A DNA stretch of 61,123 nt, the filler included. It is 5 parts of 5 records of this genome, joined end to end, with 100 filler letters (N's around TTAATTAATTAA, not from the genome) between each part and the next. Parts side by side here need not be neighbours in the genome. Positions count along the whole stretch, not along the records: positions 1 to 31,777 come from SRR31147125_6796; 4 more parts are not named here. The stretch is one strand, 5' to 3'. Positions within the stretch are counted from its first letter, which is position 1. Each line of letters starts with the position of its first letter. Shown piece by piece: positions 1-61,123 of this stretch. The notes under the pieces are model-generated. The model did not search any database and was not told the origin of the DNA. It saw only the letters and a program-made list of their open reading frames with translations. A program made the position numbers and the translations under genes.

Positions 1-542
<542 letters not shown>

Positions 543-552
543 TTAATATTAT

Positions 553-746
553 GGATGAGATATATCCAGGAAGGTAGGTCGTCATTTATTACCTCACACT
601 TTAAAGTATTACGATGAAGACCTTAACGCAAACAGATCGTCACGAATCCCCTTTTGTCCGCTAAAACACTCTTACGGTTGGCGATATTATTCATTCGAAA
701 TCACATAACGATTTCTATTTGACTGAATTGAAAACTCCCCTAGTTT
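553..746 (-). other. Candidate structured 5' leader or small RNA upstream of obgE
   Basis: Several nested inverted repeats: 553-566/683-696, 576-585/614-623, 628-634/655-661 (G-U pairs favour the minus strand) and 697-702/710-715. An extended -10 lies just upstream. No Rfam family recognised. Confidence 0.35.
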
Positions 747-752
747 GCTGGT

Positions 753-761
753 ATTATAGCA
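753..761 (-). promoter_or_regulatory. Extended -10 promoter element (TGcTATAAT) ahead of the obgE leader
   Basis: Minus strand reads TGCTATAAT, matching TGnTATAAT. Confidence 0.45.
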
Positions 762-791
762 TCAATTTGAATAATGTCTTATCAATACAAC

Positions 792-1460
792 CTATTTTGT
801 CAAATTTAGACGTTTCCTTTTCGTATCTAATCCTAACTTTTTCAAAACCTTTCGTAAACCAAACCAACCAATTTTTACATGCCCGTACTTTGACGTATTC
901 AAGGCTCGAGCGATATTTATCGTACTTGATTCCGGGTTGGAAAGAATGACCTCACGTACTTTTTCTTCAATAGAATGATTAATGGGTCGAACCGATTGCT
1001 CTGCTTCAGTCGGGCTAATGATTTTTTTGGGACTTGTTTTGGAACTTTTCTTAGGCGCCGCTTCAACATTAACTAGCTTGGGTGCAGTCACTTTGGTGAG
1101 ACCGGATTTTTCAAAATCATCCACAGCTTCTTCAATAGTATCAAAGGATTTCAAAATATAATGAAATTCCAATAGCTCAAATACTTCATAAACCTCAGGA
1201 ATCATTTTAACAAGTTTTAAATCTCCGCCCTTTTCCCGAATACCCTTAATTTCGCTAATAAAAATACCCCAGCCGGCACTACTAATATAATCCACATTTC
1301 CCAAATCGATAATAATGTGATAGGATTCAGATTTTAATATCTCACCTAGTGCATGTTCAAGCTCTGATGATGTGGTTGTGTCAATATATCCACCAACCTT
1401 AATAACTGATATTGTATTTTGCAATCCCGCTTTATCAACTGACAATTGAATGCCTTCCAT
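792..1460 (-). CDS. STAS-domain anti-sigma-factor antagonist (RsbV/SpoIIAA family) with a C-terminal HTH-like extension
   Basis: GGYIDTTTS...IIIDLGNVDYISSAGWG...GGDLKL...VYEVFELL is a STAS signature with the phospho-acceptor Ser. About 100 extra C-terminal residues follow. Confidence 0.92.
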   Translation of the reverse strand: MEGIQLSVDKAGLQNTISVIKVGGYIDTTTSSELEHALGEILKSESYHIIIDLGNVDYISSAGWGIFISEIKGIREKGGDLKLVKMIPEVYEVFELLEFHYILKSFDTIEEAVDDFEKSGLTKVTAPKLVNVEAAPKKSSKTSPKKIISPTEAEQSVRPINHSIEEKVREVILSNPESSTINIARALNTSKYGHVKIGWFGLRKVLKKLGLDTKRKRLNLTK

Positions 1461-1528
1461 TTTTTATCTCCCGTTCCCTAAACTCCAGCAAAATATCTGC
1501 TAATGTGAAATCTTCTCCTTAAGAATTA

Positions 1529-1545
1529 AGCAAGCCCTATGCCTT
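1529..1545 (-). promoter_or_regulatory. Putative sigma54 (-24/-12) promoter for the STAS gene
   Basis: Minus strand AAGGCATAGGGCTTGCT has GG-N10-GC spacing with GGCA and TTGC cores, about 70 nt before the ATG. Confidence 0.5.
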
Positions 1546-1644
1546 CGCTAAAAATGATCTGTTTTAGAATTGAGGTAGTATTCAAGATGAAGATTCAGTA
1601 GATTATACTATTTGTTCCCACAAAAAAATAATTTTATGAACTTA

Positions 1645-1673
1645 AATATAGCTGATAAAGGTTTAAATGTCAA
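1645..1673 (-). promoter_or_regulatory. Putative sigma70 promoter upstream of the STAS gene
   Basis: TTGACA-N17-TATATT on the minus strand. Confidence 0.55.
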
Positions 1674-1765
1674 TAAAAATTATACATGATGTAAAACTTG
1701 AGTAATATTAATTATTATACAAGGTCTACTTGCAAACCTAAAATAAATATAATCAAAAACTTGTA

Positions 1766-4700
1766 TTACATTTTTTCCAGGTAAAGTTTTGCCCGTTCTA
1801 TATTTGCTCGGATATCATTTTTGTGTGGTGTGACTTTAAGAATTTGTTCCCAACATTTAATTGCGCGTTTCAAATCACCGTTGCTTGCGCAAACAACTCC
1901 AAGGTTTTCATAAGCATCGACATTCTTTGAATCTAAATTTAGAACACGCTCATATTGTCTTTCGGCCTCCTTTAATTTTTTACTTTTAAAGTATGTATTA
2001 CCAAGTAATGAATGTATCTGAACATCATCCGGATATTTTTTAACGAGTCTCTTAAACTCGGTAATGGCTTCAATATAATTTTCCTGTTTATACAGTTTAA
2101 TAGCATTTTTCATCTCTTTCTCACGTACAACCAGGTCCTTTTCTTCGCTTATTTTTTTCTTGTCCTTTTTTTGATTTTGTTTTTGTTTCTTGCCAAAATC
2201 AAAATTTGGCTTTTGGGTTGTACTGTTTTCTGCATAAGAGGGATCACTGTCGATAATATCCATTAATTCATCAAAAGTAAGTTTTTGGTTTTCCGGTTCA
2301 GGTAATGATTTTTTCTTTGTGCTTAGATCCGGTTCTTTTATTTCCCATTTTTGTGGTACATTTAAATCGACTTGAGACTCATCGTTATCTTTATTTAATC
2401 TGGTCCTTAAATGTTCTTTTAATATTTTTTCTGCAACAAAATCATCTACTTCTCCTTCGGGTGTCACAAGGCCTTTTTCATCCTCAATTTCCAAAAACTC
2501 GTCAAATGGCTCTTTCAAGTCGGGATTTAAAAATATATCATTCGCATTTTCCTCAGAAATAATTTCTGCATCCTCAATCGACTGTCCCTCAAACACTTTT
2601 TCTACCGGCTTTGATTCCGGTTCATCTAATCCACCACCCTCTTCGATTAATTCAGCAAAATCAAGTTCGTCTTCGTCGCTTTTCTCATATTTCTCAGGAG
2701 AAGATAGAATATCTAATTCCGGAGCATTTAAATCGTCTTCAGCTCGGGTTTCTTTTTTCGATTCCACATCCTTATTTTCAGCATCAGTGAGATTCTCGTC
2801 GGAAATAATGGAAATAATTTCTTTTTCTTTTATTTTTTCTACTTTATCTTCTTTTTCTTTAGAGCTCTTTTTTAAGGATTCTAAAGACTCTGAAGATTTA
2901 GTTTCATCTGACTTTTGTTGTGCCGGAGAATCCGGATCACTTTTTTCCGACTCTTCAGACGGATCCTTTGTCGATTCAAATTTCTGATCTTCAGTTAATG
3001 CCCGATCTTTTCCGGATGCATAATCAAAATAGTCAATAACATTTTCTATTTCTTCATCAAGCGTGTTATTGTCCTGATTTTCCTCCTGAGTAATCTCCAA
3101 ATTGACTTTTATGGGTATGTCTTGACCTGTAGCATATTCAAATGATACAATATTATCTTCCAGCCCTGTACTTTTTTCTGTAACTTCTTCATCTTTAGGC
3201 TTCTCTTCCTCATCATCCTTTACAGAAAACTCTCCACCAGAAGCGTAACTAAAAGTTAAATCATCCTCTTCCAGATCAACATCCACTTCTTTTTCTTCAG
3301 GAATCTCATTACCTAAAGTATCCTGATTCTCAGAGAATTGAGACTCGTCGTCTGCAAAAGATTCTACCTCGGCGGCATCTTCCTCATCAGAATCTTGACT
3401 TGCTTTTTCTGCATAGCTATTCTCTTTTTCTTCTGGCTTTTCCGGGCTTAGGGGTGGCTCACCAGAGGCGTACTCAAACGCAGAATCATCCTCATCAAAA
3501 ACATCCTCTTCCTGAACATTTTTTTCGTTTTTTTCTGTTTCTGTTACCTCAGATAATAACGTTTTTTCTCCTTCAGCATACTCGAATGATATATCATCAC
3601 TCTCCAGGGCTTCTTTTACTTCCTCCCCATCTTTACCATGTGTGGTTGTGGATGAATCGTTTGATTTTTCATTCACCGAGAGATCCTCTCCCCCCGCAAA
3701 ATCAAAAATTTCATCCATATCTATGAATAGCTGATCCTTTTCTCCATCTATCTTTTCCTCCGCTGGAACATCCGCGTCAGCGCTGACAGTCTTTTTATCC
3801 AGCAAATCTTCGACCGGTTTGGTCACGATATCACTTGTCTCAAGAGTCGCTATATCTTGCGGTTGTTTTGTCTCCTGGTCGGGTCCCAGGCGCGATTCTT
3901 TTATTTCAATTTCTTTTATCTCTTTATCTTTTTTCTTATTAGATGCTACCAGTTGTGTGGATTTTTCTTTTTGCTTTGATGGTTCTTTATAAATATCGTT
4001 TTGCAGAATGACTTTACCATCAATAGTTAGTAATGGTGTACCTGGAGGTTTAATCCGTTTTTTTCTTCCACCACGAGAAACAAATGCTTCTCTTAATTCT
4101 TTTGTATTTAACCGGGCACGTACAAGCTCTTCATATATTTTAGAAACGTTGATTTTTGTGTTTCCATAATGTTCTGTATTTAATTCCTCACTGATTCGCT
4201 TGGCCCCATAAGTCGGATATCTACGGATAATATCATAAATCTTTGTTTTTTCTTCTATACTAAGATGTTTGGCTTCAATCTGTTCTGTATCACTGTCTAT
4301 TTCGTAGCTTTCAATTCCTTCCTTTTCAAATACATCTCTATATTTCGTTCTGTAGGCATAAACGGAAAGACCCGCATTTTTACACGCTTTCTTGATAGCA
4401 CTACCTTCCTGAATAAGCTTAAATGCCTTTTGAGCTCGTTTCAGTTCCACTTTATCTGCGGATGTTTCTTCCTTGATTGCAACCAGAGTTATATCGTCAT
4501 TTTGTGGAGTACCCTGTGTAAAAGAATCCAGTTCCCCATTTAGTTTTTCAACAAAGACCTTTGATGGCAGGTGCCCATTCTGCCGAATCACGTTTAAATA
4601 ACGTTCTTCACCAAATAACTGACGACTATCATCCATTGCCTCAGTTACACCATCTGTGTAAATTATCAAGATATCATCTTCCGCCAGCGCGATGGTATCC

Positions 4701-5884
4701 GATTCTATGGATTTTTTAAACAGACCGGGATCCGGAAGAGAAATACCTATTGGAAATCCACGAGGATTTAAATAATATGTATTATTCGTATTGGCCCGAT
4801 ACAGAATCATCGGATTATGGCCAGCACTCGCGTAATTGAGTTTTCGTTTTTTTGAATCAATTATAACGTAAAAAAGGGTAACAAACATACCCTTTTTCAT
4901 ATCATTCACGACAAAGTCATTCACCTTTGCGAGGACTTCAGCGGCGTCTTTTACGCCTCGCGCTTCGGTTCGAAGCGCTGTCCGTATCATTGTCATGACA
5001 AGGGATCCGGGCACACCCTTTCCGGACACATCTGCTACCACAATTCCAAGCGAATCTTTATCTACCTCCACAAAATCAAAGTAATCTCCGCCAACCTCCT
5101 TGGCAGCAGCATAAAAAGAGGCTATTTCATACCCTTCAACATCTGGAAATTCAGATGGAAGAAGTGTTTGTTGAATTTCCTGTGCAACCTGCATCTCTTT
5201 TTGTAATCGCTCCTGCTCAGCCATGTTTTTTTGCGAATCCTTTAGTTTAGAAGTAATATCACTAAAGGCCTTGGCTATTTCCCCAACCTCGGAGGATGCA
5301 TCGATATCCATTTCTTCCATCACACCCGGTTGACTCAGAGCGCGCACCCATTCAGCCAGGCGTCGGAATGGATTCATGACTAAATATATGAGTAAAAATA
5401 ATCCACCGGCAGATAATCCCCATATGAATAAAGACATGTTTAGATATCTAAATCTGGATTTGCTAATCTGAGATTTGACCAGATCATAATCAAGTTGAAA
5501 ATAAATCCGGGAAATCTCTACGTCACCGTTATCCTGAATAGGCCATATGATATTATATATATCTTTACCATTCTGGTTTTTATATCGAAAGACATTTTCA
5601 TCAACAGTTGATTTATTCTCTGGTAAATTAAAACTATCTAAAATATTAAATATATTTTCATCCGTTGTCGCTAAAACCTTGCTATCTTTATCCACTAAAA
5701 AGGCATTTACCATGATTTGATTAAAAACGGATTTTTCTAATAATCGCATGGTTCTATTGGCTTTTTCAATGATCTCAAAATCATTTAAACTGCCTGTGGT
5801 GCCAAGTTGGTCTTTTTCGGCGCTCGTCAAGATACCACTAAAATTATTAGCCAAATCCAAACAGGCACTGTTAGCCTGTGCCAT
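1766..5884 (-). CDS. Membrane SpoIIE/RsbU-type PP2C phosphatase: extracytoplasmic region, TM, HAMP, PP2C, HTH-like pair, long acidic region, C-terminal TPRs; probably the C-terminal part of a fusion with 5827-6456
   Basis: EMQVAQEIQQTLLP...AAKEVGGDYFDF...VADVSGKGVPGSL...ASAGHNP...IYTDGVTEA...DDITLV; HAMP-like MNPFRRLAEWV...SEVGEIAKAF; C-terminal TPRs (HSLLGNTYF, AYENLGVV). Confidence 0.9.
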   Translation of the reverse strand: MAQANSACLDLANNFSGILTSAEKDQLGTTGSLNDFEIIEKANRTMRLLEKSVFNQIMVNAFLVDKDSKVLATTDENIFNILDSFNLPENKSTVDENVFRYKNQNGKDIYNIIWPIQDNGDVEISRIYFQLDYDLVKSQISKSRFRYLNMSLFIWGLSAGGLFLLIYLVMNPFRRLAEWVRALSQPGVMEEMDIDASSEVGEIAKAFSDITSKLKDSQKNMAEQERLQKEMQVAQEIQQTLLPSEFPDVEGYEIASFYAAAKEVGGDYFDFVEVDKDSLGIVVADVSGKGVPGSLVMTMIRTALRTEARGVKDAAEVLAKVNDFVVNDMKKGMFVTLFYVIIDSKKRKLNYASAGHNPMILYRANTNNTYYLNPRGFPIGISLPDPGLFKKSIESDTIALAEDDILIIYTDGVTEAMDDSRQLFGEERYLNVIRQNGHLPSKVFVEKLNGELDSFTQGTPQNDDITLVAIKEETSADKVELKRAQKAFKLIQEGSAIKKACKNAGLSVYAYRTKYRDVFEKEGIESYEIDSDTEQIEAKHLSIEEKTKIYDIIRRYPTYGAKRISEELNTEHYGNTKINVSKIYEELVRARLNTKELREAFVSRGGRKKRIKPPGTPLLTIDGKVILQNDIYKEPSKQKEKSTQLVASNKKKDKEIKEIEIKESRLGPDQETKQPQDIATLETSDIVTKPVEDLLDKKTVSADADVPAEEKIDGEKDQLFIDMDEIFDFAGGEDLSVNEKSNDSSTTTHGKDGEEVKEALESDDISFEYAEGEKTLLSEVTETEKNEKNVQEEDVFDEDDSAFEYASGEPPLSPEKPEEKENSYAEKASQDSDEEDAAEVESFADDESQFSENQDTLGNEIPEEKEVDVDLEEDDLTFSYASGGEFSVKDDEEEKPKDEEVTEKSTGLEDNIVSFEYATGQDIPIKVNLEITQEENQDNNTLDEEIENVIDYFDYASGKDRALTEDQKFESTKDPSEESEKSDPDSPAQQKSDETKSSESLESLKKSSKEKEDKVEKIKEKEIISIISDENLTDAENKDVESKKETRAEDDLNAPELDILSSPEKYEKSDEDELDFAELIEEGGGLDEPESKPVEKVFEGQSIEDAEIISEENANDIFLNPDLKEPFDEFLEIEDEKGLVTPEGEVDDFVAEKILKEHLRTRLNKDNDESQVDLNVPQKWEIKEPDLSTKKKSLPEPENQKLTFDELMDIIDSDPSYAENSTTQKPNFDFGKKQKQNQKKDKKKISEEKDLVVREKEMKNAIKLYKQENYIEAITEFKRLVKKYPDDVQIHSLLGNTYFKSKKLKEAERQYERVLNLDSKNVDAYENLGVVCASNGDLKRAIKCWEQILKVTPHKNDIRANIERAKLYLEKM

Positions 5885-6456
5885 AAAATCCTTTTGGATA
5901 ATTCTTTTTTGCTGAAAGAAAAAAACGTATAGACAAAAATCAAAAGCATGGTGATTAAACCAACGGAATAAAACCAGTACCGTGTCTTGAGTGGTAAAGG
6001 TATCGTTGGAACACTTAGTTTTCTTTTTCTGGGGACGTCTCTTTTTTTAGTTAACCATAATTCATTGCCTTCTTCGGTTTTTCGGTAGTCGATATCATCT
6101 AAAAGACGCCGCATTATAAATATACCCAAACCACCCTTTTTCCCGATATCTACGTACCGCTGTAAATCCGGGTCCTGAACTTTACGAGGATCAAAATATT
6201 TTCCCTGATCAATAAGAATCACAGTCATACTGTTATTCTTAACTATGATCCTCATCGTTAAATCGCCTTCCCAGTCCCGATAAGCGTGTCGTATTATATT
6301 GGTCGCGGCCTCATCAATAGATAACCGGAAGGCATTAACAACCCTTTCTGAAAAGCCATATCGTTTGCCTGTTTTGGTTACAAAATCCCGTAATTCTTTG
6401 AGATAATCAATCTTGGCCGGAACCTTGAGTTGTTCCTTTATCACATGTTTAAACAA
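5827..6456 (-). CDS. Anti-sigma-factor Ser/Thr kinase (RsbW/SpoIIAB, HATPase_c_2) plus TM helix; probably the N-terminus of the phosphatase, split by a frameshift
   Basis: LSIDEAATNIIRHAY (N box), DQGKYFDP (G1), KKGGLGIFIMRRLLD (G2). One extra T in the run at 5919-5925 gives a continuous frame (FVYTFFFFQQKRIIQKDFMAQANS). Confidence 0.88.
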   Translation of the reverse strand: MFKHVIKEQLKVPAKIDYLKELRDFVTKTGKRYGFSERVVNAFRLSIDEAATNIIRHAYRDWEGDLTMRIIVKNNSMTVILIDQGKYFDPRKVQDPDLQRYVDIGKKGGLGIFIMRRLLDDIDYRKTEEGNELWLTKKRDVPRKRKLSVPTIPLPLKTRYWFYSVGLITMLLIFVYTFFSFSKKELSKRILWHRLTVPVWIWLIILVVS

Positions 6457-6473
6457 TACTCATTTCCCTACTT

Positions 6474-8507
6474 TTAGTTCTCTTTATCATTTGCCGCATT
6501 CTTTTTCTTCGCATTCCGGGCGGCGTCAATTGCGTCAAACAGAACTTCATTCAATGGTTGATATTTCCGTGCTTCCTCATAAAACTTGATTGCTTCATCA
6601 TAATTTCCACCCATGTAAGCATTAAATCCTTGCCTATATAAATTTGTGACCTGCTCGGTCATTTCCTCTTTTCTTGCGTTTGCGCGTGCATTGGCATCAT
6701 CGTACTTTTTCTGAAGTGATTTATTGTCAGGTTCGTATTTCAAAGCACTTTTATAAGTCTCGGCAGCCATAGCCCAATTTTCATCCAGTTCAAAAGCAGC
6801 AGCTCTACGACGTAGATCCTGGTAATCCAACCTGTTTTGCAGACGCTTCATTCGACCTTCAATGCGACTCGCGTAAACAGGATTATACTCTCTTGCAACC
6901 TGGGCTGCCTGGTTATATTTGGTCAAAGCATCCAACACACGATTTTTCTTTGCCAAAGCTTCCGCCTCAGTTGATAATTTAACAATTTTTTCTTTTAAAT
7001 CGCGTTCTGCTTTATCTCTGAGTTCTTTGATATCCGTTCTGTTCGAATCTAAACTTAATGCTGCATCACATTCCATTAAAACCCGACTAAACTCTTCTGA
7101 TTCATAATAGATGTCAGCCTTTCGAACGTGCTCATTTATCCTTTCCAGCTGGCGTTTTTGATCTTGCTCTTTAACATTCTTTTCAACGGCTTCCTGTGCC
7201 GCTTTTTCTCGTTTCTCATCTATGGCGGATTGAATCCGGTCGTGCCACACTCGTGCATTTTGCAGGTCTTCATCGGATCCTGTTTGGTCATAGGCCAATA
7301 CACGATTTATAAATACCAATGCGCGCTCATAATCACCCTGGTTAAATCTCATCCTGGCAGATGCCAGACCTTCATCAATGTTTTCGGCTCGTTCAATTCG
7401 TTGTCTGTTTTTAACTTCTTCTTCAATACGTCTTGTTTCCCGCTCATTGTTCTCTGCAATTTTTTCTTCTCTTGTTTTACCTATTTTGAAAACGAAAGAA
7501 ATTCGATGGCTTGTTCCTCCAATATCAGAGTCCCAACTCCAAAAGGAATAATCGATCTGGAAATTTGAATATTTTGCACCCAGGCCAAATGTCGGTTTTA
7601 AGCCCATGGATCCGCTGCTTTTTTGTCGACGCTCGGCTCCAATCCGAAACATTCCCTGCAGATTTGCACTTTGACGATAGCAATATTCAGCACCAAAATG
7701 ATATAACAAAGGCATACGCTTATTATTTATTTTCTTTTCATTCTGATCCACTTCCAGGGCAACCAAAATGTGATTGCCACCCGTTCCCATATAGTGCATT
7801 TTTGATATGCCGAACCTGTAATTGCGGGGTGCCGATTCATTCACATCCACAGCTTTTACAGATCGTTTTATCACATTTTGAATATTTAATCCAACAGCAA
7901 TATTTTGCAGCCATTCATTGGATAAAGGTGGTGTTACCAAAAGGCCAAAATCAGCTCCAAATCCGGTCTCAATGATGCTGACAGCCTGACCTGACGCTTG
8001 TTCCACGTATCCTGGAAAATTGACCCTTTCAACTTTTAGGGTGGTCCCAACAGATATCCAATCAAAAGGTCTTAAGCCATAGCCTAAAAGAAACAACGTT
8101 CTTCCATAGCTTAAACTTCCCAGATAAGTTGGATCTTCATCTCGTATTGGAATATCACCGGTGGATAGCCGTAGTATTCCACTGGAAAACGTTCCAAACG
8201 ACAACGTTGGATGCGCGTATGCGAGATAATCGTACTGTGTATCTCCCAAAAGATTTGTATGGTAGAAACTAAAACTCTGTTGTTGCACGTTTTCCAGCGC
8301 GGCCGGATTCCAATAAAGAGCAAAAGGATCATCCGCCAATGATACAAAAGCTCCACCCATGGCCATCGCTTTGGCCCCTACGGGAAGGTCAAACACATCT
8401 GCAACACCTCCCCACCCATCGCTACTTCCGTTTGTCTGCGAATAAACAGTTGAAAAGAAACCTGTCAAAATAGCGAAAAGAATATATGTCTGTATATTTT
8501 TTATCAC
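6474..8507 (-). CDS. PorV/PorQ-family outer-membrane beta-barrel with a C-terminal coiled-coil/TPR extension
   Basis: Signal peptide, then LPVGAKAMAMGGAFVSLADDPFALYWNPAAL (PorV/FadL-like N-terminal motif). The barrel ends near SHRISFVFKIG and is followed by about 330 aa of helical/TPR sequence. Confidence 0.85.
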   Translation of the reverse strand: MIKNIQTYILFAILTGFFSTVYSQTNGSSDGWGGVADVFDLPVGAKAMAMGGAFVSLADDPFALYWNPAALENVQQQSFSFYHTNLLGDTQYDYLAYAHPTLSFGTFSSGILRLSTGDIPIRDEDPTYLGSLSYGRTLFLLGYGLRPFDWISVGTTLKVERVNFPGYVEQASGQAVSIIETGFGADFGLLVTPPLSNEWLQNIAVGLNIQNVIKRSVKAVDVNESAPRNYRFGISKMHYMGTGGNHILVALEVDQNEKKINNKRMPLLYHFGAEYCYRQSANLQGMFRIGAERRQKSSGSMGLKPTFGLGAKYSNFQIDYSFWSWDSDIGGTSHRISFVFKIGKTREEKIAENNERETRRIEEEVKNRQRIERAENIDEGLASARMRFNQGDYERALVFINRVLAYDQTGSDEDLQNARVWHDRIQSAIDEKREKAAQEAVEKNVKEQDQKRQLERINEHVRKADIYYESEEFSRVLMECDAALSLDSNRTDIKELRDKAERDLKEKIVKLSTEAEALAKKNRVLDALTKYNQAAQVAREYNPVYASRIEGRMKRLQNRLDYQDLRRRAAAFELDENWAMAAETYKSALKYEPDNKSLQKKYDDANARANARKEEMTEQVTNLYRQGFNAYMGGNYDEAIKFYEEARKYQPLNEVLFDAIDAARNAKKKNAANDKEN

Positions 8508-8553
8508 AACACCTTTAAAAGAATTTAATTAATTTTATTTCAACGATTTCAAT

Positions 8554-11500
8554 TTATTTAACCACGGCAATTTTTGTCATGGCAGATTCACCATAACCGG
8601 TCGTGATGTATGCTAAATAAACACCATTCATGACCATAGCACCCTGCCCATTTCGACCATCCCAGCGGATATCGCCTTCATGAATACCCGGCTTGGTTTG
8701 CTGAGCATTATCCGATTTCAGAAAGGACCAGGATGTGACCAGGTCACCAGTAAGAGTAAATATTTTAATATCAACATCACTATCCTGCTTTAAATAATAA
8801 ACAAAGTTCGTTTCGGCACGACTGGAAGACCCAAAGGGATTGGGATAATTACTAAAAATCTTTTCCAGGTTCTGGTCAAATACAACAGAGATACCGGATG
8901 AAAATTGCAGAAATTCAACAGGATTTCCATCTTTATCTCCGATAACAAGACGATTATTCGTAACGACATCATAAATTTTAAACGCATTGGCAGAATCAAT
9001 ACAGACCTGAAACTGAAGATCTTTAGCGTTTGATGAAATATCCACGATAATATCAATGGAATCTGCCTCAATACCAACAATTGTATCCGGCGTAAAACTG
9101 TCAAAATCAAGGGACATTCTGTCTGATAAACTTAAATCTGAACCTAAAAGTTCTCCCAAAATGTGAGAATGGTCCGAATGTTCTACAGCAGCAATTCGAC
9201 TTAGAATTGTTCCCGGAGATAATAACTCACCTGCCTTGTCTTTCAGGATCAATTCCAATCCTTTAAGAACAGATCTACTTTCCACGGAATTGTCCTGGTT
9301 TTTTAGTTCAATTCCAAGAACAGGTATTCCGATTCCTCCTGTCGTTACAGCAGAATTCGCTTTTACAGTGTATGAATTTGCTATAACCATTCCCGCTTCT
9401 GTTTTGACCAACACATAGGCTGTTGAGTCCTGTACAAAGGCCGGCTCTTTTGCATATTGATCTATTGGCGCTTCTACAAGAGATACCTTAATGGTATCCG
9501 CTTCTGTCAGGACGTTCGTGGGTGCCAATATTTTCCATTTGAGAGATTCTTCTGATGTGCTCAAGGTGTCTGGCTGCATTTTTGTAAATCCGTTTGGCAG
9601 CTCTATAGCCATCCGATATGTTCCCTCAAATTGGGCGGAGCCAAAATTATCAAATTTTGCGATAACATCAAACAGATTTCCAACACGAACGCTGCCTTCA
9701 GCAGGTCCATCAACTTGATTCAGAAAAGCTCGTACTGCCAATTCTGTTTTCTTTAGCGTTCTCAGAGGAAATGTCCACATATTGCCATCTATTTCTGCTA
9801 ATTGGCCGGAATTAGCATCTTTGGGCCATTGTATAAACTCGAATGAAAATGTGGAAATTTGTTCAGGTTCCACACTGGGGGCTTTTAATCTCCAGATCGG
9901 ATTACCTTTCGTGGTTTGAACATTATCACCCTCAAGAATGCTATACTCTTTATCTGTATCCGTGTTTGGCCGTAATAACCGGACTGTAAAGCTGTCCGTA
10001 TCTGCATAGGGTGCGCCACCATGATTTATAACAGCGGTAAGATGGAATTCCTGATCGGTCGACACCCTGTCAATGAGATCGGCTGGATAAGAAATTTTGG
10101 GTGAAATAGAGAATGTGGTCCTGGGTTCGATCAAGACCGGAATACGTTTCGATGTATCTGTAATTTGTAATCCGGATTGTTTATCAAAGGCTGTCACCTC
10201 TACCCAGACACTATCTGATTCCAAAAGTGAGCCAATATCCTCAGGCGCAAGTACCTCCCAAATAACCTGAACGGATGGACCCTGATCAACATTCTGATCT
10301 CTTACTACAGCCCGCAATAAATTATTCGCGAACCGGATTTGGGCTTTAAAATTATCCTGGACACGCTCGGAGCTGATCTCGGCATAAACAGTGAAACTCT
10401 GACCGGTTGAGACAGTGTCATCTCTCGCACCCAAAGGATCACTAATACGCACTGTATCAATATTTACAATACCGATATCATCTGTTCTGACATTTAACTC
10501 ATTGGGTGAATTTCTTAGCGGAACTGACGTATTTGTATTTTCATCATCAGGTAGCTGAGTTATACTGATACTGATTGGCTGCTCTGCTTTGACTTCATTC
10601 GGAGCAATAATATCCCATTCGACTACATTTCCCAGAACAAATTCTTTTTCAAAAGATTCCTCTCCCTGAAGCGTTAACCCACTGTTAAAAAGTTCTAATT
10701 TCACCTTTCCGGATCCACTAATATCAGCATCTCCTTTATTCACAACTCTTGTTCTCAGCGTTGCTTCCTGCCCTTTTGAAAAAACAGCCCGATCATCTTG
10801 CATAGCGCTTACTGGATCTGAAACGATCAACGATTCCAGTTCCAGCTCTGCCCCCCGAACAATTTTTAAAATTTCCAGTTCTCTGGCGTCTAGTTTATCA
10901 CCTTCGGCATCTTTGCCTGTGACACTCACTATGAAACTATGATTTTCAAGAACAACTTTGGGCGCTATCAGGCTCCATATGGCCTGATAAGCCCCTCCCA
11001 CAAGATGAGCTTCGTCAAGTTGAATCTCATTATTACCGATTAAAATATAATTATCCTCAGCATCAACGAGTGGTAAATTGGGTAACGTGAGAGTCGCCCT
11101 TATATTTGACAAGTTAGGAGATGCCTGAACTTCAGCTTTAATCTTGAAATTCTGAAACGTGGATAATTCACCATCTTTGGCGCCTTCCGGTTCCGATATC
11201 TCAAAACGAATGACTGCCAAATCAGTACTCACTGTAGTCACGGTCAAATAAGTCGAGTCATTTTCAACCAGCGCCGGTAGTTGCGAATTTAGATCATTGG
11301 GAATTTCACTGATAACCGCTCGTATCGTGTCATCAAACGAGTTCACTGTTGGAGAAATGAGCGTAAAATCAATATCCATGAAATTTTCATCTAGATCAAG
11401 CTCAAATTGTTTTTCCAGCGGATCATATGAAATACCTTCGGTTATTTTAAGACCATAACCTTCCGGGGGCTCAAGTTTAATAAAGCCGGCACCTGTCGCA

Positions 11501-14500
11501 GAGGTTCCTAAATTTGTAATTCTTGCTACAACATCAAATTCCTGGCCCGCTGTTAAAGTTGAATCCGAATCTGTAACAAGTTGTAATGCCAGATCCAGTT
11601 TTGTCGGTACCTGAATCCGTGCTTTGGCCAGTGCATCATTTTCATTAGGTTCGGTAATCTGCGCCAGCAAATCGGTAGACTGGGCTTTAGCAGAAAGGAT
11701 TTGAGCTGTAAAAATTTCGGACTTGTTCCCGATTTGATCGCTCCAGTCCGAGTCCGCTACTATATTAAACTCTGTTTCAACAGATGAATCTTCAGGGATA
11801 TTATCAATTATTTTCGTCACAGGCTCTGAGAGGGATTGTCCATCCGAAGAAAGCTCTATTTTAACTGAATCGACACCGGATCGCTCGCCGGTTTCCACGG
11901 CAACTCTCACAACAAAACTCTGGTCTTTATTTACCAGAAAAGCCCCGGTCGCATCTTTTCTCGCGTTTGGAATTGTTGTCGCAACGATCTTGACCCTGGC
12001 AGTACTAATGACAAGAATAGTATCCGAGCCGGAAGCAGACAAACTTGTACTTTCGACACCTTTGTTCCGGTCGAACGCACTTAGATCCACATCAATTTGA
12101 GCTTCTCCTGCTATTTCTCCATTCTTGCTAATAACATATACCAGTGTATCCTGTACGCCTCCACCTCTGAGAATCAGATCGTTGGATTGAGTCAAAACTG
12201 TTGGTGGACGTATCTGATAATCGGAATCAACCTGTCCGCCTACTGTAAATGTGATATTTTCTTGTGTTACATCGATAAACTCAAGGTCAGCCTGGCCGGT
12301 ATTTTTAACCACGGCATTGATGCGCCAATCCTTCTTGGAATCACCCGCATTAATTTCATCAATAGAGGTAAAAACCTCGACAACCTGCAATTGAGCTCCC
12401 TGCTCTATAGAAACCGTCGTTACATCGTTTTCACCCGGATCCAGCGGTGTTAGATTTTGATTGTTATTTGCCCCGATGGCTTGCGCAATTGTTGATTTTA
12501 ATTCTACCGTCCCTGCTTCATCCCCAGCCTGAACGTTAAAATAAAGCGTATCTCTTTGTCCACTCGCTATAATATCCTGAAATCCTACAACAGGTACTGC
12601 AATAGACGCGAGCGTTCCTGGTATGGAAGCAATTGAAAGTTGAACATTTTTTATCGCTTCAGTACCATTATTTTGCACAGCAACGCCAACAGGAAAAACC
12701 TGGTTATAACTGACAAAATTTTCCGCGCTTGGTCCTGAAAACCAGGTATCAACAATTTGTATAATAGCCGGCTTTTGTATTTTTACCAGAACATCCGCAT
12801 CCACAGCCGGATCAATCCGTGCATTGGATCCATCAATTCCAAAAGCCTGAACAATGGTTGCTGTAAAAGTCTCACCTGAACTATTTTCAGCTGCGTTGGC
12901 TATGACATTAAAGACAGCATCCTTACCGAGTCCGATTTTTATATCCTTTACAACAACCTCAGGATTGAGAATCTGCGAATTCACAGCATTTAATCGTACT
13001 CTAACCGAATCAATATCCTGACCTCCATTATTACTCACAGCCACCTTGATTTGAAATTGTTGATTCGTATTAATGCTGGCAACACCTGACTCATCAACAT
13101 TAAAAACGCCAGGATCAACATAGGTTTTGTTTACAAGTACGACCGCTGACGTGGTTACAAAAATATGTGCTTTGCCTGTTTCTAAAAATGTATTCGACGG
13201 ATCATTTCTATCAGTGGCTCCAACCGCCGCTGTTATGGTTACATCCCCACTTTGAGGGCTCGTTGTTGTCACTTTGTATACAAGAGTATCAACATCGCCA
13301 CCTTTTAAAATCAAACCATCTTCAGATATTATTTGATCGGACACCACGACATAGCCTTGCTTATTAAAGCTAATATCATCAGCTTCCGGAATATCAATCA
13401 ATATCTGACCTGTACCAGGATTGGAAACCACAACATTAATGTACCAGGGATTCACTGTGCCTGTTGGAATAGTATCGATAGAAGTATGTACCGTATCTAT
13501 TTCAAAACTACCAGGATATTGCACTTGCATTGCCAATGTCGTATCTGTGGCCGCCTGTGATTGGAGAACCTCTACTGGCTGTCCGGTGTTTTTCGATTTA
13601 GAATCAATGACCCTGACGCGATAATTGTCAATGCCAGCAACAGCAGGCGCCTGAACCAAAATGCCTGGTTCACTCCATTTGGAACTATTTGCAGCAATAG
13701 AATCGACGAAAATAGTGCTTCCATTCGGAAACGTCGATCCATCTTCAGATACAAATTCCAAAGTAACTTGCTCTACCAGCTCTCCATTAGCAATATTGGC
13801 AAGGTTTGCTTTTAAATAGTATTGCTGATTCGTATTAACAAATGTTCCTAATGTTACATCTGCTATCAGCCCATCTATACGTAATTGCGCGGGGTTTTCA
13901 ACTGTAACGATTGCCTGAATTCCAGTCGTATCCGTTTCAACAGCGACTATTGTTCCGGTATTGAGCTCCTCTGCCGTCACCTTCATATGAATTGTATTTG
14001 AACCCAGAATAGCTGTAGAACTGCTAACCTGATCGATAACAAAAAGAAGGCTATCCTGGCTGTTAGCTCTTAAAATGGCATCACCGGATCCATTCAAGGC
14101 AACAGGCTGCAAGACCGTAAAATTTTCATTTCCAGTGCTAAACTGTAAAAAGGTATCGCTCGGATCCAGATCCAGCAGTAAATCGCTGCCTCCATTATTT
14201 TGCAGATAGGCTGCAACAACCCATTGTTCCTGCTGACCGCGTGTCACTGTTTCCTGACCTGGGCGCAGTTTTGCGACGCTTAAACTCGCTGTTTCCTGCA
14301 CGATAACATATGGCGAATTACCAGGACCAGCTTGTGCTTGCAGGTGCCTGGTTGTTTGCTGGGTATCTGTCATATACACATTGGGAAAAATATTGATTCG
14401 CCCTGCTGGTGTTGATGGACTGACTTCTGATACATTAACTATCAATGTATCAGAAGAATTTGGATTGAGAATATCCGATCCGCTTGCCAAAGTCTGAGGT

Positions 14501-17500
14501 AATTCAAAAGTAAACTGGTCTGTTACATCCTGGGAATCCAGAAAAAACGTAACCCGGGTACTGTCAAATTTCAAGCTGCTTGATCCATTGCTGATGAGAC
14601 CAATTTTTATTGTCCAGGGTTTTGTTTGACCAGCGGTGATGGCTTCACCTTTTGGTTCCACATAATTTATGCTTAATTCACCTGGATCTCCAACAATAAC
14701 CGGATTTATCAGGATTATTTCTTTTTGAAAACTGGTGCCATTTTCCAGACCTTTTAATGTAATACTTGGACTAAAAGAACCAGTATTAAAATTTTCCGAT
14801 ATTGTGTTACCTTGAAATTGAATGGTCGTTGTACCTGAACCGGGTATTGACGTCGCAAAGGATTCATTCAAGGTTGTTGTATATATTAATATTCCATCAG
14901 ACAATCGGAACACGGTTTGTAAAGGATCAAGTTCCACAGTCGATCCTCCGGTATTTTCTATTTCAACCTGAAACTCGACATAACTACCCGTTGCTATGGA
15001 CTGAGGGAACAATGTATTCGTCGCATAAGATAAATCTGCAGGTGTTTGAACTGTAACAGTGCTAAACCCGCCTTCATCCACGGTAGACTTTGATACATAT
15101 CTGTCTCTGTTTATTTCACGCGCGCTAACACGGGAATGAATCGTAAAGTCGCCTGTTGCAGATCCCATTTGTGTTGAATTGAAGATGAGACTGTCTTTTG
15201 TTCCTGCCCGTAAAACAAGATCCCCGGAGGCAGATAAGGAAGATGGACGGTCAAACTCAAAACTTGGTTGCGGTATGGCTCCCTGGTAAAGCCTTATCCA
15301 TGAACTATCGTTTGAGGTCAGATTTAATTCAACATCTGCACCACCGTTTTCATTACTGACAACGACTGTAACCCGCCAATTCGAGGGATTTGCACCGTTT
15401 GTTACAAATGCCTGTGAGGCTCTCACACTTTCAATAACAAAATCTGCCGGTTCCTGAATTTGCACAGAAGCGGCATTGTTTGTAACAACATTTTTGTTCT
15501 CACCGGTATTAACTACACTGTAACGCACATCCGCATCAATAAAGGTTTGACCAATCACCGTTCCGGTTTGAGTTATCGTTACTTTTAATGTGTCCGTCTC
15601 ACCTGCAGGTAATGTATCACCAAAACGCACCAGGCTATTTTGCACATTTTCAGTAAATCCCATTGGATTTGAATAGATGAGCGCAGTATTATTAAAATCT
15701 ATTTCAACATCACTACCACCGGAATTTTCAAGCACCACAGAAACAGTCCATGGATGGGTCATATCGCCTCTTGTGACCGTTGTCTGGGATGGTAAAACGC
15801 TGACGATACTCACATCATCCGGTTCCTGTATATCGATAGACGCAAAAACGTTATTTCTTACAGAGGTATCATAGAATCCATTGTTTGATTCCACCCGGCC
15901 GGTTATGGTAAAAGTGCCTGTTTCGGTTCCATTTTGTTGTGTGTTATACGTGATACTTTTTGTTTGACCTGGATTAATTGTATTTCCACCACCATCCAAC
16001 GTTGACGGTTGGTCAATAGTAAACTGGCTTGTTTTATCTGTTCCATTTTTCGAAAACCGGATATAGGTCGAATTAGGATCAAAATTTACCACTAGTGGAG
16101 AATTGCCGGAATTGGTTATATCCATCTGAACAGACCACAAAGAGGTTTGTGACACAGTTACGGTCGTCTGCGATGGAGTTAAAGCAGCCAATTCAATGAC
16201 AGCAGCCTGACGACAGATAAAACTATCCAAAATGGCACTCTCATATACTGGATTTAAAAGATCAATATTTGCATCCGAATAACTGACTCTTTGAGAAACT
16301 CTGATTTTACCGGTTGGCGCATCTTCAGCAACCGTTATATTGTAATCAAAAGCAGAAAAACTTCCACCACTTACAGAGGACGGATTTCCCGGATCAGAAG
16401 ACACAGAGAATTTATCAGAGACAACGAAATCATCTGAATCAAGAAAAACAAGATTCGTTGAAATGATATTGGCATTGGCAACCGGATTCGTCTCACCTTG
16501 ATTATTGGCAAGCGTCGATTGTATTGGAATGGATGTTTGACCCTGGTCCAATGTATCTGCTGATATCGAAATACTGTTTACAACTATTTCAGCCTGAATT
16601 TGCACGTTCCAGTTATCTGTTGTTGAGGCACTTGCAACATTTACATTTTGTGAAGCAAAATCGCCGGTTACAATACCATCAATTTCAATATTACCTACCT
16701 GTGCATTATTTTGTACATCGACAGCAAATTGCAGTATACTGCTCAATCCGGCGGCAACAGAGGTTATTCCGTCTGTTCTGCTTACAACATAGTCTGCATC
16801 TCTAGAAGCACTCGCTCCATCGCGAAAACGTAATTCCGCCTGGCTTATATTAAAAACGGTGTTTCCCAAATTATTAACCGTCATTTGCACAACAACGTCA
16901 TTTTGCCCCTGGCTGACACTCGTAACACTTGTGGAAATCTCATCAATAACGAGTGCGTTCACTGTAATTTGATCGCTCGTATTTGATACTCCGGCACTCA
17001 CATCTCTGACTGTAATCGTTTGTTGCACAGGCGTGATCAACGTAAAATCATTGCCGAGAAATGTGCTTTGGTCAGACGTTCCGGGAAAAGTGTAATCCGC
17101 GGGCAACAAGGCGGACGCATCAGAACTGGTAAATTGAATAGTGCCGCTATAGTTTGTTTTTGGATTACTGTATGAATCGAAAGCATTCACTGTGACAGCA
17201 GAAGTAAATGTCGATCCACTGACCGTACTGCCCGGTAATCCACCTAGTGTAAGGTTACCTAAAGCACCGGGATCAACAACAAACGGATTGGTGACATCTG
17301 TAATCGTGTTGCTTGGTGACAAATTACCGCGCAATTGTACGCCAGACTCGGCTTTGTATAGTGTTTGATTCGCGGTTCCAATACCATTTGTAACCACAAT
17401 ATCCTGAAAAACAGGTTGGGTTCCGTCCGGGGCAGCCCCACCACCAGCAGAGGCTTCAACCGTCACAATCCCGTCGGCCGGATTGCCGTTATAATCAACA

Positions 17501-18066
17501 GCATTTGAAACCTGCAAGGCAAAGGCATTCCCGGCAGCTACATTTATTGGATCTGATAAATCAAAACTGACGATTGGGCCATAAATAATTGGAGTAACTT
17601 GTCCGCTAGCTATCGGAGTATCATCGTTTTCATTGATATCGATAGTAATAATATCAGATATAGCCGGATCAATCGGATTTCCTATCATGCCAATGACAAT
17701 CTCAACAACAATTGGAGGTGTTAACTGTGCCCCAAACCCATCCCGTTCAAAGACGGCAGTAAAAGTGTCGTTTCCGTTATCAGTAATATCGGGGGAATTA
17801 AAACCACTCGCAGTCGTTGGTGCAGGAGTTCGAAAATTTGCAGCAAACAGGTTAGTTGAATCATATTTAGATGGAAAAGTAAAAGCAATTTTTCCATCCG
17901 ATGGTAAAAAATTTTCAAGAGTAAACTGAAATGTATATGTCGCTTGCTCGCCATAAGTAGGATCACTCAACGATACAGATATATTGCTCAAAGTCTGGGC
18001 AAAACTACTTGCAGAACAGACGAAAATAGATGCAATTAAAAATATTCTAGTTAACTTTTCGTTCAA
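8554..18066 (-). CDS. Giant (3170 aa) secreted beta-sandwich-repeat surface protein with a FlgD-Ig/T9SS-like C-terminal sorting domain
   Basis: Signal peptide ending SSFA-Q. Many degenerate repeats (e.g. VTxGQ..W.V...V.N.G). C-terminus NYPNPF...IKIFTLTGDLV...WDGRNGQG..VMNGVYLAYI...KIAVVK. Confidence 0.85.
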   Translation of the reverse strand: MNEKLTRIFLIASIFVCSASSFAQTLSNISVSLSDPTYGEQATYTFQFTLENFLPSDGKIAFTFPSKYDSTNLFAANFRTPAPTTASGFNSPDITDNGNDTFTAVFERDGFGAQLTPPIVVEIVIGMIGNPIDPAISDIITIDINENDDTPIASGQVTPIIYGPIVSFDLSDPINVAAGNAFALQVSNAVDYNGNPADGIVTVEASAGGGAAPDGTQPVFQDIVVTNGIGTANQTLYKAESGVQLRGNLSPSNTITDVTNPFVVDPGALGNLTLGGLPGSTVSGSTFTSAVTVNAFDSYSNPKTNYSGTIQFTSSDASALLPADYTFPGTSDQSTFLGNDFTLITPVQQTITVRDVSAGVSNTSDQITVNALVIDEISTSVTSVSQGQNDVVVQMTVNNLGNTVFNISQAELRFRDGASASRDADYVVSRTDGITSVAAGLSSILQFAVDVQNNAQVGNIEIDGIVTGDFASQNVNVASASTTDNWNVQIQAEIVVNSISISADTLDQGQTSIPIQSTLANNQGETNPVANANIISTNLVFLDSDDFVVSDKFSVSSDPGNPSSVSGGSFSAFDYNITVAEDAPTGKIRVSQRVSYSDANIDLLNPVYESAILDSFICRQAAVIELAALTPSQTTVTVSQTSLWSVQMDITNSGNSPLVVNFDPNSTYIRFSKNGTDKTSQFTIDQPSTLDGGGNTINPGQTKSITYNTQQNGTETGTFTITGRVESNNGFYDTSVRNNVFASIDIQEPDDVSIVSVLPSQTTVTRGDMTHPWTVSVVLENSGGSDVEIDFNNTALIYSNPMGFTENVQNSLVRFGDTLPAGETDTLKVTITQTGTVIGQTFIDADVRYSVVNTGENKNVVTNNAASVQIQEPADFVIESVRASQAFVTNGANPSNWRVTVVVSNENGGADVELNLTSNDSSWIRLYQGAIPQPSFEFDRPSSLSASGDLVLRAGTKDSLIFNSTQMGSATGDFTIHSRVSAREINRDRYVSKSTVDEGGFSTVTVQTPADLSYATNTLFPQSIATGSYVEFQVEIENTGGSTVELDPLQTVFRLSDGILIYTTTLNESFATSIPGSGTTTIQFQGNTISENFNTGSFSPSITLKGLENGTSFQKEIILINPVIVGDPGELSINYVEPKGEAITAGQTKPWTIKIGLISNGSSSLKFDSTRVTFFLDSQDVTDQFTFELPQTLASGSDILNPNSSDTLIVNVSEVSPSTPAGRINIFPNVYMTDTQQTTRHLQAQAGPGNSPYVIVQETASLSVAKLRPGQETVTRGQQEQWVVAAYLQNNGGSDLLLDLDPSDTFLQFSTGNENFTVLQPVALNGSGDAILRANSQDSLLFVIDQVSSSTAILGSNTIHMKVTAEELNTGTIVAVETDTTGIQAIVTVENPAQLRIDGLIADVTLGTFVNTNQQYYLKANLANIANGELVEQVTLEFVSEDGSTFPNGSTIFVDSIAANSSKWSEPGILVQAPAVAGIDNYRVRVIDSKSKNTGQPVEVLQSQAATDTTLAMQVQYPGSFEIDTVHTSIDTIPTGTVNPWYINVVVSNPGTGQILIDIPEADDISFNKQGYVVVSDQIISEDGLILKGGDVDTLVYKVTTTSPQSGDVTITAAVGATDRNDPSNTFLETGKAHIFVTTSAVVLVNKTYVDPGVFNVDESGVASINTNQQFQIKVAVSNNGGQDIDSVRVRLNAVNSQILNPEVVVKDIKIGLGKDAVFNVIANAAENSSGETFTATIVQAFGIDGSNARIDPAVDADVLVKIQKPAIIQIVDTWFSGPSAENFVSYNQVFPVGVAVQNNGTEAIKNVQLSIASIPGTLASIAVPVVGFQDIIASGQRDTLYFNVQAGDEAGTVELKSTIAQAIGANNNQNLTPLDPGENDVTTVSIEQGAQLQVVEVFTSIDEINAGDSKKDWRINAVVKNTGQADLEFIDVTQENITFTVGGQVDSDYQIRPPTVLTQSNDLILRGGGVQDTLVYVISKNGEIAGEAQIDVDLSAFDRNKGVESTSLSASGSDTILVISTARVKIVATTIPNARKDATGAFLVNKDQSFVVRVAVETGERSGVDSVKIELSSDGQSLSEPVTKIIDNIPEDSSVETEFNIVADSDWSDQIGNKSEIFTAQILSAKAQSTDLLAQITEPNENDALAKARIQVPTKLDLALQLVTDSDSTLTAGQEFDVVARITNLGTSATGAGFIKLEPPEGYGLKITEGISYDPLEKQFELDLDENFMDIDFTLISPTVNSFDDTIRAVISEIPNDLNSQLPALVENDSTYLTVTTVSTDLAVIRFEISEPEGAKDGELSTFQNFKIKAEVQASPNLSNIRATLTLPNLPLVDAEDNYILIGNNEIQLDEAHLVGGAYQAIWSLIAPKVVLENHSFIVSVTGKDAEGDKLDARELEILKIVRGAELELESLIVSDPVSAMQDDRAVFSKGQEATLRTRVVNKGDADISGSGKVKLELFNSGLTLQGEESFEKEFVLGNVVEWDIIAPNEVKAEQPISISITQLPDDENTNTSVPLRNSPNELNVRTDDIGIVNIDTVRISDPLGARDDTVSTGQSFTVYAEISSERVQDNFKAQIRFANNLLRAVVRDQNVDQGPSVQVIWEVLAPEDIGSLLESDSVWVEVTAFDKQSGLQITDTSKRIPVLIEPRTTFSISPKISYPADLIDRVSTDQEFHLTAVINHGGAPYADTDSFTVRLLRPNTDTDKEYSILEGDNVQTTKGNPIWRLKAPSVEPEQISTFSFEFIQWPKDANSGQLAEIDGNMWTFPLRTLKKTELAVRAFLNQVDGPAEGSVRVGNLFDVIAKFDNFGSAQFEGTYRMAIELPNGFTKMQPDTLSTSEESLKWKILAPTNVLTEADTIKVSLVEAPIDQYAKEPAFVQDSTAYVLVKTEAGMVIANSYTVKANSAVTTGGIGIPVLGIELKNQDNSVESRSVLKGLELILKDKAGELLSPGTILSRIAAVEHSDHSHILGELLGSDLSLSDRMSLDFDSFTPDTIVGIEADSIDIIVDISSNAKDLQFQVCIDSANAFKIYDVVTNNRLVIGDKDGNPVEFLQFSSGISVVFDQNLEKIFSNYPNPFGSSSRAETNFVYYLKQDSDVDIKIFTLTGDLVTSWSFLKSDNAQQTKPGIHEGDIRWDGRNGQGAMVMNGVYLAYITTGYGESAMTKIAVVK

Positions 18067-18120
18067 TGGATAACCTTTAAGTATTTCATTTCACAAATAA
18101 CAACAGATTTAACAACTGAT

Positions 18121-18585
18121 TTAATTTCGTGGTGAAAGAGTTGATGTTAAAGTACGATTTGATATAATACGATTATTTTCACGAATAAGGATTAGAAACT
18201 CGTATTCTTTCTCCATATCCTGTGGATTAATCACCGTGGCTAATTTGATATCCGGAGTGCTGCCAGCTCTGACAACATCCCCCAACCCACTTCTCATAAT
18301 CTTGACGGTATCTTTGTTCACGGTGACAGCCAATCCCCCGGTCAGGGCACGCGAATCAGCTAAAATAACCTGAGAAATAATAAAGTCCTGCGGAAAAATG
18401 ATATCTATTTCACCTTGAGGTGTTATGTCCTGCTCCGCCTGAAATACGATATCGTAAGCGGCCGGCCTTTTGGATTCCAATTGCGTAACTTTAACAGATT
18501 CAATGGACTGTGCAAAACTTGATTTTACTCCGACAAAAAAGAACAGGAGTATCAGTATATATCTTGTATATTTCATATTTCTCAC
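18121..18585 (-). CDS. Small secreted hypothetical protein resembling the N-terminal domain of the giant protein
   Basis: Signal peptide ending SSFA-Q. Shares A.Y...F, G.I...FP, R.G.G and NP motifs with residues ~24-130 of the giant protein. Confidence 0.75.
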   Translation of the reverse strand: MRNMKYTRYILILLFFFVGVKSSFAQSIESVKVTQLESKRPAAYDIVFQAEQDITPQGEIDIIFPQDFIISQVILADSRALTGGLAVTVNKDTVKIMRSGLGDVVRAGSTPDIKLATVINPQDMEKEYEFLILIRENNRIISNRTLTSTLSPRN

Positions 18586-18814
18586 TCGATATCAGGTTTT
18601 ATTTACATAATTTTATAAAATAACAGTCCATTACGTGCATACAATAGACTATATTAATTTTTTTCTTTATATCAACAAAATTGTTCAAAAATTGAACAAT
18701 TTTTTTCAAAATCTTTTGAAAAAGTGTCTCAGTTTTTTCATCTTGTCCGAAAGCGAAACAAACTGGTTTAAAAACCAAGACTATTTACGGGTTATTTATA
18801 AGGTTAATACATTG

Positions 18815-18830
18815 TGCAAAGTTTATACCA
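18815..18830 (-). promoter_or_regulatory. Putative sigma54 promoter ahead of the giant-protein cluster
   Basis: Minus strand TGGTATAAACTTTGCA has GG-N10-GC spacing and is close to the TGGCAC-N5-TTGCA consensus. Confidence 0.45.
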
Positions 18831-18834
18831 TAAA

Positions 18835-19971
18835 CTATTTTAAAATAGCGCGCAACAGGAGCAGAATGCCCCTGATTTCAGATTCCAGCAACTTGAGATT
18901 TTTTTTAGCCTTGTCATAACCTGGATTGATTTTAACGGCATGACGAAATTCCTCAGTCGCTTTTGTAAAAAAATGCCACGCTTTTAGCAAATAAGCGATC
19001 CCCAGATTACGTCGTATATCCGCATAGTCCGGGTGCCGCGATGCTGATAGCTCAAGATTCTTAATATATGCCTCCAGCGTATTCTCATCCTTTTGCAAAT
19101 CTGAAAACATATATTTTAAATAAAACTCATTGTCTACAAATGATTTAAGAATGGTTTGTCGTGTCTCCGGATAAGCCTTTTCAAAATCCTCTACTGCCTG
19201 ATTTAATTGATAACGTACTTCCAGGTTCTCAAATCCGGACATGAGATACTTTTTATTGTACCTGGAGGATTGTTTTGCCGCTATGTGCAAATTTTTAGAT
19301 GCCTTTTTAATGCGTACTATAGGGGGAGGTAAATCGGGGTGTTCGGGAGCACGTTGCACACTTTTCAGTAAATACAAACCCAGCAAATAATAGGCGATAT
19401 CATAAGACTCATTGAGTTCTATGGCTCGATCAAATTCTGTGAAGGTTTGTTTATAGTGCTGTAATTTCCAATGAGTCTGTGCGAGAAAAAAGTGCAAGTC
19501 TGCATATTCAGGAGTTTGAACGGCTGCCAGTAAAAACTTTTCCAAAGCAGTTCTGTACTCGGCTTTCTTGAAATAACAGAGTCCCAGGTAGTAGTAACTA
19601 TTCTCTGTTTTGGGATTGAGCTCAAGCGCTAATGAGAATTGATCGATAGCCTCGTCATACAATCCTTTCTCAAAAAACAAACTTCCCAGCTTTTTTATTG
19701 ATTCAGTGTGTTTGGAAGCACGTACCTTTTCCGCCACAAAAAACAACAATTTAAGATCGGACATGACGGATACATGATTACGGTTTACTTCCTCTTCTAT
19801 TTCGTCAGAAGGAAACGTAACCTCTAAAACGATCTCTTTTTTATTAACTAATTGTCCGCCATCAAAAACACTTGTTGTAATTTTACGAGATTCGGCCAGA
19901 AAACTGGTTTGTACGTGTAATTTTCTTTTGCCAAGTCGTAAATTGTTATTATATCCAAAACCCTCTGTCAT
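18835..19971 (-). CDS. Cytoplasmic TPR-repeat protein with a small N-terminal GYNNN..HVQT domain
   Basis: Multiple TPRs (YYYLGLCYF, PEYADLHFFLA, PDYADIRRNLGIAYL). Confidence 0.8.
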   Translation of the reverse strand: MTEGFGYNNNLRLGKRKLHVQTSFLAESRKITTSVFDGGQLVNKKEIVLEVTFPSDEIEEEVNRNHVSVMSDLKLLFFVAEKVRASKHTESIKKLGSLFFEKGLYDEAIDQFSLALELNPKTENSYYYLGLCYFKKAEYRTALEKFLLAAVQTPEYADLHFFLAQTHWKLQHYKQTFTEFDRAIELNESYDIAYYLLGLYLLKSVQRAPEHPDLPPPIVRIKKASKNLHIAAKQSSRYNKKYLMSGFENLEVRYQLNQAVEDFEKAYPETRQTILKSFVDNEFYLKYMFSDLQKDENTLEAYIKNLELSASRHPDYADIRRNLGIAYLLKAWHFFTKATEEFRHAVKINPGYDKAKKNLKLLESEIRGILLLLRAILK

Positions 19972-20046
19972 GGGGCAATTTACTTGCTAAATATTATTAT
20001 CAATTCTACTTATTACAACCAACCTATGGAACAAATTAACTTTTGT

Positions 20047-21240
20047 CTAATTTAAGGAATTTAATCCTTTTTCTATTCGATCCAATGCTTTTTTGAGTGT
20101 ATCCATAGACGCTGCAAAAGAAAGCCTTACGTGATTTTCCATTCCAAAAGCACTACCAGGTACTATTGCAACACCAAAATGTTCCAATAAAATGCTGCAT
20201 AAATCTGCAGATCCCTCTATTATCTTTCCATTAAAGGATTTTGAGAAACAGGCCGATATGTTTGGAAATGCATAAAAGGCGCCTTTCGGGCGAAAACAGG
20301 TAACCCCGTCGATCGACACCAATCGATTATATACATAATCACGTCGTTCAGTAAATATTTTAAGATTCTCTGCAATAAAATGCGTATCGCCTTCCAGAGC
20401 TGCCTGAGCCGCTTTTTGCGATATCGATGACGGATTTGAAGTGCTGTGACCCTGATATTTTTTCACGGCCGAAGCAATATCTTTGTGACAGGCAAGATAT
20501 CCGATTCGCCAACCTGTCATGGCAAAACTTTTCGAAACACCATTGACAAATAACAACTGATCACGTATCTCTTTATATCGGGCAAAACTCGAAAACGATA
20601 AATCATCATAAATAATTTTATCATATATCTCATCAGCAAGTATAAAAATACCTGACTTTTTTACAAATTTGACGATATCCCTGACTTCGTTTTCTTCGTA
20701 AACAGCGCCGGAAGGATTACCCGGCGTGTTTAAAATAATCATCCGTGTTTTAGGGGTTAAAATTTTTTCCAGTTGTTGAATTGTTACTTTCAGATTACTT
20801 TTTTCATCTGTGGGAATAATCTTTGGAATGGCACCGGCTAACTTTATCTGTTCCGGATAGCTAACCCAATATGGGGCAGGTAGCAAAACCTCATCACCAG
20901 GATCGCAAACAGCCATAATGGCTTCAAATACAGCGTGTTTTGCACCGCATGTCACGATGACTTCTGAAGGTGCATAATCAGCATTATGTTCCTTTTTTAT
21001 CCAGGAACAGATCGTATCCTTTAATTCAAGGGTACCGTCGGCCGGGGTATATTTTGTATGCCCCTCCCGAATGGATTCAATAGCACATTCTTTTATTGGC
21101 AAAGGTGTATCGAAATCCGGTTCCCCGGCACCCAGGGCGACGACATCACGGCCTTCTCTTTTCATTCGGGTCATGACACTCGTCAATGCGACTGTTTGCG
21201 ATTCACTGATTTGAGAAAACCGTTGTGAAACTCGAACCAT
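20047..21240 (-). CDS. Pyridoxal-phosphate aminotransferase class I/II (aspartate aminotransferase-like)
   Basis: GAGEPDFDTP, LNTPGNPSG, DEIYD, NGVSKSFAMTGWRIGY (PLP lysine). Confidence 0.95.
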   Translation of the reverse strand: MVRVSQRFSQISESQTVALTSVMTRMKREGRDVVALGAGEPDFDTPLPIKECAIESIREGHTKYTPADGTLELKDTICSWIKKEHNADYAPSEVIVTCGAKHAVFEAIMAVCDPGDEVLLPAPYWVSYPEQIKLAGAIPKIIPTDEKSNLKVTIQQLEKILTPKTRMIILNTPGNPSGAVYEENEVRDIVKFVKKSGIFILADEIYDKIIYDDLSFSSFARYKEIRDQLLFVNGVSKSFAMTGWRIGYLACHKDIASAVKKYQGHSTSNPSSISQKAAQAALEGDTHFIAENLKIFTERRDYVYNRLVSIDGVTCFRPKGAFYAFPNISACFSKSFNGKIIEGSADLCSILLEHFGVAIVPGSAFGMENHVRLSFAASMDTLKKALDRIEKGLNSLN

Positions 21241-21277
21241 ATTTTATTACCTTTTATGTTTCACAAATACAACGGGT

Positions 21278-22255
21278 TTATTGAGCCTTTAAACTACAAA
21301 TACAGGCAACGTTAACAATATCTTCTACTTTACAACCTCTGGAAAGATCATTAACGGGTTTGGCCGTTCCCTGAATTATGGGTCCCAGGGCTTCTGCGCC
21401 CGCAAGTCGTTCTACTAATTTATAACCAATATTTCCTGCCTGAAGATCAGGAAAAACAAGTACATTTGCTTTTCCAGCAACGGCACTACCCGGAGCCTTG
21501 CGTTGACCAATAGCTTCAACAAGAGCGGCATCTGCCTGCAACTCACCATCAAGAGCAAGCTGAGGTGCTTTTTCCTTTGCCAGGTTAAAGGCGTTCTGTA
21601 CTTTCGTAACAAGTTCGTGTTTGGCACTACCTTTAGTAGAAAAAGACAGCAGTGCAACGGTTGGTGTCTCACCAGTCAATTTTTGATGTGTATCTGCTGA
21701 GGCGATGGCAATGTCAGCCAATTGCTCTTCTGTCGGATTAGGGATCACTCCACAATCAGCAAAAGTTAAGGTACGATTATCTTTTAAAACCATTAAAAAC
21801 GTACTCGATACCGAAGAAAAGCCCTCTGCCACTCCAACAATCTGAATAGCTGAACGCAAAACATCTCCGGTTGTATTGACGGCGCCAGCAACACAGGCAT
21901 CCACACGATCTTTTCGCAACATCATGGCCGCGTAAAAGAGTGAATTGGACATAACCTTTTGGGCTTTATCTATATCAACCCCTTTATGTTTACGAAGCTC
22001 AAAAAAAGTGTTAACATACTCTTCTCGTTTGTCATCGGTTTCAGGATCCACGATCTCAATCCCCGATATATTCAAGCCTGCTTCTTTAACAACGGACTCA
22101 ATTTTGACCGGATCACCGACGAGAACAGGAATAACCAGATTTTCATTTTTACAAATTTCAGCTGCTTTTAATACCCGGATATCTTCGGATTCCGGAAATA
22201 CAATACTTTTTACATTTTTTTTTGCTCTGTCCCGGATTTGTTCTAATACGTTCAT
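21278..22255 (-). CDS. pta: Phosphate acetyltransferase
   Basis: [55 protein letters not shown]. Confidence 0.97.
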
Positions 22256-22740
22256 TTTTTCCTCAGTTTCTCTAGTAATTTCATTTTTACATATGCAGGC
22301 ACGAAACAGCTTATTTCACCACCAAAACTCGCTAATTCTTTCACAATACTCGAATTTAAATAAGAATATTTATCATGAGTCATCAGGAAAACAGTTATTA
22401 ATTCATCATCCATTTTTCGATTAACCAATGACATCTGAAATTCATGTTCAAAATCAGATACGGCTCTGAGCCCACGGATCATAGCAACAGCGTTTTTCAT
22501 TTTGGCATAATTAACAAGAAGCCCATCAAAACTATCAACAGAAACGTTATCATATTGATGAACACTGTTTTGAACCATATCCATTCTTTCCTCGACAGAA
22601 AAAAGAGGTTTCTTTTGGATATTATTTGCCACTGTTACAATAACACTGTCAAACAAATAAGTTGCGCGTTTGATAATATCAATATGTCCAAGTGTTATTG
22701 GATCAAATGAGCCCGGGTATATTGCAATTTTCTTCTTCAT
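22252..22740 (-). CDS. coaD: Phosphopantetheine adenylyltransferase
   Basis: [36 protein letters not shown]. Confidence 0.98.
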
Positions 22741-22741
22741 A

Positions 22742-23284
22742 TTATGATAATTGATAAAAGGTGATAGCTGTGTCGCCTAATATTTTATTTTTATTTATAT
22801 GATATCCTGGTACCAAAGGGGCTTCGTTCCTGGAGCTGTATTCATAGACCACAATCCCCTTATTACTCAAGATAGACGTTTCTCGCAAACAGTCCAGAAT
22901 TTTATCAAATTTTTGAAAGCGATACGGAGGATCACAAAAAACAAGATCATACTGGAAATTTTGTTCCTGGGCGAACTTTAGAAACGCGCTAGCACTCATT
23001 CGATATATCTGTGCAGAAAGTCCTAATTTTTCCATGTTTTTGTTCAGGATATCAATGGACTTTCTATAATTATCGACAAAGGTGATCTCACACGCGCCTC
23101 TGCTGTAGGCCTCTATTCCAAGACTTCCAGTACCGGCAAACATATCCAATACCTTTTTTTGCTCAACCGTATCTTGAAGATAAGAAAAAATAAATTCACG
23201 AATTCGATCGGACGTGGGTCTAATCAGATCCGTTTTGGCACTAAAAAGATTAAAACCTCTATATTTACCGGCAATAACTCTCAT
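22742..23284 (-). CDS. rsmD: 16S rRNA (guanine966-N2)-methyltransferase
   Basis: MRVIAGKYRG, RPTSDRIRE, LDMFAGTGSLGIEA, DPPY; usual rsmD-coaD order. Confidence 0.96.
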   Translation of the reverse strand: MRVIAGKYRGFNLFSAKTDLIRPTSDRIREFIFSYLQDTVEQKKVLDMFAGTGSLGIEAYSRGACEITFVDNYRKSIDILNKNMEKLGLSAQIYRMSASAFLKFAQEQNFQYDLVFCDPPYRFQKFDKILDCLRETSILSNKGIVVYEYSSRNEAPLVPGYHINKNKILGDTAITFYQLS

Positions 23285-23304
23285 ATTCTAAATAGCTAAC
23301 AGAT

Positions 23305-23344
23305 AAAAGCCCCTTGACAACACATAGAAAAGTGTCAGAGGGGC
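23305..23344 (-). terminator. Intrinsic terminator-like hairpin
   Basis: GCCCCT(c)TGACA...TGTCAAGGGGC followed by TTTT on the minus strand. Confidence 0.55.
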
Positions 23345-23488
23345 GACATATTTGCAAATTAAATGGAAATACGAAAAGTAGAATACGTACTTTATCGTAT
23401 CGGTCTATTTGTCTCTTTTTTCTACAAACACCAAAAGGTATGTTTATAAATAATATTTTCTTTGGTATTTATTATCCACGTAAAAAAA

Positions 23489-24448
23489 TTACATTTCCTG
23501 CACGGCCTGCAACCTCAATACAAGATTCGCTTGTGATGCGGTTGCTGCCATCAATATTATTTTTGATACTCGCAATGCCTCATTCTTTTCCGATACCTGA
23601 GTGAAAAAAGTTTGACACTTTTCTATTGGACCATTCACTTTAATAAATATCGGCGTTTTTTTCAGTTTTCCAACAGTGAATTGTCTACCCACTGTCATGT
23701 CTTGTAATGCGACACCAGACTGTGATGCAATAGCACGAAGATCACTTTGTAATTTTTGCTGAGAAATGGCTCCTGATGCCATAAAGGGCTGAGAAGCGCT
23801 TTTCGATAGCGTACCAGATATTAATGTTTTATATCTACCACTGGATCCGGTTGGTTTAGACTGGGACAGCTTGTCTGAAAACTTTTTTTGCAAAGATGCA
23901 TAAAATTCGTCAATATTATTTTTTGAATTGGATGTAACTTCTGCTGATAATGAAAACTCATCCATAATCAAGGTTGACAATTTGACACCTGGAGTAATTG
24001 AATTTACAACAGCTTGCATTTGTTGTGCCGTTTTGTTAATACCACTGACATCACTTGTAGCAGCTGGGAGGTCAGCTTTTGTTTCAGGTACACCTTTTTC
24101 CACGGGTGCCGTCTTGTCTGTTTGAGGTTGATCTGTTACATCCCTTTGGTCACTATCGGTAATCTGAGGTTTTTGTTCGCCATTTGTTAAATAGTTATTA
24201 TAAATATAGTAGCCACCCAACAACAAAACAATAGCTGCTAATAAGATAAAAAATGGGCGAGCAAAACTGCTTTTTTTCTTAGTGTATTGCCAATCCTGAA
24301 TTTCATTTTCAGAAAGGTTAGGTTGATTGGGCTCATCTTCTACCAGAGCTTCTTTTTGATCCTGATCCAGAATTGGTGGTGGAGTGACGAGGGTTTCCTC
24401 AGCTAATGGTACCCAATCTTGATCTTTTACATCATTTAATAAATTCAT
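23489..24448 (-). CDS. Single-TM protein with tandem PilN-like and PilO-like periplasmic domains
   Basis: TM FFILLAAIVLLLGGYYIY; PilN-like PGVKLSTL...IDEFYASLQ; PilO-like LRAIASQSGVAL...PIFIKVNGP...FFTQV...LRVSKI. Follows a pilM-like gene. Confidence 0.55.
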   Translation of the reverse strand: MNLLNDVKDQDWVPLAEETLVTPPPILDQDQKEALVEDEPNQPNLSENEIQDWQYTKKKSSFARPFFILLAAIVLLLGGYYIYNNYLTNGEQKPQITDSDQRDVTDQPQTDKTAPVEKGVPETKADLPAATSDVSGINKTAQQMQAVVNSITPGVKLSTLIMDEFSLSAEVTSNSKNNIDEFYASLQKKFSDKLSQSKPTGSSGRYKTLISGTLSKSASQPFMASGAISQQKLQSDLRAIASQSGVALQDMTVGRQFTVGKLKKTPIFIKVNGPIEKCQTFFTQVSEKNEALRVSKIILMAATASQANLVLRLQAVQEM

Positions 24449-24483
24449 ATTATCCCCAACTGACTTTGGCGCCCATTATTTAT

Positions 24484-25455
24484 CTAACCCTCTGAAAAAA
24501 GCATTCCCATACTTACAACAAATTTTTCCGGATGCTCATCTACGAGAGTTCGAGATTCATCATTAAGGGTTTGATTTAGGTTGTGAAACGGATTGGCAAA
24601 ATCAATCCTTGCTGATTGTTGATACTTTTTCAACTGGTCAATTATTTCTGAATCTGCTTGTTCTCCGCATAAAAAAATTTGCTCAAAAACGTCATCTGTC
24701 TCTTGAATATTAATCTTTTGCAGCAACCGAAACAATTCATCATTAACCAGTTTAGCAATTTCTTCACCAGTCGCGGCAATTGGATTTGTCCCATCTTCAT
24801 CACTCACAGATGAGATTTCACTGGAAATAACAAACTTTCCATTTCGAACGAGTCCAAAATCAATCCCGCGTTTATTAAAATCGATCAACGCGATAAAACC
24901 CTCGGACGAGGAACCAACGACATTGATGATGGAGCGAATAGCCGCAAAGATATCCACATCAACGACCGTTAATTGCAGAGGAGTTCTATCGAATATTTCT
25001 TTCATATAATTGATGATACTTTTACGGACAGCCACGATAAGTACACTCTCAAAGCTACCCTGAGAGGATCCAAGCCGCTCATAACCGACATTATATTCAT
25101 CTCTTGGAGAAATTAAAACCTGTTCGAGCTCCCATTCCACCTGTTGTTTTAGTTGAACGTCAGCAAGTTCTTTTTCTACATTAATCACTTTAAGTAGAAC
25201 CATTCGACGTTCAAGTGCTAAATGGGTTTTGGTGGCTTTAATGTTCTTTTGTTCTAAAAGTGTATTTATCTGATCGGCGAATTTTTGAATATAGCTTTCG
25301 TTGCCAATAACATCAAAATCAAAGGAAATATCTGATGAAGATTCAGCAACTGAAATTAAATGAAGTTGATCGTCACCACCTTTTGCTTCGACAGCGAAAA
25401 GTTTGTTCCCGGCAAAATTTAAGCCAAGAGAGATATTTCCTTTTTCCAAATTCAT
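24484..25455 (-). CDS. PilM-like (actin-fold) type IV pilus/competence assembly protein
   Basis: LGLNF, ILIVAVRK-type strand (VLIVAVRKSII), VVDVDIFAAIR, ALIDF, IFLCG, ANPF. Start placed at ATG 25455 (MNLEKG) after a GGAAGG RBS. Confidence 0.75.
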   Translation of the reverse strand: MNLEKGNISLGLNFAGNKLFAVEAKGGDDQLHLISVAESSSDISFDFDVIGNESYIQKFADQINTLLEQKNIKATKTHLALERRMVLLKVINVEKELADVQLKQQVEWELEQVLISPRDEYNVGYERLGSSQGSFESVLIVAVRKSIINYMKEIFDRTPLQLTVVDVDIFAAIRSIINVVGSSSEGFIALIDFNKRGIDFGLVRNGKFVISSEISSVSDEDGTNPIAATGEEIAKLVNDELFRLLQKINIQETDDVFEQIFLCGEQADSEIIDQLKKYQQSARIDFANPFHNLNQTLNDESRTLVDEHPEKFVVSMGMLFSEG

Positions 25456-25584
25456 TAGCCTTCCCCACCACAATTATATCCCGCAAGCACTAGATTCAAC
25501 ACGTTATTTAAATTAGTTTTGCGCGATTTTGTAAAGTATTTTATTAATTGAAGCTTACTATGTCATAAAAGATGGATAAAATTA

Positions 25585-25626
25585 AAAACTGATATCAAAT
25601 CTTAATGACATTAAGATTTGATATCA
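25585..25626 (-). terminator. Perfect 18-bp inverted repeat, probably a terminator
   Basis: TGATATCAAATCTTAATG-a-CATTAAGATTTGATATCA (25590-25626), just past the stop at 25633, followed by a T tract on the minus strand. Confidence 0.65.
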
Positions 25627-25632
25627 ATTACG

Positions 25633-26301
25633 CTACCAGCTTATTTCACCATCCTCAATGTTACCATGATTTTCGATGGTCAATCCGCCCAATTTATGTA
25701 GCAGAAAATTATTTTTGCTTTCAACAATATCCATTGAGTCCAATGGACATTCAATCAACAGATGTTTAATTTGAGATGTATCTACGACTGTTAACTTGAA
25801 TGATTTGCCAGTAGTCGGACAATTATTAAAATTATTCAAGGTTGCATAAGTTACTGAATCAACAACCTGCTTAAATTCAGGATAAGTTCTCAAAGAATCT
25901 AAAATCAATATCTGTGTTGTGTCAAGATCTCTCTTTCGACCGAATTCTGCCAGGCTATCAATAATTGATTCAGCTAGTGAGTTTGCTTTTAATACATCAA
26001 AAATCTTTTCAGATAATACAGAGTCCTGATTTGCATATCTGGTTAAAAGGGTGTTCGTCGTATCATCTAAAATAAAAGCAATGACACTGTCTACACTTTC
26101 TGAATAAGTATTGTTTTCTCCCAAAAATACAAGTTCGGCATGAAGAAGATGGTACATATTTTTTCGACATTCGTCTGTTTTCTCTGCTTCTGCCATCCAC
26201 AAACTCTTAGGATATAAAATTGTAGCGATTAGTCCAACTGCCAGGATCAATATCAATAGTTTAAGTATAATTGATCCCTTTGGCTTCACATTTTGAGCCA
26301 T
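25633..26301 (-). CDS. Hypothetical protein with a pilin-like N-terminal hydrophobic helix and Cys residues
   Basis: KPKG-SIILKLLILILAVGLIATILYP followed by C..NM and CP..G..F motifs. Lies between comEA and pilM-like. Confidence 0.5.
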   Translation of the reverse strand: MAQNVKPKGSIILKLLILILAVGLIATILYPKSLWMAEAEKTDECRKNMYHLLHAELVFLGENNTYSESVDSVIAFILDDTTNTLLTRYANQDSVLSEKIFDVLKANSLAESIIDSLAEFGRKRDLDTTQILILDSLRTYPEFKQVVDSVTYATLNNFNNCPTTGKSFKLTVVDTSQIKHLLIECPLDSMDIVESKNNFLLHKLGGLTIENHGNIEDGEISW

Positions 26302-26344
26302 TGTTCCTCCTGATAATGTTATGTATCCTTTCCAACATGGTAAC

Positions 26345-26779
26345 TCATTCGACTTTAATTGTCATTTTTATTTTTTCAAAGGTCTTTGGACCGATTCCTT
26401 TGACATTTTTAATATCATCAACTTTCTGAAACAAACCGCTTTTATTCCGAAAATCGATGATTTTTTTTGCTTTAACAGGACCAATTCCAGGTAAACTCGT
26501 TAATTCTTCAAGACTGGCAGTATTTATATTTATTTTGCCAACAAAAACTCTTTTAGAAACAACAAGTTGCACACTTTTTTCATAATCAAGCCTGTTAACG
26601 AGTGCATCCTGCCTGGATATTCCTGTAAACGTGTTCATCACCGAGTGATGATGGAGTGCCCATTCACCATTCGCGGCCGCACGTTGTGCGTTTTTATAAT
26701 AATGAATTCCAAAACCAAGAATAAATGTAATCAGCAAAAACAAAACAAATCGTTGTTCCTGCCTTGAAAAAGAAAACAT
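26345..26779 (-). CDS. comEA: ComEA-family helix-hairpin-helix DNA-binding protein
   Basis: N-terminal TM, then [30 protein letters not shown]...[11 protein letters not shown]. Confidence 0.9.
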
Positions 26780-26781
26780 GC

Positions 26782-27911
26782 TTAAAGTATGGCTTCTTTC
26801 ATTTTCTCAAAAAAACTTTTATCACTTTTTTTTGGGTACATATTCTCAAACACGGCCAGCCCTTTTAACATCTCTTTTTCCTTTGGCCCAAGCTTTGTTG
26901 GTATCCAGACAGATATACGTATAAGTTGATCGCCGGAACCAAAGAGTTCAGGCGCGGTATACCCTTGCCTTTCATACGTAATATTTTTCCACTCTGTGTA
27001 CCTGGGGCAATAGTAATTGTGGCTTTACCTGTAAGAGTGGGTACTTCCACTTCATCTCCCAACGCCACTTGAATAAAGCTTAGCTGGAGGTCATAGACAA
27101 CATCATCACCATGACGTTCAAAATAATCATGCTTCTGTTCCTCTATGATTACCAGAACATCTCCATTAGGACCACCCTGAGGCCCTGCGTTTCCGGCATT
27201 GCGAATGGTAAGATATTGACCCTCAGCAACGCCTGCTGGTATCTCGGCTTCGATGGTTGATTCACCCCGAACTCGACCATCTCCATTACATGTGGTACAG
27301 GGATTTTCAATAATTTGACCCTCACCATTACATCGACTGCAAGTCCTGCTAACAGTGAAAAATCCCTGTCGATAGGCAACTTCACCTGCTCCCTGACAGG
27401 CAGAACACACCTTTTTCGATGCTCCTGGTTTTAAACCACTTCCTGAGCATGTGTCACACTTGACGTGTTTTTTTATTTTTATTTTTTTGGTAACACCTTT
27501 AGCGATTTCTTCAAAAGTCAATTTTAATCGAATTTGTAAATCAGATCCTCGCCGGACACGCGATTGTTGACGCCCTGGACCTCCCATTCCAAAGATATCA
27601 CCAAAACCACCACCAAAAACTTCCCGAAAAATATCAAAAGGATCAAATCCAGCTTGTGAATTATAACCGCTAAATCCGCCTGCACCCCTCATTCCAGCAC
27701 TTCCAAAATGATCATACTGATGGCGTTTCTGTTGATCCGATAATACGGTGTAGGCTTCGCCTATTTTTTTAAACTCTTCTTCTGCTTCTTTATCCCCGGG
27801 ATTACGGTCGGGGTGGTATTCCATTGCTTTTTTACGATAAGCTTTTTTTATTTCGTTTGCGTCAGCATCGCGACTAACACCTAATATTTTATAAAAATCC
27901 TGATCTGCCAT
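26782..27911 (-). CDS. dnaJ: Chaperone DnaJ (one-base frameshift near 26942)
   Basis: HPD motif and four CxxCxGxG repeats. The true C-terminus ([15 protein letters not shown]...[10 protein letters not shown]) continues in another frame to TAA at 26782. Confidence 0.95.
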
Positions 27912-27951
27912 TCCGCTTCTTAATTTATATTCTTAAAACCAAATTTCTTAT

Positions 27952-28492
27952 TTATTTACTAACAACAACTTTTGCATGACGGAGTACTTTTTCTTTGAAA
28001 CAATACCCTTTTATATGCTCATCAATCACAATATTCGAATCTTTATCTTTACTATCTATCTGCAACAATGCTTCATGCATTTCCGGATCAAATGGAGTAC
28101 CCACGGATTGCATTGACTTTAAGCCCTGATTCTCAAGAATTTTTAAGAAATTCCTGTATACAAGCTGAATACCGTCAATAAATGTCTCGTAATCTTTATT
28201 TTTTTCGCTAACTTCTATTGATCTTTCCAAATCATCCAAAACAATCAAAAGATCCTTAACCAGACCGGCATTCGCGCTATCGATTAGTTGTATCCGATCT
28301 CTTTCAATCCGTTTTTTATAATTATCAAATTCAGCAGCAATCCGTTTTAACTGATCTTTTAGTATTAAATTTTCTGAGGTTATTTTTTCGACTTCTTTTT
28401 TATAATTTTTTCTGTGTTTCGGCTGCTTATTTTTAGCTTCACCATTGCTTGGTCTTTTTTTTCTCTTGGTTTTGTTCTACAACTTTTTCCAT
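27952..28492 (-). CDS. grpE: Nucleotide exchange factor GrpE (one-base frameshift in the T8 run at 28455-28462)
   Basis: RIAAEFDNYKKR...LLIVLDDLERS...FDPEMHEA...KGY...VLRHAKVVV. ATG at 28492 with an AAGG RBS. Confidence 0.93.
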
Positions 28493-28514
28493 TATACCTT
28501 TATTCTTTAATCAA

Positions 28515-29537
28515 TTATTTACTCGTAAGATAACTCAGTGTTTCCCCTATAAATTGCACCAGGGCAATAATTTTGGGGTACTGCATCCTCGTAGGCCCAA
28601 CCACACCAATTGTACCGGTTGAATCTTTTACATTATAGGTGGTTGTGATTAGGCTGCAATTTTTCATCAACTCTTCTTTATTTTCATCACCAATAATAAT
28701 GCAAACACCATCATTCTGGTGCTCACTAACGATTCTTATCAGAACATCTTTTCTGTCAAGCAATTCAAGTATTTTACCAATACGTTCTTTTTTTTCAAAC
28801 TCTGGCTGATTAATAACATGATGTGCACCAGCAAAATAAACATCATTTCTGGATTCAAATATCTGACTTGTTTTACTTTTAACAGAATTTAAGATTGTCC
28901 TGAATTTTACATCAACGTCTCGAAACCGCTCGTCTATAGAGGTTTGAAATTCAGCAATTGATAAATTGTGCAGACGTTCGTTCATAAGCACATTTGTCGC
29001 CTCAAGCAGATTCCGGGGAACAAAATTTTCAATTTCTACCAATATCGTTTTCACCAAACCTGATTGAACGCTTATGACTAACAATAATTTGTTATCAGAT
29101 AGGGAGATAAACTCGATCTTTTGGATCTTACCCTGATTAAACCGTGGAGCAAGAACAAATCCTAATTGATTTGAGATATCACCTAACACACGTGATGCCT
29201 GATCTGCAATCGAGTCCAGATCCTTTGAAAATTGTGTTAGTTGCTTAACAATAGAACTTTTTTCTACATCACTTAGACGAATTTCTTCAGGATTGTTATT
29301 GACATATTGCCTGTAGCCAAAATCGGTAGGTACACGACCTGCAGAAGTATGTGGTTGACTTACAAGACCCTTCTCTTCCAGATCCATCATCACGTTTCGA
29401 ATGGTAGCAGCACTTATTCTTAGATCATAATATTTCGCCAGGTATCGAGAACCAACAGGTTCAGCCGAACGAATGAAACTATGTACAATTGCATTAAATA
29501 CTTTTTGTTCCCTATTTGTAAGTTCTTCTATTAGCAT
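28515..29537 (-). CDS. hrcA: Heat-inducible transcription repressor HrcA
   Basis: EPVGSR...SAATIRNVMMDLEEKGLVSQPHTSAGRVPTDFGYR; GVVGPTRMQY. Confidence 0.97.
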   Translation of the reverse strand: MLIEELTNREQKVFNAIVHSFIRSAEPVGSRYLAKYYDLRISAATIRNVMMDLEEKGLVSQPHTSAGRVPTDFGYRQYVNNNPEEIRLSDVEKSSIVKQLTQFSKDLDSIADQASRVLGDISNQLGFVLAPRFNQGKIQKIEFISLSDNKLLLVISVQSGLVKTILVEIENFVPRNLLEATNVLMNERLHNLSIAEFQTSIDERFRDVDVKFRTILNSVKSKTSQIFESRNDVYFAGAHHVINQPEFEKKERIGKILELLDRKDVLIRIVSEHQNDGVCIIIGDENKEELMKNCSLITTTYNVKDSTGTIGVVGPTRMQYPKIIALVQFIGETLSYLTSK

Positions 29538-29575
29538 AATTTAAGCTTATCAATATAATAAAAAACAGTTTACAT

Positions 29576-29604
29576 AAGATAACGATTTAAACAAGTCTTG
29601 TCAA
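29576..29604 (-). promoter_or_regulatory. Sigma70-type promoter of hrcA-grpE-dnaJ
   Basis: TTGACA-N17-TATCTT on the minus strand, about 40 nt upstream of the hrcA ATG. Confidence 0.6.
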
Positions 29605-29653
29605 GTGAAATTTCCCGACCCCTATTTGCGCACATATGTTGATAATATCCAGT

Positions 29654-30505
29654 TTATAAATACTTTCTTACCGCCAAACTACTGCCCACGAATCCAAATA
29701 AAAAGCCAAAAACCACAAGCAGAGCGAGTATCTGGTTTTCACAATAAATCAATCCGGGAACCTCAAATTCAATTATCCTGACAACCAATACTAACACCAG
29801 AAATGCCAGAATTCCTCCTATTGTACCCTGAAAAATCCCTTCCACTAAAAACGGCCAGCGCACGAATCTGCGCGTTGCTCCTACTAATTGCATCGTTGTT
29901 ATAATCTGTTTTTTGGCCAAAATAATCAGTCGAATCGTGTTCGAAATAATTAATAGAGATCCAATGCTAACAAATAGTAAAACAATGACATTAAGTAATT
30001 TCGCAATACGTGCGTAACGATTCAGCACAGTTAAGGCCTGGCTGTGATATAAAACCTGATCAATCCCCCGCTCTTGTTCTATTTTTTTCGCTATTTTCTC
30101 AAGGTCTTTTGGGTTTTGTCGATCCTTTGCTAATGTGATATTAAACGAAGATGGTAATGGATTTTGCTCCAAAACATCAAATATATCTTGTCCAAATTCT
30201 CTTTGAAATTCCTTTGCAGCCTCATCTTTTGAATAAAAATCAATTTCAACAATCCCTTCAATACCAGATATTTTTGTACGCAGCGTATCAATTTGACTGT
30301 CATCTAATGTATTTGCGATAAAGACTTGAATATCAACTTTTGCATTGAGCTCCTGTATCAATCTATCAAGATTAAAAGACAAAAGACCCATAACACCAAT
30401 CAAAATCAGAAAAAAAGCAACGACAAAAACGGTCATTAATGAGGACAGGCGTGCGCGCCTAAAACCTTCAAATGCCTCTCGCAATATATAAATGATCTTT
30501 CGCAT
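29654..30505 (-). CDS. ftsX: Cell division permease FtsX
   Basis: SKDEAAKEF...NPLPSSF...ISNTIRL...MQLVGAT..FVRWPFLVEG; four TM segments. Confidence 0.95.
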   Translation of the reverse strand: MRKIIYILREAFEGFRRARLSSLMTVFVVAFFLILIGVMGLLSFNLDRLIQELNAKVDIQVFIANTLDDSQIDTLRTKISGIEGIVEIDFYSKDEAAKEFQREFGQDIFDVLEQNPLPSSFNITLAKDRQNPKDLEKIAKKIEQERGIDQVLYHSQALTVLNRYARIAKLLNVIVLLFVSIGSLLIISNTIRLIILAKKQIITTMQLVGATRRFVRWPFLVEGIFQGTIGGILAFLVLVLVVRIIEFEVPGLIYCENQILALLVVFGFLFGFVGSSLAVRKYL

Positions 30506-30508
30506 GAG

Positions 30509-31156
30509 CTATATAATTTCCCCATTTTTGATTTGGATAATTCGTCCCCGGTATTTTTTCACCATATTATAATTGTGCGTGGCCATAAGTATCGAAGTCC
30601 CCCTTGCATTGATACGCTCCAGCACGTCCATTATACCGGAAGCTGTTTCCGGATCGAGATTTCCTGTGGGTTCATCAGCAAGCAAAATATAGGGTTCATT
30701 CACAATCGCTCTGGCTATCGCCACTCGCTGTTGTTCTCCTCCGGATAATTCCAGAGGCATTTTCCTCGCTTTATGGCTTATTCCAACATCAGCCAGGGAA
30801 CGCAACACCTTTCTTTTTATCTCTTTATTTCTCTTACCCATGACATGCAACACAAATGCGACATTCTCAAAAACATCTCGATCGTGTAATAATTTAAAAT
30901 CCTGGAAAATAACACCAAGCCTTCTTCTCAGGAAAGGAATGTCCTTAGCTTTTAGATACAATGAATTATACTCACCGACGACCACCTGACCCTTTTCCGG
31001 AAACTCGTCCATATAAATACTTTTAAGCACTGTAGACTTGCCAGCACCACTTGGACCAACAAGAAACACAAATTCTCCTGGTCCAATATGTAAAGTGATG
31101 TTATTGATGCCATCACCGGTTTGATATTTTATCCGAACATTCTGTAATTCTACCAT
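30509..31156 (-). CDS. ftsE: Cell division ATP-binding protein FtsE
   Basis: GPSGAGKST, IPFLRRRLGVIFQDFKLL, LSGGEQQRVAIARA, ADEPTGNLD. Confidence 0.96.
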   Translation of the reverse strand: MVELQNVRIKYQTGDGINNITLHIGPGEFVFLVGPSGAGKSTVLKSIYMDEFPEKGQVVVGEYNSLYLKAKDIPFLRRRLGVIFQDFKLLHDRDVFENVAFVLHVMGKRNKEIKRKVLRSLADVGISHKARKMPLELSGGEQQRVAIARAIVNEPYILLADEPTGNLDPETASGIMDVLERINARGTSILMATHNYNMVKKYRGRIIQIKNGEII

Positions 31157-31177
31157 AATATCTACACTATACCACTT

Positions 31178-31777
31178 TCAATCTTGTTTTTGAAGAACAT
31201 AATGAACTCGTTCAGCGTTTTCATTACCCTGATCAAAGGAAAAATCAAAATAACTGCCAACCATATTTAAAGGTGATTGTTCTATCATCTGCTCTATATC
31301 TGCCAATTCTCTTATTCGTTGTTCGTGTGTTTCACAATAAACAATATCCGGAGCTTCCTTGAGTTGTATTTCAAAAGATGTTTTCTGGATCATTCTTTTC
31401 TTATCAAAGAGACCCTTGCGGAGATATTTTGCGTTATCAAATGATTCACGTTGCACATAATTTTGAAAAACAGTAACAGAATTCGATACGGTGCTTACAT
31501 CAAAAACAAAAATTCCCCCGATTTTCAACACAGAATATACATCATTAAAACATCTTATCCAATCTGATTTATTTAGCATATAGTTCATACTATCATATAA
31601 AGACAGAACCCCGTCCCACCCCGTTTTTACAGGTAAAAAGCTCATTTCAGAACATATAAATTGAGGATTTTTTTTCGATTGGTCTTATTTCTGGCGATTT
31701 GAACCATAGCGAATGATTTATCACAAGCTAATACATGAAATCCTTTATTCGCCATTTTAAGGGCCAGAGTACCGGTC
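31178..31777 (-). CDS. Class I SAM-dependent methyltransferase (5' truncated at the contig end; frameshift in the T8 run at 31668-31675)
   Basis: TGTLALKMANKGFHVLACDKSFAMV in the upstream frame, then DSMNY...LKIGGIFVFDV. Confidence 0.8.
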
Positions 31778-31877
31778 NNNNNNNNNNNNNNNNNNNNNNN
31801 NNNNNNNNNNNNNNNNNNNNNTTAATTAATTAANNNNNNNNNNNNNNNNNNNNNNNNNNNNNNNNNNNNNNNNNNNN
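31778..31877. other. Artificial contig linker
   Basis: N44-TTAATTAATTAA-N44; the 12-mer places stops in all six frames. Confidence 0.98.
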
Positions 31878-34800
31878 GTGCTTTGCTTTCCCAGAGGAAG
31901 TATGGCCGAAATTCTTTTAAAAATGAAATTACTAACTATTTTGTTGCTTTCTGTTGTAGCTGTTTCGGCAGCCAACAACACTTATTCTCAGCAAACAAAA
32001 TTCAATCTAAAACTTCAGGAAGTTAGTGTAAAAGAAGTTTTTTCGAAGATTGAAGAATACAGCGAATTTATTTTGTTGTATAATGAAAACGTTGTTGATG
32101 TAAGTAGAAAAGTAAATGTTCAGGTAAAAGAGCAGACCGTTGAACAGATTCTTGATCAGGTATTTGAGGGAACTAAAAATGTATATAAAATATACGATCG
32201 TCAAATTGTTATACTTGAAGATGAGTATGCAAAGGTTCCTGATATGTTTGATACATCTTCAAATCTAGATCAACGAAAAACAATTACTGGAAAGGTAACT
32301 GATATAAATGGGCAACCGTTACCCGGTGTAACTGTAATTGTAAAGGGAACAACAATTGGCATTACAACCGATTTTGATGGAAACTATACATTAGAAGTTC
32401 CAGGCAATGCAGAAATACTATCCTTTTCATTTGTTGGTATGAAAACACAGGAAATTGTTCTGGAAGGGCAATCTTTAATTAATGTTGTACTTGAAGAGGA
32501 AACCTTTGGAATCGATGAAGTTGTAGCAATCGGATACGGAACGCAAAAAAAGAGTAATGTAACGGGAGCAATTTCAAGTGTTAAATCAACCGATTTGGAA
32601 AACCGCTCTTCAACTAATGTGGCTTCTGCTTTACAGGGAAAATCTGCAGGTGTTCAGGTAATGAGTACTTCTGGTGCTCCCGGTTCAGCTTCTACAGTGC
32701 GTATTCGCGGTATATCATCAAATGCAAGCTCCGAACCTTTGTATATTGTGGATGGATTAAAAATTGCCAATCTTGGTACTAGTGTACAAACTTTTGGAAC
32801 ACCTGAAACAACAGCTGTTGATATGAATTTCTTGGATCCGGAAAACATTGAGAGTATTGAAATTTTAAAGGATGCCGCATCGGCTGCAATTTACGGAGCA
32901 GAAGCTGGAAATGGCGTTATTTTAATTACCACCAAAAAAGGGAAAAAAGGTGAAGGTAAAATATTCTACAATGTAAAATATTCGATGGTGAATGCTGCAA
33001 ATAAACTGGATGTTTTAAATGCCAGCGAGTACATTGATTTTCTGTTGGAATCAAGCTTCACTGAGCAGGAACTAAGTGATTATTATTATAATAATCCAAG
33101 CAGCTATAAAAACAATAAGTTGGTCGATACTGACTGGCAGGATGAAATGTATGAAACCGGGATTCGGATGCATCATACTCTGGGATTTCAGGGAGGTAAT
33201 GAACAGACATCGTATTATATCGCTTTAAATTATATGGATTACGACGGTATGGTAACCGGTTCATCAGATACATATAATCGGATATCCAGCCAAATGAATG
33301 TAAATCATAAAATAAAAGATTGGATTGAAATTGGGACAACAAATACCATAGAAAAATCTGATCTTAAGCGTATTACAGAGAGTAGTGTTACACATGGGAG
33401 TGCTTCCAGTATGGTTTTGACTGCAGATCCTTTAACGCCGGTTGAATATTCCGAAGGTTTGATCGGTGCCAATAATCTGGTACAGCAAGCGGTTGCAGAT
33501 GGTCATTCCCCTATTGTAAATCCAAAAACAGGTAATTATTATGGAAAATCATTAGTTATACCAGGTTTGGTGAATCCACTAGCAGAACTTGTTGAAACAG
33601 ATAGACTTACTAAAATAATGTCTGTGAATGGTACAATTTATGCAAACCTAACTCCTGTTAAAAACCTTGTTTATACTTCAAGGCTGGGGTACAGAATAAG
33701 TACCTCAACAAATAAATCATATACTGCACCTTACTGGTATGCTTCAGATAATTATGTTGATGGTCCTTCTCTTTCTAAAAATCAAAACACGGCCTTATAT
33801 TATCAATGGGAAAATTTTGCCAATTATAATTTAACATTTAATGAAAATGTGTTGTCAGTTATGGCAGGTACCTCATTTATTCAGAATGTTGTTGAAAGTC
33901 TTGGTGTTTCAACCGATGAATTATCAAGTATGGAAGAAAATTTCCTTTATCCTGGTTATTCGACTTCTGCTGCTGATGATAATATTTCCGGTACTACATT
34001 AAAAAGTGCTCAGATTGCTTACTTCGGACGCTTTAGCTGGAGTTATGCCGACAGATATGACCTGCAGTTGAACTTCCGTGCTGATGCATACGATAAATCA
34101 AAACTTGATATTGACCATGCCTGGGGTTATTTCCCATCTGCTTCAGCAGGGTGGACTATCTCTAATGAAAAGTTTATAGAGAATCTAAACATGGAAAAAT
34201 TGTCGTTTTTACGAGTTCGTGTTGCTTATGGTATTAATGGTAGTATTAGTAATCTTGCCGGTTATCAATACGCTTCTTCTCTCGCAACCGGTCAGAATTA
34301 TTATATGGAAAATCAATTGATTCGGGGAACTTATCCTTCAACAAGTCTTGCAAATCCTAAACTTCGCTGGGAAGAATCGAAACAGTTTGATGTAGGTTTG
34401 GACATGAGATTTTTGAATAACAGGTTATCGGTAACAGCCGATTTCTTTGATAAAAATACAGATGGATTATTAATTCGTTCTACACCCAATTTAATTACGG
34501 GTGCAACCAGTGTTTATCAGAATGTTGGCATAGTGCATAACCGTGGATTTGAATTTGATGTTGATTGGAAAGATAATATTGGGAAAGATTTTTCATACAA
34601 TATCAATGCAAATATATCAACAATTGAGAATGAGGTTAAAGAATATCTGGGTGAAGGTGTAAGGATTTCCGGAAGTGATGTTGGAAATACAGATATACCG
34701 GTTTCATATTTTGAAGAAGGCTTCCCGGTTTGGTACTTAAGAGGATATAAAGTTAAAGATATTAATGATGCAGATGGTTCAGTAATTTATGAAAACGCAC

Positions 34801-35342
34801 CTGGCACACCCGAAACAATTGGTGTTGACGATCAGGTGTATATTGGAGATGCAATTCCAGACTTCACATATGGGGCAACTATCTCGTTAAATTATAAGAA
34901 TATCGATTTTTTGGTTTATGGTGCCGGTTCGTATGGTGCTGATATTATGTATGGAATAACGAATGTTTCCATAAAGAATTTGAACAGACCAAAATTTTTA
35001 TTTAACGACCGATGGACTCCTGAAAATACTACAGGAACAGTTCCATCAGCAATTTATCAAAGGGATCCTTATTATTTGTCATCAGATGCGATGGTATTTG
35101 ATGGTTCCTATTTTAAAATTAAACAAATTCAATTAGGATATAATGTGCCTGCATCGTGGTTGAAAAAAGCCAAAGTGGAATCTTTAAGGGCATATATTTC
35201 TCTTGATGATTTCTTCACTTTTACAAAATACCCTGGATTGGATCCTGAAGTTCGTACTAATGACACATCAAGTATGGCAATAGATCAAGGAGGTTATCCC
35301 ATCTCCAGAACGGTATTATTTGGAATAAACCTCACTTTATAA
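31878..35342 (+). CDS. susC: SusC/RagA TonB-dependent transporter with an N-terminal STN domain (5' end may be truncated)
   Basis: STN-like N-terminus, GQPLPGVTVIVKGTT, EVVAIGYGTQKK, IEILKDAASAAIYG, NPKLRWEES, C-terminal YPISRTVLFGINLTL. Confidence 0.96.
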   Translation: MLCFPRGSMAEILLKMKLLTILLLSVVAVSAANNTYSQQTKFNLKLQEVSVKEVFSKIEEYSEFILLYNENVVDVSRKVNVQVKEQTVEQILDQVFEGTKNVYKIYDRQIVILEDEYAKVPDMFDTSSNLDQRKTITGKVTDINGQPLPGVTVIVKGTTIGITTDFDGNYTLEVPGNAEILSFSFVGMKTQEIVLEGQSLINVVLEEETFGIDEVVAIGYGTQKKSNVTGAISSVKSTDLENRSSTNVASALQGKSAGVQVMSTSGAPGSASTVRIRGISSNASSEPLYIVDGLKIANLGTSVQTFGTPETTAVDMNFLDPENIESIEILKDAASAAIYGAEAGNGVILITTKKGKKGEGKIFYNVKYSMVNAANKLDVLNASEYIDFLLESSFTEQELSDYYYNNPSSYKNNKLVDTDWQDEMYETGIRMHHTLGFQGGNEQTSYYIALNYMDYDGMVTGSSDTYNRISSQMNVNHKIKDWIEIGTTNTIEKSDLKRITESSVTHGSASSMVLTADPLTPVEYSEGLIGANNLVQQAVADGHSPIVNPKTGNYYGKSLVIPGLVNPLAELVETDRLTKIMSVNGTIYANLTPVKNLVYTSRLGYRISTSTNKSYTAPYWYASDNYVDGPSLSKNQNTALYYQWENFANYNLTFNENVLSVMAGTSFIQNVVESLGVSTDELSSMEENFLYPGYSTSAADDNISGTTLKSAQIAYFGRFSWSYADRYDLQLNFRADAYDKSKLDIDHAWGYFPSASAGWTISNEKFIENLNMEKLSFLRVRVAYGINGSISNLAGYQYASSLATGQNYYMENQLIRGTYPSTSLANPKLRWEESKQFDVGLDMRFLNNRLSVTADFFDKNTDGLLIRSTPNLITGATSVYQNVGIVHNRGFEFDVDWKDNIGKDFSYNINANISTIENEVKEYLGEGVRISGSDVGNTDIPVSYFEEGFPVWYLRGYKVKDINDADGSVIYENAPGTPETIGVDDQVYIGDAIPDFTYGATISLNYKNIDFLVYGAGSYGADIMYGITNVSIKNLNRPKFLFNDRWTPENTTGTVPSAIYQRDPYYLSSDAMVFDGSYFKIKQIQLGYNVPASWLKKAKVESLRAYISLDDFFTFTKYPGLDPEVRTNDTSSMAIDQGGYPISRTVLFGINLTL

Positions 35343-35359
35343 TCTTTAAAGCAATTAAA

Positions 35360-36991
35360 ATGATGAAAAAAAATATATTAATACTATTGGGAATTTTAAC
35401 CCTATCCATATTTAATTCATGTAATGAGGATTATCTCGACATTCAACAGCAAGGGGTTTTAACAACAGATAAATATGCTGAAGCAGATGATGAATCGGTT
35501 CAATCATTTATAGCATCAGTATACTACCAGGTAATGGGTGGTGGTTATGGAAATTATGGATACATTAACACAATAAGAGATTTGTCAGAAATCGGAGGAG
35601 AAGCAAAATCGGGTGATCCAAGTTGGGATTTTACTGAGACTTCAGAATCAATTAAAGTTAGGGAAATGTGGTCATATCATTATCGGGTTATATATGCCTG
35701 TAATATGATAATTGAAAATTTGCCTGACAATAATGTAGCTTCCGAAACTGTTATAAACAGGGTAATTGCGGAAGCCCGCGCTGTAAGATCAATTATGATG
35801 ATGCGTTTGGTTCAATTATGGGGTAATCCTCCGCTTGCCGATCATATAATGTTAGGAGACGAAAGTAATACTCCGGCAGCAACTTCATGGGAATTTATAG
35901 AAAGTGAATTATTGGCAGTAGCCGATGAATTGCCATCAAAAACCGATATGAATGCACAGGCTTTAATTGGTGGTCGATTGACCAAAGAAGCAGTTTATGC
36001 CTTTCTTGGAAAAGCTTATCTGTGGCAGGGAAAATATTCTGAAGCAGCCAGTACACTTCATGATAAAGTTATTGCTACGGGACTTTACGGCTTGGTCGAT
36101 AATTTTAATGATTTGAACAGTTCATCGAAAGATTTTTGTGAAGAATATATTTGGGAGTTTAACCGAAACAGTGATCCAAGTTATGCTACTTCACAAAACG
36201 GAGCGTTTTTGGCTGTGTTTCTAAATTGGCTTCCAACAATAGCATATCCCGAAAATCATTATCAAAATAATGGTTGGGCATATGCTGCTTATCCAACAGA
36301 ATCGTTTGGTACATTTATGGAAAACCATGATGTTAGTACAGGCAGGTATAGAGGTACAATTTGTAATTATGATGAACTATTTGATGAGTCGAAATTTAGT
36401 TACCCTGATTCGGACAGAGGGTTGCTAAATTCTCAGACACAACCAAATTTAGTTGGCTATTTCCGGGTTAAAAGTGTTCCATTGCAGGCAGATATAATAG
36501 AGGGATCGATTTGGTATAGCGATTTTATTGTGACTAATACTGTTTATATGAGATATGCCGAGGTACTTTTAAATTATGCCGAAGCAGTTGCAATGGGTGG
36601 AACACCAGGAGCAACAAGTGGACTGGAAGCATTAAATATGGTACGCAGAAGAGCAGGACTTTCTGATGCTCTATCACTAAATATGGATGATGATGCCTAC
36701 GGAATTAAAGCAGAACGCAGAGCTGAATTATTTTTTGAAGGATGTCGGTATATTGATATTGTGCGTTGGGGTGATGCTGCTGCAATACTTGCTGGTTATG
36801 GAAAAGAAGATCCGACCTTTTACGGTTACAAAGATGGAAGTACTTCAGGTGCTCAAAGCAAAGAAAATTGGGAAATTGTTTATACTCCAACAACCAGTAA
36901 TGGTTATGTATCTCCTAAAAACGATTTACTTCCAATACCATTAATTGAAATTAATAACAACCCAAATTTGACACAAAATACGGGTTGGTAA
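35360..36991 (+). CDS. susD: SusD/RagB-family lipoprotein
   Basis: Lipobox FNSC; MRYAEVLLNYAEA, LNMVRRRAGL, ERRAELFFEGCRYIDIVRW, LPIP...LTQNTGW. Confidence 0.96.
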   Translation: MMKKNILILLGILTLSIFNSCNEDYLDIQQQGVLTTDKYAEADDESVQSFIASVYYQVMGGGYGNYGYINTIRDLSEIGGEAKSGDPSWDFTETSESIKVREMWSYHYRVIYACNMIIENLPDNNVASETVINRVIAEARAVRSIMMMRLVQLWGNPPLADHIMLGDESNTPAATSWEFIESELLAVADELPSKTDMNAQALIGGRLTKEAVYAFLGKAYLWQGKYSEAASTLHDKVIATGLYGLVDNFNDLNSSSKDFCEEYIWEFNRNSDPSYATSQNGAFLAVFLNWLPTIAYPENHYQNNGWAYAAYPTESFGTFMENHDVSTGRYRGTICNYDELFDESKFSYPDSDRGLLNSQTQPNLVGYFRVKSVPLQADIIEGSIWYSDFIVTNTVYMRYAEVLLNYAEAVAMGGTPGATSGLEALNMVRRRAGLSDALSLNMDDDAYGIKAERRAELFFEGCRYIDIVRWGDAAAILAGYGKEDPTFYGYKDGSTSGAQSKENWEIVYTPTTSNGYVSPKNDLLPIPLIEINNNPNLTQNTGW

Positions 36992-37011
36992 AAACGTAAA
37001 ATAAATTTACA

Positions 37012-38289
37012 ATGAAAACGTCAAAAATATTATATTTTCTATTTACTTTATTGGTTTCCATAGTGGTCTTTACATCATGTGAGGAAGACGATATAGTAGA
37101 AGTTATTCCGCAACTCAATTTAAATAGTACTTCATTTAACGTTGATTTTCCTGAGGGAGAAGTTAGTATAGATTTAAATGCAAACTCTGTTTTTTATGCT
37201 TCAGTAAATGAAACAGATAAGAGCTGGTTGTCATATAAGTTTAGTAACAATTGTGAAACTATACGTTTAATTTTTACTGAAAATGATACCATTGCTGACA
37301 GCACCGGTTATGTTACCTTAACTAAAAGTGGAGTTTCTGAGGTTTTAACAGTAACGCAGGCAGGTAATCCGAATATAAATATTGGTACTGAAAAAGTAGA
37401 TTTAAATTTTGCTGTCGACAATTCGGGAGGATACACTATTCTCAATGTTGGAGCAGAAGAAGTAGCTAAAATTCCCATTGGCGCTACTGTAGTTATGGAA
37501 TGTCCCGAAGATGTAGGTACAATATCGTTGTTAGATGCTACCTATTCAGAATATATGGGAGGAAGTCCGGTAACCGGAGAGTTTAAATTTGTGTGGACAC
37601 AGGAAATTGCAGGAAAAGCGGCGGCAGGAATGATGGGTATTCTTCGAGATGGTTTCGATGTTTCGGCAATCTATTGTACATATGAAAAAGGTGCGAATGT
37701 TGAATTTACAATCGACTCTTCGGGTGGTTATACCATTTTAATGGCGTCAGCAGAAGTTTGTGCAAATATTCCAATCGGGGCAACCGTAATTTTTGAGTGT
37801 TCAAGTGATGATGGTACAATTTCTTTATTGAACCCGTCAACTTATGCTGAATACGCAGGAGGAGCTCCGGTGAACGGTAAATTTGTGTTTACCTGGACAA
37901 AGGAAATATCTGAAATTACAGCAGCATCCGGAATGATGGGAATTCTTCGAAATGGTTTTACTCCAACCCAGATTTATACCGTTAGTGTTAAAACCGATCT
38001 TGAATATGTAATTGACTCATCAGGTGGTTATACCATATTAATGGCATCTGCCGAAGATTGTTTCAAGATTCCAATTGGAGCAACTGTTGTCTTTGAATGC
38101 CCGAGCGATGCCGGAACCATATCATTGTTAAATCCTTCAACTTATGCTGAATATGCGGGAGGTGCGCCGGCTGGCGGAATATTTAGTTTTGAATGGACTT
38201 CGGAAATTGCAGGAATTACGGCTTCATCAGGAATGATGGGCATTCTACGTGATGGTTTTGAAGTGACAAGTTTGTATTGTCACAACTAA
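37012..38289 (+). CDS. Surface lipoprotein with a BACON-like domain and three tandem ~97-aa repeats (candidate glycan-binding protein)
   Basis: Lipobox FTSC; SWL...VTQAG BACON-like segment; three copies of DxSGGYTIL..IPIGATV..EC..D.GTISLL..GG.P..F.F.WT.EI..GMMGILR.GF. Confidence 0.8.
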   Translation: MKTSKILYFLFTLLVSIVVFTSCEEDDIVEVIPQLNLNSTSFNVDFPEGEVSIDLNANSVFYASVNETDKSWLSYKFSNNCETIRLIFTENDTIADSTGYVTLTKSGVSEVLTVTQAGNPNINIGTEKVDLNFAVDNSGGYTILNVGAEEVAKIPIGATVVMECPEDVGTISLLDATYSEYMGGSPVTGEFKFVWTQEIAGKAAAGMMGILRDGFDVSAIYCTYEKGANVEFTIDSSGGYTILMASAEVCANIPIGATVIFECSSDDGTISLLNPSTYAEYAGGAPVNGKFVFTWTKEISEITAASGMMGILRNGFTPTQIYTVSVKTDLEYVIDSSGGYTILMASAEDCFKIPIGATVVFECPSDAGTISLLNPSTYAEYAGGAPAGGIFSFEWTSEIAGITASSGMMGILRDGFEVTSLYCHN

Positions 38290-38343
38290 AACTATTTTTT
38301 AAGTCTATTAATTCACAAAGAATTAAATCGTTTTTTTAAGATA

Positions 38344-38380
38344 AAAGGTTTCTGGTTGGAAAATCTAACCAGAAACCTTT
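38344..38380 (+). terminator. Hairpin at the end of susC-susD-lipoprotein
   Basis: AAAGGTTTCTGGTT / AACCAGAAACCTTT, a 14-bp inverted repeat. Confidence 0.7.
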
Positions 38381-38407
38381 AGAATAAAATTTTCTAAAAA
38401 ATTAATT

Positions 38408-38776
38408 ATGAAACATATTGTATTGATTTTTGTGAGCGTTGTATTGCTTGCGTTGTCGAATGTTACAAATGCCCAGGATGCAAATGATTACTTTGTCGGA
38501 AAATGGGAGGTAACAGTTACCGGTACTCCAAACGGCGATTCCAAAATGACCTTTAATATTGAAAGAGTTGATGGAAAATTATCTGGTAAAGTTATTATGG
38601 GTGAAGCCATGACGACTGATATTGATAGAATTGATGAAAAAGAAACCTCAATCTTGGTTTATTTTAATGCGGGAGGTTATGATATAGGTTTCAATATGGA
38701 AAAAAAGGACGAGAACAATATAGAGGGTACTATGATGGATATGTTTAATGCCACCGGAAAACGTGTGGTTGATTAG
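38408..38776 (+). CDS. Small secreted hypothetical protein (beta-rich)
   Basis: Signal peptide ending NA-Q; FVGKWEVTVTGTPNGD motif. Confidence 0.75.
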   Translation: MKHIVLIFVSVVLLALSNVTNAQDANDYFVGKWEVTVTGTPNGDSKMTFNIERVDGKLSGKVIMGEAMTTDIDRIDEKETSILVYFNAGGYDIGFNMEKKDENNIEGTMMDMFNATGKRVVD

Positions 38777-38784
38777 TGTAATTA

Positions 38785-38813
38785 AAAAAAGGTGGTTTCC
38801 TACCACCTTTTTT
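38785..38813 (+). terminator. Intrinsic terminator
   Basis: A tract-GGTGGT-ttcct-ACCACC-T6. Confidence 0.75.
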
Positions 38814-38959
38814 ATTTCAGTTTCGAAAGACAAAAAACTTGTCATTTAAAATTTTTATTCATTTAAAATGATGGGTAAAAATAGTTGAACGTTTTGAATT
38901 AAAATGAAGAAATTAATTCCCGTTCCTTTCTTTTTATAACCAAGAAACAATTAAAATCG

Positions 38960-39823
38960 ATGAAACTTTTTCTATTAAGTGCTTATTCATTTTTGTTCCT
39001 TTTGATAACAATTCTACCAGGAAAACAAGGCACTTGTCAACAATCACAATCTTTACCTCAACTTGGAAAGTCTGAAATTAAGGATGTTATCTCAGCCATG
39101 ACTTTGGAAGAGAAAGCTGCTTTAGTTGTGGAAACCGGATTAAAAATGGGAAACTTGTCTGCAAATAATAGTGGTTTCCAGATTCCCAACCAGCCAATAC
39201 CGGGAAGCCTGGCTGCCAAATCAGAAATATATATAGTTGGCGCAGTTGGCCGTACACTTGAAATACCACGTTTGGGTGTAACAACGCTCGAAATGGTGGA
39301 TGAATCAGCAGGAGCGAGTTTTAGTTCTCAGTGTACAGCTTATCCGATTGCAATAAATCTTTCCTCAACCTGGGATAAAGATCTTGTAAATACCATTGGA
39401 CAGTGCATGGGAAATGAAGTGTTGGAATATGGACTTGACCTTTTACTGGTACCGGCAATGAATATAATGCGTAATTCATTAACCGGAAGAAATTTTGAAT
39501 ATTATTCTGAAGATCCGCTGTTATCAAGGAAAATTGGAGCAGCAATGGTAAACGGAATACAATCGCAGGGCGTGGGCACTTCTGTAAAACATTTTGTGGC
39601 CAATAACCAGGAAACCAACCGCATTTCAGTGGATGCAATCATCAGCGAACGCGCTTTACTCGAAATTTACCTGAAAGGATTTGAAATAACCGTCAAAGAA
39701 TCAAATCCATGGACTTTAATGGCTTCGTATAACTCGGTAAATGGAGCGCTTGCAACAGAGAATTTCGATTTATTAACCACAATTGTTAGAGACGATTGGA
39801 ATTATCATGGAATGATAAATTAA
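38960..39823 (+). pseudogene. Truncated GH3 beta-glucosidase (N-terminal barrel only)
   Basis: MTLEEKA, GRNFEYYSEDP and KHFVANNQE are present, but the ORF stops at DWNYHGMIN, just before the usual VMTDW nucleophile motif. No C-terminal domain follows. Confidence 0.75.
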
Positions 39824-39833
39824 AATTAAGTAA

Positions 39834-41405
39834 ATGAGAACTCAAAAAATATTAATAGTATTTCTGTGCACGTTGGCTTTTTTGCAATATGCAACTGCTC
39901 AAACGAAGGAACAAGAAAAACAAAAACCTGCCATATCAGATGAAGTTTTACAATATTTAAAAGAACAAGGTATTGATATAAATGCACCTGTTGAACCCAT
40001 GACATCAACCAGTGTAACAGACGCTATAGTCACAGTTGATTTTGGGAAAGAACTGGGAGATTTTTTACACGCTGAACGGTATAACAATTTTGAAAACAGC
40101 GCGGAATTTATTGAACAGAGAGATGCTGATGTCAGATTTTTCAATGAACGTGGCTTGCATGGAAATATATATCGTGTGTGGTTCTACGGCGATGGATACT
40201 ATAATGAAAGTACGGGGGAGGTTGATATTAGTACGATGGCAGATTATTTCTCAGATGCCAGCAGAATTTCGGAATTTGTGTTGGTGAATTGCAGTGGACT
40301 TGGAGTGGTTCGCGGATGGGAGGTTTGTCTGGATGAAAAGATTGACCGCCTTTCAAAAATCCTGAAAAAACTGAAATCCAACTACCCAAAAATAAAATAT
40401 ATTGAAGTGACCAATGAGCCTGATTATGCAAACGAAGGTGTAACTCCTGATAACTATTACGATTATTATAAGATTTATTACCAGGCAGTAAACAGAGTCA
40501 ATTCTGAATTAAAACCCGAGATTCCATTGTTGGTTGGAGGACCTGCTGTTTCTCAGTTTTCACTCGAATGGTTGCGGCCATTTTTGGATGCTTACGTTGC
40601 TGATGCCTCACCCGATAAGCGAATTGATTTTATATCTTACCATGGCTATTACACAAAACCCGATAGTACATACATTTTATTTAAAGATGATCCATCTCTG
40701 GTAAAAGATCAACGAAAAATACTCAATAAAGAACTTGCCAGCAGAAATTTGAGCACTGATATACCGGTATTTATTACTGAAATGGGCTTGTACCCGGAAT
40801 TCGCATTTGATGATTTTGTGTCGATGAAAAATGACCACTTAAGACAAGCAGCCGGAATGGCATCTTTGTTTTACTGGTATATGACCACAAACGACAATTC
40901 TTATCCATTCAACTGGGTAACACGTCACCGGAAGGAAGGAAGAAAAGACCAGTTGGTTTCACGAGATGAAAAGCAACAACCTTTTATCCATACCGGAAAA
41001 TTTACCCCATATGGAAATATGATGATGATGATGTCGAAAATGAAAGACATCAGGGTTTCATGCACCTCAACTACCGAAATTAAAGAAGGGAAAGGATTGT
41101 ATTCACTTGCTACTAACGATGAAACGGGTATTTCAATTATGCTTTGGAATTTTCAAAGCAGGAATACTGAAGGATTTAATGCCATATTAAAAGTAGATAA
41201 TTTCCCCGACAGTTTAACGGGAAAAAAAGCTAAGGTAAAGTTGTATAAAATAGATAGTGAAACAAGTAATTACCATACCGACATCGAAAATTGCAACCTT
41301 CAATTGGTAGATGAAAAAACAGTAAAAACAAACAATGTTTTTCAAATTTCTTTGCATTTGGAGCCAAATACATTGCAATTGGTAACAATAGAAAATTTTA
41401 AGTGA
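39834..41405 (+). CDS. GH39-like (clan GH-A) glycoside hydrolase, secreted
   Basis: Signal peptide; YIEVTNEPD (acid/base), VGGPA, IDFISYHGY, VFITEMG (nucleophile), C-terminal beta-sandwich. Confidence 0.8.
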   Translation: MRTQKILIVFLCTLAFLQYATAQTKEQEKQKPAISDEVLQYLKEQGIDINAPVEPMTSTSVTDAIVTVDFGKELGDFLHAERYNNFENSAEFIEQRDADVRFFNERGLHGNIYRVWFYGDGYYNESTGEVDISTMADYFSDASRISEFVLVNCSGLGVVRGWEVCLDEKIDRLSKILKKLKSNYPKIKYIEVTNEPDYANEGVTPDNYYDYYKIYYQAVNRVNSELKPEIPLLVGGPAVSQFSLEWLRPFLDAYVADASPDKRIDFISYHGYYTKPDSTYILFKDDPSLVKDQRKILNKELASRNLSTDIPVFITEMGLYPEFAFDDFVSMKNDHLRQAAGMASLFYWYMTTNDNSYPFNWVTRHRKEGRKDQLVSRDEKQQPFIHTGKFTPYGNMMMMMSKMKDIRVSCTSTTEIKEGKGLYSLATNDETGISIMLWNFQSRNTEGFNAILKVDNFPDSLTGKKAKVKLYKIDSETSNYHTDIENCNLQLVDEKTVKTNNVFQISLHLEPNTLQLVTIENFK

Positions 41406-41791
41406 TGATAATAAGGAAATTAAATCTTGGAATCGTGATTTTTTCAGTACTGACTCTTTTATGGGTTAGTGGGTATTCTCAACTTTATATAGTTGATGTT
41501 GAACAAGGGAAAGTTGAAGGAGTTTTAAATGATGGAGTTTCCATTTTTAAAGGGATTCCCTATGCTGCAGCACCGGTAGGCAATTTGCGATGGAAGGCTC
41601 CCCAACCGCCAGAAGAATGGAATGACGTGTTAAAAGCAGATAAATATGCACCTTCTTGTCCACAAATGTCATTTTCTATGCTATCACAGGGAAAGCAGGA
41701 ATATTCAGAAGATTGCCTCTACTTAAATGTATGGACACCTGCAAATTCATCAGAAGAAAAATTACCGGTATTGGTTTGGATTCATGGGGGG
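41402..41791 (+). CDS. Type-B carboxylesterase, N-terminal fragment
   Basis: FKGIPYAAAPVGNLRWKAPQP, SEDCLYLNVWTP, LPVLVWIHGG; cut by the linker. Confidence 0.93.
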
Positions 41792-41891
41792 NNNNNNNNN
41801 NNNNNNNNNNNNNNNNNNNNNNNNNNNNNNNNNNNTTAATTAATTAANNNNNNNNNNNNNNNNNNNNNNNNNNNNNNNNNNNNNNNNNNNN
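41792..41891. other. Artificial contig linker
   Basis: N44-TTAATTAATTAA-N44. Confidence 0.98.
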
Positions 41892-42423
41892 TGCAACCGA
41901 CTCGGCCATGATTATTGATGCGATGGATATTTTATACAGCGAAAAAGTAAACGGTTTTTGTTTGGTTTCAAGCGACAGCGATTTTACACGCCTGGCAACC
42001 CGACTGCGCGAAGCAGGAATGAAAGTATACGGAATTGGCGAAAAGAAAACTCCTGATCCGTTTATAGTTGCCTGCGATAAATTCATTTATATCGAAATTC
42101 TGAAAAAAGAATCGAAGGAAAATGAAAGTAATGTTATTCACAGTAAATCTGAAAAGAAAAGTAATTTAGATAAAATTACACCAAAAGTAATCCGGCTAAT
42201 TTCATCCACTATTTCAGATTTAGCCGACGACGATGGCTGGGCATTTTTAGGCGATGTTGGTAGTTTATTACAGAAAAAACAACCTAACTTCGACTCCAGG
42301 AATTATGGTTTTGAAAAACTAACTCCACTTATTAATTCAATTGGTAAATATGAAATCGACCAGCGCGACAGTTATAAAGGAAAGTTTAAACTGATTTACG
42401 TTCGGAACAAAGCCAGAAATTAG
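41892..42423 (+). CDS. NYN-domain (LabA/DUF88) protein with a C-terminal OST-HTH/LOTUS domain, 5' truncated
   Basis: ATDSAMIIDAMDIL...LVSSDSDFTRLA...ACDKFIY; GWAFLGDVG...FDSRNYGFEKL. Confidence 0.9.
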
Positions 42424-42524
42424 CATTAGATTAAATTCACAAAACTTATTCAATTCGTAGTCATTAAAATCATTCTAAAGATTAGTATAAGCTTGCTGTA
42501 GCCGCTTTTTATTATATTTACCAC

Positions 42525-42908
42525 ATGAAGAATTTATCAGTTATTTTATTTCTTTTGGTTTTGATTTCAACAAATATCAAAGCTCAGGAAAGTTCATCAA
42601 CTAAATCCAATTTTATGATTCGTCACACTGTTGTTTTTAAATTAAATTACCCAAAGGGTTCGCCTGAAGAAATTGATTTTTTCAATGCAGCTTCAAAATT
42701 GGCCGAAATTCCTGGTGTTTATAATTTTGAAACCTTGCTTCAAACTGGTAAGAAAAATGATTTTGAATATTGTTTTTCAATGGAGTTTAAAACAATGCAG
42801 GCGTATGATGAATACAACCAACATCCGGTTCATACCAAATTCGTCGAAACGTATTGGGTTAATTACGTTGAAAAATTTCTGGAACTGGATTACGAGGCTG
42901 TTAAATAA
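42525..42908 (+). CDS. Dabb-family (stress-responsive A/B barrel) protein with signal peptide
   Basis: MIRHTVVFKL...MEF...YNQHPVH..FV...DY. Confidence 0.85.
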   Translation: MKNLSVILFLLVLISTNIKAQESSSTKSNFMIRHTVVFKLNYPKGSPEEIDFFNAASKLAEIPGVYNFETLLQTGKKNDFEYCFSMEFKTMQAYDEYNQHPVHTKFVETYWVNYVEKFLELDYEAVK

Positions 42909-42927
42909 TATTAAGTCACATCAACAC

Positions 42928-42965
42928 AAAAAGATGATATCTCGTTAAAAGATGTCATCTTTTTT
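42928..42965. terminator. Bidirectional terminator between convergent genes
   Basis: AAAAAGATGATATCT...AGATGTCATCTTTTT. Confidence 0.65.
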
Positions 42966-42986
42966 TAGTTGGTAAAAAGTTTTCAA

Positions 42987-43946
42987 TTAATACGTTTTAT
43001 CTAACCAAACCACAATTTTCTCCCAACTTTCAACAGGAATAATGGCATGCGTTGTATTTTCCATTACTAAAAACTCCTTTCTATTTCCGGGAATTAAATC
43101 ATAAAAATCTTTCACTTTTTCAACTTCAAATAGTTCGTCTTTATCGCCAATACCAACCAAAACAGGAACATCTAAATCTTCTGTTAGCCGAAGCTGTGAG
43201 ACATCCAGCATAGTAAAAAACCGAAGTGTATAATGTAAATTAAATAACGGATCTTCAGAGACCGTCATTCCATCTCTGTAATAGTCAACCGCGGGATAAG
43301 AAGGACGAAAAATGGAACTGGCAATAATTTTGGTTTTCTGAAATAATGAAGGTGGTGTTGATAAACCTTCTCTGCTTTCATATGCTCCGGAAAGTAAAAT
43401 TAAACCCGAAACCTCATTTGGAATAGCATTGGCTGCACACATTGCATTAGCCACTCCCAGACTGTGCCCCATTATAATTACTTTCGGGAAACCAAGACTT
43501 TTTATAAATTTCACCGACTCGGCTAAATCTGTAATCCATCTGTCAATTCCCGGGCTATCTCCCCGGTTTCCATCCGACAAACCATGTCCTCTGTAATCCA
43601 ATCCAAATGTCGTATACCCACCTAAAGATATTGGCTTGCCAGCCATATCATAAGCTCCGCTATGCGCTGTAAAACCATGGAAAATTAAAATTGCAATATC
43701 TTTTTTTGTCGCTACAATGGTATCCGGATTCCACCTTCGAACAAAAAGATTTTCGCCATCGGATGTTGTAAACTGATGATGAGATGCTACAATATTCTGC
43801 CTCAATTCTGCCGCTTTTTCAGGTAAAATACCTACATGATTTACTTTTGATTTAGTTGGAATATAAGCAAGTACCAATCCTAAAAATACAATAACTACAA
43901 CTAAAGAAATTACAGCGTATAAAACTTTTTTAAGTAACTTTTTCAT
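42987..43946 (-). CDS. Alpha/beta hydrolase (lysophospholipase/monoglyceride-lipase-like)
   Basis: HGFTAHSGAY, DYRGHGLSDG, GHSLG nucleophile elbow, GDKDEL, H near the C-terminus. Confidence 0.9.
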   Translation of the reverse strand: MKKLLKKVLYAVISLVVVIVFLGLVLAYIPTKSKVNHVGILPEKAAELRQNIVASHHQFTTSDGENLFVRRWNPDTIVATKKDIAILIFHGFTAHSGAYDMAGKPISLGGYTTFGLDYRGHGLSDGNRGDSPGIDRWITDLAESVKFIKSLGFPKVIIMGHSLGVANAMCAANAIPNEVSGLILLSGAYESREGLSTPPSLFQKTKIIASSIFRPSYPAVDYYRDGMTVSEDPLFNLHYTLRFFTMLDVSQLRLTEDLDVPVLVGIGDKDELFEVEKVKDFYDLIPGNRKEFLVMENTTHAIIPVESWEKIVVWLDKTY

Positions 43947-43974
43947 ATTGGTTTTTTAATTTATTTCTAAACTT

Positions 43975-44018
43975 CAAATTTAATATGCATTAAAAACCTG
44001 CGCATTGATGTAGGTCAA
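43975..44018 (-). promoter_or_regulatory. Crp/Fnr-type box plus Bacteroidota -7 element upstream of the hydrolase
   Basis: TTGATgtagGTCAA (44005-44018), one mismatch to TTGAT-N4-ATCAA; TAAATTTG (43975-43982, minus strand) matches TAnnTTTG. Confidence 0.65.
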
Positions 44019-44024
44019 AAAACA

Positions 44025-44591
44025 CTATTCCGATTTTAATCTGCTTAAAGTTTCTTGTGTTATGTTAAGATAAGAAGCCAGAATTTTATTTGAAAGCCGT
44101 TGAATATAATGCGAATTTTCTTTTACTACTTGTTCATACCGCTGTTTTGCCGATAAAGTAATTATACTTTCAAGTTTCCTGTTTTGCCCTAAATAAGCCC
44201 TTTCTAAAATCACCCTGTAAAATTTATCCCATTCCTGAATATCAGATACAAGCTGAAAAAAATCGTTATAGTTAATAGCCCATATTTCTGAATCTTCAAG
44301 AGATTCTACAAATTCAAATGAAGGTTTTTGAGAAATAAAACTTGATGTTGAAGTAACCAAAGATCCTTCGAAAGCAACATATCTTGTCTTTTCTTTTCCC
44401 TGTTTTGTGAGATAATAAATTCTAAAACATCCTTTTTCAATAAAATATAATTCATTACAAATTTCACCTTGAGAAAGTAAAATTGTATTTCGCTTTACCT
44501 TTTTAAATTCAAATTTACCGATTACAGTTTCAAGTTGATCCTCGTTGAGATCTGAATTTATTTGTAAATTATATTTTAATGTGTTTAACAC
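44025..44591 (-). CDS. Crp/Fnr-family transcriptional regulator
   Basis: GEICNELYFIEKG cNMP-binding fold; ASYLNITQETLSRLK HTH. Confidence 0.93.
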   Translation of the reverse strand: MLNTLKYNLQINSDLNEDQLETVIGKFEFKKVKRNTILLSQGEICNELYFIEKGCFRIYYLTKQGKEKTRYVAFEGSLVTSTSSFISQKPSFEFVESLEDSEIWAINYNDFFQLVSDIQEWDKFYRVILERAYLGQNRKLESIITLSAKQRYEQVVKENSHYIQRLSNKILASYLNITQETLSRLKSE

Positions 44592-44606
44592 TTTATCTTT
44601 AGTTAA

Positions 44607-45191
44607 TTACTTCAATTTAATCGGCTTATTTACTACTAATCCTGCGCTGGTATAAGCTGTCCATCCGAAAACCACGCCAAATACCAAGCGGTGAGTAACC
44701 GGCATCGACCACAATCCAATTACAAAACCAATCATGGAAGATACCAAAAGAATAGCTGCAATTTTTGCAGTAATCCGAACCGATTTTTTTAACGTTTTTA
44801 TGTACGAAATTCTTGCCAGTCCAAACAACCAACTTGCAAGCCCCAGAGTAATTGCTGCGGTGTGCGCTTTCGAAACAGTTGATTCTGCAAATTCTACATC
44901 GAAAGGAATAGCGGTAAATGAAAAACCAACACCAAAAATTGCCAGTAGTATTCCTGCTAACCGATCGTTAAGAAACTTACCATATAATAAACCAAATTCG
45001 ATGAATAGTAATCCTGTTAAAAGAAAACCAAGAATATTAAACCACGCTGCATTGGGCTGATTTTTTGCACCCAGTCGGCTTACATAATCTTCAATAATAT
45101 TAAACTGTGGATTTAAACCGGCAAAAAGAAACAATGCAATAATAAATATTCCAACTGCCAGCAAACCAAATATTCCAGTCTTTTTATTCAT
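44607..45191 (-). CDS. DUF998-like membrane protein
   Basis: YVSRLGA..PNA.WFN..GF...G motif, about five TM segments, conserved H and R. Confidence 0.7.
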   Translation of the reverse strand: MNKKTGIFGLLAVGIFIIALFLFAGLNPQFNIIEDYVSRLGAKNQPNAAWFNILGFLLTGLLFIEFGLLYGKFLNDRLAGILLAIFGVGFSFTAIPFDVEFAESTVSKAHTAAITLGLASWLFGLARISYIKTLKKSVRITAKIAAILLVSSMIGFVIGLWSMPVTHRLVFGVVFGWTAYTSAGLVVNKPIKLK

Positions 45192-45425
45192 GTTTTATAA
45201 TGAACGAATTACCTCCAAATTTTGAGTTACATTTTAACACGTTTAAAATAAGTGTAATAATTTATCTTGCAATGTATTTTCAAAATTAAACCAATAAGTT
45301 TATAAAATTATATGGATTACGAGTTGTGAATGGCTAATTCATAAAGCTGTTTGTTTCATCAGTAAACTCACATTCTTTAAATTAACTTACAATTGGTTAA
45401 TGCCTTTAACTCTACAAACACCTTT

Positions 45426-45662
45426 TCACATTCGCTTTTTTATCAAAATAGTAGGTATCAATAGTAACAAACCAATAATTAAAGATAAATAAGCAAAAGG
45501 ATTTGTACTCATTTGAATAACAGCTCCAACTCCAATTATTATTGTATAAATCGAACAAATTAATAAAGTTAACCAGGCACTTCTTTTTCTATTTCTTATT
45601 GCATTTATCTGAAGTTTTGGAAACCGTAAAATCTTTGTGTGCCTTTTTATAATTTCAGACAT
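45426..45662 (-). CDS. Small two-TM hypothetical protein
   Basis: 78-aa ORF with two hydrophobic segments, co-oriented with its neighbours. Confidence 0.45.
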   Translation of the reverse strand: MSEIIKRHTKILRFPKLQINAIRNRKRSAWLTLLICSIYTIIIGVGAVIQMSTNPFAYLSLIIGLLLLIPTILIKKRM

Positions 45663-45720
45663 TTAAATTAAAAATACCATCCGGAAACATTTGCCTGAAA
45701 ATGTTGACTTTTAACATTTT

Positions 45721-47208
45721 TCATTTTTTTGCTATTTTAAATCCTAATACTATTAATAAAAATAGCATCATTATATATATTAATATATTTCCAAACCTAG
45801 CATAAATGGTAGTTATTGGATTTAAAGGTAAATCGGCAAAAAGTATTCTCGAATCGGAAGTTAAAGTATTCGTTTCGGCAATTACATTACCATGATTATC
45901 TCTTATATTACTTATACCTAATCCATTGGCACGAATTAAGGAAAATCCATTTTGAATAGATTCAAAACCAGCCATATTAGGATGAAGTGGTGTTATTTTT
46001 TCCCAATCATATGAGGGAACAAGCATAATATCAATTGAATTCTTTCCTGCCTGATGTATATACGTTGGAAAATCCAAATCATAACATATCACATTTCCAA
46101 TTCTACCGTATTCTGTATCAGAATATGGAATTACAGATTTTCCCGGATTGATAATTGGAGCCTCGGCATAAGGATGTAAATGCAATTTAAGATACTGCCA
46201 TTCAATTTCTCCTTTTGGTGTTATAAGAATACTTGTGTTATTAAACGGTTTTGGTCTGCCCGAATTATCCTTTTCCAGAAAAGCAAGCAGTAAGTATGCA
46301 TTGAAAGTTTTCGAAATACCTTTAGCTTTTGTAAATAAAGTATCAACCTGTTTTTCATTCAAAATTAGAGCATCTTCGCTCCAGACAATAATTTTAGCAC
46401 CTGCTCTTGCTGCTTTAATGGTATTTTCTAATTGCTCATTTATTGCATTATTTTCGGAGAAAATCCTTTCAGGAATTGGAAATTTTGGATTTTTAGCTAA
46501 TTCCATAAAATTAGCTTGTTCTTTTTCAATTATAGCATTTAGGTCTGTTGTTCCACTTATGGTTGCTACTTTTACAGTTTTTTCACTTTTTGCAAACAAA
46601 TTAACCTTGGCAATACCGTAAATTACCACAGAAAGAAAAATACTTCCAAAAATAATTGTGCTCCTGTAAATTGAAGATTTTGTAAAATTATTTTCAATAA
46701 TCCAGTTTACTATTGAACCAAACCAGGCAACTATAAAAGTAATACCAAACAAACCGGTAACTGAACTTATTTGTATAAGGGAATTAAAATTGTATTGCGT
46801 GTGAGCTACAATTCCAAATGTTCCCATTTGTGTTGATACAATGAATTCGATAACTGCAATAACAGAAGGAAAAATTAAAGTTGAATAAAAACCTTTGCCT
46901 TTGGTATATAGAAATTTAGCTAAATAATAAATTATGCTGGAAAATATGGCGTATCCCAAAGCGTTTAACAAGCCAGCAACAAAAATATTAAATGTGTTTT
47001 GGCAGGTTTGCGAAAAATACCCGGCCAATAACATAAATACAAAGAAAACAGCAAATCCTGCCTTTTGTGTGTTCCTTGTATAATACAAAATAAAAACCGG
47101 AGCAATCCATGCAAAAATTCCGATATGCCAGTCCTGACCTGAAAAGATCATTGCTAAAGTACCAATTATTAAAGCTAATAAATTGATTATAGTTTTTTTC
47201 GATTTCAT
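45721..47208 (-). CDS. Membrane nitrilase-superfamily protein (apolipoprotein N-acyltransferase-like)
   Basis: N-terminal TM bundle; catalytic E-K-C triad motifs IVWSEDA, YLKLHL, ICYDLDF. Confidence 0.85.
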   Translation of the reverse strand: MKSKKTIINLLALIIGTLAMIFSGQDWHIGIFAWIAPVFILYYTRNTQKAGFAVFFVFMLLAGYFSQTCQNTFNIFVAGLLNALGYAIFSSIIYYLAKFLYTKGKGFYSTLIFPSVIAVIEFIVSTQMGTFGIVAHTQYNFNSLIQISSVTGLFGITFIVAWFGSIVNWIIENNFTKSSIYRSTIIFGSIFLSVVIYGIAKVNLFAKSEKTVKVATISGTTDLNAIIEKEQANFMELAKNPKFPIPERIFSENNAINEQLENTIKAARAGAKIIVWSEDALILNEKQVDTLFTKAKGISKTFNAYLLLAFLEKDNSGRPKPFNNTSILITPKGEIEWQYLKLHLHPYAEAPIINPGKSVIPYSDTEYGRIGNVICYDLDFPTYIHQAGKNSIDIMLVPSYDWEKITPLHPNMAGFESIQNGFSLIRANGLGISNIRDNHGNVIAETNTLTSDSRILFADLPLNPITTIYARFGNILIYIMMLFLLIVLGFKIAKK

Positions 47209-47425
47209 TGTATTGTTTAGTTAAGGTTACAACCGCCAAAGCAAAATATATTTTTTAAACTAATTTACTTTTAATAACATATCAAGCGAAAGAATTCGCT
47301 GGAGAGCAGGCAATATAGGTTCAACAGTTTTTAAATTTTTCCATTAAAAATAAACATAATTTCAATATAGTATTAATATTGAATACCTTAAAGTTAGTTT
47401 TTAAACGAATAAAAAATTAGAGTTT

Positions 47426-47660
47426 TTATTTAAACAATGCAACAATTTCCTCTTTTGTAATTTTCTGAAATGGATTATTCGAATTGATAAATTTATCGGC
47501 AAGTGAGCTTTTATGTTCCTGTAGTTGTTGAATTTTCTCTTCAATCGAATTTTGGGTAATAAACCGGTAAACAAAAACATGTTTGTTTTGTCCAATCCGG
47601 TGTGCGCGGTTAATGGCCTGGTTTTCGGCTGCCGGATTCCACCATGGATCGATAATAAAA
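47426..47660 (-). CDS. SNF2-family helicase, C-terminal fragment (not in the ORF track)
   Basis: Manual translation gives [43 protein letters not shown]...IVALFK*, SNF2 motif VI. Confidence 0.92.
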
Positions 47661-47760
47661 NNNNNNNNNNNNNNNNNNNNNNNNNNNNNNNNNNNNNNNN
47701 NNNNTTAATTAATTAANNNNNNNNNNNNNNNNNNNNNNNNNNNNNNNNNNNNNNNNNNNN
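47661..47760. other. Artificial contig linker
   Basis: N44-TTAATTAATTAA-N44. Confidence 0.98.
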
Positions 47761-48197
47761 ATGGTGAAAACCATGAAGATGATGCTATTGGCGCTGCTAC
47801 AGCAGCAGCAGAAAATGGAATTATTGTACACACTATTGGTATGGGACTACCGCAAGGAGGGCCAATCCCGATATACCGAAACGGACAAAAGGATTATAGA
47901 AAAGACAAAGAGGGCAATGTTGTTGTGACTAAACTAAATGAAAGTATGTTGCAACAAGTTGCTGCTGCCGGACAAGGTGTTTATGTAAGGGCTAATAACG
48001 CACAAGTGGGACTGAACACGCTTTTCAATGAAATTAATAAAATGGAAGAAGCAGAAATGGAATCGCGTGTTTACTCAGAATACGAAGAACAATTTCAGTG
48101 GTTCTTAGCTTTTGCACTATTTCTAATCCTGATTGATTTTTTAATCCTTGAACGAAAAAACAAATATTTGAAAAACATCAAATTATTTGGAAAATGA
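47761..48197 (+). CDS. batB: BatB VWA-domain protein, 5' truncated
   Basis: GENHEDDA...VHTIGMG.PQGGPIP...VVTKLNE..LQ...YEEQFQWFL; precedes batC. Confidence 0.88.
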
Positions 48198-49006
48198 ACA
48201 GAAGATTTATAAAACATACAGCTCTATTCGTATTACTAATTGCTGTTTTCACAGTTAATAGTCAGGCGCAAAACGAACGAAAATTTATTCGTAACGGAAA
48301 TGATCTTTTTGAACATGCGCTTTCCGACACAACAAAGCTTGATACAACAACCTTTAGCTTAGCTGAGACTGAATACCGAAAAGCTTTGGATAAACGTCCT
48401 GATGATTTAAAGTGGAAATTTAACTTGGGAGATGCCTTATACAAACAAAAAAAGTTTGAAGAAGCTGCAGCCGGTTTTGGTGAAATTATTGACAAAAGTG
48501 AGGATAAAATTGAAAAAGCTCAGTCATACCACAACTTAGGTAACTCATTGTTAATGCAAAATAAATTGGATGAAAGCATTGATGCTTATAAAGATGCTCT
48601 TCGCAACAATCCGACTGATTTAGAAAGCAAATACAACCTGGCCTATGCCATGAATCTTAAAAAGAAACAAGAAGAACAACAGAAACAGCAGCAACAAAAT
48701 CAGAATCAGAATAAAGACAAGGATCAGGATAAAGATAAAGACAAGGATAAAAACCAAGATCAGAATAAGGATCAACAAAATAAAGATCAAAACAAGGATC
48801 AGGATCAGCAAAAGCAAGATCAGAACCAGAATAAAGATAAGCAAGACCAAGACCAGAAACAACAACCTCAGCAACAAAAAATATCAAAAGAAAATGCAGA
48901 GCGTTTGTTAAAAGCGTTGCAAAACGATGAGCAGAAAATTCAAGAGAAAGTAAAAAAAGCGAAAGCAGAAAAGGCAAAACAACGCCAAACTGATAAAGAT
49001 TGGTAA
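48194..49006 (+). CDS. batC: BatC TPR protein with a Q/D/K/N-rich linker
   Basis: AETEYRKAL, FNLGDALYKQ, YHNLGNS, YKDALRNNP, KYNLAYA, ISKENAERLL...KDW. Confidence 0.92.
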   Translation: MNRRFIKHTALFVLLIAVFTVNSQAQNERKFIRNGNDLFEHALSDTTKLDTTTFSLAETEYRKALDKRPDDLKWKFNLGDALYKQKKFEEAAAGFGEIIDKSEDKIEKAQSYHNLGNSLLMQNKLDESIDAYKDALRNNPTDLESKYNLAYAMNLKKKQEEQQKQQQQNQNQNKDKDQDKDKDKDKNQDQNKDQQNKDQNKDQDQQKQDQNQNKDKQDQDQKQQPQQQKISKENAERLLKALQNDEQKIQEKVKKAKAEKAKQRQTDKDW

Positions 49007-49092
49007 GTTCAATTTATTGAACGATAAAATGGTTTTTGGTAGTTGAGATTTTTATAAATTTGCATTCGGAAATAAAACGAGATAATATAGCA

Positions 49093-50907
49093 ATGATCAA
49101 AAAGTTCATTTTTACAATATTTATTATACTTACTACCTTATTAGCAGAAGCCGATACTGTAAAATTCAACATGTCAGGGCCAAGTGTTATTTCTGTTGGT
49201 GAGCAATTCAGGCTTTCATTTTCGCTTAACGAACAAGGAAGTGACCTTAAACTTCCGGCATTGCCAAATTTTGATATTTTAATGGGTCCCTCAAGCTCTT
49301 CAAGTTTTAGCTCACAAATTATTAATGGACAGATGACCCAAACCCGGTCGTTTTCATATACATTTATTCTTAGGGCAAAAGGAGAAGGAACATTTACCAT
49401 TCGTCCTGCATCAATTAAAGTAGATGGAAAAATTTATGAATCCAATGAGCTAAAAATCCAGGTTGTTAAAGGTCAGGCTCCTGCTGCAGGGAATCAACAA
49501 CAGCAAAACCAACAGCAATCTTCATCACCGACACAACTAAAGAAAGAAGATCTTTTTGTAAAAGTCGATCTAGACAAAAGCAATGTTTTTAAAGGTGAGC
49601 AGATTATTGCTACGGTTAAAATTTATGTTTCACCAAACGTTCCAATTACAAGTTTTGATGACGTAAAGCTCCCTTCATACGAGGGCTTCTGGACTCAAGA
49701 AATAGATATTCCAAATCAAATTAGTTTCGCCAGAGAAGTATATAATAATAAAATATATCAGGTTGGGGTATTAAAAAAGACGATCCTTTTTCCACAACAA
49801 ACAGGAAGAATTAAAATTGATCCGTTTGAAATCACCTGCCTAGTTCGCCAACGTGTTCGTCAGCAACGCAGCTTCTTCGATGATTTTTTCGATAATTACA
49901 GAACAATACCTGCTAAAGTTATAAGCGACCCGGTTACAATTCGTGTTAAGGAATTGCCTTCGCCTCCTTCAAGTTTTTACGGTGCAGTTGGTAACTTTAA
50001 TTTTTCAGCATCAATTGATAAAACTGAGCTAAAATCAAACGAAGCGATTACTTTAAAAGTTAACATTTCGGGAAGTGGCAACCTTCGTTTAATTGAAGCT
50101 CCAAAGCTCAACCTTCCAACCGATTTTGAAGTTTACGATCCTAAAACAACAGATCGATTAAATGCTACAAATAATGGTTTGAATGGGAGTAAATCGTTTG
50201 AATACCTATTTATTCCCCGTTTTGCAGGCGAGTACAATATCCCTGCAATTCAATTTGCTTTTTTCAATCCTGCAACTGGAAAATATGTTTACAAAACATC
50301 ACCCGAATTTACACTTCAGGTATCCAAAGGCGATGATGAACAATCAACCACAGTCACGAGTGCTTTTTCAAAAGAAGATGTTCGTTTTATTGGCAAAGAC
50401 ATTCGCTACATCAAGCAAAATCAATATAAGCTAAAGCCTGTAGCTGCTACATTCTACGGAAGCTCTCTATTTTATTTTAGCTACTTCGGAAGTTTACTGA
50501 TATTTGCATTACTAGCTTTGATTTATCGTAAGAAGCTAAAGGAAAATGCAAACGTTCAACTCATTCGAAACAAGCAAGCAAATAAGATTGCTCGCAAACA
50601 TTTGAAAAAAGCTGCTACGTTCTTAAAACAACAAAAAAATGAGGAATTCTACGAGGCTGTACTTAAAGCCTTCTGGGGCTATTTAAGTGATAAACTAAGT
50701 ATTCCTGTTGCTGATCTTAACCGTGACTATGCAGTAAGTTCACTTCAAGAAAGACAAGTAAGTAACGAGTTAACAGATGAGCTAATTAGCATTATTGACA
50801 CGTGCGAATTTGCCCGATATGCACCTAGTGCAGCCGGAGGAACCATGGATGAACTTTACAACAAATCAGCTTCATTAATGGGTAAACTTGAAAAACAAAT
50901 TCGTTAA
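49093..50907 (+). CDS. batD: BatD-family protein
   Basis: GEQFRLSF, ILMGPS, FWTQEI, GAVGNF, FEVYDPK, DIRYIK, CEFARYAP. Start placed at MIKK (49093). Confidence 0.93.
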   Translation: MIKKFIFTIFIILTTLLAEADTVKFNMSGPSVISVGEQFRLSFSLNEQGSDLKLPALPNFDILMGPSSSSSFSSQIINGQMTQTRSFSYTFILRAKGEGTFTIRPASIKVDGKIYESNELKIQVVKGQAPAAGNQQQQNQQQSSSPTQLKKEDLFVKVDLDKSNVFKGEQIIATVKIYVSPNVPITSFDDVKLPSYEGFWTQEIDIPNQISFAREVYNNKIYQVGVLKKTILFPQQTGRIKIDPFEITCLVRQRVRQQRSFFDDFFDNYRTIPAKVISDPVTIRVKELPSPPSSFYGAVGNFNFSASIDKTELKSNEAITLKVNISGSGNLRLIEAPKLNLPTDFEVYDPKTTDRLNATNNGLNGSKSFEYLFIPRFAGEYNIPAIQFAFFNPATGKYVYKTSPEFTLQVSKGDDEQSTTVTSAFSKEDVRFIGKDIRYIKQNQYKLKPVAATFYGSSLFYFSYFGSLLIFALLALIYRKKLKENANVQLIRNKQANKIARKHLKKAATFLKQQKNEEFYEAVLKAFWGYLSDKLSIPVADLNRDYAVSSLQERQVSNELTDELISIIDTCEFARYAPSAAGGTMDELYNKSASLMGKLEKQIR

Positions 50908-50925
50908 TATTTAATTGAAGAAGAA

Positions 50926-51675
50926 ATGAAAACCATTTTTCATACGATAGTGGCACTTCTAATTTCAGTCGGTTCATTTGCTCAAAATGCAGTATTGGAA
51001 GAAGCCAACAAGCATTATACTTCTGAAGAATTCAGTTTGGCTATTGAAGGCTATGAAAAACTTTTGACGACTGATGTTGAATCAGCAGAAGTTTATTACA
51101 ATCTTGGTAACTCCTATTACAAAATAGGACAAGTAACTAGAGCAATATTAAATTACGAACGTGCAAAGTTATTAGCTCCAACCGATGAAGACATCCAGTT
51201 TAACCTTGATTTAGCAAATCAACACGTTGTTGATGCAATTGAGCCACTCCCTCAGGTATTCTTTATACGATGGTGGGAAAATTTAACGAACTTGGCAACA
51301 GTTGATAACTGGGCACGAATTAGTGTAATCTGTTTTATACTGTTCTTAATATTAGCAGGCTTCTTTATTTTCACTAGAAATATTTCGACTAAAAGATTTT
51401 CATTTTGGTTTGGAATTCTATTTATACTGGTAACCATTTTGAGCTTCAATTTTGCGGCATCGCAAAAAAAGCACTTGACACAACAAGAATATGCAATTGT
51501 CACTCAACCCAGCACAACTGTAAAAAGCTCTCCATCAGAAACTGGAACCGATATTTTTGTTATTCATGAAGGACTAAAAGTTCAGGTAAAAGATAGTCTT
51601 GGAAGTTGGAGGGAAATTCGATTGGCTGATGGAAACCAAGGGTGGTTACCTGCGAGTAGCATTGAACAAATCTAA
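50926..51675 (+). CDS. batE: BatE TPR/SH3 protein
   Basis: YYNLGNSYYK...AILNYERA, TM pair, IHEGLKV...W.EIRLADG..GW SH3-like domain. Confidence 0.93.
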   Translation: MKTIFHTIVALLISVGSFAQNAVLEEANKHYTSEEFSLAIEGYEKLLTTDVESAEVYYNLGNSYYKIGQVTRAILNYERAKLLAPTDEDIQFNLDLANQHVVDAIEPLPQVFFIRWWENLTNLATVDNWARISVICFILFLILAGFFIFTRNISTKRFSFWFGILFILVTILSFNFAASQKKHLTQQEYAIVTQPSTTVKSSPSETGTDIFVIHEGLKVQVKDSLGSWREIRLADGNQGWLPASSIEQI

Positions 51676-51682
51676 ATCACAC

Positions 51683-51706
51683 ACCGGCAACAACAGCCGG
51701 TTTTTT
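51683..51706 (+). terminator. Intrinsic terminator after batE
   Basis: ACCGGC-N7-GCCGGT followed by a T tract. Confidence 0.7.
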
Positions 51707-51769
51707 ATTTTATAGAAATTAATCACAACCATTTTTAATTGAAGTTGTTTTACTCATAAATTTTTAATC

Positions 51770-52639
51770 ATGGCTTATAATTTATTGAAAGGCAAACGAG
51801 GAATCATATTTGGAGCGTTAAACGCAGATTCAATTGCCTGGAAAGTTGCTGAACGTGCTTTTGAAGAAGGCGCTACATTCACCCTAACCAATACATCCGT
51901 TGCCCTGCGTATGGGAGATACTGCGAAACTGGCTGAGAAGTGCAATACTGAACTTGTTGCTGCTGATGCCACCAATGTGGAAGACATTGAGAATCTATTT
52001 AAAAAATCGATGGAAATATTAGGAGGTAAAATTGATTTTGTTTTACACTCCATCGGAATGTCACCAAACGTACGTAAAGGTCGTCATTACAGTGATCTGG
52101 ATTACAACTACCTGCAAAAGACATTGGATGTTTCTGCGATCTCGTTTCACAAAACATTACAAGTAGCCCGTAAGATGGATGCTATTAGCGAATGGGGTTC
52201 TGTTGTTGCTCTTTCCTATGTTGCAGCACAACGAACGTTCTACGGCTATAACGATATGGCTGATGCAAAATCGTTGCTTGAATCAATCGGACGTAGCTTT
52301 GGCTATATATATGGACGTGAACGCCATGTTCGGATTAATACCATTTCACAATCTCCTACCCCAACCACAGCAGGTGGCGGTGTAAAGGGATTTGATCGAT
52401 TGATGGACTTTTCTGAACGGATGTCACCATTGGGTAATGCCACTGCAGATGATTGTGCAGATTATTGCATTACGCTATTCTCTGATCTAACCAAGAGGGT
52501 TACCATGCAGAATCTTTTCCATGATGGTGGCTTTTCATCAATGGGAATGAGCCTGCGTGCTCTTATTCAGTATGAAAAAGGATTGGGTTGTGATTGCGAT
52601 TGTGGCGATGCAAATCCTGAAGATCACAAGTTTGATTAA
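51770..52639 (+). CDS. fabI: Enoyl-ACP reductase (Bacteroidota FabI type)
   Basis: MAYNLLKGKRGIIFGAL..SIAW, LHSIGMS, YNDMADAK, QNLFHDGGFSS. Confidence 0.93.
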   Translation: MAYNLLKGKRGIIFGALNADSIAWKVAERAFEEGATFTLTNTSVALRMGDTAKLAEKCNTELVAADATNVEDIENLFKKSMEILGGKIDFVLHSIGMSPNVRKGRHYSDLDYNYLQKTLDVSAISFHKTLQVARKMDAISEWGSVVALSYVAAQRTFYGYNDMADAKSLLESIGRSFGYIYGRERHVRINTISQSPTPTTAGGGVKGFDRLMDFSERMSPLGNATADDCADYCITLFSDLTKRVTMQNLFHDGGFSSMGMSLRALIQYEKGLGCDCDCGDANPEDHKFD

Positions 52640-52657
52640 TTCAAAAATTCAGATATT

Positions 52658-52692
52658 AAAAAAGCGGTTCACATTAAATGAACCGCTTTTTT
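52658..52692 (+). terminator. Intrinsic terminator after fabI
   Basis: A6-GCGGTTCA...TGAACCGC-T6. Confidence 0.8.
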
Positions 52693-52756
52693 AATACCTC
52701 TTCTTTTTATACTAATTTCTCTTTTGCATGATTTTTGTTGTATTTCAAAAAATTAA

Positions 52757-53119
52757 ATGATCATGAAAACAACAACACTTGCCTTTTTCATATTAATATC
52801 AACCACTTTATTCTCTCAAAGCAAGATTGACTCAGCAGTTCAAAATGAATCATTAACATTGAACCTTAAAAATATTCGATTACCGAAGAAAACTGACAAA
52901 AACATTGAAATATATAAACTGCCAGAATTCAAGAGCCAGTTGAACGATTCACTCCTTCTAAGAATTCCTAAAAATCCAGAGCCCAATATGCTTTCATTTA
53001 AGAAACAGGAAGATATTTATAATATGCCGATTCTTGTCCCTGACATACAACTTAATATGCCCATAATGATTCCTGACACAACAATTGATTACAAACTTAA
53101 GATACATACAGGGGGTTAA
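52757..53119 (+). CDS. Secreted hypothetical protein
   Basis: Signal peptide; repeated NMPI..PD motif. Confidence 0.65.
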   Translation: MIMKTTTLAFFILISTTLFSQSKIDSAVQNESLTLNLKNIRLPKKTDKNIEIYKLPEFKSQLNDSLLLRIPKNPEPNMLSFKKQEDIYNMPILVPDIQLNMPIMIPDTTIDYKLKIHTGG

Positions 53120-53177
53120 ATAAAAAAAGGTGACACTCATTTAAAGATGCCACCTTGAATTCATTTAGTATTAGTTC

Positions 53178-54482
53178 TTAAGCTTGTTCTAGTAAAAAGC
53201 TTTTAAATTCATCAAAGTCAGCCCCTAACGGAATCGACAGTTTTTCTCCTTTCATAAACTCAGCAAGCTTTTCTGGAAGTGGAACTTTCCCTACTCCAAC
53301 AATTTGCTCAACTGTTTCAGTGAACTTCGCAGGATGAGCAGTCTCAAGAAACACTCCTACTTCCCCATCTAACAAATCTTGATCTAAAGCTTTATAACCA
53401 ATTGCACCATGCGGATCAGGTAAATAAGCATACTTGTTGTAAACATCTTTTACTACTTCTTTAATCTCAGCATCGGAATAACGATAGCCTTTCATTTCGC
53501 TTGAAATAGCATCATGAGAATGCTCATATAAATCAAGAATTCGTGCAAAATTGCTTGGATCTCCAACATCCATTGCATTGGCTATGGTTTGCACTGAGGG
53601 TCGAGGCTCGTACTTTCCATTTTGGAGATAGTTATATACAATATCGTTTTCATTATTGGCTGCAATGAAGCGTTTAATAGGCAAACCCATTTTTTTTGCA
53701 AACAATCCGGCAGTCAGGTTACCGAAATTTCCACTAGGCACAGAGACAACCACGTCTTCTGAAATCCCTTTCTCACGCAAACGTGCGTATGCATTAAAAT
53801 AATAAAAAGCCTGGGGTAGAAATCGAGCCACATTGATGGAGTTGGCAGAAGTAAGCGTTAACGCTGATTTCAAACCATCATCCATAAAAGCTGTTTTTAC
53901 CAATCGCTGGCAATCGTCGAAAGTACCATCAATTTCAATGGCTGTAATATTTTGTCCAAGTGTAGTGAACTGCTTCTCCTGAATTTCAGACACCTTCCCT
54001 TTCGGATAAAGTACATAAACATGAATCCCATTAACACCCAAGAATCCATTCGCTACAGCACTTCCAGTATCACCCGAAGTAGCTACAAGTACACTCACCT
54101 GTTCTTTATTGCCTTTTAAAAAATAACTCAACAAACGAGCCATAAACCGTCCCCCAACATCTTTAAATGCCAGAGTTGGTCCATGAAATAGCTCCAAAGA
54201 ATAAATATTATCATTTACATGCTCAATAGGGCAATCAAAACTTAATGTATCGTAAACAATCTCTTTCAAATCAGCTTCAGGAATATCTTCACCAAAAAAC
54301 TTTTTAGCAACTTCAAATGAAATTTCCTGAAACGACATTTTATGAATATTTTCAAAAAAGTCTGCTGGCAAAGCTTCTATACGCTCTGGCATAAAAAGAC
54401 CTTTATCATCTGCCAATCCTTTTACTACCGCATCTTTTAACGAAACTTCTGAAACGGTTTTATTTGTACTGTAATACTTCAT
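53178..54482 (-). CDS. thrC: Threonine synthase
   Basis: MKYYSTN, GLADDKGLFMP, ELFHGPTLAFKD, ATSGDTGSA, SANSIN, VPSGNFGNL, TAHPAKF. Confidence 0.98.
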   Translation of the reverse strand: MKYYSTNKTVSEVSLKDAVVKGLADDKGLFMPERIEALPADFFENIHKMSFQEISFEVAKKFFGEDIPEADLKEIVYDTLSFDCPIEHVNDNIYSLELFHGPTLAFKDVGGRFMARLLSYFLKGNKEQVSVLVATSGDTGSAVANGFLGVNGIHVYVLYPKGKVSEIQEKQFTTLGQNITAIEIDGTFDDCQRLVKTAFMDDGLKSALTLTSANSINVARFLPQAFYYFNAYARLREKGISEDVVVSVPSGNFGNLTAGLFAKKMGLPIKRFIAANNENDIVYNYLQNGKYEPRPSVQTIANAMDVGDPSNFARILDLYEHSHDAISSEMKGYRYSDAEIKEVVKDVYNKYAYLPDPHGAIGYKALDQDLLDGEVGVFLETAHPAKFTETVEQIVGVGKVPLPEKLAEFMKGEKLSIPLGADFDEFKSFLLEQA

Positions 54483-54543
54483 ACCTAATGTATACTTTTG
54501 ATGAGACACACAAACGTATATCTTCAAATATCTTTACTATATA

Positions 54544-55132
54544 TTATTTTAATAAGGCTTTCATAAACTCAGAACCATGCAATAATCCAAAACTTCCTTC
54601 TTCAACAGTAAACTCATCATAGTTTTCTACAGAGTCCGCTTCTACTTCAGGATTATAAACAATAAATGGAACTGGATCTTTTGTATGAACTGTTGTAGCG
54701 CAAGGTGTTGGATGATCTGGCAAAACCGCAATCGTTACAGGTTCATTCATTTTTGCAGTTTCTTCAACCAGATATTTAACAACTCGTTGATCGAGGTATT
54801 CGATAGTTTTTGTTTTTAACTCAACATTTCCCTCATGACCAGCTTCATCGCTTGCCTCAATGTGCAAATAAATCAGATCGTTATTTTTCAATGCATCAAT
54901 AGTTGCCTGCGCCTTACCTTCATAATTCGTATCGTACAATCCCGTTGCTCCTTCAACCTTAATAACATCCATCCCAGCATAAACTCCAATTCCCTGAATC
55001 AAATCTACTGCAGAAATCACAGCTGATTTTTCAATCCCAAACATTTCTTTCAATGTCGGCATCTGAGGTTTATAACCAGGAGACCATGGCCAAATACTAT
55101 TTGCCATATCCTTCCCGGAAGCCTTTCTTTTT
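54544..55132 (-). CDS. Cofactor-independent phosphoglycerate mutase (ApgM family), C-terminal part
   Basis: ANSIWPWSPG, GATGLYDTNYEGK, HIEASDEAGHEG, LPDHPTP...H..DPVPF; commonly upstream of thrC in Bacteroidota. Confidence 0.92.
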
Positions 55133-55232
55133 NNNNNNNNNNNNNNNNNNNNNNNNNNNNNNNNNNNNNNNNNNNNTTAATTAATTAANNNNNNNNNNNN
55201 NNNNNNNNNNNNNNNNNNNNNNNNNNNNNNNN
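55133..55232. other. Artificial contig linker
   Basis: N44-TTAATTAATTAA-N44. Confidence 0.98.
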
Positions 55233-56664
55233 AAAAATTTCCCTCTTCCTTGAGAATCCCGACAGGCGCGGCGCATGTTAGAATAATTTCATCTCGATCA
55301 TTAAAATAGTCGTCATGCAGTACAGTCTCATTGACCAGGATTCTGGCGTGGTGATCAGGAGAGGGTGATGCCAGGGTCGTTCCCTTGAGCTTTATACGGA
55401 TCTGCACCGAGTCCTGAACTTCTGTCAATCCCACTAAATCAAAAGGCTTTCGAACACGTGTCCCTGGTAAAATAAATTTTTCCCATACCCAACCTTCACC
55501 TGGAACTTGTTCGGTTTCATGGATCTCAAGATCCGAATCCCCATGATAATAATCGAGATCCTTTTCAAGATGAAAAGTGAAAGGAAAAGTATCTGTTTCC
55601 GGACCTGAGATGCTCCCGCTGGCAACAGAATTATACCGCAGTCCGTCTTCGCCGCCCCAGGTTAACCAATAAACGTTTGTATCCGTATAAGCAAAATAAT
55701 AATCATCCTCACCGGATAAGCGCTCTGCATAAAAAAGGATCCTGTCTCCTGAATCAAACGTACCATCCTCCATTCCCACAACCTGGCAGGCCCCTTCCAC
55801 ACCATTATGAAAAAGTTGAATCGTTTCAGGTAATATCGAGCTGATATTCACATTCCTTTCCATCAACTCATTCCCGGAAATAGAATAAATGCCCTCATCA
55901 ACAAGATATAACTTGACATAAGGCGCTGTCGCATTATACCACTTTTGGGGAGATGGCGTAGACACACCTGGAACCGAACTTACTGAATGTCCATATCCCA
56001 AGCTGGCGCGAGCCATTTTTTCAAGTCCCTGGTCAAGAATGGAACCTGCAGATTGAGTCTTGCCAATACCTGCTTGTGCATCAACCAGGATCTCGGCTTT
56101 GAGATATCTCAGATGGCGAATAGAGCCGGCAACCGGATTATATTGGATGGGAGAAATAGCTAGCCGTAAATAAGATAAATCACGCGCCTTGCCATATTCT
56201 CTGTGCAAAAAACGGTCCGGGAAATATCGAAAAGTTTGATATATCTCCGGATCTTCATCGTATTGCTTCAGGATATCCTGACTTTTTGGATCTTGCCGAT
56301 AAGCAGGTCCCGGGCAGATACGATTTGTACTTGTTGTTGTAACGACCGAATCAAGTATAACAATTCTTTCATTTTTTCCGGAAAATTCAAACAGGTTTGC
56401 AATGATCGGCAGTATTGGCTGGCCTTCATTTTGTTGTAAAGGAGAGGATAAAAGTTGTGGAATCACATAATCCTGAGCATTGGCCCGAACCATCTGCCAG
56501 TCAAGGTCGGGAGAAGTCCACTCGAAAACAATGCTGTTCGCGGATTTTTCCAGCACTCGAAAACCGGGAAAATCCCTGGCAGCCACGACGGAATAAAAAC
56601 AAAAAACAATCCCCCAAAAGATGATTGTCAAAAAAACTCTTTTCATTCTTGTGCTCGTTTCCAA
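55233..56664 (-). CDS. C25 (gingipain/PorU-like) family secreted protein, N-terminal part
   Basis: Signal peptide; propeptide-like GQPILP...PIQYNPV; KLYLVDEGIYSI...DGTFDSGDRILFYA...YTDTNVYWLTW. Confidence 0.75.
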
Positions 56665-56982
56665 CTCCCGTATAGAATCCCCTCATAGTAAGAATCATTT
56701 CGCTTGAAGAATCACCGACACTGTTCATTCACACGGCTACGTGTCTCATTTACACAATTTGATGACAGGTAACGTTCATTTTTTTACATTTAAGAAAGAT
56801 TTTTAACAGGGTTACAGGATATGTCCATCAGGTTTCATGATTAGTTTTGTAGACACGAATTTCACATCCAGGCTTTGTGCTTTACTCCTGCTAGCTATTG
56901 TCCAGACCGTTAAAAAAATATTCCTTTAACGGAAGAACCTGACATATTTTTTCAACTCGAGAATACTATTCATGTTTCATAC

Positions 56983-57990
56983 TTAGTGAAATTTTTCCAT
57001 AATATAACTGTAAATTGTAAAGTCCGTATGAATACCCTGTGCTACCAGAAATGCCAAAATGCCCAGTATAAGACTCATACTGATCATACACAGAGCTGCA
57101 CCAGGTTGACTCAGACCAAGCCGGACCAGGCGATGATGTATATGTTCCTGATCCGCGTGAAAAGGATGAATACCTCTTCTCAATCTGCGGGAAACTGCCA
57201 AAACCGTATCCGTGATAGGAACGCCCAATAACAATAAAGGAACAATCACAGCAATTTTCCCGGGAGCAACGGCTGATGCTTCCATGGCTATACATGACAA
57301 CACGAATCCTATTGAAAGACTTCCGGAATCTCCTAAAAATATGGATGCAGGATGCAAATTATAGCGTAAAAAACCAATAACAGCACCGGCAAGCAGAACA
57401 GATAGAATAATAATAAAAGCATTACCAAATAAAATAGCAATAGCAATAGCAACAAGTGCGATACCCAGGGCAATTCCGGAAGCCAGTCCGTCAAGCCCGT
57501 CTATTAAATTCATGGCATTGATCACACTCACCATCCATAGTACAGAAACAGGATAGGAAAAAACCCCTAAATTGATTTCCACAATCATTGGCAACACCAG
57601 AGTCTCAATGCGCCAGCCATAATAAACCGCTACGGAAGCAACAATAAATTCTGTTACCAACTTTAAATTACAATTCAGATCGACTTTGTCATCCAATGTA
57701 CCTAAAAACAGGATAATCAGGGAACCAAAGACAAGGCTGGCAAGCTGAGGTATATGAGATAAAAAGAGGCTTTGGTCCAGAAATCCGACAACGATCAATC
57801 CTGAAACAATGGACAGAATGATCGAGATACCTCCCAACTTTGGCACATCACCTTTATGCACTGTACGGTGATTCGGATTTGCAAAAACATGATATCGGGT
57901 TGCCACCCGACGGACATATGGCGTCAGCAAAAGCGAAACAAGACAAGTGGTGCAAAAATAAACCAGTACTTTTATCATTAATATCCCCAA
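56983..57990 (-). CDS. MraY/WecA/TagO-family undecaprenyl-phosphate GlcNAc-1-P transferase
   Basis: PKLGG, GTLDD, NAMNLIDGLDGLA, IFLGDSGS, DQEHIHHRL. Confidence 0.93.
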   Translation of the reverse strand: MGILMIKVLVYFCTTCLVSLLLTPYVRRVATRYHVFANPNHRTVHKGDVPKLGGISIILSIVSGLIVVGFLDQSLFLSHIPQLASLVFGSLIILFLGTLDDKVDLNCNLKLVTEFIVASVAVYYGWRIETLVLPMIVEINLGVFSYPVSVLWMVSVINAMNLIDGLDGLASGIALGIALVAIAIAILFGNAFIIILSVLLAGAVIGFLRYNLHPASIFLGDSGSLSIGFVLSCIAMEASAVAPGKIAVIVPLLLLGVPITDTVLAVSRRLRRGIHPFHADQEHIHHRLVRLGLSQPGAALCMISMSLILGILAFLVAQGIHTDFTIYSYIMEKFH

Positions 57991-58137
57991 TAACTGTTAT
58001 CATGTAAAAGATGTTTATGGTACGACCACGTTTAATGACCGCTACGACTTTATCACATAACCTTTAAATTATTAAAAGCCTGTTCCAATAGCTTGTAGAC
58101 ATACAAACTTTCTGGCAAAATCAAAATAGTTTACTTG

Positions 58138-59304
58138 TCACGATCCCGATAAATCTTTGTACAACTTTTCGATCTTTTCGACCATGACCTGCTTATCCCA
58201 GTCATCAGTCACTTTCAAACGTCCTTTTTTTCCCATTTCCCGTGCTTTTTCCGGATGATTAACAAGGAAAGACAACTTTTCGGATAACCGGGTAACATTT
58301 TTCAAAGGCACAACATAGCCATTTTCTCCATCAACGACCAGTTCCCGAGCTCCCTCGATATCAAACGTAATAATGGGTTTTCCAATAGCACTGCACTGCA
58401 CCAGAACACGTGGTAATCCTTCCCATAAGGATGATAATACAAAAACATCCATAGCACACAGAACATCTTCAATGTCAGTACGATGCCCTAGAAAATGGAC
58501 ATTTTGTTCCAGTCCTATTTTTTTTGTATAACTTTTCAGATCATTTCCATAATAGCCATTACCAGCGATTAAAAATTTTACACTTTGATTCGTTTGCATA
58601 ATACGTAAGGCGGCATCCAGAAAATAGGTATGCCCCTTTCTTGGCTCCAATCTTGAGGCAGATCCGATTACAATATCCGAATCTACAAGTCCATGTTCTC
58701 TACGAACAGCGTGCCTGCGATGAAGAATCTCCTCTTCAGATAACCTGAAACGGGACATATCAAATCCACTGCGAATGGTCACATAGTCATTTTCGTGTCC
58801 TACCCCAGCTTCAAGATATCTCTTTTTTAAATCTTCACCGACAGTAATGGTTTTGTCGGTAATCTTGATAGCTTTTCGCTCAAGAAATCGGTACAGCCGG
58901 TTCATCATTGGGTGAAGATTTTCGTGAAAAGTTGAGCCATGTAACGTATGAACGATAATGGGAACCCGGCACAGCCTGGCTGCAAACCGACCCAAAATAC
59001 CCGCCTTGGCTGTGTGAGTATGAACAATATCGTAACGATTCCGGATAATCAAAGAACAAATCCTGATAAAAGCCACAACATCATACAATGGATGCAATTC
59101 CCTGACAAGTTGAGGCAGAACAATAACACGATGTGACGAAAGACAATCTACCTGTTCTTCTTCGGATTGGCGACCGATTAATAGATCAACCTCATAACCC
59201 TTTTCATTCAAACCCTCAACGGTAAAAAGAGTATTTTCGTCTGCTCCGCCACTGACAAGTCGGGTGATTATATGTAATACTTTTTGACTGCTTGTATTCT
59301 TCAT
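58138..59304 (-). CDS. GT4 glycosyltransferase
   Basis: LHIITRLVSGGA, VHTHTAKAGILGR, SSLWEGLPRVLVQ, DGENG. Confidence 0.93.
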   Translation of the reverse strand: MKNTSSQKVLHIITRLVSGGADENTLFTVEGLNEKGYEVDLLIGRQSEEEQVDCLSSHRVIVLPQLVRELHPLYDVVAFIRICSLIIRNRYDIVHTHTAKAGILGRFAARLCRVPIIVHTLHGSTFHENLHPMMNRLYRFLERKAIKITDKTITVGEDLKKRYLEAGVGHENDYVTIRSGFDMSRFRLSEEEILHRRHAVRREHGLVDSDIVIGSASRLEPRKGHTYFLDAALRIMQTNQSVKFLIAGNGYYGNDLKSYTKKIGLEQNVHFLGHRTDIEDVLCAMDVFVLSSLWEGLPRVLVQCSAIGKPIITFDIEGARELVVDGENGYVVPLKNVTRLSEKLSFLVNHPEKAREMGKKGRLKVTDDWDKQVMVEKIEKLYKDLSGS

Positions 59305-59901
59305 TTACACAATTCGTACTTGATTATCTTAATAAAAAACAAGTCCTGCTTACTGTTCCACACATCCGGTTTTGAGAATTAACTATTTTTAGAAATCTGA
59401 TATGTAAGGTGTTAGTTATCAAAAATTTCCTTGATCCCGCTAACTTTTAAACCGAAATAGTGTACCAGTCTAGCTCAACTGTATCATAATATATCTAATA
59501 AAATTATACATCTGGGAAAAATAAATGGCATGCAATTGTCTGTCATAGGCAAAAAATAGTGGTTTCTATCATATCCATCTTGCCACTCATCGACGAAATT
59601 TTGTACAATCCCTCTAATTATTTATAAACAAAACAAATTTAACGGATCGGTTCGTGATTAAAATGTTTTATGTTATTAGTAATAATAATGTTAGTTTGCA
59701 AATTAAACAATATTTAATAAAATTCAAATAAGAAAAATAAAAGAAATTCAATTACAAATATGTAGATCAAATTCGAAAGAAAAATAACTAAAAATTCGTG
59801 TATGTTATTTAAAGCTCAATTTACTGAGACATTTAGACACGATCTCAGGTAAATGGGAACGTTAAGGATTAGGTAACAAAAATTATTCCAAACTGAAAAA
59901 T

Positions 59902-61006
59902 TTAATATTCTAGACGGTTAATCCCTTTTAAATATTCATTTTGAATTTCAGTAACCATTCTATTTACATTGAAATAGGTGCGAACCTTTTCTATACCCGC
60001 TTTGCCAAATACACTACACAAATTAGGATCACTATATAAGCGAAAAATCGCCTCTGTCAAAGCATTTACATCTCCTGGAGATACAAGAAGACCATCTATC
60101 TCATGATTAATAACCTCAAGTAGGCCACCAACGGATGACGCAATAACAGGCCTACCCATTGCCATAGCCTCTATTGCGGCTAAACCAAGGCCTTCTTCAA
60201 ACGAAGGAAGGACAAATAAATCCAAAGTGGATAAATATCGTGCCACTTCGCATGGACCTCTTCCAATCCTGATTTTATCAAGTATATTGGTTTCTAAATC
60301 TTTATTATCTCTTACGGCTATAACAAATTCTATATTTTTAAATTTCTTATGTATTATTTCTGCAGATCTTTCGAATATACGTAATCCTTTTCTCGGATCA
60401 TTTCTAACTAGTGTTCCAACGCGAAATTTGGTGGTGTGTTGTAAATCAATCTTTTTATCTTCTTTATACCTGACCGCATCAAATATCGACATATCAATGC
60501 CATTATAAACAACATGTGTTTTCGTTTGCAATGCCGGACTCTTGAGCACGATAGCGTTTTTTACTGCTTTTGAAATCGCTAAAGCCCTGTGATTTAAACG
60601 TAGATAAAATCTGGCAAGTAAGCGATAATACCATGGACGGGTTATAAAGGTTGTTGTGTTGTGTTCGCTGGAAAAAATAAGGTTCACTCCACCCATTCTC
60701 GCTGCTATAGTCGCAAAAAAATTAGCCAAACATAGATGGCTATGCACAATATCTATTTTTCTTTTTTTATTAATTTATAAATAGAGAATACGCAACGAAA
60801 ATCACCTTTAAAAAATGAGTGAAAGTTTATTACCTCTATACCATATCGTTCTATTTCATATTCAACACCCTTTGACGAAGAATAATTTAGGTTATAGACG
60901 ATCGGTGTAAATTTATTGTGACTTATATATCTGACAATATCGGCTACAATACGTTGAGCACCACCTACACCTAAATCATTGATAACATATAGAACTTTTT
61001 TGTCAT
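59902..61006 (-). CDS. GT4 glycosyltransferase with homopolymer frameshifts near 60998 and 60760
   Basis: Upstream frame VLYVINDLGVGGAQRIV...; downstream frame IVHSHL...LPSFEEGLGLAAIEAMAMGRPVIAS.VGG. Confidence 0.85.
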
Positions 61007-61123
61007 AATTTTTAATATCTGATATTTTTAAGAAATAATGAAGTGATACACCTTTAGTTTAGCTAATAAAATAATTGCCATTAATAATGATCTTCGAGAT
61101 ATTGTCAATAGTTGTGGATCAAA

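Follow-up and report, generated by a model that had tools for sequence, protein, structure and literature searches.

A conserved gene module places a T9SS cargo and a tailed PorV-family barrel beside a SypE-like kinase/phosphatase and a STAS protein

Introduction

Why would a partner-switching enzyme and its STAS protein be encoded directly beside a giant secreted protein and an outer-membrane barrel? This question is raised by a locus found in the window, which is the whole 61,123-nt stretch of DNA that was analysed (filler included). PorV (LptO) is the outer-membrane shuttle of the type IX secretion system (T9SS), and SprB/SprF represents a cargo with a dedicated neighbouring barrel, SprF belonging to the PorP/SprF family and not to PorV. 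Little is known about the regulation of T9SS, the roles of PorV paralogues outside Bacteroidota, or the inputs of most partner-switching modules, and in this locus the genes of a phospho-switch are tied to those of one specific cargo and barrel. An original prediction, made from the DNA letters, had interpreted the locus as a candidate system linking the cell surface to the cytoplasm. The reading favoured here is that it exemplifies a conserved module, composed of a T9SS cargo and barrel, a SypE-like kinase/phosphatase and a STAS protein, which would operate as proposed below; a probability of about 0.45 is given to this reading as a whole. What is shown comes first, namely which parts are present, how they are ordered and how they are inherited together across phyla; the mechanism and its alternatives are weighed afterwards.

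Organization of the locus

The features of the locus are collected in Table 1. ORF calling placed all module ORFs of the window on the minus strand, and the co-orientation and intergenic gaps of 54, 46 and 17 nt that had been claimed matched the ORF coordinates exactly. The close spacing does not extend to the phosphatase and STAS genes, which are separated by 305 nt. Overall, the earlier gene description held for the parts, the strand and the gaps, but not for a single enzyme ORF, the HAMP and helix-turn-helix (HTH) assignments, or the STAS spacing.

Table 1. Features of the locus, with positions along the window
Feature	Length	Position	Strand	Evidence
STAS protein, anti-sigma-antagonist type	222 aa	792..1460	-	PF01740, TIGR00377
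Sensor/TM2/HAMP-like/PP2C ORF	1372 aa	1766..5884	-	Pfam/NCBIfam, sensor model
RsbW-type serine kinase domain and TM1 ORF	209 aa	5827..6456	-	HATPase_c_2
T7 homopolymer, frame break between kinase/TM1 and sensor/PP2C parts		5919..5925	-	Translation compared with relatives
PorV-family outer-membrane barrel with tail	677 aa	6474..8507	-	NF033709, structure model
Giant surface protein	3170 aa	8554..18066	-	Signal peptide, repeats, C-terminal sorting domain
T9SS type-A sorting domain of the giant protein	last ~100 aa	about 8557-8850	-	TIGR04183
Small secreted protein	154 aa	18121..18585	-	ORF and translation
Cytoplasmic TPR protein	378 aa	18835..19971	-	TPR matches, no signal peptide

Signal-peptide-like N-termini were read in the sequences of the small protein, the giant protein and the barrel. 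The small protein had no Pfam or NCBIfam match in the profile scan; BLASTP showed similarity between its N-terminal part and that of the giant protein (30% over 79 aa, pairwise E 4e-6), a match that consists in part of the signal peptide. In all six KSB1-type genomes with enough upstream sequence (L003, L023, L029/L111, L030, L112 and L113), a homologue of the small gene was found immediately upstream of the gene for the giant protein. Scans for transcription signals gave 66 promoter-like sites against 55.4 +/- 5.9 in shuffled sequences, a scan of doubtful relevance for FCB-type promoters, and 22 terminator-like sites against 15.3 +/- 3.6. In this weak terminator scan of the region no site fell in the short intergenic gaps.

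The giant cargo and the tailed barrel

Scanned whole, the giant protein matched no Pfam or NCBIfam family, TIGR04183 included. When its last 138 aa were scanned alone, the type-A sorting domain model TIGR04183 exceeded its cut-off of 23 bits with a score of 26.7, while the Pfam model Por_Secre_tail (PF18962) stayed below its cut-off (15.4 against 27 bits). The protein also contains about 20 degenerate internal repeats of ~125 aa each. These were recovered as 71 fragment-to-whole BLASTP pairs with 18-43% identity between residues ~430 and ~2890, and whole-protein self-BLASTP at 1e-3 did not detect them. The claim of a 3170-aa repeat protein with a sorting-type C-terminal domain (CTD) is thus borne out by both the repeats and the TIGR04183 score.

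The barrel belongs to the PorV family according to NF033709 (PorV_fam), which matched residues 39-341 with 125.8 bits against a cut-off of 90. It is well below the equivalog cut-offs of PorV (45.1 against 250), PorQ (52.8 against 220) and PorV2 (70.4 against 325). Its AlphaFold2 model (mean pLDDT 84) has strands at residues 77-342 followed by helices at 346-676, which agrees with the long helical tail described earlier. The best Foldseek matches of the model were the PorV chains 8gl6_F (E 2.8e-11) and 6h3i_F (E 7.6e-9), followed by FadL; the TM-score over the target was 0.67-0.69 for the PorV chains. The predicted fold is a FadL-like outer-membrane beta-barrel. The C-terminal tail of ~330 aa is helical, contains a TPR_2 match at residues 623-652 and is presumably periplasmic. 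This barrel-plus-tail architecture was found in 218 database proteins.

Relatives carry the T9SS core genes with scores over the cut-offs (SprA in 5/5, PorU in 5/5), and in the window itself nothing beyond a PorU2-like fragment was found (89.5 bits against 450). KSB1 genomes have 25-28 PorV-family matches each, so a barrel beside a cargo gene is common in this group.

The kinase/phosphatase and its frame break

The enzyme combines the kinase and phosphatase domains of a partner-switching module. Its kinase part scored 94.6 bits against 27.4 with HATPase_c_2 (Pfam) and 71.5 and 62.8 bits with RsbW models, under their equivalog cut-offs, while the phosphatase part scored 167.3 bits against 25 with SpoIIE (Pfam). 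These domain scores identify an RsbW-type kinase and a PP2C phosphatase; moreover, the N-box, G1 and G2 motifs of the kinase and the four Asp-bearing motifs of PP2C can be read in the sequence. The 1372-aa ORF is arranged as a Cache/PDC-like sensor (~1-145), TM2, a HAMP-like linker, the PP2C/SpoIIE domain (276-471), an HTH-like region (~545-600), an extended low-complexity stretch rich in acidic residues and C-terminal TPRs (~1255-1360). After TM2, HAMP (PF00672) reached 17.7 bits against 25 (E 0.0047) in the window and 26.2 bits in a distant orthologue (L104).

A single RsbW/HAMP/PP2C protein had been claimed for this gene. All three parts, kinase, sensor and PP2C, were recovered; however, in the window they are encoded by two ORFs that overlap by 58 nt in different frames, and the HAMP match is sub-threshold. 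The frame-0 translation fits the relatives up to ...FVYTFF and the +2 frame fits from FFFQQKRII onwards, and Y.FFFF.RQ is read straight through in the 10 relatives compared at the break. Among 34 close relatives, 30 have complete single ORFs and four have ORFs open to the contig end, none being split. The one-base frame break is most likely an assembly error, or possibly a real inactivation.

Basic residues read ahead of TM1 and behind TM2 put the sensor outside the cytoplasm, in agreement with the extracytoplasmic domain that had been described. The sensor model (pLDDT 93.7) matched in Foldseek the extracellular domain of WalK most closely, followed by KinD, DctB and CitA. Across 29 sequences A72 and P88 are the only near-invariant sensor residues, and from this there is no sign of a shared ligand pocket. 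The extracellular domain of WalK is controlled by partner proteins.

The STAS protein

The STAS protein matched PF01740 with 67.2 bits and TIGR00377 with 61.7 bits against 53.45. It contains an invariant DLxxVDYxSSAGWG motif, and D52, S60, S61 and G63 are invariant in 20/20 aligned sequences. The phospho-acceptor is probably S60 or S61, a position that we take from the SpoIIAA/RsbV motif.

A conserved C-terminal domain of ~55 aa is also present on this protein, which the original prediction had named 'STAS-HTH'. The STAS half of this name stands, but for the HTH half only weak, transposase-HTH-like signals were obtained. The tail is similar to the part of the enzyme that follows PP2C (35% over 57 aa, E 1e-5) and has no Pfam match at E<=1. 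A profile of 18 STAS tails searched against the PDB gave Sleeping Beauty transposase (E 0.052) and SETMAR (E 0.18), and the homologous region of the enzyme gave HTH_21 (19.4 bits against 28.1) and HTH_32 (18.5 against 33.7). Among the annotated neighbours, with part of the flanking ORFs scanned, neither a sigma-factor domain nor another target gene was found.

Conservation across genomes

The original prediction had proposed a search for the same gene order in other genomes. Such a search was carried out in three non-overlapping phylum-level sets: KSB1-type, Ignavibacteriales-labelled (the phylum of G005) and Calditrichia-labelled (the phylum of G303). It found the barrel and fusion genes co-located in all three sets and in one further metagenome-assembled genome (MAG), FCPU426-labelled, which retains the full gene order; the lack of co-location that the original prediction had named as refuting was not observed. 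The order giant, barrel, single-ORF fusion and STAS is maintained in 34 KSB1-type loci as far as the contig reaches. All of these close loci with upstream sequence (33/33) encode a large CTD-bearing protein immediately upstream of the barrel, the fusion is present in 34/34, and STAS in 29/30 of those extending past the fusion. The large CTD protein also precedes the barrel in L037, in 10/10 chosen Ignavibacteriales-labelled loci, in 2/2 Calditrichia-labelled loci and in the FCPU426-labelled locus, and giants of different phyla can be aligned in their C-terminal part only.

Of 151 KSB1-type genomes searched, 137 had a barrel match, and in 125 of these the barrel and fusion adjoin on the same strand, the median gap being 46 nt (124/135 when the two unpublished genomes G092 and G146 are left out). 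The corresponding figures are 109/129 for Ignavibacteriales-labelled genomes with a fusion and 54/58 for Calditrichia-labelled genomes with both genes. This amounts to 85-93% of sampled carrier genomes over the three sets, and the non-adjacent cases are mostly at contig ends. The tail of the barrel is kept in all three sets.

Within KSB1 the whole ~30-kb neighbourhood is syntenic, housekeeping genes included, and counts from this phylum alone therefore say little. Between phyla the flanks differ (obg/dprA/gltX in KSB1, folD/ymdB/rny in Ignavibacteriales-labelled genomes, DUF4159 in Calditrichia), which means that only the core is kept. Co-location across phyla with differing flanks supports a functional unit, and the module probably represents a co-selected one.

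Further arrangements were found in individual genomes. In the paralogous module of L105 and L106, a giant CTD protein and a tailed barrel are accompanied by a kinase-less TM-PP2C protein, a STAS+HATPase_c_2 protein and a STAS protein; among the matches listed, a tailed barrel adjoins at least 8 of 17 PP2C-only paralogues. STAS does not adjoin the fusion in L034, L093 and L096. Three of three Elusimicrobia-labelled loci have a tailed barrel and giant cargo without partner-switching genes, which counts against the favoured reading. Four KSB1 genomes carry two barrel-fusion pairs and could be mixed bins.

Comparison with known systems

In Vibrio fischeri, SypE combines an N-terminal RsbW-type serine kinase, a receiver (REC) domain and, at its C-terminus, a PP2C phosphatase in one polypeptide and acts on its downstream partner, the single-domain STAS protein SypA, whose phosphorylation state is the output (PMC10120452). 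By domain architecture, the fused enzyme of the locus most resembles this SypE/SypA pair: 30 complete relatives have the order kinase, input domain and PP2C in one chain. The input of SypE is a cytoplasmic receiver domain, whereas here it consists of a TM helix, a Cache-like extracytoplasmic domain, a second TM helix and a HAMP-like linker. Unlike the SypE locus, this one lacks syp-type polysaccharide genes, and the enzyme gene is accompanied by those of a T9SS cargo and of a PorV-family barrel.

All three domain families of RsbU/RsbV/RsbW and SpoIIE/SpoIIAA/SpoIIAB are represented, with their catalytic or acceptor motifs. In contrast to those systems, the kinase is joined to the phosphatase in a membrane-anchored protein, the neighbourhood showed no sigma factor gene, and the RsbW, SpoIIAB and SpoIIAA equivalog models score far under their cut-offs. 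For the phosphatase half, we take the Chlamydia membrane RsbU with its periplasmic domain, and SiaA, to be analogues; the SiaA model NF038263 gave 64 bits against a cut-off of 700.

The barrel shares with PorV (LptO) the family model and, as best structural matches, the PorV chains of SprA translocon structures, but differs in its added tail and in failing the PorV equivalog. As in an SprB/SprF-type pair, a type-A-CTD cargo gene adjoins the barrel gene. In FecA-FecR-FecI, an outer-membrane barrel with a periplasmic extension is found beside an inner-membrane regulator with anti-sigma-type chemistry; the extension is an N-terminal signalling domain and the output is an ECF sigma factor. The module may follow the same logic, having a barrel with a probable periplasmic extension and an adjacent inner-membrane regulator, although the protein families are different, the extension is C-terminal and helical, and the proposed output is STAS phosphorylation. 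A full-text literature search, for T9SS paired with partner switching or for KSB1 names, found no description of the combination. The claim of an undescribed system agrees with this search as regards the combination; for the fused kinase/phosphatase, SypE is a described analogue.

Proposed mechanism and alternative explanations

In the proposed mechanism, T9SS would export the giant Ig-repeat protein, which the dedicated barrel would hold or handle. The barrel's tail would hang in the periplasm and meet the Cache/PDC-like sensor of the inner-membrane enzyme, and the state of barrel or cargo (occupied, loaded or absent) could shift the balance between RsbW-type kinase and PP2C phosphatase through the HAMP-like linker. 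This balance would set the phosphorylation of the conserved STAS serine, and the STAS protein would be the output, acting on some target as SypA does. Both the direction of signalling and the output are what we infer from the arrangement of the parts. The earlier envelope-linking interpretation gains from the cross-phylum co-location, although co-location does not establish a signal path. A physical contact between tail and sensor that carries information inward is plausible as the link between the two halves, at somewhat less than even odds. More doubtful is the specific version in which load, contact or occupancy of a giant adhesin is relayed through the PorV-like anchor tail and the Cache-like domain to STAS phosphorylation.

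The same arrangement would result if a regulator were simply co-inherited with its regulon, the Cache-like domain binding a small molecule or envelope cue and the switch controlling the adjacent cargo-barrel operon without any contact between barrel and sensor. The sensor fold fits this explanation, as it matches the ligand-binding Cache/PDC domains of KinD (pyruvate), DctB (succinate or malonate) and CitA, and the 305-nt gap upstream of STAS contains the best promoter-like match of the region (11/12 at 1673-1645), in a scan hardly above shuffles. Some genomes of the Ignavibacteriales-labelled phylum also carry the fusion without a detectable tailed barrel: examples are G157, G159, G172, G173, G177, G182, G198, G200 and G264, with no barrel match at 1e-25, and L104. 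Yet in one of these, G172, the gene directly upstream of the fusion and overlapping its start codes for a secreted protein of 256 aa whose only resemblance is to the tail. The sensor keeps no typical ligand-pocket residues, the immediate neighbour of the fusion is always the barrel and not the cargo, with gaps of 17-63 nt, and the tail persists in all three phyla. Regulation without contact appears rather unlikely.

Information could instead travel outward, the state of the phospho-switch being passed through sensor and tail to gate the release, anchoring or movement of the giant protein in adhesion or gliding. In the Elusimicrobia-labelled locus L069 the place of the phospho-switch is taken by a FliG-like/TPR protein that follows the cargo-barrel pair and, two genes further, a MotA/ExbB-like channel. 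A ParA/MinD-like ATPase lies between fusion and STAS in L097-L099, and the TPR protein of the window has a weak match to the RomY N-terminal model. The motor-like neighbours are confined to a single locus, however, the RomY match is under the cut-off (24.3 bits against 50), and HAMP-linked sensors normally signal inward; outward control is considered unlikely. That cargo/barrel and partner switch are two independent modules that were never separated and share no function is very improbable. The syntenic housekeeping flanks of KSB1 would agree with such ancestral neighbours, and each module does occur somewhere without the other, but the adjacency persists in three phylum-level sets and one MAG despite changing flanks, and the differently split paralogous module again adjoins a giant cargo and tailed barrel.

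If the halves communicate, as in the favoured reading, the module would offer a testable partner-switch input, assign a function to a tailed PorV paralogue and open a new surface-reading route for diderms. Should trans-envelope sensing be true, this route would be unrelated to TonB-dependent transducers, two-component systems and ECF sigma factors, and it would be almost universal in several phyla of the FCB group. Direct biochemistry is feasible with parts of this size (tail ~330 aa, sensor ~145 aa, STAS domain ~115 aa).

Neighbouring genes

Obg is linked to sigmaB in B. subtilis and was considered as a module member; it was rejected, its adjacency being limited to KSB1, a group with synteny across the entire neighbourhood. 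The 378-aa TPR protein is a possible accessory component: in 3/3 KSB1-type genomes checked a homologue was found upstream of the small gene, and in L094, L095 and L109 one lies downstream of STAS.

Layout of the gene cluster

The six ORFs of the cluster are read in one direction, and the intergenic gaps of 54, 46 and 17 nt given in the original prediction were confirmed by the ORF coordinates; the gap before the STAS gene is 305 nt. Upstream lie genes for a 378-aa TPR protein, an aminotransferase, pta, coaD and rsmD. A cytoplasmic TPR protein of ~380 aa (window 18835-19971), the start of which is weakly similar to the RomY N-terminus, travels with the module and was also found at the related loci L094:260-1432, L095:461-1615 and L109:16346-17494. 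Its gene is placed upstream of the small gene in KSB1 and downstream of STAS elsewhere.

Coordinates of the cluster genes and of obg in the window
Feature	Position (nt)	Strand	Remark
Small protein, 154 aa	18121-18585	-	ORF, first in transcription order
Giant protein, 3170 aa	8554-18066	-	ORF, second in transcription order
Barrel protein, 677 aa	6474-8507	-	ORF, third in transcription order
Kinase ORF, 209 aa	5827-6456	-	Fourth in transcription order
Phosphatase ORF, 1372 aa	1766-5884	-	Fifth in transcription order
STAS protein, 222 aa	792-1460	-	ORF, last in transcription order
obg	3-518		Downstream of the module genes

Surface protein and barrel

Searched as a whole, the giant protein gave no Pfam or NCBIfam match. 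Its last 138 aa pass TIGR04183, the T9SS type-A sorting domain (26.7 bits, cut-off 23), and this C-terminus resembles the CTDs of PorZ and PorU; the Pfam CTD model stayed below threshold on it. Fragment-wise BLASTP revealed ~20 degenerate repeats of ~125 aa between residues ~430 and ~2890 (71 matching pairs, 18-43% identity), which are invisible to plain self-BLASTP of the whole protein. The small protein bears a weak likeness to the N-terminus of the giant.

The barrel protein belongs to the PorV/PorQ family both by HMM (NF033709, 125.8 bits against a cut-off of 90) and by fold, but falls outside the PorV, PorQ and PorV2 equivalogs by HMM. In its AlphaFold2 model (pLDDT 84) a barrel at residues 77-342 is followed by helices at 346-676, and the best Foldseek matches of the barrel are the PorV chains 8gl6_F and 6h3i_F of two SprA translocon structures, ahead of FadL. 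Outer-membrane barrels with an even number of strands have both termini on the periplasmic side, and the tail is therefore probably periplasmic. The module barrel is one of 25-28 PorV-family matches per related genome. Among genomes G001-G005 the PorV family is greatly expanded, with 25-28 matches in each KSB1-type genome and 11 in the Ignavibacteriales-labelled G005; long open frames of 614-981 aa around several of these suggest further tailed or fused paralogues.

Kinase, sensor, phosphatase and STAS protein

The kinase ORF encodes an RsbW-type kinase (HATPase_c_2, 94.6 bits) with a transmembrane helix at its end. The phosphatase ORF opens with an N-terminal domain of ~145 aa, which is followed by a second transmembrane helix, a HAMP-like segment and a SpoIIE/PP2C domain (167.3 bits). 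Beyond the PP2C domain lie a weakly HTH-like region, an extended acidic stretch and TPRs at the C-terminus. These parts had been described as one kinase-phosphatase fusion; in the window, however, they form two ORFs that lie in different frames and share 58 nt. Set against ten relatives, one frame fits as far as '...FVYTFF' and the other starts to fit at 'FFFQQKRII', and the switch maps to a T7 run at 5919-5925. The kinase and phosphatase parts form one ORF at 34 related loci and are split at none; 30 of these fusions are complete (1221-1665 aa) and four are open to the contig end. Several other genes in the window look truncated, which fits an error-prone assembly; the break is most likely an assembly error and less probably a real frameshift.

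Measured against family profiles, the truncated-looking genes lie at 38960-39823, 41402-41839, 41908-42423, 54544-55107 and 55177-56664. The pieces include the N-terminal part only of a GH3 protein, carboxylesterase, NYN and Metalloenzyme fragments, and a 495-aa PorU2-like N-terminal part (89.5 bits against 450), which suggests frequent indel errors or decay in the window assembly.

The ~145-aa sensor domain was modelled as a single Cache/PDC fold (pLDDT 93.7), with the extracellular domains of WalK, KinD, DctB and CitA as its nearest structural matches. Without the break, the protein would run from a cytoplasmic kinase through TM1 to a Cache-like domain on the outside, and from there through TM2 and a HAMP-like linker to a cytoplasmic PP2C; the basic residues at the cytoplasmic sides of TM1 and TM2 in the sequence agree with this topology. 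KSB1-type genomes also hold another class of fusions built of RsbW, sensor and PP2C, which share 43-47% identity with the query and have open frames of up to 1993 aa (G030:C98, G093:C297, G152:C169, G006:C6, G053:C248 and G018:C23); none adjoins a tailed barrel among the matches listed.

The STAS protein passes TIGR00377, and its motif DLxxVDYxSSAGWG is invariant. Its C-terminal ~55-aa domain recurs in the post-PP2C region of the enzyme, is kept in KSB1, Calditrichia and part of the second phylum, and might act as an HTH or in docking. In one second-phylum lineage a ParA/MinD-like ATPase (AAA_31, 247-262 aa) is encoded between the fusion and STAS genes (loci L097:18063-18851, L098:18472-19215 and L099:398-1141). 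The observation behind the original prediction is real, apart from the frame break and two overstated domains: the HAMP segment of the window is sub-threshold (17.7 bits against 25), and tests for an HTH in the STAS protein stayed below thresholds.

Conservation of gene order

Co-location in other genomes had been named as the test of the prediction, and barrel and fusion were found adjacent across three phylum-level sets and in one further MAG. The barrels of 34 KSB1-type MAG loci are 39-46% identical to that of the window, and the order giant, barrel, fusion, STAS is kept wherever the contig permits (giant in 33/33, fusion in 34/34, STAS in 29/30); at locus L034 neither STAS nor obg was found within 5.9 kb. 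Across the phylum of the KSB1-type genome G001, all 151 sampled genomes contain the fusion (E<=1e-20) and 137 the tailed barrel (E<=1e-40). In at least 125 of these 137 the barrel gene immediately precedes a co-oriented fusion gene, at a median gap of 46 nt (at least 124/135 when the unpublished genomes G092 and G146 are left out), and most of the 12 genomes without this adjacency have the genes at contig ends. Four KSB1 genomes carry two barrel-fusion pairs and may be mixed bins.

The second phylum, which holds G005 and has no handle overlap with the first set, contains the fusion in 131/151 genomes and the barrel in 132/151, adjacent in 109/129 genomes among the fusions listed. In each of ten loci across its diversity, a CTD cargo of 848-2765 aa is followed by a barrel of ~605-645 aa and a fusion of 653-1041 aa, with STAS next in eight. 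In the third phylum (Calditrichia-labelled MAGs) the fusion occurs in 60/61 genomes and the barrel in 58/61; 54 of the 58 show adjacency and the remaining four have the genes at contig ends. The full order was seen in two loci of this phylum, with giants of 3265 and 3528 aa, and in one FCPU426-labelled MAG. Single genomes labelled Elusimicrobiota, Poribacteria and Rhodothermales, and 'bacterium FW305', gave no fusion orthologue. The phylum labels used here are those of the record titles.

Proposed working and alternative explanations

Within-phylum counts alone prove little, because gene order is kept throughout this region in KSB1 (rsmD, coaD, pta, aminotransferase, TPR, small, giant, barrel, fusion, STAS, obg, dprA, gltX), as mere ancestry of neighbouring genes would have it. 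Across phyla the flanks change, to folD/ymdB/rny in the second and DUF4159/DUF4175 in the third, and the core is unchanged. A paralogous module of the second phylum (loci L105 and L106) has a giant CTD protein and tailed barrel with the enzymes split otherwise: the TM-sensor-PP2C protein lacks a kinase, and STAS+HATPase_c_2 and plain STAS proteins are encoded separately. Of 17 listed paralogues of the kinase-less phosphatase, at least 8 adjoin a listed tailed barrel. In genome G172 the barrel is missing, and a secreted 256-aa protein resembling only the tail overlaps the fusion gene start. Judged from gene order, the conserved module is real and the arrangement is more than an inherited neighbourhood; common ancestry as the whole explanation is very improbable.

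In the proposed working, the barrel tail would meet the Cache-like sensor in the periplasm, and the state of cargo or barrel would tune the kinase/phosphatase balance and hence STAS phosphorylation, with STAS as the output by analogy with SypA for SypE. Within KSB1 the sensor is 21-31% identical to that of the window, where pieces of RsbW and of the N-terminal part of PP2C reach 57-76% (tblastn), and just two sensor residues are near-invariant across 29 sequences. The extracellular domain of WalK is reportedly controlled by partner proteins. The low conservation, the two near-invariant residues and the WalK-like fold fit, without proving, a sensor that answers to a protein partner rather than to a shared small ligand; a small-ligand regulator beside its regulon is unlikely, though it keeps some weight. 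Control running inside-out, from the switch to the adhesin, is less likely again. A signalling path from the surface protein to STAS is a well-motivated hypothesis.

Some distant second-phylum fusions, including that of locus L104, have no detectable tailed barrel, so the phospho-switch can exist without the tail. All three Elusimicrobia-labelled loci hold a giant cargo and tailed barrel without partner-switching genes (3/3), and in view of these exceptions the tail may serve more generally to connect with various partners in the inner membrane. At L069:153-16047 (Elusimicrobiota-labelled MAG), genes for a CTD protein of 3167 aa and a tailed PorV-like barrel of 536 aa precede those for a FliG_M/FliG_C+TPR protein of 650 aa, a 457-aa protein without family match and a MotA/ExbB-like channel; this locus may hold a variant of the cargo-barrel pair that is tied to a motor.

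Relation to known systems

The logic of the module recalls the cell-surface signalling system FecA-FecR-FecI, the parts of which are unrelated. According to PMC10120452, SypE joins a kinase, an input domain and a PP2C acting on a STAS protein, SypA, which is the output. The window enzyme is alike in this layout, with the neighbouring STAS protein as its putative substrate, but its input is a membrane sensor where that of SypE is a receiver domain. In published full text, nothing was found joining PorV or type IX secretion with partner-switching, type IX secretion with an anti-sigma factor antagonist, or KSB1 with type IX secretion; of 549 papers combining at least two of T9SS, STAS and PP2C, the 12 listed do not mention T9SS, and the main text of the Zhuqueibacterota (KSB1) paper (PMC11683472) has no mention of secretion, T9SS, gliding, anti-sigma or PorV. 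As far as the literature was searched, the module is undescribed in print.

Other genes in the window and occurrence

Upstream of the housekeeping block, 23489-26301 holds PilM-like, PilO/T2SS-M-like and pilin-like genes, that is, type IV pilus or T2SS-type assembly genes. Between them, the segments 31878-36991 and 48194-51675 encode an STN-bearing, SusC-like TonB-dependent receptor, a SusD-like partner and a BatD-like protein that has TPR proteins on its flanks. Short contigs from two sequencing runs of marine sediment metagenomes, as recorded (X4 and X5), align to parts of the cluster (window 700-19000) at ~90-99% identity with patchy cover, so close relatives occur in those sediments.
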